This document shows, in pieces, positions 1 to 64,000 of a DNA stretch of 64,000 bases. The notes below the pieces were generated by a model that was given only the letters and a program-made list of their open reading frames with translations, was not told the origin of the DNA and searched no databases. A program made the translations under genes and the position numbers. The stretch is from Glaucostegus cemiculus (taxonomy: Eukaryota), in the NCBI GenBank assembly GCA_976551045.1, contig CDPCPM010000151.1:9610001-9674000 (forward strand), in the 5' to 3' direction. How positions within the stretch are numbered: the stretch's first letter is position 1; each line of letters opens with the position of its first letter.

Positions 1-326
1 AGGCTCACTACTCAGAGTGTGATGCTTGTAACCCCTCTTATCCCTAACCATTGGCAGCATGTTTTCACTTGCTAAGGCTTTAAGCTCTGGAATTCACTCC
101 CTGAAATGCTTTCCCATCTTAAAGTTGTCCAAGCTAGTGATCACCTGTCCAGATGTCTCCTTATGTGGCTTGGTCTGAAATTTTGTTTGATCACAACCAT
201 ATGAAGTTCCTGGGAATGTTTATGCTCTGTTTAAGTCACTTGTGTCAATAATATTTGATCTTACTGAAGGACTCAGAGTGTATGTGACAAAGTGTAGGCA
301 GGACAGGGTCTGAGAGAGGGGATTGT

Positions 327-525
327 CTCACCTGGACTCGCCTATCACCTGAACTCACCTATCACCTGCCTGTGTGTGCTCCTCCCCCTCCCCCCACCTC
401 TTATTCTGGCTTCTGCCCTCTTCCTTTCCAGTCCTGTTGAAGGGTCTTGAGAGGAAATGTTGACTGTTTATTTTCCTCAGTGGATGCTGCCTGATCTGCT
501 GAGTTCCTCCGGCACTTTTTGTGTT
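327..525 (+). mobile_element. Penelope-derived short element with degenerate hammerhead motif
   Basis: cagtc-ctgttga-agggtcttgagag-gaaa-tgtt-gactg at 429-466 followed by gatgctgcctgatctgctgagttcctcc; homologous to 56181-56374. Confidence 0.75.
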
Positions 526-2500
526 AATGTTTGATTCTGAAGATTAATGAGATGGTTGTGGGGAGCGGGTGTGAGAAGAAGGTGCAATTGTTCCTTGCAT
601 CATTGGTTTAGAATTCCTTCTGAATGTTTGCCAGCTATCCACCTGACACTAGCTTTGCACTGGGTCATGGTCAGCTACGATACCCACCTAAGTCAAATAG
701 CCATTTAGTATTCACAGCTGAAGCTCACACATGGTGGAATCAGTCCTGAGTCATTATAATACAATTGGTGTACAGAGAAGACAAGGCAAAGTGCATTGCA
801 TAGATAATTAAAAACTGAGTTCCTTCATTCCATGAAACAAAATGACGAAATAATGTTATTGATAAAATTTTTCTGGTGATAAGTGTGCTGTGGGGTTCTA
901 TACTTGTGATTATTTGGGGCGCTGAGGTGCGGTGTTCAATAGAGAGTGGGTCAGCTGTCAACCAGAAAGTGGGGTGGGGCTACTTGAAATCAGGATATCC
1001 ATATATGTGAATTGGTGCCAGGATCCCATCGTGAAGACTCACAATCAACAGCTTGTAAACACAGCATAAGTGCAGTGTGGCATCATTTCATCCAGCATAA
1101 AACCAAAGGAATTACATGAACTTCTTGTTTTGCACAAAGCCACATTACCATGTTCTAAATGATAAACAAATGCAGGGGCACTAGTCAGGACACAATGCAT
1201 TTCCTTCCTTAACAAAATTTAGTACACAAAGACCAATTTTACCCACAGCAATAGTTTATTTCCAGTCAATTATTTTAAACTAAATTCATATTCTCAAATT
1301 GTGAGATTTAAGTTTAAGTTCAATTCAATTACAAGCCCATTAACAAAGCCACTACACCACCATAGCCTACATTTTACTAGGTGTTGGTTACAATGTTGCT
1401 GAAATTGGGTCAAGATTGAGTAACCATGTTTGTCTAGAATTTCTCTCGTAATTTAAATATTTTTTAGGTGTGGTTCAAATAAAAGTTTAAGAGGAAGTAG
1501 ATACGACGGTTTCAGTGCGGATAGGATGTTTATGGGGCTGCTTCCTAAATACAATCTCCAAAAATAAACTTGCATTTTGTGTCATTAATTGGTCTCAGCA
1601 CCTTTACCTTGGCAAAATTCTCCAACAGAAATTGCCAGCTAGCTGCAGATTTCACTACAATGACAGCACATCCTTGACAAATGTTAGTTTGGCAGGAAAT
1701 GCCTTAGCTACATTGATGCAATGCATGTAAATTTCATTCACATTTGTATATTTCATTAACATTCAGCCTACAAAAAAGTAAATCACTCCCAACAAAGAAA
1801 AATGCGCTTAAGCACTCTGCTGAGTATTCTTTTTAGTTCCCATATAGGTTAATAAACCACAATGTCATTTACTGATATGCTTAAAGGAAGGAAATCTGTT
1901 TGCTCCAAATTGTTCATCAAAATCTGTATATTGTTCAGAACATTTCAATGTAGGATTGGTTTTGAGCAAAATAAGCAGTTGATTTAATTCCTTTGGTTTC
2001 AAACCAGATGACCCTACACTGCCCTGTACAGCTTTTTGCTTGTCGTCCAGTTTATAAGGTGCTGATTTTGAGTCTTTGCCATGGGATCACACCACCAATT
2101 CACACATGTAGGTACCTTGATTTCAAATAACCTGCCCCCTACTGGCTAACAGCTGAAAGGCAGGGTCCCATTCTCCATTTGATACCACAAAAGGTAAGGA
2201 TGTTTTTCAAAGAAAGATAATGAATGCTGTGCAATCACCTTCTGTTGGCAGAGCTTCTGACGGCCCTGCCCATATGACAGTTTTACTCTGTGAGGGCTGG
2301 GGGAGCAGGGGTTGGGGGAGCAGGGATGGGGAAGTCTGCCGTTATTTACAGTGCCTCAGTGAGAGGGTTAAGCAGGTATTGTATAGCTAGTTCAGGTTCT
2401 AATCAGCGCTGATCTCGTTCCACAAAGATATGTGTTTTTTCCTAAAATGCTACTGCCAATGTTGTCCTAGGCTGGTGGTGTGAGAATTTCTACCGTGCAT

Positions 2501-2708
2501 GAAAAACACTATGATGCTGGAGGAACTTAGCAGGCCAGGCAGCTTCCGTGGAGAAAAGCAGTCGGTCAATGTTTTGGGTCAGGACAGGTCAGGACCCAAA
2601 ACGTTGACTGCCTGCTTTCCTCCACGGATGCTGCCTGGCCTTCTGAGTTCCTCCAGTGTCATCGTGTTTTTCGTCTAGATTCCAGCATCTACAGTCCTTT
2701 GTTTCTCT
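2501..2708. mobile_element. Inverted (hairpin) unit of Penelope-tail element
   Basis: 80-bp arms 2501-2580 and 2593-2672 are reverse complements (about 10 mismatches by hand count), plus tail tccagcatctacagtc; degenerate TSD tctaccgtgcatg / tctattatgcatg. Confidence 0.85.
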
Positions 2709-3281
2709 ATCTATTATGCATGGTCAGCGAGAGGAGATGTCCACCTCCCCCCAGTCCTGCATCGTCCAACCACTTCAATCCCTCCTCAGGTTGCAGGAAT
2801 AATGATAACCCAGCTTCCATTCTTTTCACCAATGATCTGTGCAGGCTACACTTTGGCTCAGATTTTTTGTGGGGGGAAAATCATGGCAAATCTGCCAGTG
2901 CTTAAGAAATGGAAGCAGGAGGAGGCTTTTCAGCCCTTCATGCCTGCTCATGATTGATCTCTTGCTTCGGTAACACTTTCCTGCACTAACCCTTGATTCC
3001 TTTGGTATCTACAAATCCTTTGGTCTCTGAATGAATAGTGACTGAGCTTCCAGAGTCCTCTTGGGTGGTGAAACCCAAAGACTTGCCCACCCTTTACGAG
3101 AAGAAACTGCTTATCAACTTTAATCTGAATGTTGAACTTTTATTTTGAAACAACAGTTCCTGTTTTTAGACCCCCAAGCCACGGGAAGCATTATTGCCAT
3201 AGTTATCCCATAAAGCCCCTTGCCATTGCACCATGTTACCAAAGGCAAATTCCTGCTTCCTGTGCATATGTTTGGGATCAG

Positions 3282-3880
3282 AGAGTCATAGAATCATACA
3301 GCACAGAAACAGGCCCTTTGGTCCAACTCATCTATACCGACCAAGATGTCTATCCAAGCTAGTCCCATTTGTTTACATTTGGTCCATATCCCTCTAAACC
3401 TCTTCTATCTATGTACCTGTCTAAATGTCTTTTAAACATTGTACCTACTTCTACCCCTTCCTTTGACAGCTTGTTCCACATACCCACCACCCTCTGTATG
3501 AAAATGTTTCCCCTTCATGTCCTTTTTAAATCTTTTCCCTCTCACCTTAAATCTATGTTCTCTAGTTTTAAACTCCCCTACCCTGGGAATAAGATTTTGA
3601 CTAGCCACCTTATCTATGGCCCTCATGATTTTATAACCTCCATTGGGTTATTATTGGCCTCTTACATTCTGGGGAAAACAACCCCAGCCTATCCAGCCTC
3701 TCCTTATAACCCAAACCCTCCAGTCATGGTAACATCCTCCTGAATCTTTTCTGCCACTTTTCAGCTTAGTGACATCTTCCTATATCAGAACTGCACCCAA
3801 TGCTCCAAGTGCGGTCTCACAGATGGCTTGCACAGTTGTAACATGATGTCCCAACTCCTCTACTCAATGCCCTGACTAAT
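3282..3880 (-). mobile_element. CR1-type LINE 3' fragment
   Basis: Minus ORF 3432-3626 resembles the CR1 ORF2 C-terminus (NLIPRVGEFKTREHRFKVRGKRFK); typical elasmobranch CR1 3' tail. Confidence 0.85.
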
Positions 3881-4487
3881 GAACTTAAACCATTGCAAAA
3901 GTCATGGAGTTGCAGGCAGCTGCTCATGACTGTTTGCCTGACTGTGATCTTAACATTAGACTGCGTGCAATCCAAAAAGGGTCAGATACTGCAAAGTTCC
4001 ACATAGCATCAGATCCCACAAATGGAGATTCTAAATGGAGACAAGAATTATAGAGCAGCCTATGCCAATTGAGGGAAGGAAAGCCATTGTTGAAGCAGCT
4101 GTAGATGGGGTTGGTGTGTTTATAACACTGACAAAGGTACATTGCTTCCATTGACTTCAACTGAGGATAATGACTCTCAGGACTGAGATAGATGGTTGTT
4201 TTTCAGTTGTTTAGATGCACCTGAGCATTTTTAATTGTTTTTATCTGTTTTCAAAATATTTTTAAGTTGTTGACCATTTGGAGAGTTTTAATAGTTTTGT
4301 TACTGAATGCCAGAATGAATAAGTGAATGTCAAACCTTCATTGAATTTTGACACTTGCAGTAGTTTTGGCTTTGTTAGGGAGCATGGTTTAGCCTTGCTT
4401 TTTTTTCAGTAGTTGTAGCATATTCTGGCACACCCAGTTGCTGGAATTGTATGGAGGTGAAGTCTTGCTCATGCATAGGGTTTCACT

Positions 4488-4541
4488 ATGACCTCTAGAG
4501 TTAGCTCTGGGTTGCATGTTCCAGATGGAAGAACCACCAAG
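4488..4541 (+). CDS. RGS14: RGS14 first coding exon (MTSRVSSGLHVPDGRTTK)
   Basis: ATG with A at -3, in-frame upstream stop TAG at 4476-4478, strong donor AAG|gtaagt at 4541/4542. LHVPDGR resembles the mammalian RGS14 N-terminus (LGVPNGR). Polypyrimidine acceptor (ttttttttcag, 4408-4409) suggests the exon begins near 4410 with upstream non-coding exon(s). Confidence 0.75.
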
Positions 4542-4741
4542 GTAAGTGCAACTTTCTTTCTAGGTCAGCAGTCAGCTGAAAAGGAGTCCAGAGTCATTCT
4601 GTATCCCACTGAAGTGTGGATTTCCCAACTTGATAAGAAGAAGTGGCCACCCTACACGTGGGATGTGGATGTTGCTGGGAAGGGCAGAATTCATTGCCCA
4701 TCCCCCAAGTACCCTTAGGAACCACGGTGGTGAGTTTAAAC

Positions 4742-5490
4742 AAAATCTGATAATTCTGGAAATCCTCTGCCGGTCAGGCCACGTCTGTGGGAGTAGAATC
4801 AATATTTCAGGTTGGAAACCCTTCATCAGAACTGAAAAGGAGACAAAAGAAGTCTTTAAATCTGCAGGGAGGGTCAGGGTGGGGGTGTAAGTCTCTGATA
4901 GGGTAATCCCTGTGTGACATGGCGATAAACAGTAAGCAAGGTCATCTGGTCAATGAGTGAATGGGAGTAGTTAGAGAGTGAGAACATAAACAAAAGAATG
5001 TAGGAGATGTGAAATGCAGAGCAGGAAGACATGCCTGGCAGGTCAGGCTGAGATTGTCTCCAGTTCCAGAGTGAAGGAAGAAGCAAAAAACAAACAGGCT
5101 GAGCTAATATCACAGATGGATGGCTGATACAGACTGAGAATTCAAGTTACCTGAAGTTGTAGAATTCAATATTGAGTCTAGAAGGCTGCAACGTGACCAG
5201 GTTGAACCTGAGATGTTGTTCCTCAAGCTTGCATTGGGCCTCGTTGCAACTTGCAGGAGATCACAGACGAGAGGTCAGTATGGGAATAGGATGGAGAATT
5301 AAAGTGGTAGGCAATGGGAAGCTAAGATCGCCCCTAGAGACTGAACGTAAGTGTTCCTCAATGCGGTCACCCAATCTATATTTGGTTTCTCCCATGTAGA
5401 GGAGACCACACTGTCGACACTATTTGCAAGTCACTAGATTGGATGAATCTGGAAAGACTGGGTCTCTGGATGGTGAGCAGAGAAGAGGTT
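4742..5490 (-). mobile_element. Penelope-like retroelement 3' fragment: GIY-YIG endonuclease C-terminus, 3' UTR, hammerhead motif
   Basis: Minus-strand translation 5419-5147: CRQCGLLYMGETKYRLGDRIEEHLRSV ... (frameshifted) PIAYHFNSPSYSHTDL ... KLEEQHLRFNLVTLQPSRLNIEFYNFR*; CTGATGA (4829-4823) and GAAA (4808-4805) downstream. Confidence 0.9.
4796..4834 (-). ncRNA. Minimal hammerhead ribozyme motif (best-preserved core in the window)
   Basis: Minus strand reads cagtt-CTGATGA-agggtttccaacct-GAAA-tatt-gattc: both core boxes intact, helix II gggtt/aacct, palindromic ATAT in place of helix III, weak helix I. Activity unknown. Confidence 0.6.
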
Positions 5491-8451
5491 ATTTTGTTTA
5501 TTTTCTCACCCTCCAACTGCTCCCATTCACTCATTGACCAGATAACCTTGTTTACAGCTTATCCCCATGGTCACCCTGGAATTGATGGGCTGAAGAGCCT
5601 GTTTCCCTGCTGTATGACTCTGTGACTCCATATGATTACGTGAGAATGACTATGTTACCATGTTGCCTGATTAGTCTGTGGAACAATGTTCCCAATTTGG
5701 GGACTGCACTCTACATATTGGTGAGGAGGAGTTTGACTTGGCTGTTTGTGGCTTTGGAATCTGCTGGAGAACCTGGCCAGATTCTTACTGCGTTAATTTA
5801 GTGCAACTGGATGACCTCCTCAGAATGTTCCAGAGTCCCAGATCTGGAGATATCTCACCTTTCCTTCATTACATCGGGGTCAAAATTCTGGATCACCTTA
5901 CCCAACACTATGGGTGTGCACCTTCACCAACAGGTCCAAAGGGCAGCTCATTAAGGGGCAGTAGGGACGGGCAATAAATGCTGGCATCACCAGCCATGCT
6001 CTGATTCTGAAAACAATGATTCAAGATTTACTTTATTGTCATTTCTCTGAGTACTTACATACACAAAAAAATGAAATACTGTTTCTCGCCAGCTCATATC
6101 AGTACAACAGAAGGAACAGTGATAAGTATCTAAAATAGTCTAGAAAATCTCTAAAACAAAACTAAAAACATAACAGCACCACATATTCATGTCTGTTAAA
6201 GTGTGTTTATGTATTAATAAGTGCTTATACAGTTTGAGATGAAGTTCAACTTATCAGGTAACTAACTATCAAACTGCTTCTGTATTGATGTGAATATATA
6301 CGTGTGTGTGGAAGGAGAGCTTGTCGGTGGAAGTGGAAGGGGACATAAACAAATTGATTGAACAAATAATGAGAGCTGTTAAGAATCAATCACATTGCTG
6401 GGAGTAAGGATACTAAACCAGATGGGTTTTTACAGGAGTTCTGTTACCTCTTAATTCCTCTACTATTCTTAATACTTGACAACTTTACCAAAACACAAAA
6501 TGGTTCAGCTTCTCATGCACTTGCTAGGCAATTATGCATATTGAGACCACAGGCCCAATGAGAGTCTATGGTGCAATTTTAACTCACTAGTTGGACACGG
6601 ATTGTCAATTGTGGCTTACAGTTAACATACTGAACTGGTAAGAGCAGACCAATTAGGATTCTTAGCACAAGGAGGAGGAAAAGTAAAGGTTTGTAGACAG
6701 GATTTGTGGGTATTGCAGGTGACTAATTATTACTCATTCACGCATATCATTACTCACCGCCTGGAAGCACTCTGGTGGTTGAGACTGCAAGTTAATAGTG
6801 GTTGATGCAAAAAGGAAGGGCAACATTTACACAGAGCCATATCAAAGCAGAACTCCCTGCTTCTGTTCATGTGGTGCTCTTTCATATTTATCATACATTA
6901 AATGGGCAGATGTACTATCTAACCTAAGGGCCATGCCTGGGATGGTGCAGGGCTCTCCCAGTACTCCAGCCTTGATTGTTTGCTTGTCTCCATAATGGGC
7001 TTCAATCCATAAACAGAGATAAGAATCAATGAAAAAGGATTAGCAAATCAAACAATGTGATGAGCATGTTCATGTATTCAGTTCCCTTTAGTGAAATTGG
7101 GAAAGGATTGTAATGCTGAAACTAACCCCAATATTGCAGTAATAAAGCTACTTAACAATCAGGAACAACTTTACTACTGTAATATTAACAAAACATTGTG
7201 AAACATCTAAAACAGTCTTTGCTGGATCCTGTTTCTCTTGAGAAGGAATTGCATGGGGAAGGGCAGGAATGGGTATGGGGATGGGAACATTTAAAAAGAT
7301 CCCAACAAGGGGATCCAAGCATTGCTTTCCCATTCCTGCTGGCCAATTTAGGCTAAAATATTTCTACAAGGTGGAATTTAACATTATCGAATTGCAAGTA
7401 AGGGAGCTTTGGCTCTCTTGTATTGTAGTTTTAAATTAATCATTAAATAATATATAGAAATGAAATAGCTGGAGGTGGCAGGTTATTGAAAGTTTGGGTC
7501 TTTAACTCTATACCCCTATGTAAAGCACCAGTGAAGTACTTAAGTGTAACCTTCATTGTAGAGAAGAGAACTCAGTGACAAATTTGCAAGCAACAGGAGC
7601 TTTCAAATGGTTTTAATGAGGGGAGAGTCAACTTTCGGGATCTCAGAGGCAACTCTGTGGATTTTTTTAAAAAGTCAGACGGAAGGATGAGGAGAATTTT
7701 TTATGTGGAGAGTGGTCATGGGAAGTGAGACTAACTGAACATTACATGTTTGGGAACTAGAGCGTCACTTCCTGTGAATTGTGTGGGAGAAAGGAGGAAG
7801 GGATAGTTCAGGATTCTGAAGAGCCCTCGGTGATTATGCTCGCATACGTGGAGACTAACATGTTTAATTTGAGATGCTTAGTATTATTTAAAGGCCAATA
7901 CGGTAACAGAAAGTCTGGTAAGTGCCAGTTTGGCTAACGTGATTCTCATGACTGTGGGTTGGGTGGAACTGTTGGAGGAGAGAGTCACTCTTTTTGACAG
8001 TAAACACTTGATGAAAAGTCATGCGATTGAGAAAGAGGTGAGGCATTTGAGGGTGATGGGTTGGGTTGGGGATGGGAGGGTGGGAAACAGTCACTGGTGC
8101 CAGATTGGATATGTAGGAGGAAGATGGACCTTAGTACATCTCATTGCTTCCCAGAGCACTGCTTCTTAATAAGACTTCCATTTCAAAATCTGTGGCTCAA
8201 CAAACTGCTTATTGTCTAACCTTCATGCTGTGGTCTGTTTGAGTGGTTCAATGGGTTCTCCTTATACAGAATATAGTGTACCAGTCAATGATGTGCCAAA
8301 AGTTCAAAATAATACACCTTCAGCTACAATGGAGTTCATTACTTGATTTTTACAATAGTGTAACACTTCCAATAAGATAACATCACTATAGAAATGGGAA
8401 GCTGCAGAGGCTGGTACAATTACAACATTTAAAAGACACTTGGACAGATAC

Positions 8452-8745
8452 ATAAGATATCTTTATTGTCACATGTACATCGAAACACAAAGTGAAATGC
8501 ACCTTCTTGTGTAGAGTGTTCTGGGGCAGCCTGCAAGTGTCACCATGCTTCCGGTGCCAACATAGCAAGCCCACAACTTCTTAACCTGTATGTCTTTGGA
8601 ATGTGGGAGGAAACCGGAGCACCTAGAGGAAACCCACGCAGACACGGGGAGAATGTATAAACTCTTTACAGACAGTGGCCGGAATTGAACCCGCTTCGTT
8701 GGTGCTGTAATAGCGTTATGCTAATTGCTACACTACGGCACCTGC
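8452..8745 (-). mobile_element. tRNA-derived V-domain SINE inserted in a CR1 3' tail
   Basis: Reverse complement has a tRNA-like head (ggttcaattcc B box) and V-domain gggtttcctc...ggtgctccggttttcctcccaca; CR1 tail flanks at about 8390-8451 and 8757-8880. Confidence 0.85.
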
Positions 8746-8959
8746 CCAACCAACACAACATAAAGAAAGGTCTCGAGGGATATGGGTCAAACACAGGCAA
8801 ATGGGATGAGCTCAGACAGACAACTTGCTGAGCTGAAGGGCCTGTTTCCTTGCTGCATAACTCTGTGACTCTGTGTCTGTAAAACATTTTTTTATTGGAT
8901 AGTTCCTTTGAAACTTACCTTCAATTCCTCATGGTAAGGGAGAGTTAAAATATTACATC

Positions 8960-9560
8960 TCCATTTTGTTGACTTGGCTGTAGTCATTCATCCCAGTGAT
9001 GAATTGGTACCTTGCTTTGATTATGTGGCATTACTTATCCCTATTTCTGTAGAAGTTACATTGACATCTTGGTGTTGATGTTACTGGTATTGATACCACT
9101 TGATGTTGGTATTACTGCTCATGGTGTTGGTGTTGTTGATGGCGATGTTGGTGTTGCCGCTGATGCTTCCTCTTCCATCAGCTCTGGTGTACGTTGCAGT
9201 TGGATTTGCTTTCATTCATCTGTCTCGGGGTCAATGAACTACCATCTTGGGGTATCAGCAATGTTGATGACCTTAGCATTGTTCCATGTTTTCATTATTG
9301 GACCTTGTACAGGCACTGCTTGTCCTTTATAGTGTTGGTTTTATAGTTTCGGCTTCCTGTTACCTGGTTCAAATACAAGCAAGAATGTTATTTCATATTT
9401 ATCGACTGCTACTTCAAATTCTCATTTTTCAGAAGATTGAAAGTCTTAAGAGCTACAACAATAACCACAACAGTCAGAATCATGTTTACAGAACAGGGGA
9501 TTCCTGCAATATTGATAAATAATAACAGAACCCAATTTATTTCCAATGAAATTAGAGAGT
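8960..9560. mobile_element. Degenerate Gypsy/Ty3 pol relic (integrase core on +, C-terminal part on -)
   Basis: Plus 9362-9560 translates WFKYKQECYFIFIDCYFKFSFFRRLKVLRATT...MFTEQGIPAILINNNRTQFISNEIREF, resembling the rve core DYYSKF...GIPxxLxSDNGxQF. Minus ~9330-9190 gives KGQAVPVQGPIMKTWNNAKVINIADTPR. Confidence 0.6.
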
Positions 9561-9701
9561 TCTTCATTTTCTCTACATGTCCCTACTTGTTATTTGCACA
9601 GCTTTTCCCAATGACTGTGGTTCTCTGGGGTTTGATATATATGCAAGGCATTTTTATCTCTCTGTAAATTTGTGTGATCATCTGTCGTAAAACCTATTTA
9701 A

Positions 9702-9990
9702 GGTATCTTCATTAGTCACATGTACATTCAAATACACCATGAAGTACATCTTTTTGCATAGTGTTCTGGGGGCAGCCCGCAAGTGTCGCCATGCTTCCAG
9801 CGCCAACATAGCATGCTCACAACTTCCTAACCAGTACGTCTTTGGAATGTGGGAGGAAACCAGAGCACCCAGAGGAAAACCATGCAGACATGGGGAGAAC
9901 GTACAAACTCCTTACAAACAGTGGCCAGAATTGAACATGAGTCGCTGGTGCTGTAATAGCATTGCGCTAACTGCTACACTCCTGTGCCTG
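9702..9990 (-). mobile_element. tRNA-derived V-domain SINE
   Basis: Homologous to 8452-8745 and 12700-12980. Confidence 0.85.
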
Positions 9991-11158
9991 CATTCATTCT
10001 TTTGTCTCTTTTTTTTAACTGAATCAACACTGTTTTCTTTCCTATAACTGGTAACACTTGGGTGTGATAGTGAATGTTGACACCCGCTATAGTAAGGTTC
10101 TACCTGGGTATAATCCCCATTACATTTAAATAATTTCAGGAATGGCCTTCTTTTGATTTCAGCCTGTACACTACTGTAAACAGCACTGAGAAGTTAAGCT
10201 TAGGACTGGTGGTCAATGCTTTCTTTGAGTCAAAATCTTAACATTTTGTACTTGTTTAGCATTTGTAACATCAAAAAAGACTTTCCAGGGGTTCACAAGA
10301 ATTTTAACAGAAAAAATATTAAACCTGGCCATATAAAGAGATCTTCAGACAGCTGAGCCAAAACTCAGGCAAAGTGATATGTTTTAATGAGCATCTTATT
10401 GGAGGAGGGGGAACTAGAAAGAGATGGAGAGGTTTAGAAATGGCAATCAAGAGGTAAAGGGCAAAACACTGAAGGTATGGTAACTAACAAAGGGCTGAAG
10501 GAATAAGGAGTGTACAGGATGTCAGAGATCTCAGGGGTTAATAGATAGGAGAAGGTTACAGAGAGAGGCAGGTGTGAGGCTGTAGAAGTAGGAGCCAGGG
10601 TGCTGGGGGCCTGCTCAAGAGAGGGTGTGTACTTGGAAGTCTAACCTCAACAGTCATGGCCCCAAATGTTCTGGCCAGGTTTGACTGGGTGGATTTGGAT
10701 TTCTACGTTAATAAACTTGGGAATTCCTTTTCATACTGAAACCATGATTCATGAATGATTCATGAATTCACAGGCTTTTTTAACAGGGTTATTTCCACAG
10801 CAACTATTATAATTATCAGAAAGTCTTAAAAACAGCTAACTGTGTGATTTAGTGTAATGTCTGTTGCAGCATCCAGAGGATGCACAAAAAAATCCCAGAA
10901 TAGAAACATGCCAAGTGACAAAATAATCAGGTTTTGCCACTATCAGTTCAGGATAAATGTTCCCTCGGACTCAAGTATGGTTACCTGTCCTTCTTCAAAT
11001 TATTGCATTCAACTTTTGCATCAGTTCAAGTGGTAACCATAGGTTCTGTTTAAGGTCTCAATCAAAGACAGTCTCTCACTTCAGAATCTGTGGGCTAGCT
11101 GAATACCGTTTGATGTAAACTCAGAGATCAAGATACACAATTACCCAATACCTGATGA

Positions 11159-11430
11159 CCAGTCCCAATGAAGGGTCTCAACCCGAAACATCGACTGTTT
11201 GTTTCCCTCCGCAGATGCTGCTTGACCGGCTGAGTTTTGCTGGAGGAACTCAGTGAGTCAGGCAGCATCAATGGAGGGAAATGGTCAGTCGACACATCAA
11301 GTCAAGATCCTTCATCTGGACTCGACCCAAAATGTTGACTGTCCATTTCCCTTCATAGATGCTGCCTGACTCACTAAGTTCCTCCAGCGCCTTTGCATGT
11401 TGTTCCAGAATTCCAGCATCTGCGGTGTCT
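11159..11430. mobile_element. Three-armed (+/-/+) cluster of Penelope-tail hammerhead elements
   Basis: cagtc-ccaatga-agggtctcaaccc-gaaa-catc-gactg at 11160-11197; inverted arm 11238-11322; third arm to 11430 ending ttccagcatctgcgg. Confidence 0.8.
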
Positions 11431-11431
11431 A

Positions 11432-12210
11432 GTGTTTCATTGTGAGGTAATGTTCTTTGGAAAGACTGGGAAAGCTAGAAGATACACAATGAATGGTAAG
11501 ATCTCAGGAAGTAGTGAGGAACTGAGGAACCTTGGTGTACAAGTCCTGAAGGTGGCAACACGGGTAGATAAGGTGGTTATGAAAGCATAAAAATACTTAT
11601 CAGCTCATAAGATATAGGAGGAAGGTAAATGGTACAACCATGTAAAAGATTAATTAGGCCACAGCTGGAGTATTGTGTTCCAGTTCTGGTCACCACACTT
11701 TAGGAAGGATCTGATTGCAATGGAGGATTCACCAGGATGTTGCAAGGGATAGAACAGTTCATTCAGGAGAAAAGAATGGATGGGCTGGGTTTGATTTTCT
11801 TGTGATGAAGAAGGATGAGTGGGTAGCTGATGAATACTGAGGAAGATTTTCTTCATGCAGTGAGTGACTGGAATCTGGAGAGGTGTTGGAGGCAGAGACT
11901 CTTAAACCTCTAGTTAAAGACAACTCTAATAAAGAGAAAAGTTTCTCACTGTCTACCCTGTCTGTGCCCCTCATAAATGTTGTGTTCATCAGGTACCCAC
12001 TCATCTTTCTTCATCACAAGAGAAACAAACCCAGCCCATCCACTCTTTTCTCCTAATTGAATTGACCCTCACAAGATTTATAAAGTATCTGGATGAGCAC
12101 CTGAATCGCCAAGGCTTAGATGGCCATGGATCAAATGCTTCTGGGTAGGTACTTGATGGCTGGCATGGACATGATGGGCTGAAGGGCATTTCCTGTGCAG
12201 TATGACTATA
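11432..12210 (+). mobile_element. Degenerate CR1 3' fragment with internal fold-back duplication
   Basis: RPQLEYCVxFWSPHFRKD-like coding remnant near 11655-11710; 11761-11837 is inverted at about 11983-12058. Confidence 0.75.
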
Positions 12211-12619
12211 TTCTCTGATTTGTCTCTTGCATCTTCCATCTCTGCCTCTTGAGCTTCCTTCTGCTGTTCCTCCTGCTTATGCTCCTGCTGCTCAGCTTCA
12301 AGCCTATAATTCGGACCAGGGATGAAATGTTACTTATCAGGCCGAATCCCATAAGTCTAGAGATGCACTCAAAATCCTCAGCCTCCAGGACAGTAGAATC
12401 ATTGATTCAGCATGCCAGTGGTCTATCTATCACACTTCTAGCACTCACTGTTGTCATAACATACAGTTTAGGACAGATCAGCAGAAGTTCTTCACATCTG
12501 AAGCTTTATGCCTATAGTGCGTAGGCTGTAAACCAGAATCCTGATCTGTGTCCAGACAGTGCCTCATCCAGCAATCAACCTTCAACTTGCCACAGTCATA
12601 GGGAGAGGCCTAAGGAGAT

Positions 12620-13200
12620 AAAGCACAGAAACAGGCCCTTCAGCCCGCCAAGTCCATGCCGACCATCAACCACCCATTGACACTAATCCTGCATATGGGC
12701 AGGCATGGTAGTGTAGCAGTTAGCATAACGCTATTACAGCGCCAGTGACCCGGGTTCAATTCTGGCCACTATCTGTAAGGAGCTTGTACATTCTCCCTGT
12801 GTTTGTGTGGGTTTCCTCCGGGTGCTCCACTTTCCTCCCACATTCCAAAGATGTACAGGTTGGGAAGTTGTGGACATGGTGACACTTGCGGGCTGCCCTG
12901 AGAATACTCCATGCAAAAGATGCATTTCACTGTGTGTTTTGATGTACGTGACTAATAAAGATACGTTAGCTTATCTTACCTTAATCCTATTTTTTATTCT
13001 CTCCACATTCTCATCAACTGCTCCCAGATTCTACTACTCAACTATGCATGAGGGACAATTTACAGTGGCCAATTAACCTACTCATTCACATATCTTTGGG
13101 AAATGGGAGGAAACCAGACCATCCAAGGAAACCCACATTGTCTCAGGGAAAACATGCAAACTCCACACAACAGCGCCTGAAGTCAAGATTGAACCTGGTC
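12620..13200. mobile_element. Nested SINEs: plus-strand V-SINE (12700-12980) inside a minus-strand V-SINE with CR1 tail
   Basis: Inner copy has tRNA head ggcatggtagtgtagcagttagc...gggttcaattct; the host copy is split, with taatcct repeated at both junctions. Confidence 0.8.
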
Positions 13201-13469
13201 ATTGAAATGTAATTTAAGGGAGAACAGCAGAAACTTTTTACATGCACAAAGATTTGTGAGGCTGTAGAACATACTTCAAGAATGAAATGAGTGAAACAGG
13301 GTCCATGTTGAAGGTTAAGGATATGTCAGTAGGAGGGTTGAAGTGCCGATGAAGGGAAGATGGCAGGTAGAGCAACAGATGGGATCGGTATTCCTGTTTG
13401 TGCAGAGGACACACAGCTGCTTGTCATTTCTGTGTCATGCATTAAACTTGGCATACTGTGGACTGAAAA

Positions 13470-13870
13470 CAAAAACACTATAGATGCAGGAAATCATAAA
13501 TAGAAACAGAAAATGCTGGGACACTCAGCAGTTCCGGCAGTATCTGTGAAGAGAAAAAAATGAGCTAATTTTTCAGGACAATGATGGAACTGGAACAGTA
13601 AGGACAAGGATGTGTTTTAGTTCTCAAAGAGAGAACAGAGTGGATGTCTGTGATGGAGTGGGGACCACGGTTGTCCAGGTAACTCAATTTCTTTGGCGCT
13701 GTCTGGTTCATCACAGTTGATCTGTCTGAAGATGCATAAATAGAAGGAGATGAATGGGGGCAGTTAGAAAGAGGAGAAAATAGCAAACAATATATTGGAG
13801 CTGTGAGACACAGAACAGAGTGGCTGCTGGAAACCTGACAGAGAGAGTGCTGAACATTCCCAGCATTCTT
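13470..13870 (-). mobile_element. Penelope 3' UTR/tail remnant
   Basis: agatgcaggaaatc...aaatgctgggacactcagca tail; ggggcagttagaaagaggagaaaatagcaaac resembles 4963-4995 of the Penelope fragment. Confidence 0.55.
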
Positions 13871-14129
13871 GATTTAATGACAGACAGAGCAAATCCCCTC
13901 GCTCAGTAGTGTTTATTGGTTGAAACTATAGCCAGAACCAATATTTCAGGGTGATTGCTAAGAGTGAAATAAATAAGTTCACAAATAATATACTTTAAAA
14001 TAATTAAAAACAGTAACCAAAGTGTCACAGGGTCCTAGAGCAGAAGCAGGTCATCCATCAACCATCAAGCACCCATCTACACTCATCCTACAATAATCCC
14101 ATTTCATTCTGCCCAAATTCCCCACCACC

Positions 14130-14634
14130 ATCTCCACTTCCACCTCTGTGCCTATCCCTTCGACCAGGAGACTTCACCCTATACTGTGGATGCCTTCCCC
14201 CATCTCCATTACTGCTGGACACTTCCCTCTGGCCAACTACCCTATCTAGATCAATTCATTGAGAACTGCTGTCATGACAGTGACTATCTTGACATTTTCA
14301 TTCCCCTCTCACACTCTAACCTATTCCCTTCTAAACTTGCAGCACTCCATCTGCTAAAACCACCCCTGTAAATCATCATCAAACCCACTGACAAAGGGTG
14401 GTGCTGTTGATATCTGGTGAACTGACCTCTATCTCATAGAGGTCATACATCAGTTCTCAGATGCCTCCTCGTACCTCCTTCTAGATCATGATCCCCATGA
14501 TCCCAACATTGAACATCAGGCCATGGTCACCCAGATAAGTCATGGACCTCATTTTCTAGGGAAAGCTTCCTTTTACACCTTCCAGCCTTATATTGTCCCA
14601 GTCCTGCACAGCCCGCTTCTACCTCCTGCCCAAG
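14130..14634 (+). mobile_element. Penelope-like ORF fragment (region preceding RT core)
   Basis: Translates SGQLPYLDQFIENC...SHSNLFPSKLAALH...IIIKPTDKG/GAV...TDLYL...SDASSYLLLDHDP...CTARFYLLPK, i.e. the PLE DKG and ARFYLLPKIHK motifs. Confidence 0.85.
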
Positions 14635-14635
14635 C

Positions 14636-15065
14636 TCTATATAAATCTAAAAGGTTACCCCTCAGCCTCCTTCACTCCAGGGGAAAACAGACCCAGTCTA
14701 TCCAGAATCTCCTTATAACTCAAGCCCCTCAGTCCCAGCAACATCCTTGTGAATCTTTTCTGCACCCTCTCTAGTTTAATCACGGCCTTCCTATAGTATG
14801 GAGATCAGAAATGCACACAACATTCCAGGTACAGTCTCACCAGTGTCTTGTACAGCTGTAACATGTGGTCCCAACTATTGTACTCAAAGCCCCATCCAAT
14901 AAAAGCAAGCGTGCCATATGCCTTCTTCACCATCCTTCTACCTGTGTTGCCTCTTTCAGGGAATAATATACTTGTACCACCGGATCTCTTAGTTCTACAA
15001 CTCCCTGAGGCCCTGTCATTCACTATGTATGTCCTGCCCTGGTTTAACTTCCCATACTGCATCAC
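14636..15065 (-). mobile_element. CR1 ORF2 fragment
   Basis: Minus ORF 14805-15065: VKKAYGTLAFIGWGFEYNSWDHMLQLYKTLVRLYLECCVHF. Confidence 0.9.
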
Positions 15066-15067
15066 AT

Positions 15068-15254
15068 GCTGGCTTTAGACTGTTGTGAGACAGGTTAATT
15101 TTGCTCTACAGATGATGTGTTGTTGCAATAATAACAACACTACAGTACAAGAGGAACTGCAGGTTCAGACATTTGGTATATGTGCTTGGCTGAGAAACCA
15201 GTTGTGCAAAGCTACCATCTGTGGGATTATGAATGAATGCCCTTAAATCAGAAT
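15068..15254 (+). pseudogene. Degenerate 28S rRNA fragment (3' region including sarcin-ricin loop)
   Basis: gctggctttagactgttgtgagacaggttaatttt...agtacaagaggaactgcaggttcagacatttggt...gctaccatctgtgggattatgaatgaatgcc...tcagaat is colinear with eukaryotic 28S (AGTACGAGAGGAACC loop at 15144-15158), with CpG-type decay. Confidence 0.92.
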
Positions 15255-15282
15255 AATTCCTAAATGATGTCCCAGTTAAATT

Positions 15283-15420
15283 CACAGTTTTGAGAGAGTT
15301 TTTGACTTAAAATATTAGTTCTGTTTCTCCTCTCACAGATTCAGCCTGACCTGCTGAATACTTGCAGCATTTTCTGTTTTTATTTTAGATTTCCAGGATC
15401 TGCAGTTTTTTGATTTTATC
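15283..15420 (+). mobile_element. Penelope tail with highly decayed hammerhead motif
   Basis: cagtt-ttgagagagtttttgactt-aaaa-tatt-agttctg...cctgacctgctgaatacttgcagcattttctg...tttccaggatctgcag. Confidence 0.7.
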
Positions 15421-15429
15421 TTATGAGCT

Positions 15430-15765
15430 AAAACAGTAACCAAAATGTCACAGGGTCCTAGAGCAGAAGCAGGCAATTCGTCAACCATCAAGCACCCATC
15501 TACACACATCCTACACTAATCCCATTTTATTCTCCCCAAATTCCCCGCAACTCCCTCAGGCTTCTATTGCTCACCTACACACTCGGGGAAATTTACAGTG
15601 GCCAACCAACCTGGGCATCTTTGGGATGTGGAAGAAAAGCAGAATACCTGTATAAAGCCCATGTGGTCACTGGTAAAACATGCAAACCACACAGACAGCA
15701 TCAGAGATCCTGATGTGTATGTGCGAGGCAGCAACTCCACGAGCTGCAGCACTGTATCACCCCTG
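15430..15765 (-). mobile_element. V-domain SINE with CR1-type tail; its 15430-15546 segment is duplicated at 14007-14123
   Basis: V-domain and tRNA head on the minus strand; ~117-bp direct repeat with 14007-14123; aaaataattaaaa at 13997-14009 and 15768-15780. Confidence 0.8.
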
Positions 15766-16934
15766 TGAAAATAATTAAAACACTTTGATTTTCCCCAGGG
15801 TGTCCAGTGCTGGAGTAAGCTCTGGTCGGCAACTGGGGACTCGCACATTTACGTGTTAATCCCTGGGAATTTCATGCTGAATTCTGAAAAGTCTGGGCCA
15901 CTAAGTCATGTGCATCTTCTGATTGGGTCTCGTGAATACTCTGCAGCAGAACTATCTATTAATCCTTACTCATTTTTATGTTTGACTTGTGTCAATCCTC
16001 TCAGTGTGTCAAATGTCACAAGGTGCTGATGAAATGAAAGCTTTGATTTCTTCCTGGCTGCTGCTGTGCTGTGGTATTCAGAGTGGCTCCTATTCTGGCA
16101 TGTCTCAGTGCTTTCAAGAAGTGAAACATCAAAGTAGAAATTTCAGCAAGTCTGCTTAGTGGGGTGGTGGGGGGGTGGCAAAAAGATGGAACAATAAGGT
16201 CATTAAGGACCACAAATATGAAGAGAAACCTGAAGTAGCCAGTATCAGTTTTATCCTGTGCATCTTGTTGCAATGTTGCATCATAGTGGCAGATTGTAAT
16301 TCCAAGGCAGACTTCAGCCCATGCGAGGTACTGATTTTCTGTATTAGTATTGGACACATCCAGCTGACAGAGGTTGGGTGTGGGGAATAAGACACATTTC
16401 ATTTTTGGGGAGGGTGGGGTAGCAGAAGAGGATTCAAATATTATGGAATACCTTTCACAACTTCAAGATATACCAAGGTATTTCAAAGTATTTTTAAAGG
16501 GCAGTGGTTTCTCTTATAATGTAGGAAACCAATTTGAACACAGCAAGGTTCCAGTAACAACAATGAGGTAAATGACCAATTAATTTTTTGATTACTTGTT
16601 TATGAAATGGGAGTGTTGCTTGAAAGACCCAACCCTATTTGCCTTTGCTCTGTATTGTTGAATAGCCTTTTCAGAAGCAGTTAAGTGTCAACTACATTAC
16701 TGCGGGTTTGGAGTCAAGTAGACTAAGACTGGGTAAGGACAACAGATTTACTTCCTTGATGGTCTTTATTGAACTTTGTGGAATTTTTATGACAGTAGTT
16801 TCATTGTTACTGTTGATGATGCTGACTTTTTATTGGAGATTTAGTTCAGTTTTAAATCTCCAATTGCTGTGGTGGGATTAACTAAACCTTACTGACCTTT
16901 CAATAGTGCTATCAGATGGTTACAGGACATCAGA

Positions 16935-17490
16935 GAGAACATAGAACAGTACCTTCAGCCCATGATGTCTGTGCTGAACGTGATGCCAAATTAAACTAAT
17001 CCCTTTTGCCTGTACATGATCTATATCCCTCCATTCCCTGCATATTCATGTGTCGATCTAAAAGCCTCTTAAATGCCACTATTGTATCAGTCTCCACCAC
17101 TATCTATGGCAGCCTGCTCCAGGCATCTACCACTCTCTGAGTAAAAAAAACATGCCCCACACATCTCCCTTAAACATTCCCCCTCTCACCTTAAACACAT
17201 GTTCCCTAGTATTAAACATTTCTACCCTAGAAAAAAGGTTCAGATTGCCTATACATAGGATTATCTATGCCTCTTATGATTTTATAAACTTCTATCAGGC
17301 CTCCCCTCAGCCTCTGATGCTCCAGAGAAAGCAACGCAAGTTTATCCAATCTCTCCTTATAGCTCATACCCTCTAATCCAAACAGCGTCCTGGTAAACCT
17401 TTTCTGCACCCATTCCACAATCTCTGCATCCTTCCTGTAATGGGGTGACCAGAATTGCACATAATTGTACTGGGGTAACCAGAATTGCAT
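16935..17490 (-). mobile_element. CR1 3' fragment
   Basis: ORF 17227-17679: VQFWSPHYRKD...VQKRFTRTLFGLEGMSYKERLDKLALLSLEHQRLRGGLIEVYKI. Confidence 0.9.
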
Positions 17491-18214
17491 ACATTTGAAA
17501 ACTCCCCATTTTCTTTTGAGTGGAAACTTAGGGACTTGGTGAGTATCTTTTCTGATACAGGAGTGGAGCCCCTGACCCTCTATCTCATGTTGTACAGAAC
17601 TCCTTCTGCAATACTTAACCTTCAGCAGAGCACCATGACAACGTGTGATATGTTCATCTCCCACACTGACCAACCTCATGTTCTCTGAGTGAAATTCTCC
17701 TCTCCTTTGTGAGGATCAGCATAACTCAGAGTATTTTGTGCCAATCACTGCATAATTATGGCAGCATTGTACACTGGGCTGAGGTCCATCAGCTGCTGAA
17801 ATGAGACAGTGGAGGATCACCATGTCAAATGTAATTAGTAAGACATTTAATCGAGCTGCTGATGTGAGTGTTTCTGGAAAGACCAGCCTTTGTTGCCTAT
17901 CTCTACATCTCTATGTGCCTGAAGTAAATGCCTTATTGTGGGTGGCTATGAATTCTCTGCTCTGCCCCTCAGTAATACAGGGAGCTGACCTTGGATGATG
18001 CTGGAAACACACTCTTCTCCATTCCTGTGGGGTCAGTAATGGCACCCATTGAATGGCATTGCGTTGTGCACATCTCCCCATGCAAACAGCATAGATACCT
18101 GAGGTTTATGCTTGATTCACCACAATGCTCCAATGTGTTCCAAAGCCCCAACTTTCAGTTTCATTGGGAATCCTCCTCATGATGTATATTCATACTTAAG
18201 TAAGCATTTCCTAG

Positions 18215-18515
18215 AGTCACAGAGTTGTACAGCATGGAAAAAAGCTGCTCAATCCATAGTCCACACGGACCATCAAGCTACCTTTACACTAATCTCATTT
18301 TATTCTCCCATCAACTACCTCAGAGTCTGCCACTCGCTGGCACATAAAGGGCAATTTAGAATGACCCATTAACCTACCAAACCACATATCCTTGGGATGT
18401 TGGAAGAAACCAGAGCACCCGGATAATTGTCACACAGTCACAGGGAGAATGAGCATATTTCATAGCACCGGAGGTCAGGATTGAACCTGGGCCATTGGAG
18501 CTGTGAGATGGGAAT
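18215..18515 (-). mobile_element. V-domain SINE with CR1-type tail
   Basis: ggatgttggaagaaaccagagcacc...ggtcaggattgaacctggg. Confidence 0.75.
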
Positions 18516-19047
18516 TGTACAAACTTCACCTGTACCACCCACATGGTTGGCACTTAGGACAAAGCTCTCTACTGTGGTGAATGACTAGAGGCTTGAAGTT
18601 TCTTGGTTGGTCTTTAAGTAAGGTGATTGTGCCCCAAGGATTTATACCATTTGGAAAAGTAAAATCGTTTAGTAATGTAATTTCTGGTAGCAGCTCCTTA
18701 ATGAATGCTGGCATTTGTTAGGGTGACCCCCTAACCCTCAGCTTAGAAAAAGTATGCAGTTTGTGACTACTGACCATTTTTTAAAAAAATTGATATTAAT
18801 ATAATTCCATGTAAAGAGATCAAGCAAGTCCAGGTAAGGTACATATCATTGTGATTGACTTGTAGAGTGGAACAATCTGAGGGACTGAATGTCTCACCTC
18901 TAATCCTATGTTCCTAGAACTGTTAGATACCTGTATTTTCAGCAAATTGTAATTCATGGCCATTGATGTTTTTTTAGATGACTTTTTTTTTCATCGAACT
19001 TCAAGATATGTAAATCGAAAGACAATAACACAGATCATTTCCCACAG

Positions 19048-19217
19048 AGCTGGACGTCGATGAGGTGGATGGAAGGGGGAGTGACCAGAGTTTGAACAGC
19101 AATGTCAGTTTGCCCAATGTTCAGGGGAGTACGTGCTACTCTGAGAGGTCCGTAGCCAGCTGGGCAGTTTCCTTTGAACGGCTTCTGCAGGATCCAGTTG
19201 GTGTGAAGTACTTCACG
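19048..19217 (+). CDS. RGS14: RGS14 exon, start of RGS domain ((E)LDVDEVDGRGSDQSLNSNVSLPNVQ...VASWAVSFERLLQDPVGVKYFT)
   Basis: cccacag| acceptor, ACG|gtaagc donor; the translation carries the RGS12/14 SWAxSFERLLQDPxG motif. Confidence 0.95.
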
Positions 19218-19824
19218 GTAAGCATTCACTACCCTTTGTGATTGGCCACCGTAAACTCAGCTACCAGACAGACTCCATGCTCCTGGATTTTCCTGGAATG
19301 CAAGGATTATTCTGAATTATTTGCTCTGCTATCTATCTCCTCGTCTCTTCTTGTTTCTCCCATCCTGGATTCAACAGGTGGGAGGAGCTTATGAACATTT
19401 TACACAAAGATTAGCATCAGTGGTTCAGCTAACTTGCTTTTTATTTCCTTCCCCAATAAGTCACACATCTCTGCAAGTTCCTCCATTTACTGAACTGAAA
19501 ACAGCTGTTGTTTTGTCACCCTTGGCTACTGGCCAAGTTCCTCTCCCAAACCCCTCATGCTGTCTGTGGGTGGGGTATAATATTCCTTTGATTCTAGCCT
19601 CTTAAATGCTCTTTACTACCTTTCTGGAATAATGATGCCTCTTTAACCTGAATCCTACACCCTAGTGTTCCAACACCAGTTCTTCTACTATGTTACTCCA
19701 TATTTGGCCATGCTCCTAATAATTTGTTCTTTGGCTCATTATCTATTTTGCTTTATAGTCCAGATGAAGGGTCTCACCCCCCTAATATGCAAGTTATTCT
19801 TGATATTAGAGGGTGTGAAATTCA

Positions 19825-20330
19825 GTAAGTCAAAAGTTAAAGTTGAGTTTATTGCCATGTTCACTAGTACACGTACACACAGGTGCAATGAAAAAACATT
19901 CTTGCAAGAGCATCACAGGCACATAGCATCAGAGACGCAACATCCTCAAGAAAAGCATAATGTATACAAAATTATACAAGAAGGAACACAATTAGAACAA
20001 AAACAAAGAACACAGTCCATTGTAGTGCAAAATGGTGAAAGTTATCATAGTGTTGCTATACTGAGGTAGTGATCATGGTTGTTCTGGTTGGTTCAAGAAC
20101 TGAATGGTTGAAGGGAAGTAGCTGTTCTTGAACCTTGTGGTGTGGGAGTTCAGGTTTCTGTACCTCCTGCCCGATGGTAGCTACATGAACAGGGTTTGGC
20201 CCAGATGTTGGGATCTTTGATAATAGATGTTGCCTTCTTGAGGCAGTGCCTCCTGTAGATACTTTCTATGCTTGGGAGTGATGTATTGGACTGAGTCCAC
20301 TACTCTATGCATCCTCTTTCATTTTTGCAC
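19825..20330 (-). mobile_element. Rex1/L2-type non-LTR retrotransposon 3' fragment
   Basis: Minus strand encodes LPSGRRYRNLNSHTTRFKNSYFPSTIQFLN; tail has aataaactc. Confidence 0.75.
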
Positions 20331-21189
20331 ATTCAAACTCAGGTGACCATTGTTCCTGGTGACTTTAAGGCATTTTAGGGACAGAGCATCACCAGTAAGG
20401 TTGGCCCTAATTGCTCAGATCTGGATGATGAGAAAAAGTGTGAATTTGTGCCTTATTCTTGAAGAACAGGCAATGGTTTCAATGCTGTGATGTGGCTTGC
20501 TAGGCCAATTCGAAGGATAGCTGAGCATTGTTGATGCTGATCAGAGACGGGCTTCCTTCTTCAAAGGACGTCAGTGAACCAGTGCATCACTCTTACTAAT
20601 CCCAGTTGGTTATAACCAGGTAAATTAGCAAAAAACATGGAATCTAAACTTACTTACTCTAGATTATGTAACCAGCCATTTAACCATGGTTCAACCCATA
20701 TGAGGTCAGAAATATTCAGGAGTATTTTTAATGCATAATAAAAAATTGCTAAAGCTGTTCTGAGGGTTGAACACAGTGAAAGTCCCAACAAGAACAATAT
20801 TCTCACACAGCAGTGACTGACTGCCCCACTTTCAGAAAAGTTGCTTAGTTTTGAGTTTCTTGAAAGATTATACCTACATGGAGAGGATTTACTCATAACA
20901 AGAGGCTAAATGGGATGGCTGTCTTTGCAAAAGTGATAGCAAAAGTAAGCGTTGGTCTCTTAGAAACTGAGACTGAGTAATTAACAAGTGAGGCTAAAGA
21001 GATGGTAGTGAAGTTAAACAATCATTGTCTTCACAGCAGGGGATCAAAAAATAAATGAAAGAAATCCAGGGGCAAAAACAAGAGAGGAAATTAAAACAAT
21101 CCCAGTCACTTGGAAAATATAAAAGCAGAAGAAACACACACAGGAGAATGCTAGCCAGTTCTTCACATCTACTCCCAATTCATTTGTGG

Positions 21190-21450
21190 CTTTGTGTCAC
21201 TTACTTGGTTTCCTCCATGTTCTCTAGGTTTGTTCCACATCCTAAAGCTGTATGTGTTGGTAGGTTAACTGGCCAGTGTGAATTGCCTTAGTGTGTAGGT
21301 GAGTGGTAGAATCTGGGGGAATTGATGAGAATGCTGGGAGAATAAAAACTTTGGATTAATGTAGCACAATGGGTGGTTGGTGGTAGGCAAGGACTTGATA
21401 GGCCAATGGGCCCATTTCAATGTTGTATCTCATTATGACTATGACTGTAA
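21190..21450 (+). mobile_element. Partial V-domain SINE with CR1-type tail
   Basis: ggtttcctccatgttctctaggtttgttccacatcctaaag...ggtaggttaactggcc...tatgactatgact. Confidence 0.7.
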
Positions 21451-21546
21451 CCCCTGTCACTTGGTTCTCTTAACATCTAAAAATCCAACTGATCTCTGTC
21501 TTGAATATACTCAGTGACTAAGCCTCCACCCTTCCTTTGGATAGAG

Positions 21547-21953
21547 TGTCATAATGTTGATTGAAGAGCAAGATCACAGAACCCAAATGCAACACACTGG
21601 TACAAGACTGGAGTCAGGATACTTCCTCAGGACCAGACACAGGCAGCAACTGAAAGGAAAGCTTGCCTCGGAGATCTGAGTAGTAATCCCAACACAAACT
21701 GAATCTTCAAGCAGGAATAGAGAACACAGGACTGCTCTGGAGTAGACCACTCCAAGCAGCTAGGAGCCAAAGTATACCTGAAGGTTGACCAATACTCTGG
21801 CAACTAGTGCCAGAGAAACCCAGGTACTTATGCTAGGCCCGTGATGGGGCTCAGGTGTGTGTCATTATGCAATCAGTCCAACATGGAATCCATGTGCTGT
21901 ACAACGAGGCATCTAAGGAGCCAAATCAAGGGCCAGTACTCAGAATTATGACA
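21547..21953 (-). mobile_element. Solo LTR (Gypsy-like), 407 bp, 5-bp TSD
   Basis: Termini TGTCATAAT...ATTATGACA; TSD TAGAG at 21542-21546 and 21954-21958; reverse-complement homologue of 45782-46196; interrupts a CR1 3' fragment. Confidence 0.88.
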
Positions 21954-22185
21954 TAGAGAACTCCAAAGAATCACTGACATCCAGGTATAGAAAGTTCTTC
22001 TCATCTCAGTCCTAAATGTCAATACTAATTTGGGACTGTGACCCTTGGATTTGGAGCAGAGAACATCCTTTAAGTGTCATGACTGCTGATTTTTTTTTCT
22101 CTCTGAGGTATCCTTATGATGTACATTTCCAATGCTTGAGAAAAAGTATTAAGCAAACCAGATCCTCTGGATTGTATACTGTATA

Positions 22186-22700
22186 TCAGAATCAGAATCA
22201 GAATCAGTTTTATTGTCACAACCATATACATACATGGTACGCATAGGAGCGAGATACCGTCCTCCACAGGAACACGTCTCATAGAAAAGAATAACATAAC
22301 AACCAACAGAGAGACACATACACACTTGGCAGAATACACAGTACAAAACATTACCCATTAGTTCTTACATAAATAGATCTTAAAGTGAACGGGCTGGTGT
22401 CAGGCATTTAAAGTGCTGGTGCATTTCTGTGCACCTAGCATCTCCTAGTGTTAACAAAGGAAGATGGAGGGATGAGAGAGTTTACAGTTCTTATGGCTTG
22501 CGGAAAGAAGCTATTGTTCAGCCTGGACGTTCTTGCCCTGATACATTTAAGCCTCCTCCCTGATGGCAAAATTGTGAAGAGGTGGTGGGAGGGGTGAGAG
22601 GGGTCGGCCATTATGCTTTTTGTCTTCCTCACACAACGGTCTTTGTATATGTCTGCGAGGGATGGAAGCGAGACACCTATGATCCACTCCGCAGCCTTGT
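22186..22700 (-). mobile_element. Rex1/L2-type LINE 3' fragment with (ATTCTG)n tail
   Basis: ORF 22435-22848: LPSLADIYKDRCVRKTKSIMADPSHPSHHLFTILPSGRRLKCIRARTSRLNNSFFPQAIR; cagaat repeats at 22186-22207. Confidence 0.88.
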
Positions 22701-22719
22701 AAAGGAAGACTTGTAAAGG

Positions 22720-25420
22720 AAGTGTCTGAAATGTTAATGGATGCATTGGCTGTGATCTTCCAAAGTTCCCTATATTCAGACAAGATTTGAAAACTGTAAC
22801 TATAATACATTTATTCAAGAAAGGAGGAAGGGTGAAAGGAGGTAACAATCGGCCTCTTCAGCCAGCATTTGCAGGTGGGGAAGTGCTGGATTCCCTTATG
22901 AAGGAAATACTAGCAGGACACCTAGAAACTCAGAGTCAGAGTCAACGTCACTTCTTGAAAGAAAGGTAGTGCCCAACAAATTTAGTAGCATTCTCTAAGT
23001 GGGTAAATGGGGAATGCCAGTGGATGTAGTGTTTTTGAACTTTCGGAAGGCATTTGATAGGTTTCACGTAGAAGGTTGCAGTACAAAGTAAGGGGTCAAG
23101 GTATTGAGGGTAATATATCAGCATGGATGGAGGATTGGTTAACTGATGGAAAATTGTCAGGAGAAATGGGTAATTTTCATGTTGACAAATTGTAACAGGA
23201 ATCAGTGCTGGGGCCTTGTCCATTAATAACGTTAATGATTTGGGCAATTATATGGGGGTATTTTATCAAAGTTTTCTGATAACAGGAGGGTAGATGGTGA
23301 AGTAAATCATGAGGAGGATATAGGCTCAGTGTGTAGGTCACGATATGGCAGATGGAGTAGGAAGTGGAGAACTGTACAGTTTTCCACTCTAGGAAGAATA
23401 GAAAAAAAGAATATTCATTAAATGGTGTGAGACCATGGAATGTTGAAGTACAAAAGGATCCAGGTGCCCTCATACCTGAAGCAGAAAGTTAACAGGTGCC
23501 AGTATTTAGGAAGACCAATGGGATTTTGGCCTTTATTGCAAGGGGAATTGAGTGTAAAAATGGGAAAGTTTTGCTAGAACTGTAGAGGAATTTGGTGAGA
23601 GCATATCTGGAGTAATGTGTGCTATTTTGGTTTATTATTTAAAGAAGGATACGTTTGTCTCAGTGGCAATGCAGATAAGCTTCATTTGATTGATTCCAGA
23701 TATGAAGGGCTTATGTAATGAAGAATGATTAGAACCATAGAACCATAGAACAATACAGCACAAAACAGGCCCTTCGGCCCACCATGTTGTACCGTCCATC
23801 AAACCTCACACGATCTAACTCTTTCCTCCCACATATCCCTCTATCCCACGTTCCTCCATATGCCTTTCTAACAATCTCTTGAACCTGTCCAACGTATCTG
23901 CCTCCACCACCACCTCAGGCAGTGCATTCCATGCACCACCCACTCTCTGGATGAAAAACCTCCCTCTCACATCAACTCTGAACTCTTCACCCAATACCTT
24001 AAAGCCATGCCCTCTCGTCTTGAGCATCTGTACCCTGGGAAAGAGGCGCTGGCTGTCAACTCTATCTATTCTTCTCAATATTTTATACACCTCTATCAAG
24101 TCTCCTCTCATCCTCCTCCTCTCCAACAAGTAAAGCCCTTACACCTTAAGCCTCTCCTCATATCCCATACCCTCTAATCCAGGCATTATCCTGGTAAATC
24201 ACCTCTGTACCCTCTCCAATGCCTCCACATCCTTCCTATAATGCAGCAACCAGAACTGAACACAGTACTCTAAGTGCGGTCTAACTAGAGTTTTGTAAAG
24301 CAGCATCATCACTTCGCGGCTCTTAAACTCAATCCCACGATTTATAAAAGTTAACATCCCATAGGCCTTCTTAACTGCCCTTTCCACCTGTGAGGCAACT
24401 TTGAGTGAACTGTGGATATGAACCCCCAGATCCCTCTGCTCCTCTACACTGCCAAGTACCTTGCCATTTACCTTGTACACTGCCCTGGAGTTTGTCCTCA
24501 CCACCTCACACTTCTCCGGATTAAACTCCATCTGCAACTTGTCCGCCCAGCTCTGCATCCTATCAATATCCCTCCATAAGCTCTGACAGCCCTCCACACT
24601 ATCCACTACACCGCCGATCTTGGTGTCATCCTCAAACTTACTAACCCATCCTTCCAACCCTTCATCTAAGTCATCTATAAATATAACAAAGAGTAGAGGT
24701 CCCAGAACCGATCCCTGTGGGACACCACTAGTCACAGCCCTGCAATCTGAGGGCACTCCCTCCACCACAACCCTCTGCTTTCTACAGGCAAGCCAATTCC
24801 TGATCCACACAGCCAATCTTCCCTGAATCCCTTGACCTCTGACCTTTTGAAGAAGCCTACCATGAGGAACTTTATCAAACACCTTTCTAAAATTCATGTA
24901 GACCACATCCACCACACTGCCCTCATCAATGTTCCTCATCACCACCTCAAAGAATTTTATACTTTGGATTGTATATTATGGTCCCATGTTCTCTGGAGTT
25001 TAGCAGAACGAGACTTGTTCTCATTGTAACTTATAAGATTTGGAGGGAGTTTAACAGGGTGGTTGCTATGACAGCGTTTCTCCCTGTGGGCTACCTGGAA
25101 CCAGATTGCTTTGTTTCAGAATAATAGGATACCTAGTTAAGACCAAGATGAGACATTTCTTCTCTAAATGAGTGTGAATCTTTAGAGTTCTCTATCTTGG
25201 AGAGGTCCGTCTGTTAAAGTGTTATGTGCATTCTAGTTTGAGTTTACCGAGGTAGGTAGATAGCTGAGACACGAGAAATTCTGCAGATGCTGGATGGACA
25301 AGAGGGGAATTGTGTGTTCTGTAGATCAGGCAGGAAAGCAGAGTTAAGGCCAAGAGATTTTACTGAATGGTGGAGCAGGCTTGAGGGACCACATGGCTTA
25401 CATCTGCTCCTATTTCTTAA
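22720..25420. mobile_element. Old plus-strand CR1 interrupted by a younger minus-strand CR1 (23731-24950)
   Basis: Inner copy: RT ORF 24199-24945 (SGVPQGSVLGPLLF, KFEDD) and 23815-24129, tail agaaccatagaaccatag. Outer decayed RT remnants lie on both sides. Confidence 0.9.
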
Positions 25421-25424
25421 GTTG

Positions 25425-25790
25425 TTTTGTTCCCAAAGTGCCTTACATCAGTGAAGTACTGTTGAAATGCAGTCAATCTGTGTCCAGCAAAATCCTCTGT
25501 AATAATGACCAAATCATTTGCTTTTTGATGGTATTGAATGTGGGATAAACAGTTACCAGACAATATGGAATAACATCCCTGATTTTTTTTCAGTAAGGTG
25601 TTATGGGTTCCTTTGGGTCCCCTCGGAGAGTTCACAAACTCCCAGTTTAACATCTTGTGCAAAAAAACACAACCGATATTTCAGCACCCCCTCAAAACTG
25701 CCCTAGAAATGTTAGCCACGTCTTTGTGCTTAAGTCTCTGGAGTGGGGTCTGAACATATGACTGTTTGACACACAGTCAAGTGTGCAGAC
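25425..25790 (-). mobile_element. Deu-domain SINE (AmnSINE/SacSINE-like)
   Basis: cccaaagtgccttacatcagtgaagtactgttgaaatgcagtca...aatgaccaaatc resembles the Deu-SINE 3' half; related copies near 16470-16600, 30080-30400, 57440-57830. Confidence 0.6.
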
Positions 25791-25849
25791 AATTGTGCCG
25801 GTGTATATTGCCAGCTGATAGTTGTAGAAAAGGGGAGGCAGAGAAAATT

Positions 25850-26455
25850 TTCACAAGATAATGGAGCAGAAGCTGGCCACTCGGCCCATCGAGTCTGCTC
25901 CAAAGGGAAGGGAGGGTGGGGATAAAAGGGGGAAAAAAGAGGATGAAAAAGAATGAGAAAAAAAACCTATTCTAACTCCAAATTCCCGCCTTATCTCCAT
26001 ATCCCTTGATACCTCGACCAATTAGATATCTATCTATTTCCTTCTTGAATATCCCCAATGATCTGGCCTCCACTGCTTTCTGTGGTAAGGAGTTCCACAG
26101 GTTCACCACCCTCTGGCTAAAGAAATTCCTCTTTACCTCTGTTTTGAACCTGCTTCCCCTAATTCTAAGGTTGTGCCCTCTAGTCCTGGACTCCCCCACC
26201 AAGGGAAACAGCTTGACCACATTCACTTTGTCCATTCCTTTCAACACCTTGTACGTTTCTATTAGGTCCCCTCTCACTCTTCTGTACTCCAACAAGTACA
26301 GTCCAAGTGCCGACAGTCACTCATCATATGTAAGCCTTTTTATCCCAGGAATCACCCTAGTAAACCCTCTCCAACATCAGCATATCTTTCCTAAGATATG
26401 GGGCCCAAAACTGTACACAGTACTCTAAATGAGGCCTCACCAGTGCCCCGTATAG
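25850..26455 (-). mobile_element. CR1 3' fragment (second subfamily)
   Basis: ORF 25972-26295: RGDLIETYKVLKGMDKVNVVKLFPLVGESRTRGHNLRIRG...FFSQRVVNLWNSLP. Confidence 0.92.
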
Positions 26456-27676
26456 AGGGGTGATGTAACCAATGTCTTAAGAGGGATTTACAATAGTAGA
26501 CACAGACAGATGTTCACACTTACAGGTGACCAACCAGGGGTCGGAAATGGAAGACATGTCCATTAAGAAGAAGATAGATAAATATATGAGGAAGAAAGAA
26601 TTACAAGCATGTTCTAGCAGGTCAAATATGGTGGGGGAGGCCTGGAGGAGGATCAAAAGGAGCAAAGACATAATTTCATGAACAGGTTTATTGTAAATTA
26701 GAGGGATCTGTGACCAATAAATCTGTACATGAAAGAGATTGAAATTCATTGTAAACAATCCTTGCCTATGAGTGTCATTTTCATATTTATTCGTCTGTAG
26801 GAAATGGATGCTGCTGGCAAGGTGAACATTTATTATCTATTCCTAATTGCTTCCTGAGTGCTGTGGCTTGTCATACCACTTTAGAGGACATTTAAATGTC
26901 AGCCACATTGTTGTGGGTAGGAAGTCAAATACAGGCCAGGGCAGATGAAAATGGCAGATATCCTGCCTGAATGATGTTGGTGAACCCAATGATTATTTCA
27001 ACAATTTCATTTCACCATGGTCATGAACATTTTATTTCTGGATTTATTTAGTTACTTGAATTTAAATTCTCCAGCAGAGTGATCAATGTATTTTCATTGC
27101 TATTCAATGCATAAGATAAAAAAAAGTATTTTGGGACATTTTGGAATCGCTTTTATGCTGGTGTTACATTTAGAAATGATTCTAACCTTGATCAGAAATT
27201 CTCTGACCTATGCATCATGGTATATGCAAATGGTCCAGGATTCTACCTCATGGTACATGATGGAGGCCTGGGTGTGATGTCCAGTTAGATCTCTCATCTA
27301 ATAGGGAGATGCCTGAGCATGTCATTCATCGCTCCTGTTATCTGCTTTGTGTAGAATTTGTGTCCCTCCTTACGTTTGCACAGTATAAGACTGAGAATCT
27401 GGGTCAATCCAAAAGTACAAAACACTCCTTAAAATGTAACTTTTGGATCAGTCTTTTAGCCCACTAATTACTGATTATGCCACTGTGAATCACCTCGGGA
27501 TGTTTAAGGTATAGGTACTACAGCAAGTTATTTCTTCAGCGGTTGTGATTTGGAAGGGAGAGATGTTAAAGGGATTATCAGTTAGGTTAGGTGGATCTCC
27601 AAACTAGAATGATGCCAGTCACCCTCATGAACCATTCATATTTTTGCAGTGATTAATGTGTTTCCTCTTCCCTTAG

Positions 27677-27769
27677 GAGTTTTTAAAGAAGGAATTCAGT
27701 GCGGAAAACATATTGTTTTGGCAAGCCTGTGAACGCTTCCAGCAGATCCCAGCAGATGACTTGGAACAG
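27677..27769 (+). CDS. RGS14: RGS14 exon, RGS domain ([31 protein letters not shown])
   Basis: cccttag| ... CAG|gtaagc, 93 nt, phase 0-0; RGS14-type EFSAEN and ERFQQIPA motifs. Confidence 0.97.
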
Positions 27770-28231
27770 GTAAGCACACACACACTGCAGTTGTTGTATT
27801 TGTTTCCCTGTATATTTGCAGCTTTCTATTCTTCTCCAGAGAGTTGAGCTGAGGTTGGGATAAAGGCTCCCTGGATGCTGGCTGTGCCCACGTATTCTCT
27901 TGAAGTGCACAACCTTTGAGTTCAATAATGAGGACCAGTTCCCTCTTTCCAATGTCAAGGGATCCTCAGCACGGTGGAGCTTCCATTTCCTCTTGCTGGC
28001 TCCCATCGTACAAACCACATCTGTCAGTATTTGTGTCAGTATGGAATCTACTCACATCAATGCCCAGCTCTGTTTGGGATGGTGTTATTATCATGTGTTT
28101 CAACATACTTTACATGGGTATTGATAGGTGGATGTTTTAAATACATCTAGCATCCCAATAGTCATATCATATGATAACTAATCAAACAGTTAATCTGCAT
28201 CAATTAGGGTGCTGCAGACTTAGACAGAGGT

Positions 28232-28575
28232 TACAGTGGACAGCACAGTAGAGCAGCTGGCTTGCAACTCCATAGACCTGAGCTCGACCCTGACATCCAC
28301 TGCCTTCTGCGTGGAGTTTGAATGTTCTCCCCATGAACACATGAGTTTCCTCCAGCTGGTCTGGTTTCCTCCCACATCACAAGGATGTGTGGATTAGTGG
28401 GTTCATTGGCTACTGTGAATTGTCCCTACTGTTGTTGTTGAGTGGTAGCATCTTGGGGGAGTTGATCGGATGTGAGGAGAACAGGTAACACTAGTGGGAG
28501 AATAGGATTGCTCTGTGAAACAGCTTAAACTGGATGGGCTGATATGAACTCATTCTGTGCCATAAGGAAATATGG
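28232..28575 (+). mobile_element. V-domain SINE
   Basis: gtggagtttgaatgttctcccc...gagtttcctccagctggtctggtttcctcccacatc. Confidence 0.75.
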
Positions 28576-29748
28576 AAATGATAAGTTCTAGTAATTGGGA
28601 GCTTAGGGAACCAAAGTTCTCAATTCATCTTATTTTTGAAATTGTCAACTTTTTTATGGAGCCCTAAATCTTCCTGTGTCTCCTTATCTCTTACTTTTTG
28701 GAAAATCATCAGATTGATCTTTCACAAATCCAAAATGGATGATATTAATCTTCCCCATGTTAAACTCCATCTGCCACAGTTTAAACCACCTGCTTCATGC
28801 TCCTTCACAACTTTCTGCTTTCTTCAACACCTCTTACTGTGCCACCTAACCGATATAATTAGAAAACAGACATACGGCTCTCTATTCTTTGAGCTGCCAA
28901 TGCAGTGAAGAGTTGAAGGCCCAGTCCTGTCCCTAAGGGTCCTATTCTACCATTTGATACATACATTATCATCGTTCTCTTATCTCCTACCTCCTAGCCA
29001 ACTGCCTACTCAAGTCAGTAGATTGATTCCAGTTTCACCTTTGCTAACTATGTATGGAATGTTATTAAATGCGTTTTGAAAGACCAAGTAAATACCATCC
29101 TTAGGTACCCCTGTAGCTACTCCATTAGTGACCTCAAAACATCCAACTAGGTTTGTCAGGCATTACAAATTTGATACTGGTCTCTCTGATCAGTTCATCA
29201 TTGTCCAAGGAGCCAGTCACTCTGTCAGTGATATTGTAAGCAACTCACTCACAACAATCTTTAGACAATAAGTCATATAATTTCCAAAGTAACATACAAA
29301 GACACTGGAGTAACTTTGTGTATTGCTCCAGATTTCCAGCATCTGCAGTTTCTCTTGTATCTCTATAATTTCCTAACATATCTCTCTAATGCTTCTTAAA
29401 TAATGAAATGGCACTAGCAATTTCTGATCAGAATATTTCTTGAAACAGGAAAATTTGTTTACCTTTTAATTCCCTTGATTTAAAATCATCAGACTTGATT
29501 CCTTCCCTTGATTTATTTTAGTTTTCTGGATATCTCTGTTACTTGACCTAAAATGAAGATGGATAATGTGAGCAACTTGCTGCCACATTGACTAACTAAA
29601 ACAATTAAGCCCTGTTGCACTGAGGGAAAACTATACCAATATCACTGATTAATAATATTTTCTGATTTATCGTCCCTTATTACTTGTGTGGCTCCCATAT
29701 ATATAGAAGAGCATTGCTTTGACCTAATTTTCTTTGTCTTGTGTTCAG

Positions 29749-29892
29749 CTCTCACAGATTGCTGGTGAGATCTATAGCACATACCTGTCCAGCAGCTCCC
29801 TCAGTCCTATCAACATTGACAGACAAGCACAGCTGGAGGAAGATGTCCTTAATGACCCCCGGTCGGATATGTTCAAGGCACAACAGCTTCAG
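29749..29892 (+). CDS. RGS14: RGS14 exon, RGS domain ([48 protein letters not shown])
   Basis: gttcag| ... CAG|gtataa, 144 nt, phase 0-0; conserved PxNID motif. Confidence 0.97.
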
Positions 29893-31883
29893 GTATAATC
29901 TGTCAGTCCTCATCTCACTCTGCTTCATGGCCACATGTCAATTAAACTCCCTCTCACATCTGCAGTCTTAGAGTCAATACCTTCAGGAGGTGTTTGTACA
30001 AAAAACTCTGCTTGGTACATGTATAACTTGACTGGTGGTTGAAAATATTTTGAATATCTTTAATTTATATTGCTTTTCCTGCTTCAAAGTTTCTTGAAGC
30101 ACTTCTGGAGTGTAACCACTCTCAAATTCAGGCACCCAATTTACACAATGAGGTCCAACTAATAGTAATGACTTAACAACCAGTTAATATCCCTCACTGA
30201 TGTTGGTTCAGGAATAAATAGTGGCGAAAACACAAGAACTCACCAGCTCTCCTTCAAAGTAACAGCATAGGATTTTAGCATGTTCATTGGGTCTTACACC
30301 TCCAAGTGTCACATTTCCACCATTTCAGCAATTTCTCAGTACTGACTAGCAGGTGAGTTCAAGTCTTGTGAATATCCCAATTCAAGGTGAAGGTGGTATG
30401 TCAGATCCAACGCCAAATTCAGTTGAAAAGATGTTGTATCTTCACTTGAGAGAGACAAGATGAGCAAAGGTTGGTTCACAAAAAATAAATTGAAATTGCC
30501 CAATGTTTTTGGCAGGTGGGAAATAAATATAACTGTTAATTTTTTGACTTCATTTGCACCAGAGTTTAAAAAATTGGTGTTGGTATTGGTTTGTAATTGT
30601 CCTATGTACCGAGATACAGTGAAAAACTTTGTTCACATGCCATCCAGGCAGATTATTAAGTAAACTTCATACTTATTTCTTGGCCTGAAATTGGCTCAAC
30701 AAAGAGAGCACATGTTCTGAATGTTAGGCCTGAGTGTTATTAATAATGCCCTGTTTCCACTAGGCACTAAGATTTTGAGCTGCTTTCCCTGGTGTCACCA
30801 TCCAGAAGATAAGCCCTGCCTCTGGTCTAAACATAAGAACAAGTCCTTCCTGTAGTGACCCAGAGCCAGGTCTCAACCACTCCTGAAAATGTTGAGTAAA
30901 GCAAGCCTGATGTATGCCAGAAACACATGCTTGGTCCCTATACACTTGGATAGTGAACCACTACTGGAGGGAAGCACCAAATGATGTTTCACTAAATTTT
31001 GGAAGAACCATGATGGTTCACCAAATTTTATTGAGTTATGCTGGAGTTCAGTCTAAGCATTATAGATTCTTGAACCAATAAATGATTCAGGTGAGATGCA
31101 TACCATTTGTCATCTTGTCTGTGTCAGGCACCAAACCTTTCCTGATCCCTGTCTCGTTTACCATGGATCTGAACATATATATAATTTTTCAAATATCTAA
31201 TTCCGCTTTGAAAGATGCAGTTGAATTGTCTCAATTTCAGATCACAACGTTCTGTATAAAATAAATTGTCCTATTCCCTTCTGGTTCTTTTTACAGTCAC
31301 CTTAAATCTGTGTCCTCTGGTTTGTGACCTTTCTCACACTGGAAACAGTATTTAAACTTTCAATATGTTCATGAATTTGAATTATTCCATCAGATATCCT
31401 GTTAACCTTCCCTTTTCTGGGGAGTGTAATCTCAATTTGTTCCACCTCTCCACATAACTGAAATATCTTATCACTGTCACATTCCAAAAATATCTCTATG
31501 GTCTGAACCATGGAACAGAAGAATGGGAGTACACTATTCAGTTCCTAAAGCCTGTTTCACCTTCTAATGAAATAATGCCTAATCTGTCAACCAATTCAAT
31601 AGATTGTCTTTGGCTTATATTCCTTAAAATCTTTGGTTAACAAAAATTTATAAGAATTAAATTTAAATTTAATTATTGACCTAACATCAATTATCCTTTG
31701 CCAAAGAAGACTTCTGTCATCATTTGTGTATAACTTTGCTCGATCACCAGATAATGTACCATTGATTTAGGACAAGTAGTTTTTCTCCAACCACCTTACC
31801 AGATTTTTAATTAACTTGAAAACATTAATTAAATCACCCCTTAAGCTTCTAATAATCCATGCACTGTGATATTAGTTTGCATA

Positions 31884-31996
31884 TTGGAGACACAAGGGAC
31901 TACAGATACTGGAATCTGAGGCAACTGCTGGAGGAACTCTTTGTCTCCACAGATGCTGCTTAACCTGCTGAATTCCTCCAGCAATTTATTTTTTGC
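31884..31996. mobile_element. Short inverted Penelope-tail unit with TSD
   Basis: Minus arm cagatactggaatctg...gctggaggaactc fused to plus arm cagatgctgcttaacctgctgaattcctccagc; TSD attagtttgcata 31871-31883 / attagtttacata 31997-32009. Confidence 0.75.
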
Positions 31997-32789
31997 ATTA
32001 GTTTACATAGTCTTGCCTTGCACTTCTACAATTGGTATTCGGGTATCTTTCCTGGAAGTCTTCACTGTACTCCCATGAGAATGTATCATCCCTGTAGAAT
32101 GGGGCCCCAGAACTGTGTTCCAAGCATAAACACACTTGGGTGATGTGCAGTTTCAGTACTCTACCATTTTGTCCACTTGGTACTAGGGACAACATTCCAT
32201 TGTCTTGCTGATCATTTTCTGTACCTGTCCATTGCTGTTTGATGATCCATGTACTTGGACCCCTGGGGTCTTTGGAATTCCATTGCTCTATGTTTTCATC
32301 ATTTGGAAAGTACTCTGGTTTAACCTTTTATGGTCTAAACTGAATGACCTCATATCTGCTTACCTTGATATCCATTTCCCAAGGCTTTGGCCATTAACTT
32401 AAATTATTAGCTTCAGTTTATAATTAAGTTCTTGCCTACGCTTATTGCACAAACAAATTTGGATATGTGGCTTTCTATTCCATCAAGTAAGCATTCATAA
32501 ATACATTGTTTTGTTTCATTCCCAACACAGAAGCATGCAGGACATTTGCCAGCCTGTGTACTCACCCATTGTTCCAACTCTCTGTCTCTGGGCCAATTTC
32601 CTAAACAGGCCAATCATTTTCCTTCAATTCCATGAGCTTCAGCTTTGACTAACAGTCTCATGAGGGACTTTATCTAATGCATTCTGAAAGTAATTTTGCA
32701 TAACAGCCATGAACATTCCCCTATAAGTGACTCACATCTATAAAAAAAGGGTTTCTCCCAGTCAAATTTTTCTATTTATCCTGGCTACA

Positions 32790-33125
32790 TAGAATTAGGT
32801 TATTCAGCCCTCATGTCTATGCTGGCTCACAGAGCAATCCCATTCCTCCAATAATGTTCCCTGTGCCCTATGTTTGCCACATTCCCATCAATTCTACCAT
32901 CCACTTGTACTTGCCTACAGTAGAGAGAACTTACAATGATCAATTAACCTACAAAGCTGCGCATCTTTGGGACGTGGGAGGAAACTGGAGCAGCAGGGGG
33001 AAAACCCAAACGATCACAGGGAGAATGTGCAAACTCCACACAGACAATGAAACAGGGCAGGAAAGAGCCTGGCTCACTGGATCTACGAGGCAGTAGCACT
33101 ACCTGATGTATCATTGAACCGCCCC
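32790..33125 (-). mobile_element. V-domain SINE with CR1-type tail
   Basis: tctttgggacgtgggaggaaactggagca...gggagaatgtgcaaactccacacagac. Confidence 0.78.
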
Positions 33126-33439
33126 ACCAATATATCTGTAATCAGCTGATCGATCCATCCATGCATGTTCAACACTTGTTCCCAAAGACAAAGCTACATC
33201 CTCTTGTCTTTGAACTTTCAACTACATCATCATGTTCTAATACCATAAATAGTTCTTGATTATGCAACCTTCATGCTATTAGATATTGTGTTTGCTGCTC
33301 TGATCTACAATATCACCCTCAGAATTTTATCTGTTTCAATAAGATCACCTCTCATTCTTCCACAGTCTTGTGAGTATCAGCCCGAATGCTCGTACTTTCC
33401 TCATAAAATATTCTTCATCCCAGGAATCAAACTTCTCTG

Positions 33440-33632
33440 AAACAAAAAACAAGCTGCTGGAGGACTCATTGGGTTCAGGACCGTCTGTAGGGGCAAACGA
33501 ATGCTCAATGTTTCAAGTCAAGACTGCATCAGGACTAAAACGTTGACCATCCTTATGCTTCCACAGATGCTACTTAACCTGTTAAATTCCTCCAGCAGAC
33601 TGTTTTTCTGCTCCAGATTCCAGCATCTGCAG
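33440..33632. mobile_element. Inverted Penelope-tail unit with hammerhead remnant
   Basis: Minus strand reads agtc-ctgatgc-agtcttgactt-gaaa-catt-gagc; plus arm aaaacgttgacc...cagatgctac...tccagcatctgcag. Confidence 0.75.
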
Positions 33633-33793
33633 TTGGTTCTGCACCATTCTGTTGTTTTGTGCTTGTTACTGTATTTATTGTTACATTTATTATTACTATG
33701 TTTACTTTTTACCCTGTAATCTTCATGCGTGCAAGGAATTTCAGTGCATCTTGGTGTTTTTGACAATAAACCAATCTGAATTTCTCTCCACAG

Positions 33794-33958
33794 ATCTTTA
33801 ACCTGATGAAGTTTGACAGCTACACCCGGTTTGTGAAGTCCCCACTTTACCAGCAGTGTGTGCTGGCAGAAGTCGAGGGTAGGCCCCTCCCTGGTGGGAC
33901 CTCACTGCAAGGAAGTCAGTCCTTTGATCATAAGCATGACCAGGAAAGTTCCAAAAAG
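33794..33958 (+). CDS. RGS14: RGS14 exon, end of RGS domain ([33 protein letters not shown]...SSKK)
   Basis: ctccacag| ... AAG|gtaaag, 165 nt, phase 0-0; LMKFDSYxRF motif. Confidence 0.97.
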
Positions 33959-34299
33959 GTAAAGTTCTGTTTTTTAACATGGGATAATGTACAGAATGTC
34001 ATGACCACTGACCTACAACCTCTTTAATTGCCTCATTGAAAGAAACCCTTTTCAGTTTGAAAATTCCGTTGCCCAGTGGATAAGCTCCAGACTCATGGCT
34101 TTACTTGATCTGTAACCAACCTACGCCCATCCTGAGGAGCACGTAACTCCCTGGGTTGACATGATCTGAGATGACATACCTGGAACTGAGTCTATCCTCA
34201 TGTGGTGTATTGTGAGATCTGAACTGGTCTAGATTTGTGTTTACCCCTAATCATTTCCTGTTAGATGTTTCCACTAGAGGGACAGTCATGAAAAAGGGG

Positions 34300-34600
34300 A
34301 CAGAGCTACAAAGTAAGGGGTCAGTCATTTAAAACCGAGGTGTGTAGAAATTTCTACTGTCAGACAGTTGTGGATCTCTGGAATTCTCTGTCCCTGGGGT
34401 TGTGGAGGTGAAATTATTGGATATATTTAATGGTGGAGGTAGATAAATATCTGAAAGGTTGAGGAATTGGGGGTTTGGGGAAACCAGCACAGAAAAGGAG
34501 TTGAAACCAGTAATAGATCAGCCATGATCGTATTGAAAGGCGGGTCAGGCTTGAGGGGCCGAGTGGCCTACTCCTGCTCCTATTTTCTTGTGTCCTTAGG
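34300..34600 (+). mobile_element. CR1 3' end fragment
   Basis: tctctggaattctctg...aggtagataaatatctg...gagtggcctactcctgctcctattttcttgtg. Confidence 0.75.
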
Positions 34601-35994
34601 CAGTCCTCAGCAGAACCTTCAAACATGCAATATTTCCATGATCAATCATGTGAGAGGGTCCTTCAGGTGAAAGCAACCTTGGGATCATTAAAGTAATGAT
34701 TACTCTCATAGCCATTAAACCTGCACCCACAACTCTGTGACACATTCTAATCCTGCTCCAGGTTGCCTTATTATTGCTGAATGACCAGCCAGCCTGGCCT
34801 ACTGATGAGGCAGCCATAGAATTCTGCTCACACTGCAGCAGGTGACCCTGTAACTCAATGTCTTTATGTGTAGGTTAGTCCTAGCTGATCAAATGAGGTG
34901 AGAGTTATAAAAAGAATATAGCAGTAGTTGAACACTGAAACAAATAGAGTCCACTCTGCTCTTGATTCAAATACACTGATCTGTCCATTTATCCACCTTT
35001 GTTGTTCATCCTTGTGTTATACGTTATGGTTATTATAGGTATGATAAACATACCTATAATGACATGTAATCAGTCTCACTCATACGAGCTCCAGTTATCT
35101 GTGCATCTTTTGTTGGAGAGAAAAAAAGAAATCTAGCTTTAACCGTAAGATTTTTTTGCCTCTTTCTTAGTTATCCTAGAAACAGAAATAATTTATCTAC
35201 AGTTACCAAAACATATTGAACACTTTGTCCAGATGCCCCTTAATGTTTATTAGAATAAATTTTAAACATATGAGCAGTATGTATTGGTTTTGACATGGTA
35301 AGTTCCACTGTGCCCATTTGCACTTCACTAGACCTCAGCTCTTGCCGATTTGGAGTCTTAGATTTGGAGTAGGAGTTGATAGGGGGGCTTCTCAAGGCAA
35401 CCCCCATTAACAAGAGTCATTCATGCTGCTTTAAACATTTTTGCCACAAGCTCAAACTAATAATGTGCAGCGAGGACAATGGGGGACTGGTAACACGGTG
35501 AAGTTGGGGCAACTAATCCAACTCCTCAACCAATGAAATAAATAGAGATAGGATGAGGAATATGAATGGGTGAATTGTTGCCCAATCACTTATGGAGATG
35601 GGGGGGAGGAATATTATGATACGAGAGAGAAATCAAAAGAAGATAAATATATTTCTTAAAAATAATTTAAAATCTTGAGAGTTTTGAAACTCCTGACTTG
35701 AAGGAATTTGACTTTCTTACTAACTTTCTCGAAGAAGAGATAATTGGGTGTTTTTAATTCTTACGCTTTTAAATAGGCATTAATTTTAGATTTAAATTCC
35801 ACTGGTGTGTGAAGTGCAGAAATTTGTGTGAAGATTAAGGGCAATTTACTGCAATCGTAATGTTAATTATAGAGCAGTGCCAATTGTCCACCAGCTAAAA
35901 GTGATTTCTGATGAAAACAAATTTTTTCCTTGGTTGCACTTTGGCACAATATGCACCACCCGTATACCATTACTCTCACAGCAAGGTCTTTATA

Positions 35995-38900
35995 GAGAAT
36001 AGAACAACACAGCACAATACAGGCCCTTTGGCCCACCATGTTGTGCTGACCTTTAAACCACACCTAAGCCTATCTAACCCCTTCCTCCCACATATACCCC
36101 TATTTTAAATTCCTCCATATGCTTATCTAACAATCCCTTGAACTTGACCAATGTACCTGCCTCCACCACTATCCCAGGCAGCATATTCCATGCACCTACC
36201 ACTCTCTGGGTAAAAACCTCCCTCTGATATCTCCCTTGAACTTCCCACCCATTACTTTAAAGCCATGCCCTCTTGTATTGAGCATTGGTGCCCTGGGAAA
36301 GACACATTAGCTGTCTACTCTATCTAGTCCTCCTAATATCTTATATACCTCTATCATATCTCCCCTCATCCTCCTTCTCTCCAAAGAGTAAAGCCCGAGC
36401 TCCCTTGGTCTCTCCTCATAATCCATACACTCCAAACCACGCAGCATCCTGGTAAATCTCCTCTGCACCCTTTCCAACACTTCCACATCCTTCCTAGAAT
36501 GAGGCGACCAGAACTGGACACAGTACTCCAAGTGTGGACTAACTAGAGTTTTGTAGAGCTGCATCATTACCTCGTGGCTCTTAAACTCAATCCCACGATT
36601 TATGAAAGCTAACATCCCATAAGCTTTCTTAACTACCCTATCCACCTGTGAAGCAACTCTTAGTGATCTGTGGATATGAACCCCCAGATCCCTCTGCTCC
36701 TCTACACTGCCCAGAATCCTACCATTAACCTTGTACTCCACCTTGGAGTTTGTCCTTCCAAAGTGTATCACCTCACACTTCTCCGGATTGAACTCCATCT
36801 GCCACTTGTCTGCCCAGCTCTGCATCCTATCAATATCCCTCTGCAACCTTTGACAGTCCTCCACACTATCCACACCACCACCAACCTTTGTGTCATCTGC
36901 AAACTTGTCAACCCACCCTTCTACCCCCTCATCCAAGTCATTAATAGATATCACGAAAAGCAGAGGTCTCAAAACTGATCCTTGTGGGACACCACTAGTC
37001 ACAGCCCTCCAATCCAAATGCACTCCCTCCACCACAACCCTCTGCTTTCTACAGGCATGCCAATTCTGAATCCACATGGCCAAGCCTCCCTGGATCCCAT
37101 GCCCTCTGACCTTCTGAAGAAGCCTACCATGTGGAACCTTGTCAAATGCCTTACTAAAATCCACGTAGACCACATCTACTGCACTACCCTCGTCAATCTG
37201 CCTGGTCACTGCCTCAGAGAGTCCTATCAGGCTTGTGAGACATGATCTTCCCTTCACAAAGCCATGCTGGCTGTTGCTAATCAGTACATGATTCTCTAAA
37301 TGCTCATAGATTCTATCTCTAAGAATCATTTCTAACAGTTTGCCCACCACAGACGTAAGGATCACTGGTCTGTAATTCCCTGGACTATCCCTACTACCTT
37401 TTTTAAATAAGGGGACAACATTTGCCACCCTCCAATCCTCTGGCATCATTCCTGTGGACAATGAGGACTCAAAGATCCTAGCCAATGGTTCAGCAATCTC
37501 CTCCCTCACCTGGCAGAGCAGCCTGGGGAATATTCCGTCAGGCCCCAGGGAATTAACTGTCCTAATATTTTCTAACAGCTCCAATATATCCTCTGTCTTG
37601 ATATCTACATGCTCCAGAACATTAACCTTATCAACACTGTCCTCAGCATCATCCAGGCACCTCACCTTGATGAATACTGAAGAGAAATATTCATTGAGAA
37701 CCTCACCACTTCCACAGCTTCCATGCACATCTTCCCACCTTTGTCTCTAACTGGTCCTACCCTTACTCTCGTCATCCTTCTGCTCTTCACATAAGTGAAA
37801 AAAGCTTTGGGATTTTCCTTAACCCTACTCGCCAAGGCCTTTTCATGTCCCCTTCTTTTTCTCCTCAGCCCCTTCTTAAGTTCCTTCCTTGCCACCCTAT
37901 ATTCCTCATGAGCCCTATCTGATCCTTGCTGCCTACACCCTATGTGTGTTGCCTTCTTCCTCCTAACTTGTTGTTCCACCTCTCTTGTTACCCATGGTTC
38001 CTTCACCCTGCCATTCTTTCTCTGCCTCACCAGGACAAATTCATCCCTAACATCCTGCAAGAGATTCTTGAACAATGACCACATCCCCATAGTACATTTC
38101 CCTTCAAAAACATCCCAATTTACTCTTGCAAGTTCTAGCCTTATAGCTTCATAATTTGCCCTTCCCCAATTAAACATCTTCCTGTCCTCTCTGCTCCTAT
38201 TCTTTTCCATGACAATGCTAAAGATTAGGGAGCGGTGGTCACTGTCCCCCAAATGCTCACCCCCCGAGAGATCTGTCACCTGACCCGGTTCATTACCTAA
38301 TACTAGATCTAATATGGCATTCGCTCTAGTTGGCCTGTCAACATACTGTAACAGGAATCCATCCTAGACACACTTAACAAGCTGTGCCCTGTCTAAATCT
38401 TTGGCATTAAGCAGGTGCCAATCAATTTTTGGGAAGTTGAAGTCTCCCATGATACAACACTGTTATTCTTGCACCTTTCCAAAATCTGCCTCCCAATCTG
38501 CTCCTCAGTATCTCTGCTGCTACCTGGAGGCCTATAGAATACTCCTAGTAGAGTAACTGCTCCTTTCTTGTTCCTAACTTTCACCCATATTGACTCTAGA
38601 GAGGATCCTTCTATATTATCCACCCTTTCTGCAGCTGTAATAGTATCCCTGACCAGTAACACCACCCATCCCCCTCTCCCCCAATCATCCCTTTTAAAAC
38701 ACTGAAATCCAGGAATATTCACTGTCCATTCCTGCCCTAGTGACAGCCAAGTCTTTGCAAGAGCCACAATATCATAGTCCCATATACTTATCTCAGCTCT
38801 CAGCTCATCAGCCTTATTCCTGATACTTCTTGCATTTAAGTAAATACACTTTAGCCTATCCCCCCTTTCTACTTTTATACCCTATCCTCTGCTTCTCTTT

Positions 38901-39415
38901 CCTCAAAGCCTCTCTACATGTTAGATCTGACTTGTCCCCATCCACTTCTTCCTCGAACCTACCCCTCTGGTTCCCATCCCCCCTCACAAACTAGTTTAAA
39001 CCCTAGCAAACCTGCCTGCAAGGATATTGGCCCCCCTCAGGTTCGGGTGTAACCTGTCCTCTCTGTACAGGTCCCACCTTCCCCAGGAGAGATCCTAATG
39101 ATCCAAAAATTTAAAACCTTCCCTCCAGCACCAACTCCTCAGCTACACATTCATCTGCCATCTCCTCCTATTCTTATCTTCACTATCACGTGGCACTGGC
39201 AACAATCCTGACATTTCTATCCTTGAGGTCCTGTTCTTTAGCCTTCTGCCTAGCTCCCTAAACTCACTTTTCAGAACCTCACCCCTCTTCCTACCTATGT
39301 CGTTGGTACCAATATGTACCATGACTTCTGGCTGTTCTCCCTCCCGCTCAAGAATGCTGTGGACCCAATCAGAGACATCCCGGACCCTGGCACCTGGGAG
39401 GCAACATACCATCTG
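35995..39415 (-). mobile_element. Long 5'-truncated CR1 LINE (ORF1 esterase part, APE endonuclease, RT, 3' tail)
   Basis: ORF 39143-39412 (CLPGARVRDV...VHIGTND, SGNH esterase of CR1 ORF1), 38393-38767 (GVFYRPP), 37662-38279 (SDH), 36307-37728 (RT, KFADD); frameshifted. Confidence 0.96.
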
Positions 39416-39573
39416 GGATTCATGTATTGGATTTAGTCTGATACATATGATGGACAGTTCAACTGCCCACAGATAAGAACACGTGACTGGTATTTGATTA
39501 CTTTCACTTTTGAGTGTACAGGTTAAGTAAGCTGGATGATAACTACAATGAAGTGTCTCTTGTTGTCCTAAAG

Positions 39574-39718
39574 CAGAAGCAGAAACTGAAGCCGGGAAAG
39601 TCCTTCAGTGGCGTTCGACAGGAGAGCTACGATAAAAAAGGAGGAAACTTGGAAAATAAGATGTGGAGAAGTACAAGCAAACTAAGCCGCAGAAAAGAGA
39701 AAGGAGACTCCTTGGGAG
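39574..39718 (+). CDS. RGS14: RGS14 linker exon (QKQKLKPGKSFSGVRQ...KEKGDSLG)
   Basis: KLKPGKS matches RGS14; donor G|gtgagg, phase 0-1. The exact acceptor is ambiguous among tandem in-frame NAGs (39574/39577/39580/39583). Confidence 0.88.
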
Positions 39719-41171
39719 GTGAGGCACATGCTGGAAATGGACAAACCAGTGAAAATTTGAATAAGTGCATAGTATTAAACACTAGATTGTAATAGAGTCA
39801 ACATAATGGTTCACATTGTAAGTTAATAGAATGCAGCATGTTTTAATTGTATGCTATAAAATTTAAGAGGATGTTGTAGGTATGTTTGGATCTTCCCATT
39901 ATTTAACAGATATTGGTATCCTAAGAGTAAAAATAAACAGGGGAAATGCATCCATGATTGACAGCACTAAACATGCAATGGAGCAACTGCTACACATTGC
40001 ATCCTTCTTCCAAGAATTTGTTTCATTGAAGTCATATGTTCCTATCTTGTGAGTTTATCCAGTGATTTTACACTGCTGCAGGTTGAGACAATATTTAATT
40101 CTAACTTTTGAGTGTGTGTCTTTTGGAAAATTTTTGCCTTCCTCATCATTTCCTGAAAATTATAGCTCGAAATTGGATTATAGTTTAACAAATGCCTGCT
40201 GCCATGAGTTCCCATCCTAAAATGCCTGACAGTGAACAGTGCGCGCTGAAGAATTGCATGAAGCTGCTCATATTCTGACACTGAATCTGAACTTGATTCC
40301 TCCCAGTCATAATAAGTGTTGGGTAGTGTTGTTGCTTTGGAAAGGGCTTCTACCCACTTCAAACGTGGTCAGTCTTTCAACCATATGAGCATTGTCACTG
40401 AGGTCTATTTGGCAGCACTTTCCAAACCACAATATTCACCATGTATAACTACAAGGGTAGCAGTGAAGTCTTTCAAGCTTGGAAGTATATCATAGTTCCC
40501 GAGTTATTACCGGAGTAGAATCCTAAAACTTCCTCCCAAAAAACATTGCGGATTACCCTCGCCACACAGACTGCAACATGGCTGTCACCCCATCAAGCCT
40601 GTGCCATTATCTATACTTACTTTTCTGCTCTTCCAAAATCGTTATGGTTTTGTTCACTTCAAGTATTTTTCAAAATTCTATTTCATGATTATTATTAAAT
40701 CTGCCTCCATCACTATTCCAAGCAGATGGTAACAATTTGTTGCATCCAGCTTTTCCTTAAGCCACCAAAAACCTTAAATTCATGTTTGCTGCTCATCAAC
40801 ATTTCTGCCACTGGAAGCAATTTTTTGACATTTGATCAATCAATCCTGGCTCACTGGAACGGTGAGGCAACATATCTACTAGCTGTACCAATATGTCACC
40901 CACACCTAACTGTGGACAGAAGCATATCCAAGCCTAATCTTCTCTCCCAGCCCAACCACACACAGACTGATTTGGTAGTCTCCCCATCACCTAATCTGGA
41001 TAAGATTACTTAGTTTGATGAAAGATTGATTCTATGACATGTCCTTGTGGTCTTAGGATCTGGATCGTTTGTGTATCCATTGATCCCCATCAAGAAACAA
41101 ACTCAGACACTTTACTACTCAGATGCATTTTACAATATGACTAACAATTCTCTCTACCTCTCTTTTTTCAG

Positions 41172-41287
41172 TGGATTTTCCAGAGAGTAATGGTCTCTCC
41201 CTGTCTCGCCGTGAATCTCAGGGATCTGTGTATTCCACAGCCAGCATGGAATTAGGCTATCTCAGCTTGACTAATTCCAAAAATGAG
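41172..41287 (+). CDS. RGS14: RGS14 linker exon ((V)DFPESNGLSLSRRESQGSVYSTASMELGYLSLTNSKNE)
   Basis: ttttttcag| ... GAG|gtatga, phase 1-0; RRESQGS motif conserved in RGS12/RGS14. Confidence 0.95.
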
Positions 41288-41413
41288 GTATGACACAGGA
41301 AAATGTTGCCTTAGTGAATGAGATTGTCTGCATAGTCTTGACAGTCTGCACAGATTTACAACTGATGAGACTAATTATTGAGTAGCATTTCTGCCTTGGT
41401 TCCAATCAACAAT

Positions 41414-41472
41414 CAATAGAACAATAGAACAATAGAACAATACAGCACAGAACAGGCCCTTCGGCCCATCAA
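41414..41472 (-). repeat. Extremely truncated CR1 tail with (AATAGAAC)n
   Basis: caatagaacaatagaacaatagaacaatacagcacagaacaggcccttcggccc. Confidence 0.75.
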
Positions 41473-42118
41473 GGTACAACAGTTTTTCAAATTGATTGCC
41501 TGGTTAAGATTTCTATTCTAACTAATTCATATAACCTTATCAATCAGACTGTGTAACAGAACAAAATGTGTTCATTTCCTTCAGTGCATTATAAAATACT
41601 CTTTGATACCTTTAAGAATGGTAGGTTGGTGCTATAATATGATGCAGTTAAAAATGAGAAAGATAGATTTTCTATCAGTTTGTAGTCCACGCCTTAGGAA
41701 TAAACTCATTCTAAATAACTGAAAATGACTTTGAGAAATTTATCGACTACAATTCCACAGTACACATTTTTCATGTCAAGGCTTTTGAAAACCTATGCTT
41801 CACTAAAAAAGATTAATTTTAAACAGCCTCCTTGACAGCTCAAAAACCATTAGTGCCAAATCACCATCTTGATTAATTCCCTTGTTGATGGTTTCCAACA
41901 CAATGTTTCCTTCACAAATGAAAAATATGAAAATATATCCTTCTCATTTTTAACTGTGTAATAATATTTGCAACTGCTTACACTCCCTTCAAGGCATCAA
42001 GAAATATCCTTTAATACATAGAAGAAAAGGATTTTTTTTTTCCGCTGTGTTAATGTATTATGTACATTGCATTATGTAAACTGAGCTAGAATGGAACTCT
42101 GAGTTAGAATGACAGTCT

Positions 42119-45100
42119 AACTAGAGGAGACAGGCCAACTAGAGGAGAGGCCAACTAGAGGAGAGGCCATACTGGACCTTGTACTAGGTAATGAAACCTA
42201 TCAGGTTTCAGATCTCTTGGTGGGAGAGCATTTTAGAGATAGTGACCATAACTCCTTGACCCTTACCATTGCATTGGAGAGGGATAGGAGCAGACGATAT
42301 GGGAAAGTATTTAATTGGGGAGGGGGAATTATGATGCTATTAGACAGGAACTTGGGAGTATAAATTGGGAACAGGTGTTCTGGGGAAGTGCACAGCAGAA
42401 ATGGGGAGGTTATTTAGGGAGTACTTGTGCAGGCTTCTGGATAGGTTTGTCCCATTAAGGCAAGGTAAGGATGGTAGACTGAAGGAACCCATGGTTGACA
42501 AGAAATGCAGAATATCTTGTCAAGAGGAAGAAAGAAGCTTGCCTAAGATTTAGAAAGCATGGTTCAGACAGAGCTCTGGAGAGTTACAAGGTAGCCAGGA
42601 AGGAGCTTAAGAATGGTCTTAGGAGAGCTAGAAGGGGGCATGAAAAGGCCTTGGTGAGTAGGATCAAGGAAAACTCCAAGGCGTTCTACACATACGTGAA
42701 GAATAGGAGGATGACTAGAGTGAGGGTAGGACTGATCAGGGATAAAAGAGGAATCATGTGCCTGGAGTTGGAAGAGGTAGGGGAGGTCCTTAATGAATAC
42801 TTTGCTTCAGTATTCACCAGTGAGAGAGACTTTGACATTTGTGAAGATGGCGTACCACATGCTGATATGCTAGGGCATGTCAACATGAGGAAAGAGGATG
42901 TGCTGGAACTTCTGAAAAACATTAGGATAGATAAATCACTGGGGCCTGATGGGATATATCGGAAGCAAGGGAAGAAATTGCTGCACTTTTAGTGATGATC
43001 TTTGCATCCTCGCTGGTGACAGGAGTAGTGCCAGATGATTGGAGGCTGGCAAATTTTGTTCCTTTGTTTAAGGAAGAAAGTAGGGATAACCCTAGGATTT
43101 ACAGGCCAGTGAGTCTTACTTGAATGGTGGGTAAGTTACCGGAGAAGATTCTTATAGACAGGATTTATGGTCATCTGGAGAAGCATAGGCTGGTTAGGGA
43201 CAGTCAGCATAGCTTTGTGAGAGGCAGGTCGTGCCTCACGAGCCTAACTGAATTCTTTGAGGATGTGACAAAGCACATTGATAAAGGTAGAGCAGTAGAT
43301 GTGGTGTACATGGATTTTAGTAAGGCATTTGATATGGTTCTCCATTCAGAAAGTCAGGAGGCATGGGATACAGGGAAACTTGGCTGTGTGGATTCAGAAT
43401 TGGCTCATCCATAGAAAACAGAGGGTGGTGATAGATGGAACACATTCTGCCTGGAGGTCGGTGACCAGCTGTGTTCCACAGGGATCTGTTCTGGGACCCC
43501 TTCTCTTTGTGATTTTTATAAATGACTTTGTAAAAGCAAAGGAGGAGGCATACAAGGAAGCAAAAAATTAGTGGGAAGATAGAGGATTGGGAAGCTTTTA
43601 AAAACTTACAAAAGGCAACTAAGAAGGTCATTAGGAAGGAAAAGATGAACTATGAAAGGAAGCAAGTAAGTAATATCAAAGAGGATACTAAAAGCTTTTT
43701 CAAGTATATAAAGAGTGAAAGACAGGCAAGAGTAGATATAGGACCGATAGAAAATGATGCTGGAGAAATTGTAATGGGAGACAAGGAGATGTTAGAGGAA
43801 CTGAATGAATATTTTACATCAGTCTTCACTGAGGAAGACATCAGCAGTATACCGGACACTCGAGGTTGTCAGGGAAGAGAAGTGTGTGCAGTCACAGTTA
43901 CAACAGAGAAGGTACTCAGGAAGCTGAATGGTCTAAGGGTAGATAAATCTCCTGGACCAGATGGAATGCCCCTCGTGTTCTGAAGGAAGTAGCTGTAGCG
44001 ATTGCAGAGGCTTCAGTAATGATCTTTCAAGAATCAATAAATGCTGGCATGGTTCCAGAGGACTGGAAAATTGCAAATGCCACTCCACTATTTAAGAAGA
44101 GTGCAAGGCAGCAAAAAGGAAATTATAGAGCTGTTAGCCTGACATCTGTGGGTGGGAAGTTGTTGGAGTCGATTCTCAAGGATGAGGTTACGGAGTACCT
44201 GGAAGCACATGACAAGACAAGCCAAACTCAGCATGGTTTCCTTAAAGGAAGATCCTGCCTGACAAACCTATTGTAATTTTTTGAGGAAATTACAAGCAGG
44301 CAAGACAAAGGAGATGCAGTGTATATTGTGTATTTGGATTTTCAGAAGGCCTTTGACAAGGTGCCGCACATGAGGTTGCTAAACAAGATAAGAGCCCATG
44401 AAATTACAGGAAAGTTATGAACATGGAAAGAGCATTGGCTGATTGGCAGGAAACAGAGAGTGGGAATAAAGGGATCCCATTCTGGTTGGTTGCCAGTTAC
44501 CAGAGGTGTTCCGCAGGGGTCCATGTTGTGGCCGCTTCTTTTTATGTTGCATAACAATGATTTGGATAATGGAATAAGTGGCTTTGTGGCTAAGTTTGCT
44601 GATGATACAAAGATAGATGGAGGGGCAGGTAGAGTTGAGGATACAGAGAGTCTGCAGGGAGACTTGGAAAGACTAGGAGAATAGGCAAAGAAGTGGCAAA
44701 TGAAATAAAGTGTTGGAAAGTGTATGTTCATGCACTTTGGTAGAAGAAATAAATGAGCAGACTCTTATTTGAATGGGGAGAAACTTCAAAATTCAGGGAT
44801 GCAAAGGGACTTGGGCGTCCTTGTGCAGGACACCCTAAAAGTTAACCTCCAGGCTGAGTTGGTGGTGAAGGAGGCAAATGCAATGTTGGCATTAATTTCT
44901 AGAGGAATAGTATATGAGTGCAGGGATGTACTGTTGAGGCTCTATAACGCATTGGTAAGATCTCGCTTGGAGTACTGTGTGCAGTTTTGGGCTCCTTATT
45001 TAAGAAAGGACATGCTGATGTTGGAGAGGGTTCAGAGAAGATTCACTAGAATGATTCCAGGAATGAGAGGGTTAACACATGAGGAACATTTGATGGCTCT

Positions 45101-46845
45101 TGAGCTGTACTCCTTGGAGTTCAGAAGATTGAGGGGGGAACTCATAGAAACATGTTAAAAGGCCTGGACAGAGTAGATGTGGCAAAGTTGTTTCCCATGG
45201 TAGAGGAGTCTAGTACAAGAGGGCACAACTTCAGGATTGAAGGGCGCCCATTCAGAACAGAGATATGGAAAAATTTCTTTAGCCAGAGAATGGTGAATCT
45301 ATGGAATTTGTTGCCACGGGTGACTGTGGAGGCAAAGTCATTGGGTGTATTTAAGGCAGAGATTGATAGGTATCTCAGTAGCCAGGGCATCAAAGGTTAC
45401 GGTGAAAAGGTGGGGGAGTGGAGTAAATGGGAGAATGGATCAGCTCATGATAGAATGGTGGAACAGACTCAATGGGCTGAATGGCCGACTTCTGCTCCTT
45501 TGCCTTATGGATGAGGATGTGCAAGGGTGGGTTAGTAAGTTTGCTGATGACACGAAGGTTGGTGGTGTTGTGGATAGTGTAGCAGTTTGCTGTGGGTTAC
45601 AATGGGACATTGATAGGATGCAGAGCTGGGCTGAGAAGTGGCAGATGGAGTTCAACCTGGAAAAGTATGAAGTGATTAATTTTGGAAGATCGAATTTGAA
45701 GGCAGAATACAAGGTTAATGGCAGGACTCTTAGCAGTGTGGAGGACAGAGGGATCATGCGATCCACATCCCTAGATCCCTCTGTCGTGGTTCTGAGTGCT
45801 GGCCCTTGATTCTGTCCCATTGATGGTGCCTTGTTGTGCAGCACATGGATTCCATGCGCTACTAATTGCATAATGACACACACCTGAGCCCCATCAGGAG
45901 ACTAGCATAAGAACCTTGGTTTCACTAGCACTAGTCACCAGAGTATTGGTCAACCTTTGGGTATATGTTGTCTTCTGGCTGCTTAAAGCTGTCACCTATA
46001 GAGCAGTCCTGGTTTCACTGTTCCTCTTAGGATATCCAGTTTCTGTGTTGGGGGACTCTACCTCGGAGCCCCGAGGCAAGATTCCTTCTGGTTGCTGCCT
46101 GTGTTTGCTTCTGAGGCAGTATCCTGACTCCAGCCTTGTACCAGTTCACTGCATTTGGGTTCTCTGTGAGCTTGCTCTTTGCTTGACATTGTGACACCCT
46201 CAAGGTTGCCATGCAGGTTATTAAGAAGGTGTGTGGTGTCTTGGCCTTCATTAGTCAGGGTAGTGGGTTCAAAAGCCATGATGCAATGTTGCAGCTCTCT
46301 ACAACTCTGGTTAGACCACATTTGGAGTATTGTGTTCAGTTCTGGTCTCCTGATTATAGGAAGGATGTGGAAGCTTTAGAGATGGTACAGAGAAGATTTA
46401 CCAGGATGCTGCCTGGATTGGAGAGCACATTCTATGAGGATAGGTTGAGTGAGCTAGGGTGCTTCTCCTCTTCAAAGGAGGATGAAAGGTGACTTGATAG
46501 AGATGTACAAGATGATAAAAGGCATAGACTGAGTGACCAGTCAGAGAATTTTTCCCAGGGTGAAAATGGCTAATGTGAAGGGGCATAATTTTCAGGTGAT
46601 TAGAGGAAGTTATAGGGGTAATGTCAGAGGTAAATTGTTTTTTTTTTCCAGAGTGGTGGGTGCATGGACTGCACTGCCAGCAGAAGTTGGAGGCAGATAC
46701 ATTAAGGGCATTTAAGAGGCTCTTAGATTTTTTAAAAAAACAGATGGCTATGTGGGAGGGAAGGGTTAGATATATCTTGGAGAAGGCTAAGATGTTGGTA
46801 CAACGTGGGCTGAAGGGCTTGTACTGTGCTCCAATGTTCTATAAT
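42119..46845 (+). mobile_element. Nested CR1 complex: outer CR1 (about 42150-43530 and 45508-46845) containing a second CR1 (about 43531-45507) and a solo LTR
   Basis: Outer RT is split at ...PLLFVIFIND / DEDVQGWVSKFADD; the inner copy has its own RT remnants and 3' tail ending ctgctcctttgccttatg. Confidence 0.92.
45782..46196 (+). mobile_element. Solo LTR (Gypsy-like), 415 bp, 5-bp TSD
   Basis: TGTC...GACA termini; TSD CCCTC at 45777-45781 and 46197-46201; splits the CR1 coding sequence HIPRSL/KVAMQV. Confidence 0.9.
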
Positions 46846-48199
46846 TTATGCTTGAAATTCATTTTCTCTGGTTTGGCTGATTGATGTGTGACATAAGAAA
46901 TTCACCAACAGTCACCTGCTTCTCTGCTTACTTGCTCTTTTAAAATCAAGATGTACTGCACCAGTGGTATCTGTGATTTTTAAAATAGGGGAATCTGGGA
47001 TTGGTTCCAAATTTCACCCAGAATGTGAGATGGCATTTTCCCATAGTTGTTGATATTCAGTAGGACTGACTTTATTGATCTCAATTCCATTTCTAGTAGA
47101 TGTGGGCCTATTTTAATTTAATTTGGCAATCTTACTCAGCCTCGGCAGTTATGATCAATGACAGTCCAAAACATAGGCAAGTCAAGAAGGGTTAACATGG
47201 TCAATTGCATGATGTTCTATTGTTGCTGATTATGCAGAACTGAAATATTCTGACCCATCCTCTCAGCATTTCCATCAAAGCTCATAGCAGTCACCACTGG
47301 TATAAAGGCAGTTAAGAAAGTAAGTTGTGAAGTGGGCATAAAAAGCCTAAAAGGGATTAAAAATAGGGTGATCTGCCAAATGGGAGTAGAAAGTGGGAAA
47401 ATGCATTATCCTTTTGGCAGGAAAATTGAGGAAGCAGCATATTATCTAAATAGTGAGAGACTGCAGGACTGTCAGCTGGAAACAGAAAAATAGGAACAGG
47501 AGTCACTCATCCAGTCTCTTGAGTCTGCATTCCCAATCAACATTTTCATGGCTGACCCTCAATCTCAATACCATATTTCCACTCTTCCCCCAATACTCGA
47601 TGCATTTTGTGGCTATAAAACTATCTATCTCCTTCTTAGCTATCTTCAGCAACTCTCCCTCTACTGCCTTGTATGCTAGAGATATCCATTTCTTCACCAG
47701 CCTCAGTGAAGAAATGTTCCCTCAGTATCTTCCCATGAGAGGTTTGACTCACTGAGGTGAGAAGATCTTGAAGCAAAAGGAGGGAGGTTATGCATATATT
47801 GGGCATTGCTGTGCCCATATCTGGAGGACTGTGTATAGAATTGTTCTTAAGGAAGCATATTAATGCTTTGGAAGCCGTTCAGAGGACTTACTAGATTGAT
47901 AGGTGGGATTGCTGGGATGTCCTCTGAGGAAAGATTAGACAAGCCAGAGCTTATTGTAGTTTAAGAGTGAGCGGAAACTTGATTGTAGCATATAAAATCT
48001 TGAAGTTGTGTACATACACAGACAATGGTTCATCTTGTGGGAGAATCTGGAATAAATTGTTGAAAATAAGGAATTGCCTATTTATGAAAAAGATAGTGTG
48101 CCTTTTATTCCCTTGATCATGAGTCTTTGAGGAACTTTCTTCCTCAAAACAGCTGAAACAGGGCCCTTGATTTTGAAGGCAGAGGTGGATAGATAGAGC

Positions 48200-48770
48200 C
48201 ATAGAATCAGAGGGATGCAGTACAGAAACAAGCCCTTCAGCTCACTGAATCTGCACTGACCATCACTGTCCACTGGTGCCAATTCTACATTAATCCCAAG
48301 CAACACACACAAAATGCTGGAGGAACTCAATGGGTCAGACAGCATCTATGGAGGGAAATGAGCAGCTGATGTTTCAGGCCAAGACTCTTCCCAAAATGTT
48401 GACTGTTCATTTCCTTCCATAGTTGTTGCCTGAACTGTTGAATTCCTCCAGCATTGTGCATGTGTTGCTCCAGATTTCCAGCATCTGCAGTCTGTGTCTA
48501 CATTAATCCCATTTTGTTATTCTTCCCACATCATCAGTTCCTCCCAAGGTTCAACCACTCACCTACACACTAGGGGCAATTCACAGTGGCCAATTCGCCT
48601 ACCAACCCACATATCTTTGGAACATGAGAGGAACCTGGAGCATCCTGGAGAAACTCCTGTGATCACAGGGATAATGTACCAAGTCCACACAGACGGCACC
48701 TGAGGTCAGGACTGAACCTGGGTCTCTGGTGTTGTAAGGCAACAGTGGCAGCAGCACTGTGCTGCCTTGT
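48200..48770 (-). mobile_element. V-domain SINE interrupted by an inverted Penelope-tail unit
   Basis: SINE halves 48200-48298 and 48497-48770, itself within an older CR1 (about 47330-48200, 48770-48910). Confidence 0.8.
48299..48496. mobile_element. Inverted Penelope-tail unit with perfect 15-bp TSD
   Basis: TCTACATTAATCCCA at 48284-48298 and 48497-48511; the arms agcaacacacacaaaatgctggagg... and ...cctccagcattgtgcatgtgttgct are reverse complements. Confidence 0.9.
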
Positions 48771-50379
48771 TGAGCAATGGGGTGAAAAGTTACCAGGGGT
48801 AGAAGGGGAATTGAACCTAACACTGTAATCAGATTAGCATGATTTTATTAAATGGTGGAGCAGGCTCGAGAAGCCAAGTAGCTGACTCACGCTCCTAATT
48901 GGTGTGTTTTTTAAGATGTGCATTGCTGGGATTTGGCCTCTTGTTGCATCAGTCCACAATCCTAATCCTTCATGAAAGGTTAAGAAAGGTATTTTGTGGG
49001 TCTTCAAGGAAGATGTTGAAATTAAAATAAGCCCTTGACTCAAGAACATTAAAAAGCATATTTTAAAACTTTCTAAATAAACCTCTAATAAAAAATCACC
49101 AAGGAGTCTTACTGTAGCCCAAGCTGTGCAGAGAATAATTCTGTACAGTTTTAAGAAATAAATGTTAGTAATTCTGATCAAGTCACTCAGGCATTGTCTT
49201 TGAAAATGTTTATTTTATGTGATAAGCTCTTTTTCAGCAATTCTTCATAATTTGCCTTCTTATCTATATCAAAGAATACCTCCAAAAGTATTAAATAAAA
49301 ATATGGCCTGTACATTTATCGGAGCTCACATGTACCCTTAAAGAGTCAGACATGGAGATCCAATAATGCTTTGGTTGTCAGTGTGCTGCTTGAACATTCA
49401 ATCGTGGCTGAGATTTGGTGTTCCTCTAGGGAGAAGGGAGCCTGGTAATTGGGGATCAGGATATGGGATTGGGCCCAATAAATGAGAGGAATTGTCAGAT
49501 CTTGGCCTAGGGAAGAGCAAGATTTGAGGGTGGAAGTGGTGATCATTGTCTGAAAGTCGTGAAGAGTCATTGGATTGGGGCCTGGGGAGCTGACTGGGTC
49601 TTGCAGGGGTCACTAATATGAAGGAAGGGGAGTGATCAGAATCTAGACTCAAGAAGGTTGTTAGATCATGGCCTGGACATTAGAGGGGTCCAACAACAAA
49701 TAGGCATACAGATATAGCAGCACTATTAATATGTTGTTCTGAGAATGCCCTCACACAAGCATACCTCAGATCCACTTGATCTAACTTCCCTAGCAGAAAT
49801 GCAAGGAATGATCAGTGGGTGCACTTCCTGTACAAGTGCAATTAACATCTGGTAACAGGCAATCGAATTTCCAAAGTTGGGCAATTCAAGACTCACTTCA
49901 GAGCAACTGACATTCATATAAATTATGAAGGAATCATTGCTGTGAATCTGAACTTCCAGATGTACCTTTTTTAGGTCGTGGTCCATAGCAGGTTTTATGT
50001 TCAATGTTATGCAAATGCACTGCAGCTCAAGTGAACAAAATATGGCCAAGTCTGAGCACAATTTAAGTTGGAATTGCCAATTGGATCCAAATAGAAAGCC
50101 GGCCCTATGGATATTAAAGAGAGTCTTAAAGTTGGAGATTTGGAAATATTTCAGGTCTAGTTGGCTAAAGGCATAGGTGGGAATGAAAGGAGTGGAAGAT
50201 GTGCAAGCATTCAAAGTTGGAGAGTTGTCAGGCATGAGGAAACCTTGCTACAGACAGAGATGAATATTTTAAGTTGTGCAAAGGGTTTCCAACAAGGATC
50301 CTCAGAAAGGTAATTGAATTGAGATGTGGTGAATGATGAATGGTAGGAGTATTATTGTAATCTATGCTCTTGTTTGCAG

Positions 50380-50571
50380 AGTGAGAAAGTGAATACGGAC
50401 ATTGAAACAGAGCAGAAGGTGAAATACTGCTGTGTCTACCTCCCTGACAAAACTGCCTCCTTAGCGATGGTTCGGCCTGGGTTGACCATTCGAGACTTGC
50501 TGTCTGGGGTATGTGAAAGGCATGGGATTCCTCTAGCTGCCACAAGTGTTTTTCTGGCTGGAAGTGACAAG
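50380..50571 (+). CDS. RGS14: RGS14 exon, RBD1 (SEKVNTDIETEQKVKYCCVYLPDKTASLAMVRPGLTIRDLLSGVCERHGIPLAATSVFLAGSDK)
   Basis: tttgcag| ... AAG|gtaagt, 192 nt, phase 0-0; KYCCVYLPD..ASLA..RPGLTIRD is RGS14-type. Confidence 0.97.
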
Positions 50572-50624
50572 GTAAGTTGGAATATTATATATGCTGTACA
50601 GACCACATGGTTTAATATAAAACT

Positions 50625-51180
50625 GGGTTTATAAAACTTTGGTTATACTGTACTTGGAGTATTTTCTGAAATTCTGGTTGGCTCTTTGCAGGAAGGCTAT
50701 GAAAGCTTTGGAAAGGGTGCAGAAGAGGTTTATCAGGATGCTGTCTGGATTAGAGGGTATGAGGTACAAAGAGTGGTTAGACAAACTTGGGTTGTTTACT
50801 CTGGAATGTTGGAGACTGAGGGGAGACCTGATAGAAACCTATAAAATTATGAGAGGCACAGATAGGGTAGACAGTCAGAATCTTTTTCCCAGAGTAGAAA
50901 TGTGAAATACTAGAGAACGTCTAATGGAGTTTAAAGGAGATGTATGGGGCAAGATATTTTTTTTTACACAGTGGTGGATGCCTGGAATGGGTTGCCAGGG
51001 GTAGTGGTGGAAGAAGATACAACAGTACAATTTAAGAGGCTTTTAGATGGACACATGAATATACAGGGAATGGAGGGATATGCATCATGTTCAAGCAGAA
51101 GAGATTTGGTTTAATTTGACATTGTGTTCAGCACAGACATCATGGGCCAATGGGCCTGTTCCTGTGCTGTACTGTTCTGT
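50625..51180 (+). mobile_element. CR1 3' fragment
   Basis: ORF 50639-50905: KALERVQKRFIRMLSGLEGMRYKEWLDKLGLFTLECWRLRGDLIETYKIMRG. Confidence 0.92.
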
Positions 51181-53704
51181 GATTTCCAAATAGGTTCCCT
51201 GAGTGGCTTTGGCCAAGGTAACTAACTAATGTAGGCTTTATAGAGACTGACAGTTCAATGGTTGATTCACAAGTACAGGAATATGTCACTTAACCATATG
51301 AGCCTTCTCCACCATTCTACAAGACCATTATTCATCACTATCTCAGCTCCCTTTACCACCCCTTTATCAATGACTATTGATGTCCTCCCACCAAGATGGA
51401 GGAGGAGAGCAGAGATTTGGGAACACCACCACCTGCAGGTTCTCCTCCAAGTTGCACTTCAACCTCACTTGGAAATATGTTGCTGCTCCTTCTTCATCAC
51501 TGGGTCTAAATCCTCAACAGTACCCTCTCCTCAACGGCACAATGGGAGAACCTTCACTTGAAGGATAACAGTGGGTCACTCTGAATGACACAGTAACTGT
51601 AATATTGAGGCCATCAACATTTGTTACATGGGGCCCAGCTTTACCTGCCAGCATATATTCAACTGCTTTCTACCTCCATCTCAGTCCCAATTGTCTGCCA
51701 GTCTCTCCACAGCACCAAGCTGCACTCCAGAACCACCTCGGGACCATTAATGAAAAGCCTTTTCTGTAATACATAATGCCTTGGGCTTTACAGACAATAT
51801 AGTTTCACTGCTGAAAGACTAGAGAGGAACTTCTTACCCTCCTGTGTAAGGTACCTTCTGAGGTAGTTTGATGCATCTCTCCTTGAACTACCTGATGGCA
51901 TAAGTAAAGGTTCCAAGCCTCTTGCACATTATGTCAAAAATAAAGCACTCTTTCCCTGCTTGATGCAGAGTTTAACTTTGCCAGGTGCATTACAGCAATT
52001 ACATAATTGAGCAATTACAAAAACAATTATTGGGAATTATCCTTGTCGGTACCCTGTTCCAACATTAACATAGCTACCTGTGTTTCCAGCCTTTCCTTTT
52101 GCTATAGCTTGTCTTTTGTCCTGGACTGAAGCAGTGAAAAAACAATGCACATGGCCAGCTGATATTTTATACCAATTCTCATTGTTTCCTTTACTGTTAT
52201 GTCTCCATTCCCTTTAAAAATAATATAAAACAAACCCAAGTTGCAATAATAAGAGCAGATCACAATAGAACCCAAATTATTCTGGTTTACTCCTGATTAT
52301 AAATTTTACAAGCAGCATTCTTTTAGAATGAATTTAAAAATACAACACAAGCCAATTTAACTAAACTGTTTTATAGGATGTGCAACTCACAACCACGTGG
52401 GGCAGTTGAATTAAATAGTAGCAACGTTTTTAAGGAGAAACTCAGTAAGCACAAGGAAGAAAGGAACAAATGGATGTTCTGACATGGTCTGATGATGGAG
52501 AGCAGAAGGAGGCTTAATACTGACGCACAGCAGTTGCATCAAGTACCCTGTTTCTATGCGGTACTCAGTTTGTAAAAGATCAGCTTTGACCTTAATTGTT
52601 TGACACTGTACTTTCATTTTGGGCTGAGGTTAATGCTAATGACTAAGGGAAGAGAGAAGTTACAATCTTCGTGTATATTACTGTGGAAGGTAAAAGCCAT
52701 GTTGTAATAAGTGGGTTTAATGGAGTCAGGAGTGTTTTAATATTAAATGATATACTGAAACTCTTTTGTTTAGTGGAGTCTTATGTATTTACGATAAAAT
52801 TAAAACCTGTAGTTAGGGCAGAGGCAGGCTGGAAATAAAATTGACAAAGAGACAAAAATTTGAGAGTAATGATGAAACAGTTGTTTTTCAGACTGGTGGA
52901 AAGTATCCAGGAATATCTCCGAGAGTCAGTATTAATACCATTTGTATCACTACATACATTGACGACAAAGGAGATATCATTTCAATGCTTGTTGATGATA
53001 AAATACAATGAAGAGAAGGATATGATACATTTATCAAAAAGAAGTGTGAAATGATTCATTTTGGTAAATAAAAAAAGGGGGAGATGCAGTGTGCAATGTT
53101 GAGGTGTGGAATGTATAATGCAAGTCTTTGACACCAGAACACGTTGTGAAAGAAGCAATTTGAGATTCCTGGCTTCACTGCATGAAGCAATCTTGCACAA
53201 CTGATGTCAACATGTACACACTAGTCCATTCAACACCTCCCTGGATCCCCAGTGTCTTCTCTGCGAATGCAAAACACATTGAGAGTCTGTAGAGAGCATT
53301 GCTGTCTCAGATAGCCCCAGATGCAACAGCCATGCACCACAAGGAACTCTCATCACGATTAAAATATACCTGGATGAATACTTCATACTGAAAGTTATAA
53401 AGTTACAGACTAAGAGTTGGGAAAAGAGTTTAGATTAAATGTCTGTCTTTACAGTTTAAAATGCGAAAAAAATCTGGAACAAATAGAAAACCAAGGATAT
53501 GGTGACAGTGAAGAATTTTTAAAAAATAGTAAAGAAATAACACTGTAGGAATATTTGGGACATTAGTTGGAGTGGTTGGGATACAACTTTTGGTTTAATA
53601 GAAGTGGTTGCACAAGTGATGCTTTTGTTTTTACCTCACTAAGTTTCCCTAGGTTTTAAAATAGCTTCTGCAAAACCTGGAAGGTAGAATTTATCAGCAT
53701 GTCA

Positions 53705-54065
53705 GAGAGTCATGTAGTCATAGCCATGCAGCACAGAAGCAAGCCCTTTGATCCATTGAGTCCATGCCAATTATCAGTCACCGATTTACACTAATCCTAT
53801 ATTCATCCAGTTTTATTTTCCACACATTCCCATCAGTGCTTCAAGATTCCTTCACCAATCTGCACAGTAGGGACAACTTACAGTGGCCATTTAACCTACC
53901 AATCCGCATGTCTTTGGGATGTGCGAGGAAACCAGATCATCCATAAGAAACCCACACTGTCACAGAGAGCACGTGCAAACTGCACACAGACAGCACTGGA
54001 AGTCAGGATTGAACCCAAGTCACTGGAGCTGTGAAACAGCAACTCCACCAGCTGCACTACTGTGA
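53705..54065 (-). mobile_element. V-domain SINE with CR1-type tail
   Basis: gtctttgggatgtgcgaggaaaccag...gtcaggattgaaccc. Confidence 0.8.
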
Positions 54066-54634
54066 TGTCTAAATATTGTCCTTGGTGTATTTTTGTTTGT
54101 GCATCTGGTGCTGTTGGGAAATGACAAATTTCTCTCTAGTTGTTATACTACAACAATGGTGCTAACAATTTGGACAATACTAATAAACTTAAGTCATCGA
54201 GCATATTTCCCAGTTACCTAAAGTCAGTGTTTATGTTGAGGAGGTTCCCAAACTTTTATAGAGGTTTTCCTTTCCTGGCAGTGAGGATCCTTTCTCATGG
54301 AATAGCCTAAACAATGCATGTTGGCAAGCTATTTCAACATACAGACTAGAGTGGAAGGGTATCCATTACTTCTCCCAATGAATAGCAAAGAGGAGTGAAA
54401 ACCCTACCTGATTTGGTTTCTGCTGCCTTTCCTTGCCCGAGATTATCAAAGCAACTTCATGCTGTCTCATGTCAGAGCAGCATTTAACTAAGGGTCCCCA
54501 GGTCTGAGCACCTTGTCTACTCCTCACTGGACAAGCCAAATAATATGTTGGTGGTGTTAAAATGATCATAATTAATGATATATTAATCTATGACTTCAGT
54601 AATGCTTAAAACCTACCTTTACTTTAAATTTCAG

Positions 54635-54711
54635 AAACCTCTTGTGCTGGATCAAGATAGCATGATCTTGTGTGACAAGGAAGTTCGTGTTGAGAAGAAA
54701 GTACTATTTGA
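54635..54711 (+). CDS. RGS14: RGS14 exon, RBD1/RBD2 junction (KPLVLDQDSMILCDKEVRVEKKVLF(E))
   Basis: tttcag| ... GA|gtaagt, 77 nt, phase 0-2; LVLDQD motif. Confidence 0.95.
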
Positions 54712-55004
54712 GTAAGTTTATGATCAATAGAATAGCATGGCAGAATGTCAGTAATCAGACCATCCAGAGATCTCAATGGTAAGAAACTGGGGAGTATTAT
54801 AGTTAGAAATTTCTGGTGTACCAGACATTAACAGAACATTGTGTTAAGATACGGCTGTTATGTTTGTTCTCTAACCAGTGGGAAGTGTGGGAACTTACAG
54901 TCCAGTTTGACCTCGATGATGAAACGTTAAACATCAGGTCTGGTGTGATTGTCTTGGTGCCAACTTGAATTCATTCCCTATCTTTCCCTCTGATTCCCTT
55001 TCAG

Positions 55005-55131
55005 ATTGGAGCTTGTTCCAGCAAATCGAAAACTTTGGGTGACGGCAAAACCTACCAAAACAGTATGTGAGGCTTTGCAACCATTTCTGATGAAATATCA
55101 CTTAAATGTCAAGGATTTGGAGGCAAAAATT
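55005..55131 (+). CDS. RGS14: RGS14 exon, RBD2 (LELVPANRKLWVTAKPTKTVCEALQPFLMKYHLNVKDLEAKI)
   Basis: ccctttcag| ... ATT|gtacgt, 127 nt, phase 2-0; AKPTK..EALQP motif. Confidence 0.95.
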
Positions 55132-55912
55132 GTACGTATTAACAGAAGCAAAAATACTTTCCATTTATACATAACCTCCTATTTCCTCAAGATTTCCAAA
55201 AGCACTTTAGCGTTAGTTAATGATTTTTGATGCACAGTCACTGATGGCCATTTTCCAAAGTCCAAATATCCACAAACATCTGTAAGGTAATTGAACCATT
55301 AGAGATGTTGGTTAAGGGATATGAATTGGTCAAGGGGAGAACTGTTCTTGGACTTCCTCAATCAGGAATAGTTTTAATGTAATCCACTATTCAGCCATTC
55401 ACCTTTGCAAACCCCACCTCGCAGGTTAACTCAACCAGAAGGGGTCTAGCATGTACCTTCTTTGAAAACATGATTATTTACTGGTGAAAACATCAAACTG
55501 GAGAAAAAACTTGGGCACATCCAGTCTGGCCTTGTGTATCATTATACATTCACTCCCCAACCAAGCTAAAGCCAAGCAGTTTCTGGAAGTTATAAAATGA
55601 ACTAAAACTCTGATCAATTTTGTGCAAAAAAAAAGTAAGGAATCTCCTATTTAAAACTATCCCATGATTTGCCACCTCAGACTATGATATTGGGAACAAG
55701 TCCAGGAGATTGTCCTGATAATGTCAGTATTTGCTCTTCAGTTGAGAAGTGATCTCTATGCAAGTCAGAAACGAGTTCAGTCTCTATATGTTTATACTTG
55801 GATCATGTTATCAAATCAAAGTTGGGCGTGAAATGTCTTTGGCATGGAGGGCGGTGAAGCAGATTTAACAGGTAGCAATTGAATATAATTTCTTTTAATC
55901 TATGTAAAATAG

Positions 55913-55994
55913 AGTGGAGAGTCCCAGCCTCTGAAAATGCATAGCACCGTGTCCTGCCTGGATAATCAGCGGGTGATCCTTGACAAGATTAAGG
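55913..55994 (+). CDS. RGS14: RGS14 exon, end of RBD2 (SGESQPLKMHSTVSCLDNQRVILDKIK)
   Basis: aaatag| ... G|gtatgt, 82 nt, phase 0-1; GE.QPL...VS...QR..LD pattern. Confidence 0.93.
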
Positions 55995-56180
55995 GTATGT
56001 ATCTTGTGCACATCTTTCTTGTTTAATATTTTTTCTGCTGGACTGCTCCAAGCAACACCTCAGGGATTACCTCTATTGCTCAAGATTCCTGGCAACCCTA
56101 AAGAGGAGTGAATAGATGAATAGCTGGAGTGGGAAGTGCTGAAATGTTAATACAGATGTCTTAGGTATACTGTAAAGTCC

Positions 56181-56374
56181 CGCGTGTGCTCCTCCCCCTC
56201 CCCTCACCTTCTTATTCTGGCTTCTGCCATCCTCCTTTCCAGTCCTGATGAAGGGACTCGGCCCAAAACATCAACTGTTTATTTCCCTCCATGGATGCTG
56301 CTTGACCTACTGAGTTTCTCCAGTACTTTTTGTGTATTGCTTCAGATTCCAGCATCTGCAGAACTTTTTGTGTC
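56181..56374 (+). mobile_element. Penelope-derived short element with hammerhead motif and TSD
   Basis: cagtc-CTGATGA-agggactcggccc-aaaa-catc-aactg at 56240-56277; TSD actgtaaagtcc 56169-56180 / actgtgaggtcc 56375-56386. Confidence 0.85.
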
Positions 56375-56829
56375 ACTGTGAGGTCCGTCGCTGCCTATCT
56401 ATATATTAGACTGGCAAGTAACATGCTTAAAGATTAATTGGAGCTATATAATTAGTCGCTGTCAATGGATACGACTAATGTTTTTAATGCGTTAATGAGA
56501 AAACAGCTTTCAAAATAAATCATCGTAGTTTCAGTGTGGAACCAGAGTGAAATGTTCTGGACCCCTCCCCATCCCACTGTTAGATGTAGGCAGTAAATTC
56601 CTGGCTATCATCCTCTGACTGCCTTCTGGAACCCCTTCACTTACCCTCCATTTTGCCTTTTGAAGTCTAATTTGGACTCAGATTCCATTCCCCTTTGCGC
56701 CTTCCTGCTCTCTCAATATCAGGAGTGAATTCAACATCCAACTTATGTTCCCTGCCACTCCAGAAATTCAGGTGTTACCTCTGGGTCCTACTGTCTTTAA
56801 TGCTGAGGGGTAGCTGGTGTGTCCTTGAG

Positions 56830-57250
56830 AGGGAGGGAGTGGGGTTTCAGGGAAAATGGGAGGGCGGGGAGAGAGTGAGTGGATATGGGGGAAGAAGGTG
56901 GAGGACGGGGTGGAGAGAGGTAAAAGAAGGGCAAGAGAGTCAGGGTGAGGAAGTGAGTGGATATTGGGGATGAAGAGATTGCTGAAGAGATGAGAAAATA
57001 AAAGGGTGAGATGAAGGAATAGATGGGAGAGACAGTTGTGAGATGGGTAGAGATAATGGAAGGGTAGGATAAAAGAGAGAAAGGGAGTGAGGGTGGATGT
57101 GTAGAGGGACTGGGTGTCATGGGGAGGAGACAGAAGAGGGGTAGGGGTCAGAATAGGTGATGATACGAGGAAAGAACTAAGGAGCTGATGAATAGAAAGG
57201 GTGGGTGGAGAGATAGAAAGAGAGTGGGGTCAAGGGAGAATGTAATGGGG
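56830..57250 (+). repeat. Purine-rich (G/A) low-complexity tract
   Basis: Strong G/A bias with very few C on the plus strand; no fixed period. Confidence 0.7.
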
Positions 57251-57439
57251 TGTTGATGAGGAGCGATCTTATGACTCCCAGGTTTTGGCCTGACTGGCTT
57301 AGGAAATCCTAACAAATGGTGAAATGCTTCTAGGTCATGGGAAGTTCTGTGTCTTCCCACCTCAACAAGGAGCTACACCAGGGAAGGCAATGAAAAAAAT
57401 TCAACCCATGTTTTGGGTATTCTGACAGTTTCTTTAGGA

Positions 57440-57830
57440 ATACATTTCAGTAAATGATATTGCAAGGTTGTATCTGGAAGGTACGAAAGAAATTCAGCAG
57501 CAAATTTTTGCACAGCAAGATCCCACAAACAACAGTGTGATAACGATATTGATGATGATTGAGGGATGGGCATTGATCAGAACACAAGGGATAACTTTCC
57601 CACTGTTCTTCAAAATAAAGCCACCTTAATTATTCCTGTTTTATTTTGAGAGGGCAAGCAGTATCTCAGTTTAACATGTTCTTCAGAAGACATTACCTGC
57701 AAGGTCTCACTTGATATCATTCAGAAGCATTATCCAGGATTGTTGCACTCCAGTCTCTGGAATGAGATCTGGACCCTGGAACCCGCTGATTCAGTGCGCA
57801 TACTGCTACCAACTGAGTCACAGCTAGCAT
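57440..57830 (-). mobile_element. Deu-domain SINE (AmnSINE/SacSINE-like)
   Basis: Reverse complement contains tgtttgtgggatcttgctgtgcaaaaatttgctgc, matching the Deu-domain core as I recall it. Confidence 0.7.
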
Positions 57831-59104
57831 ATTCCCATGCAAGCACAGGTAAATGAATCACAGAACCTTGCCCTATCTCCCCACTCCCCCTACCACTTCA
57901 CAGCTATGGGTGTGGGGGGGGGGGGGTTGAGGGAACTGAGGTTAATTATTACTAGCTAATTCTCCAGATAAATGTGATTAGCTCAGTACTTTTTTTAATT
58001 TCAAAAAATATATTTATTCATCAAAAATATATATAGGAAATGCAATGCAATCGGTACATTTATTGTGCAATCAAATTAATCCATTCTATTTATAATTCAT
58101 CAGTACTACTCATGTTCCTCTTTAAACAATACACCCATGAAGTGTTTGGTTACATACAGCTACAGCCACAAAGCAATCGTAAAATATTTCACTATGAAAG
58201 GTGGGACAAATCTGTTATAATCAATGTTACTCAGAGCTCTAAGAGCAGATAATATTCATTTTTATAAGCATAAAGACTAGCTAGCTCAGTGCTGTAGAAT
58301 CAGGACCCTGTTTCCTCTCCATACTGGGATCGCTACATATTAAGCTGTGTGCGTACTGAGCAATGGTGGATAGTCGCATTATGGATTGTACGAAATAAAC
58401 CATCTCTTTCCGTGAACAGACTCAAATAGCAGGCAATAATTGGATGGTGAGATGAGCTGTCTGCTTCTTTTTGTGTGTGAGCCACAAGATACCAGCTCTA
58501 AATGTTAAACAACCAACTCTAAGTGAGCTCCCACAGAGCTGACCTTTCACTGGCCAATTGCACAGAATCACTCTGTGGCAGATTTAGGTTGCCACATACA
58601 TCTTGGGCCACAGCTGCTGAAATCTTTTTTTGTAGCCTATTGCATCCCACAGCTTTCATTCATTTCGACAATTGATATTAGTGGGCAGAAATCTAAGGTA
58701 TCTGAAATGAAGTATGGCTCTTCATGTGTATTGCTAACTCACACAAAACAAAACTAGTTCTGTCTCTAGTTGCAGAGCAGAGTTATATTTTGCAGCAATT
58801 GAAAGACCCATGTGTTGAGCTATCAGATTACTATGACCTTCTACAGAAAGCATTGCTCCTTCTCCCTTTTCCTGCTCTCTCTCAGGCCACAGATTCTGGT
58901 GTGTGGTGCCCTGCCCCATTTCCTGCTCCCCACTTCCCACCGTGCCACTGTAATCTTTTTAACCATTTATTTCTCCTCTAAAAATCAGACTGATGACTTA
59001 GAGTTTTAACCAGTCAAAGGACATCATGATCAAACATCTCTCCAATCAGACAACATCATATGAGCTGCCTCCAGTTCTGGCCATTGAAACGCAAGGGAAG
59101 GATA

Positions 59105-59500
59105 TTCACTGGAGCATTGGAGGATGAGGGGTGATTTTATAGAGGTGTATAACATCAAGAGGGGCATAGGTAGGGTGAATGCACACAGCCTTTTTCCCAG
59201 GGTTGGGGACTCAAGAACTAGAGGGCATAGATTTAAGGTGAGATGGGAGAGGTTTAATAGAATTTGAGGGGCAGCTTCTACATGCAGAGGGTGGTCGGTA
59301 CATGGAACGAGCTGCCAGAGGAAGTGATAGAGGCAGGTACATTAACAACATTTATGCCATTTGGGCAGATACACAGATAGGAAAGGTTTAGAGGGATATG
59401 GGCCAAACACAGGCAAGTGGGACTAGCTAAGATGGGAATCTTGATCAACATGGACCAGTTGGGCTGAAGGGCCTGTTTCCACACTGTATAACTCTGAGTG
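59105..59500 (+). mobile_element. CR1 3' end fragment
   Basis: ggaggatgaggggtgattttatagaggtgtataac...gggctgaagggcctgtttccacactgtataactct. Confidence 0.88.
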
Positions 59501-59728
59501 CTGGAGGTAGTACAGAGAACATCCACAAGGCAGACCTGTGGTGGCAGGCATCTGAGTTAACAAGGAGTAAGAAGCCATTGAACCTTCTTAGACTTGTTCT
59601 GACTGGGTGAAATAAGATGGGTCCATCTTATCCGAAGTGGTCCAGCATTTTTCAAACTAAGAGGAGTGGATTTGACACAATCCTGCTAAGTGCTTTCTAA
59701 CCATCAGCCCTGTTTTCAATGTTCACAG

Positions 59729-59775
59729 ACACAGCAGAAGAGAAAATGAATTCAAAACAACCATCTGCATACCTT
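59729..59775 (+). CDS. RGS14: RGS14 short exon ((D)TAEEKMNSKQPSAYL)
   Basis: gttcacag| ... CTT|gtaagt, 47 nt, phase 1-0, exactly the phase needed between flanking exons. Poorly conserved sequence, so assigned on splice signals and phase. Confidence 0.75.
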
Positions 59776-60423
59776 GTAAGTGCAATATCATTTAACATCC
59801 CCCATATCAAACATGATTAAGGCTGGATTATGGTATTTGTACACAACAACACCATGTATTTATATAATGCTTTAGTGTATGAAATATCCATGTCCCTTGA
59901 CATGTGGCGATAATTGACAAAATTTGCCCAGAAACACAGACAGGATTTTAGAAGTATCTCAATAAAGGGAAGATAAATGTAGAAGGAGAAATGATTTGGG
60001 AGGAAATTAGAACTTAAGACCTTGGTAGTAAGTGCCACAGCTGTCAATATCAGAGCAAGCAAGACTGGGGAGAAATAACGGACGAGAAGTTGAAGAGTGC
60101 GCAGGTAGGGTGAAGGATGTTACATAAATAAGGACTGACTAACATTTTAAATGCATTGCCAAAATGGTAAACAAAATAGGTCTGTGACTATGATGTAGTG
60201 AGTGAGAGGGACCTGATGTGAGTTAGAATACTGCTGAACACATCTGTTGTAGCACTGTTGTTACTTCAAAGCCCAATTTTATCTGATACTCCACCCAGAA
60301 TGAAAGAATACTGAACTGACTTTGGGGGATGTTAAAATGAGGTAGTGTTTTGCTGGGATGGAGGGGTAATGGTACATTAAAACAAAGAAGTTCTGTGATT
60401 TGTCCAATTATTTCCATCAACAG

Positions 60424-60562
60424 AAGCAGCAGGAGCCTCCTATAAATGCAAACCAAGCCTGGGAGAGCCTCTCCGTAAACTCGCAGCCCATTAGAAGAAG
60501 CAGAGACAAGGGAACTCATGAAGGAAGAAAGGAAATGTACCGTAAGACTTATGATGTTGAAG
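60424..60562 (+). CDS. RGS14: RGS14 exon leading into GoLoco motif (KQQEPPINANQAWES...EMYRKTYDVE)
   Basis: catcaacag| ... G|gttagt, phase 0-1; RKTYDVE aligns with RGS14 RQTCDIE. Confidence 0.88.
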
Positions 60563-62422
60563 GTTAGTTGAACCAAAAACAACTTCTCTACAAATGCATG
60601 AATACTAGTCAAACTCTCATATCTTAAAGAGCACAAATGGAAATGAGAGAAACACTTGCATCCAACAGAAATAAATGCCATTGGACCTAAACTCTAGGCC
60701 AGAAAGTGTAAAGGATTGAAAGTGCAAAGTTTGATGGCATGGATTTCAGGGTGTTTTTTGGAAATGTGCAAGGTGGATGGTTTGTTGGGAGGAAGGGTTG
60801 GGGACTGGGCAGGCTGACTAAATTGAAGTCAGCAGCCTTGTTGCACAAACCTAGACTTCCACAGAATTAAAGATTAACATGACTATCACAGAGTGCAGTT
60901 TCCACAAAATGCAGATTCTACTGTATAAACAACAGAGATTTGATGAACAAGGGGATTCATTGAAGCAGGATCAGAGGTACTGCCTGGCATTAAACAATGA
61001 GTCATATGGAAGTAATAATTATTTAATCATTAACTTAAATTTACAGCTTAAATTATGAAACTAAGTTTACAAAAAGATGATGCAATCCAATCAGAGTAAC
61101 AAATTAATAGGATGTATATCTAGGCAGGAAACAAACAAGAAATATAAGGTTCTCTACATCATAGGTGTGCAACAAAGGACTCTTGCTTGCAATCTTTGTG
61201 CCGTGTGGAACGTTCCAGATTTATTACAAGGCCTCAGAGGCACATTGATGACTCCTATCTGATTCTGCTCAAGTTCAGAACTCGAGAGACAGCTGGAGTC
61301 ACTGCAGAGCATTAGAAAGGGTGGAAATTTCTTGGCCTGTATTTCCAGGAGGTGGGCACACTGCAGTCACAGAGAGTTTGGGATGGCATTTGTGTGGTCA
61401 TCCAAAAAGGCTGGGAGAAACTATCAGAGTTGATGCCAATCGCAAACCAGTAATTGGCATTGGAGATTGATGGAAGTAATGAGACCTGTTCAAGGCAACA
61501 TAGATTTGGAATTTTGAGCAGAAGATACAAGGGGGTGAGTGGAGGAAGTTTGGGAGGGGGGTGGGGAATGAGGGAAAAAGGGCACCTTCATTCAAGTAGC
61601 TAAGATCTGAAATTCACTGCCTGTAAGAATGGTGGAAACAGAATCAATTAGTGCCTTCAAAAGGGAACTGGCTGGGCATCTGAGAGAGGAGAATTTTCAG
61701 GACTATGGGAAATGAGTCTTGGGATGGAATTGGTATACCAGGAGCTGGCATAGACTCAATGAGCGATAAGGCCTCCTTCTGGCTCATAACCATCTGTGGT
61801 TCTAATTACCTCTGCCATAGGTGATCTGGGGGAATAAAATCAATTTGGCTGAAACTACAGCAACAGGGCTGTGGAATGTTCAGAGCATACTGCAGCCCTG
61901 GTCCATGTACATTCACTAACTGGTAAAATTGTATGGTGGGTAGGTCTGTTTCTTGAATGTGAAGCATTATGGGTATTTCAGTTGCTACTGTTGACCAATT
62001 GCTGGGTGAACTAATATGTCAGGTGATCAAATGCGAGACCACTGGCAGAAGATAATGTCCTGCAAACTCAGAGAATATGGTTCAACAGCCTTGGAAACCT
62101 AAGTCCAAGGAATGCCAGAGCAGCAGGAATCAAAGGGCAAGGATAGAGTATCCTGAGGATTGCTGTCAGGTCAGTTGGTGTGAGAACCGTCTAACATAGA
62201 CTTGGGTGGTACTGAATAAGAAAGGTGTGTAGATGTGCAGCAGACACATCATTAGTGGCTATATTGATATAACAATTGGACAACATCCCAAACCTGAAGT
62301 TAATCTGGGATTGATTCCTAATGATTACTTATTGGCCCTGAAAGAGGGAAAAGAATGAAGATACAGAGTTACTTCCATTGTAGAGTTCTGATGTAATGGC
62401 ACTTTTACTCTCCTTATTGCAG

Positions 62423-62730
62423 CATTGTTTGAGATGTTATCAAAAGCACAAAGTTGCCGTGTCAATGATCAGCGTGGCCTTCTGAAGAAGGAAGACTTGG
62501 TGCTTCCAGACTTTCTGCAGCTTCCCGAAGAGTTGGCTGAGGTCTGTCTTCATTCGCCTGAATCAGAAACAGGGAGAGAAAAAGGTGCTGGATATCTAAC
62601 CCAGCCCGAGGGAGGTGCAGCCGAGGGTGATCAAACGCCAGGGGTTTCTGGTGAGAAACCAGCCCCAAGAACATCCACTTCACAGGACACGCAGCTGGGA
62701 GATTCAACGGGCACCCGGACAAACGTCTAA
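62423..62730 (+). CDS. RGS14: RGS14 last coding exon, GoLoco motif and C-terminal tail ((A)[34 protein letters not shown]...GTRTNV*)
   Basis: ccttattgcag| acceptor, phase 1; GoLoco DQR triad at 62467-62475; stop TAA 62728-62730 followed by in-frame TGA. Confidence 0.95.
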
Positions 62731-63619
62731 TGAAAGAAACAGCTTGTGTGTGTGTGTGGCTGACAGAAGTCAAGACAAAGCAGGAGCCTCTCACACCAAC
62801 TGTCCCCCTTCTGCCCATTCCCTCTGTCAGTAGTGGGGGCAATGGTTGTCAGACCAGGGAGACAATCAATTACCCCCTGTCCCCACCCTCAAGTCGCAAT
62901 GAGCCACACTGCTGAAGCCTTCAGCACCTTGCCAAGTGGAACTGCATCAACTCCCATTCGGGTTGCAAACACCTCTTTTTCTTTATGGTTCTATGATTCC
63001 ATGAACTCTATGCTCAAGGCACTTTACTTCAAACAAACTGTGAAAGAATAATGGTGAATACTGAATCAAATCATCCCTATCAAAGTAAGCAAAACCTAAT
63101 GAAGGATGCTTTGTTTCATGACTTATTCTGTTTAAATATCCAGCTGATACTACTGAGATCTTGGGCCTGAATAAGCTGAGCTCAGAGGACTTGTTTAAAT
63201 TATACTCCCAACCTTTTCACACCAAGAGGAATGAACATTTGTTGGGGAGGTTCAGCTTTACTACTGGATACCTGGATCAAAGATGCAAGCACCTGACTGA
63301 TAATTCTAACCGTTTTAAGGATCGGTCCAAAGTGACTTCAGCCAATTCAAAGGACATGTATTTATCGAATCTCCAATTTGTTTACATATATCATTTGTTG
63401 TCGTTGAGTCTTTGTGTACTTTTGGTTTGCCAATCAGTTAATGAATGTGAGTCTCAGGGAATTGCACTTGTCCCCATCCAGGACTGAGGTTATGGCAGTT
63501 TGCAACACTGAATGTTTGGGCAATGATAATATGGTGTTATTTGTGGTGTGTTAATGTTGTGTGCTAAGCTGCGGTTTCCAACTTGGGTGTATGTAATATG
63601 CATGGGAATCCCCAACAAC

Positions 63620-63625
63620 AATAAA
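63620..63625 (+). promoter_or_regulatory. Candidate polyadenylation signal AATAAA of RGS14
   Basis: Canonical AATAAA about 890 nt downstream of the stop codon; usage not verifiable from sequence. Confidence 0.45.
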
Positions 63626-64000
63626 AACTGTTCATTGTGGATATAATCCAAAGAATGTTCAAACCCTCAGAGGAACACTAGCCTGCTGCTTCAGTGGGAC
63701 TGTTTCAGATGGTTTCTTTTGAATAACTAGGCTGTATAGTTTACTGATCTTAAAGGAATATTTTTATACTCTTGAGCCAAAACTAACTTCCTTTTCAAAT
63801 CATGGCCAGATAATACAATATCACTAAATATCATAGAATCATACAGCATGAAAACAGGCTATTCTACCCACCATATCATCTATCAGTTCTTTATATGCAG
63901 TGGTAGTGCATGTAAACCTAAGAAATAACTTGCTTATGTTCCTAGGCTTGGTGTAGGTATGGCCTTGTATGAATATTTTTGAGAGAAATGTGTCAATGCT

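Follow-up and report, generated by a model that had tools for sequence, protein, structure and literature searches.

Hammerhead-like repeats are scattered in and around RGS14 in the window, the 64-kb stretch of the Glaucostegus cemiculus genome analysed here, which raises the question of what carries them and whether they could cut the RNA of the gene. The initial annotation had listed eight copies, attributed them to a short non-autonomous family mobilised by Penelope machinery, and placed them in an elasmobranch. The host was right and all eight copies (8/8) were found at their listed coordinates and strands. We consider it very probable that an endonuclease-bearing Penelope-like retrotransposon of high copy number, with a minimal type I hammerhead motif in its pseudo-LTR, left the repeats as 5'-truncated ends, and that the window copies are decayed and likely inert toward RGS14. 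The final of three nhmmer rounds gave 15 related matches in the window. Among them are head-to-head pairs at 2502-2680, 33436-33618 and 48293-48475 and, at 11151-11410, a cluster of three pieces. The features are as follows.

326..529, + strand: truncated element end, subfamily 1, 82% to the natural long copy L118; hammerhead 429-466 with lesions at A6, helix II and C15.2
2502..2590, - strand: inverted half of a head-to-head pair, young subfamily 3, beginning within helix II (nhmmer)
2583..2702, + strand: direct half of the same pair, without the CUGANGA box (nhmmer)
4736..4850, - strand: element end of subfamily 2 type, hammerhead 4796-4834, antisense to RGS14 (strict descriptor)
5153..5440, - strand: broken GIY-YIG endonuclease remnant (tblastn 42% identity, E 9e-17; translation)
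11159..11245, + strand: short end beginning at the hammerhead 5' edge, core box 1 broken
11238..11326, - strand: inverted end, U4 and G12 region broken
11318..11440, + strand: direct end beginning in helix II, head-to-head with the 11238..11326 piece (nhmmer)
13476..13598, - strand: decayed element end, absent from the earlier list (nhmmer)
14084..14634, + strand: decayed Penelope-like reverse-transcriptase remnant, not assigned to any particular end (tblastn 38-40%, E 1e-22)
15283..15409, + strand: old element end, strongly decayed at 15283-15322, both core boxes broken
19047..62727, + strand: RGS14 coding exons, RGS domain to GoLoco motif
19748..19790, + strand: 5' half of a hammerhead only, U4 broken, without tail; the copy at 19757-19790 is a 3'-truncated fragment (nhmmer, E=0.001, first of three rounds only)
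31929..31994, + strand: tail-only fragment (nhmmer)
33436..33537, - strand: inverted half of a head-to-head pair, CUGAUGC (A9C) type, helix II shortened (nhmmer)
33510..33637, + strand: direct half of the same pair, without core box 1 (nhmmer)
48291..48400, - strand: inverted half of a head-to-head pair, beginning near helix II (nhmmer)
48365..48493, + strand: direct half of the same pair (nhmmer)
56179..56378, + strand: element end, subfamily 1, long tail; hammerhead 56240-56277 without G12 and G16.2

The strict hammerhead descriptor was passed by one window copy only, 4796-4834 on the - strand, and an Rfam scan of the window gave no hammerhead match at E<=5; the miRNA families that Rfam matched there are inverted pairs folding back.

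Genome-wide, the 38-nt consensus first proposed from the window has 68 exact matches (29 forward, 39 reverse; reversed-pattern control 0), and with helix II left free there are 3575 matches with both core boxes intact (control 0). The motif has the CUGANGA and GAAA boxes, an NUH triplet and a palindrome replacing helix III, in agreement with the minimal-hammerhead consensus of 2014 (PMC4209133), and the proposal of a minimal type I hammerhead with an intact ancestor was supported. The helix II proposed with it, GGGTC/GACCC, is impossible, as it would leave a 2-nt loop; the fold shows 4 bp and a CUCG loop. Pair 1 of helix I is C-G in 23/30 subfamily-1 copies and U-A in 23/30 subfamily-2 copies, and in a covariation alignment of 20 hand-picked related rows 81% of cells were paired (C-G 8, U-A 7), a covariation that appears to be essentially one change between related subfamilies. 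The outer helix I pairs are broken in subfamilies 3 and 4, and in thermodynamic folding the motif was not above shuffles (z -1.07).

Minimal hammerheads in Penelope-like pseudo-LTRs were, as the initial annotation had stated, already described (Cervera and De la Pena 2014, PMC4209133). The ray motif shares with them the type I order, CUGANGA plus one extra base, G10.1-C11.1, GAAA followed by palindromic CGU and H, a short helix I and U-rich flanks, as well as the many solo copies of truncated elements and the opposite-strand pairs. Shark, ray and chimaera are absent from the table and alignment of that supplement, and the ray has a CUGAUGC subfamily, whereas the alignment rows inspected all carry A9.

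There are at least four subfamilies in the ray, with a compensatory helix I change from C-G to U-A, and subfamily 4 departs from the core at A9 (CUGAUGC). Counts at position 9 were A 3575, C 699 and G and T together 191; the spread of a subfamily with A9 changed to C is one of two minor new points. The lesions were, as anticipated, concentrated at CpG sites: in 65 young copies G12 was kept in 50 and G16.2 in 43, while non-CpG positions from +0 onward were kept in 57-65 of the same copies. CpG decay after insertion would remove G12 and G16.2 first. A CAGGC helix I variant (11/30) was rejected as a transposon subfamily because 8/8 tested copies share downstream flanks, that is, one insertion was duplicated with its region.

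The suggested Penelope connection held, as the motif lies in the pseudo-LTR of an element with reverse transcriptase (RT), Cys-rich linker and GIY-YIG domain. The unit of ~3.4 kb runs from hammerhead through a tail of ~100 nt into the ORF start, RT, Cys-rich linker, GIY-YIG and a pyrimidine-rich spacer of ~340 nt to a second hammerhead and tail. The motif was found downstream in 25/30 loci picked by endonuclease peptide, 23 of them at 297-355 nt and 2 at ~610 nt (the best shuffle was never under 17 mismatches in 60), and in 12/12 longer loci. In the window, the endonuclease remnant at 5153-5440 ends 319 nt upstream of hammerhead 4796-4834 on the same strand. One natural frame of 523 aa in L108 extends from RT to endonuclease, and the motif follows after ~380 nt; L206 and L209 align with L118 across ~3.4 kb at 74-76%. 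At 6/25 loci picked by ORF start, the motif was found 107-127 nt upstream of it, a partial-tandem pseudo-LTR running into the ORF. Natural fragments matched the Pfam families RVT_1 (E 7.6e-7, 29.5 vs cut-off 29.6) and GIY-YIG (E 8.9e-4, 19.9 vs 22.6), both slightly below the curated cut-offs; the best endonuclease query, L013, gave no GIY-YIG match. A bamboo-shark RT protein was matched at 56%. No intact ORF was present among 150 scored RT hits (longest frame 595 aa), nor two pseudo-LTRs flanking a whole body in 20 loci (0/20), the young subfamily lying outside both searches.

The linker of natural copies carries a CNRTKCHTC-type motif that fits CX2-5CxxC. In this CX4CX2C linker, the single RT-linker-GIY-YIG frame, the partial tandems, the inverted 5'-truncated copy and the 30-40 bp tail, the element resembles the Neptune clade of EN+ elements (Craig et al. 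2021, PMC8557442). A Zn-finger-like linker is also found in Nematis, so the motif does not suffice to fix the clade, and the element may be called Neptune-like by its linker. A donor-like G|GTAA stands at the ORF stop, and a pyrimidine tract and CAG at the hammerhead edge. Many EN+ Penelope-like elements, not all, have a spliceosomal intron in the pseudo-LTR; none of 6 junction-pattern matches was a spliced copy, an absence that is uninformative because such elements retain introns.

The short copies could instead be a separate SINE- or retrozyme-like family of ~100-140 nt moved in trans by Penelope protein, as first proposed. Short copies do dominate, since 97/150 incidental copies begin between -10 and +29 of the hammerhead, a figure inflated by a model built from subfamily 1, and roughly scaling up 14 hits in 100 kb gives ~4 x 10^5 ends. 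Animal non-LTR retrozymes, which according to a 2026 preprint derive from pseudo-LTRs and were found in one chondrichthyan (bioRxiv 10.64898/2026.07.22.740005), are likewise hammerhead-bearing, pseudo-LTR-related and non-coding. However, they are defined as tandems of at least two units, and among 249 ray cores (~1.5 Mb of loci) the 4 close same-strand pairs included no repeat unit. A SINE would be expected to start at a fixed 5' end with a Pol III head, and this was not found in 90 copies of the young subfamily, picked by tail alone: 40/90 reach upstream by over 100 nt, and short copies begin at many scattered positions. The sequence upstream of copies is the element's own spacer and endonuclease, and short and ORF-bearing copies have their sequence in common. 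With variable 5' ends and no tandem array, the copies are ends of the Penelope-like element, and we regard a separate family as very improbable.

The 5' ends of these truncated ends vary from within the hammerhead to kilobases upstream, and from +38 to beyond -200 in the 90 young copies. They are ~7-fold enriched in the 5' half of the hammerhead, the other minor new point; a single sharp 5' end was rejected, as the young-subfamily excess is broad (-3 to +15). Two 3' ends ~33 nt apart, seen in 30 and 46 of the 90, agree with the 30-40 bp tail of Penelope elements (PMC8557442, PMC11167929). An inverted head-to-head partner accompanies 14/90 young copies, and target duplications of at least 8 nt were found in 5/25 picked copies vs 14/600 control pairs. 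By analogy with a lizard Penelope element, the element protein would nick DNA and prime reverse transcription downstream of the hammerhead, at one or the other of two sites, and this would give the two 3' ends. Copying would mostly halt early, leaving pieces of 100-500 nt, and fold-back or template jumps could produce the head-to-head pairs. That element, Poseidon of Anolis (PAc; Frangieh et al. 2024, PMC11167929), also has a hammerhead at the pseudo-LTR/ORF junction, a tail in or adjoining the ORF start and copies from uncut RNA; it differs in clade, a Cys linker not being described for Poseidon, and in having biochemistry, whereas the ray element is known from sequence.

The hammerhead might be expected to cut the element RNA and so set the 5' end of integrating copies. 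Subfamilies 1-3 all retain the core boxes and three pairs of helix I, 5/90 young copies begin at or beyond +37, and 15/150 incidental copies begin at +40 to +49. Against this, 85/90 young copies span the cut site and none begins at +32, so the RNA used for integration was uncut; of the incidental copies, 2/150 start at +30 to +39, and the A9C subfamily reached its 699 matches. In PAc the hammerhead cut only with the element's protein and was dispensable for insertion in vitro, catalytic mutants still being inserted (PMC11167929). A cut-defined 5' end for integrated copies is already largely refuted, and we think it very unlikely. The ancestral hammerhead may rather have been a weak ribozyme needing a dimer partner, through the palindromic ACGU, or the element protein, with most integrated RNAs presumably uncut.

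The host gene was correctly named as RGS14 on the + strand, with 96% to a sawfish RGS14-like protein; RGS12, slightly favoured by one exon, was considered and rejected. The copies had been placed in its introns and flank. With the exon span at 19047-62727, an intronic position for copies before 19047 hinges on a weakly placed exon 1, the candidates lying ~10 kb upstream of the window (E 0.02) or at 7836-7916 (E 0.002). It had also been suggested that intact sense copies could cut the pre-mRNA, and such copies might then be selected against or co-opted. Intact motifs do persist elsewhere (11/90 young and 3/24 endonuclease-linked copies), the sole window copy passing the strict descriptor is antisense to RGS14, and Xenopus retrozymes are reported in the preprint to be depleted from introns. 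However, a single antisense copy carries no statistical weight, sense copies are at least as many as antisense ones (10 vs 6), none of the 10 has an intact core, and minimal hammerheads on their own failed to cleave in vitro (PMC4209133). We therefore judge cutting of host pre-mRNA highly improbable; with no sense-oriented copy retaining an intact core, the window copies likely do not cut RGS14 RNA, and no sign of an effect on the gene was seen.

What the hammerhead does for the element could be explained, tentatively, by its position. We offer as a possibility, itself rather doubtful, that it marks the extreme 5' end of the main transcript, a structural landmark more than a cutter. As Penelope reverse transcription begins internally ~60-100 nt downstream, copying to the hammerhead 5' end would give a 'strong-stop'-like product of 100-140 nt. 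All four subfamilies retain YCAG immediately before the core, also where its helix I pairing is lost, and it would fit an initiator or splice acceptor, the latter as in Drosophila Penelope. The base before AGT in copies without upstream homology was C 12, G 9, A 6 and T 0, and in a C-excluding set that overlaps this one (16/30 loci) G 9, A 7 and T 0; as a check for a cap G at the putative start this is a purine bias, not G-specific, and fold-back microhomology can supply G.

This class of hammerhead has been known since 2014, and the ray adds a batoid genome in which the copy number is very high. The four subfamilies offer thousands of datable copies, which show that most RNA was uncut when it integrated and that amplification continued despite A9C; both points bear on whether Penelope hammerheads need to cleave. 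If the hammerhead is the transcript 5' end, the strong-stop-like product would account for SINE-sized copies in the hundreds of thousands, for fold-back inversions with their centre in the hammerhead and for the spread of the A9C subfamily, and the ray genome would be a large natural data set on the purpose of Penelope hammerheads.

The hammerhead motif in the window was found to be a part of a Penelope-like element, and minimal hammerheads in such elements are a kind already known. Upstream sequence ran into a broken GIY-YIG-type frame in two of 20 exact-match loci (L001 and L013). A search of the genome with the endonuclease peptide gave 53,087 first-look candidates, of which 150 were scored; the motif was located downstream of the endonuclease in 25/30 loci fetched, with at most 12 mismatches, while the best match in 60 shuffles, the control for these endonuclease-linked loci, was never under 17 mismatches. 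It was likewise downstream in 12/12 longer loci. An RT-fragment search gave 9,668 candidates, with a longest open frame of 595 aa among the 150 scored, and in locus L108 a single 523-aa frame ran from the RT through a CX4CX2C linker to the endonuclease; Pfam RT and GIY-YIG scores were significant, yet slightly below cut-offs. At the other end, the tail of natural copy L118 continues into the ORF start, two more copies align to it at 74-76% across ~3.4 kb, and the hammerhead was present 107-127 nt upstream of the ORF start in 6/25 loci selected on the ORF-start region. No intact element was seen among the copies examined. In the window, the hammerhead at 4796-4834 (-) begins 319 nt past the end of an endonuclease remnant, 5153-5440 (-).

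The eight copies named in the initial annotation were all present in the window (8/8), and its 38-nt consensus, here subfamily 1, is a real sequence with 68 exact matches in the 2.85 Gb genome and 0 for the reversed control. Its assignment of the host gene to RGS14 also held; the gene is on the + strand, and its best homologues come from rays. An iterative profile search of the window identified 15 related matches, the fragment at 19757 being recovered in the first round only. Patterns fixing both core boxes had 1128 and 3575 genome matches, with 0 in controls. A census covering 264 kb counted 54 matches, of which the window holds 15, the 100 kb flanking it 25 and 100 kb from elsewhere 14, and a crude extrapolation from the last 14 suggests ~4 x 10^5 element ends genome-wide. 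An Rfam scan of the window gave no hammerhead match, and in thermodynamic folding the stability of the motif was not above that of shuffles.

Besides these copies, the window contains SINE-like families D5, D8 and D13, which resemble shark HE1/V-SINE, and other repeats, including LINE-type RT frames:

24202-24975, repeat
36310-39604 (-), repeat
36310-37746 (-), LINE-type RT (Pfam RVT_1, E 5e-30)
39146-39604 (-), esterase-like frame
42121-46838 (+), repeat

A decayed 28S rRNA fragment (15128-15268 (+); Rfam LSU, 73 bits) precedes the element end at 15283 in the same orientation, with 15 nt between them; this may reflect a template jump from the element's RNA into rRNA, or the two may lie side by side by chance. 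Composite copies were also observed (L205, L208, L212, L215 and L216), in which 350-600 nt of ORF start abut the 5' edge of a second hammerhead, with junctions at differing ORF positions, consistent with template jumps. Loci L054, L056, L058, L059, L061, L063, L064 and L066 (contigs C1, C3 and C4), plus L009 and L010, represent one old insertion with many duplications, carrying a helix I mismatch and flanks duplicated along with it (75-92% shared); a GPCR-like frame, labelled from reading the peptide, is near L009/L010.

Four subfamilies were distinguished. Subfamily 2 had 605 genome matches (control, 2), and the helix I pair adjoining the cut site was U-A in 23/30 of its loci, where alone the search pattern fixed the 3' helix I arm; in subfamily 1 it was C-G in 23/30 and C-A, reflecting CpG decay, in 6. 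Subfamily 3, with core box CUGAAGA and a helix I of 3 bp, is younger, its 40-nt tail having 3338 exact genome matches, and was endonuclease-linked in 3/9 loci. Subfamily 4 (L218-L247, and 33503-33536 (-) in the window) has CUGAUGC (A9C), distinct flanks and a helix I of only 3 bp, with 699 matches vs 191 with G or T at that position. Across 20 hand-picked rows from all four subfamilies 81% of cells were paired, which is a weak control as the rows are related.

The motif was intact in 11/90 young copies and in 3/24 endonuclease-linked subfamily-1 copies, and the earliest decay was at G12 and G16.2 (A9, G12 and G16.2 in hammerhead numbering), both within CpG sites. A strict descriptor found one copy in the window, 4796-4834, antisense to RGS14, with 1 match in 200 kb of the census and 0 in 20 shuffled windows; intact sense copies in the window numbered 0/10.

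The 5' ends were mapped in 90 subfamily-3 copies for which the tail was the sole basis of choice (the leading 90 in a listing of 100, out of 3338 in total), counting from the A of CAG at the hammerhead edge. Upstream, 40 ended beyond -100, 15 at -100 to -11 and 2 at -10 to -4; further downstream, 8 ended at -3 to +4, 15 at +5 to +15 and 3 at +16 to +28; the remainder were at +29 (2) and at +37 or +38 (5). As a hammerhead cut product would start at +32, 85/90 young copies were made from RNA uncut at that site. The density of ends was ~7-fold higher in the 5' half of the hammerhead (23 in 19 nt vs 17 in 97 nt upstream), which is conservative because some upstream 'ends' are internal deletions. 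The same excess was seen in 150 incidental copies (59 at -10 to +9, 2 at +30 to +39), although divergent subfamilies inflate it. The 3' ends of the young copies fell into two classes ~33 nt apart (30 short, 46 long), and 14/90 had an inverted partner. Target duplications of at least 8 nt were found in 5/25 picked copies vs 14/600 in the control. No tandem arrays were seen among 249 hammerhead cores.

Given the initiator and splice-site consensus, the YCAG at the hammerhead edge could be either a start site or a splice acceptor. In three subfamilies a donor-like G|GTAA is located at the ORF stop codon, with a pyrimidine tract and CAG at the hammerhead edge, delimiting a candidate intron of ~340 nt:

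L013, 1157-1503, G|GTAA and pyrimidine tract/CAG
window, 5150-4832 (-), G|GTAA and pyrimidine tract/CAG
L403, G|GTAA and pyrimidine tract/CAG

None of the 6 junction-pattern matches was a spliced copy. The candidate intron resembles that of Drosophila Penelope, for which a promoter and an intron are reported (PMC2377424). Rotifer elements are described with head-to-head palindromes and an initiator-like motif (PMC3846280).

Our literature searches turned up no article specifically on the Penelope hammerheads of sharks or rays, which does not establish absence from print; according to a 2026 preprint, one chondrichthyan has hammerhead retrozymes (10.64898/2026.07.22.740005). The minimal hammerheads of Penelope pseudo-LTRs have been reported to cleave weakly as dimers and not as monomers (PMC4209133), and partial tandems, inverted copies and the linker motif have been described (PMC8557442), with reviews as background (PMC6155905, PMC6765202). 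According to a published account of the cycle, internal RT starts define the tail, hammerhead cleavage is protein-assisted and insertion uses uncut RNA (PMC11167929). The same cycle, with its internal RT start and insertion of uncut RNA, probably also produced these ray copies.
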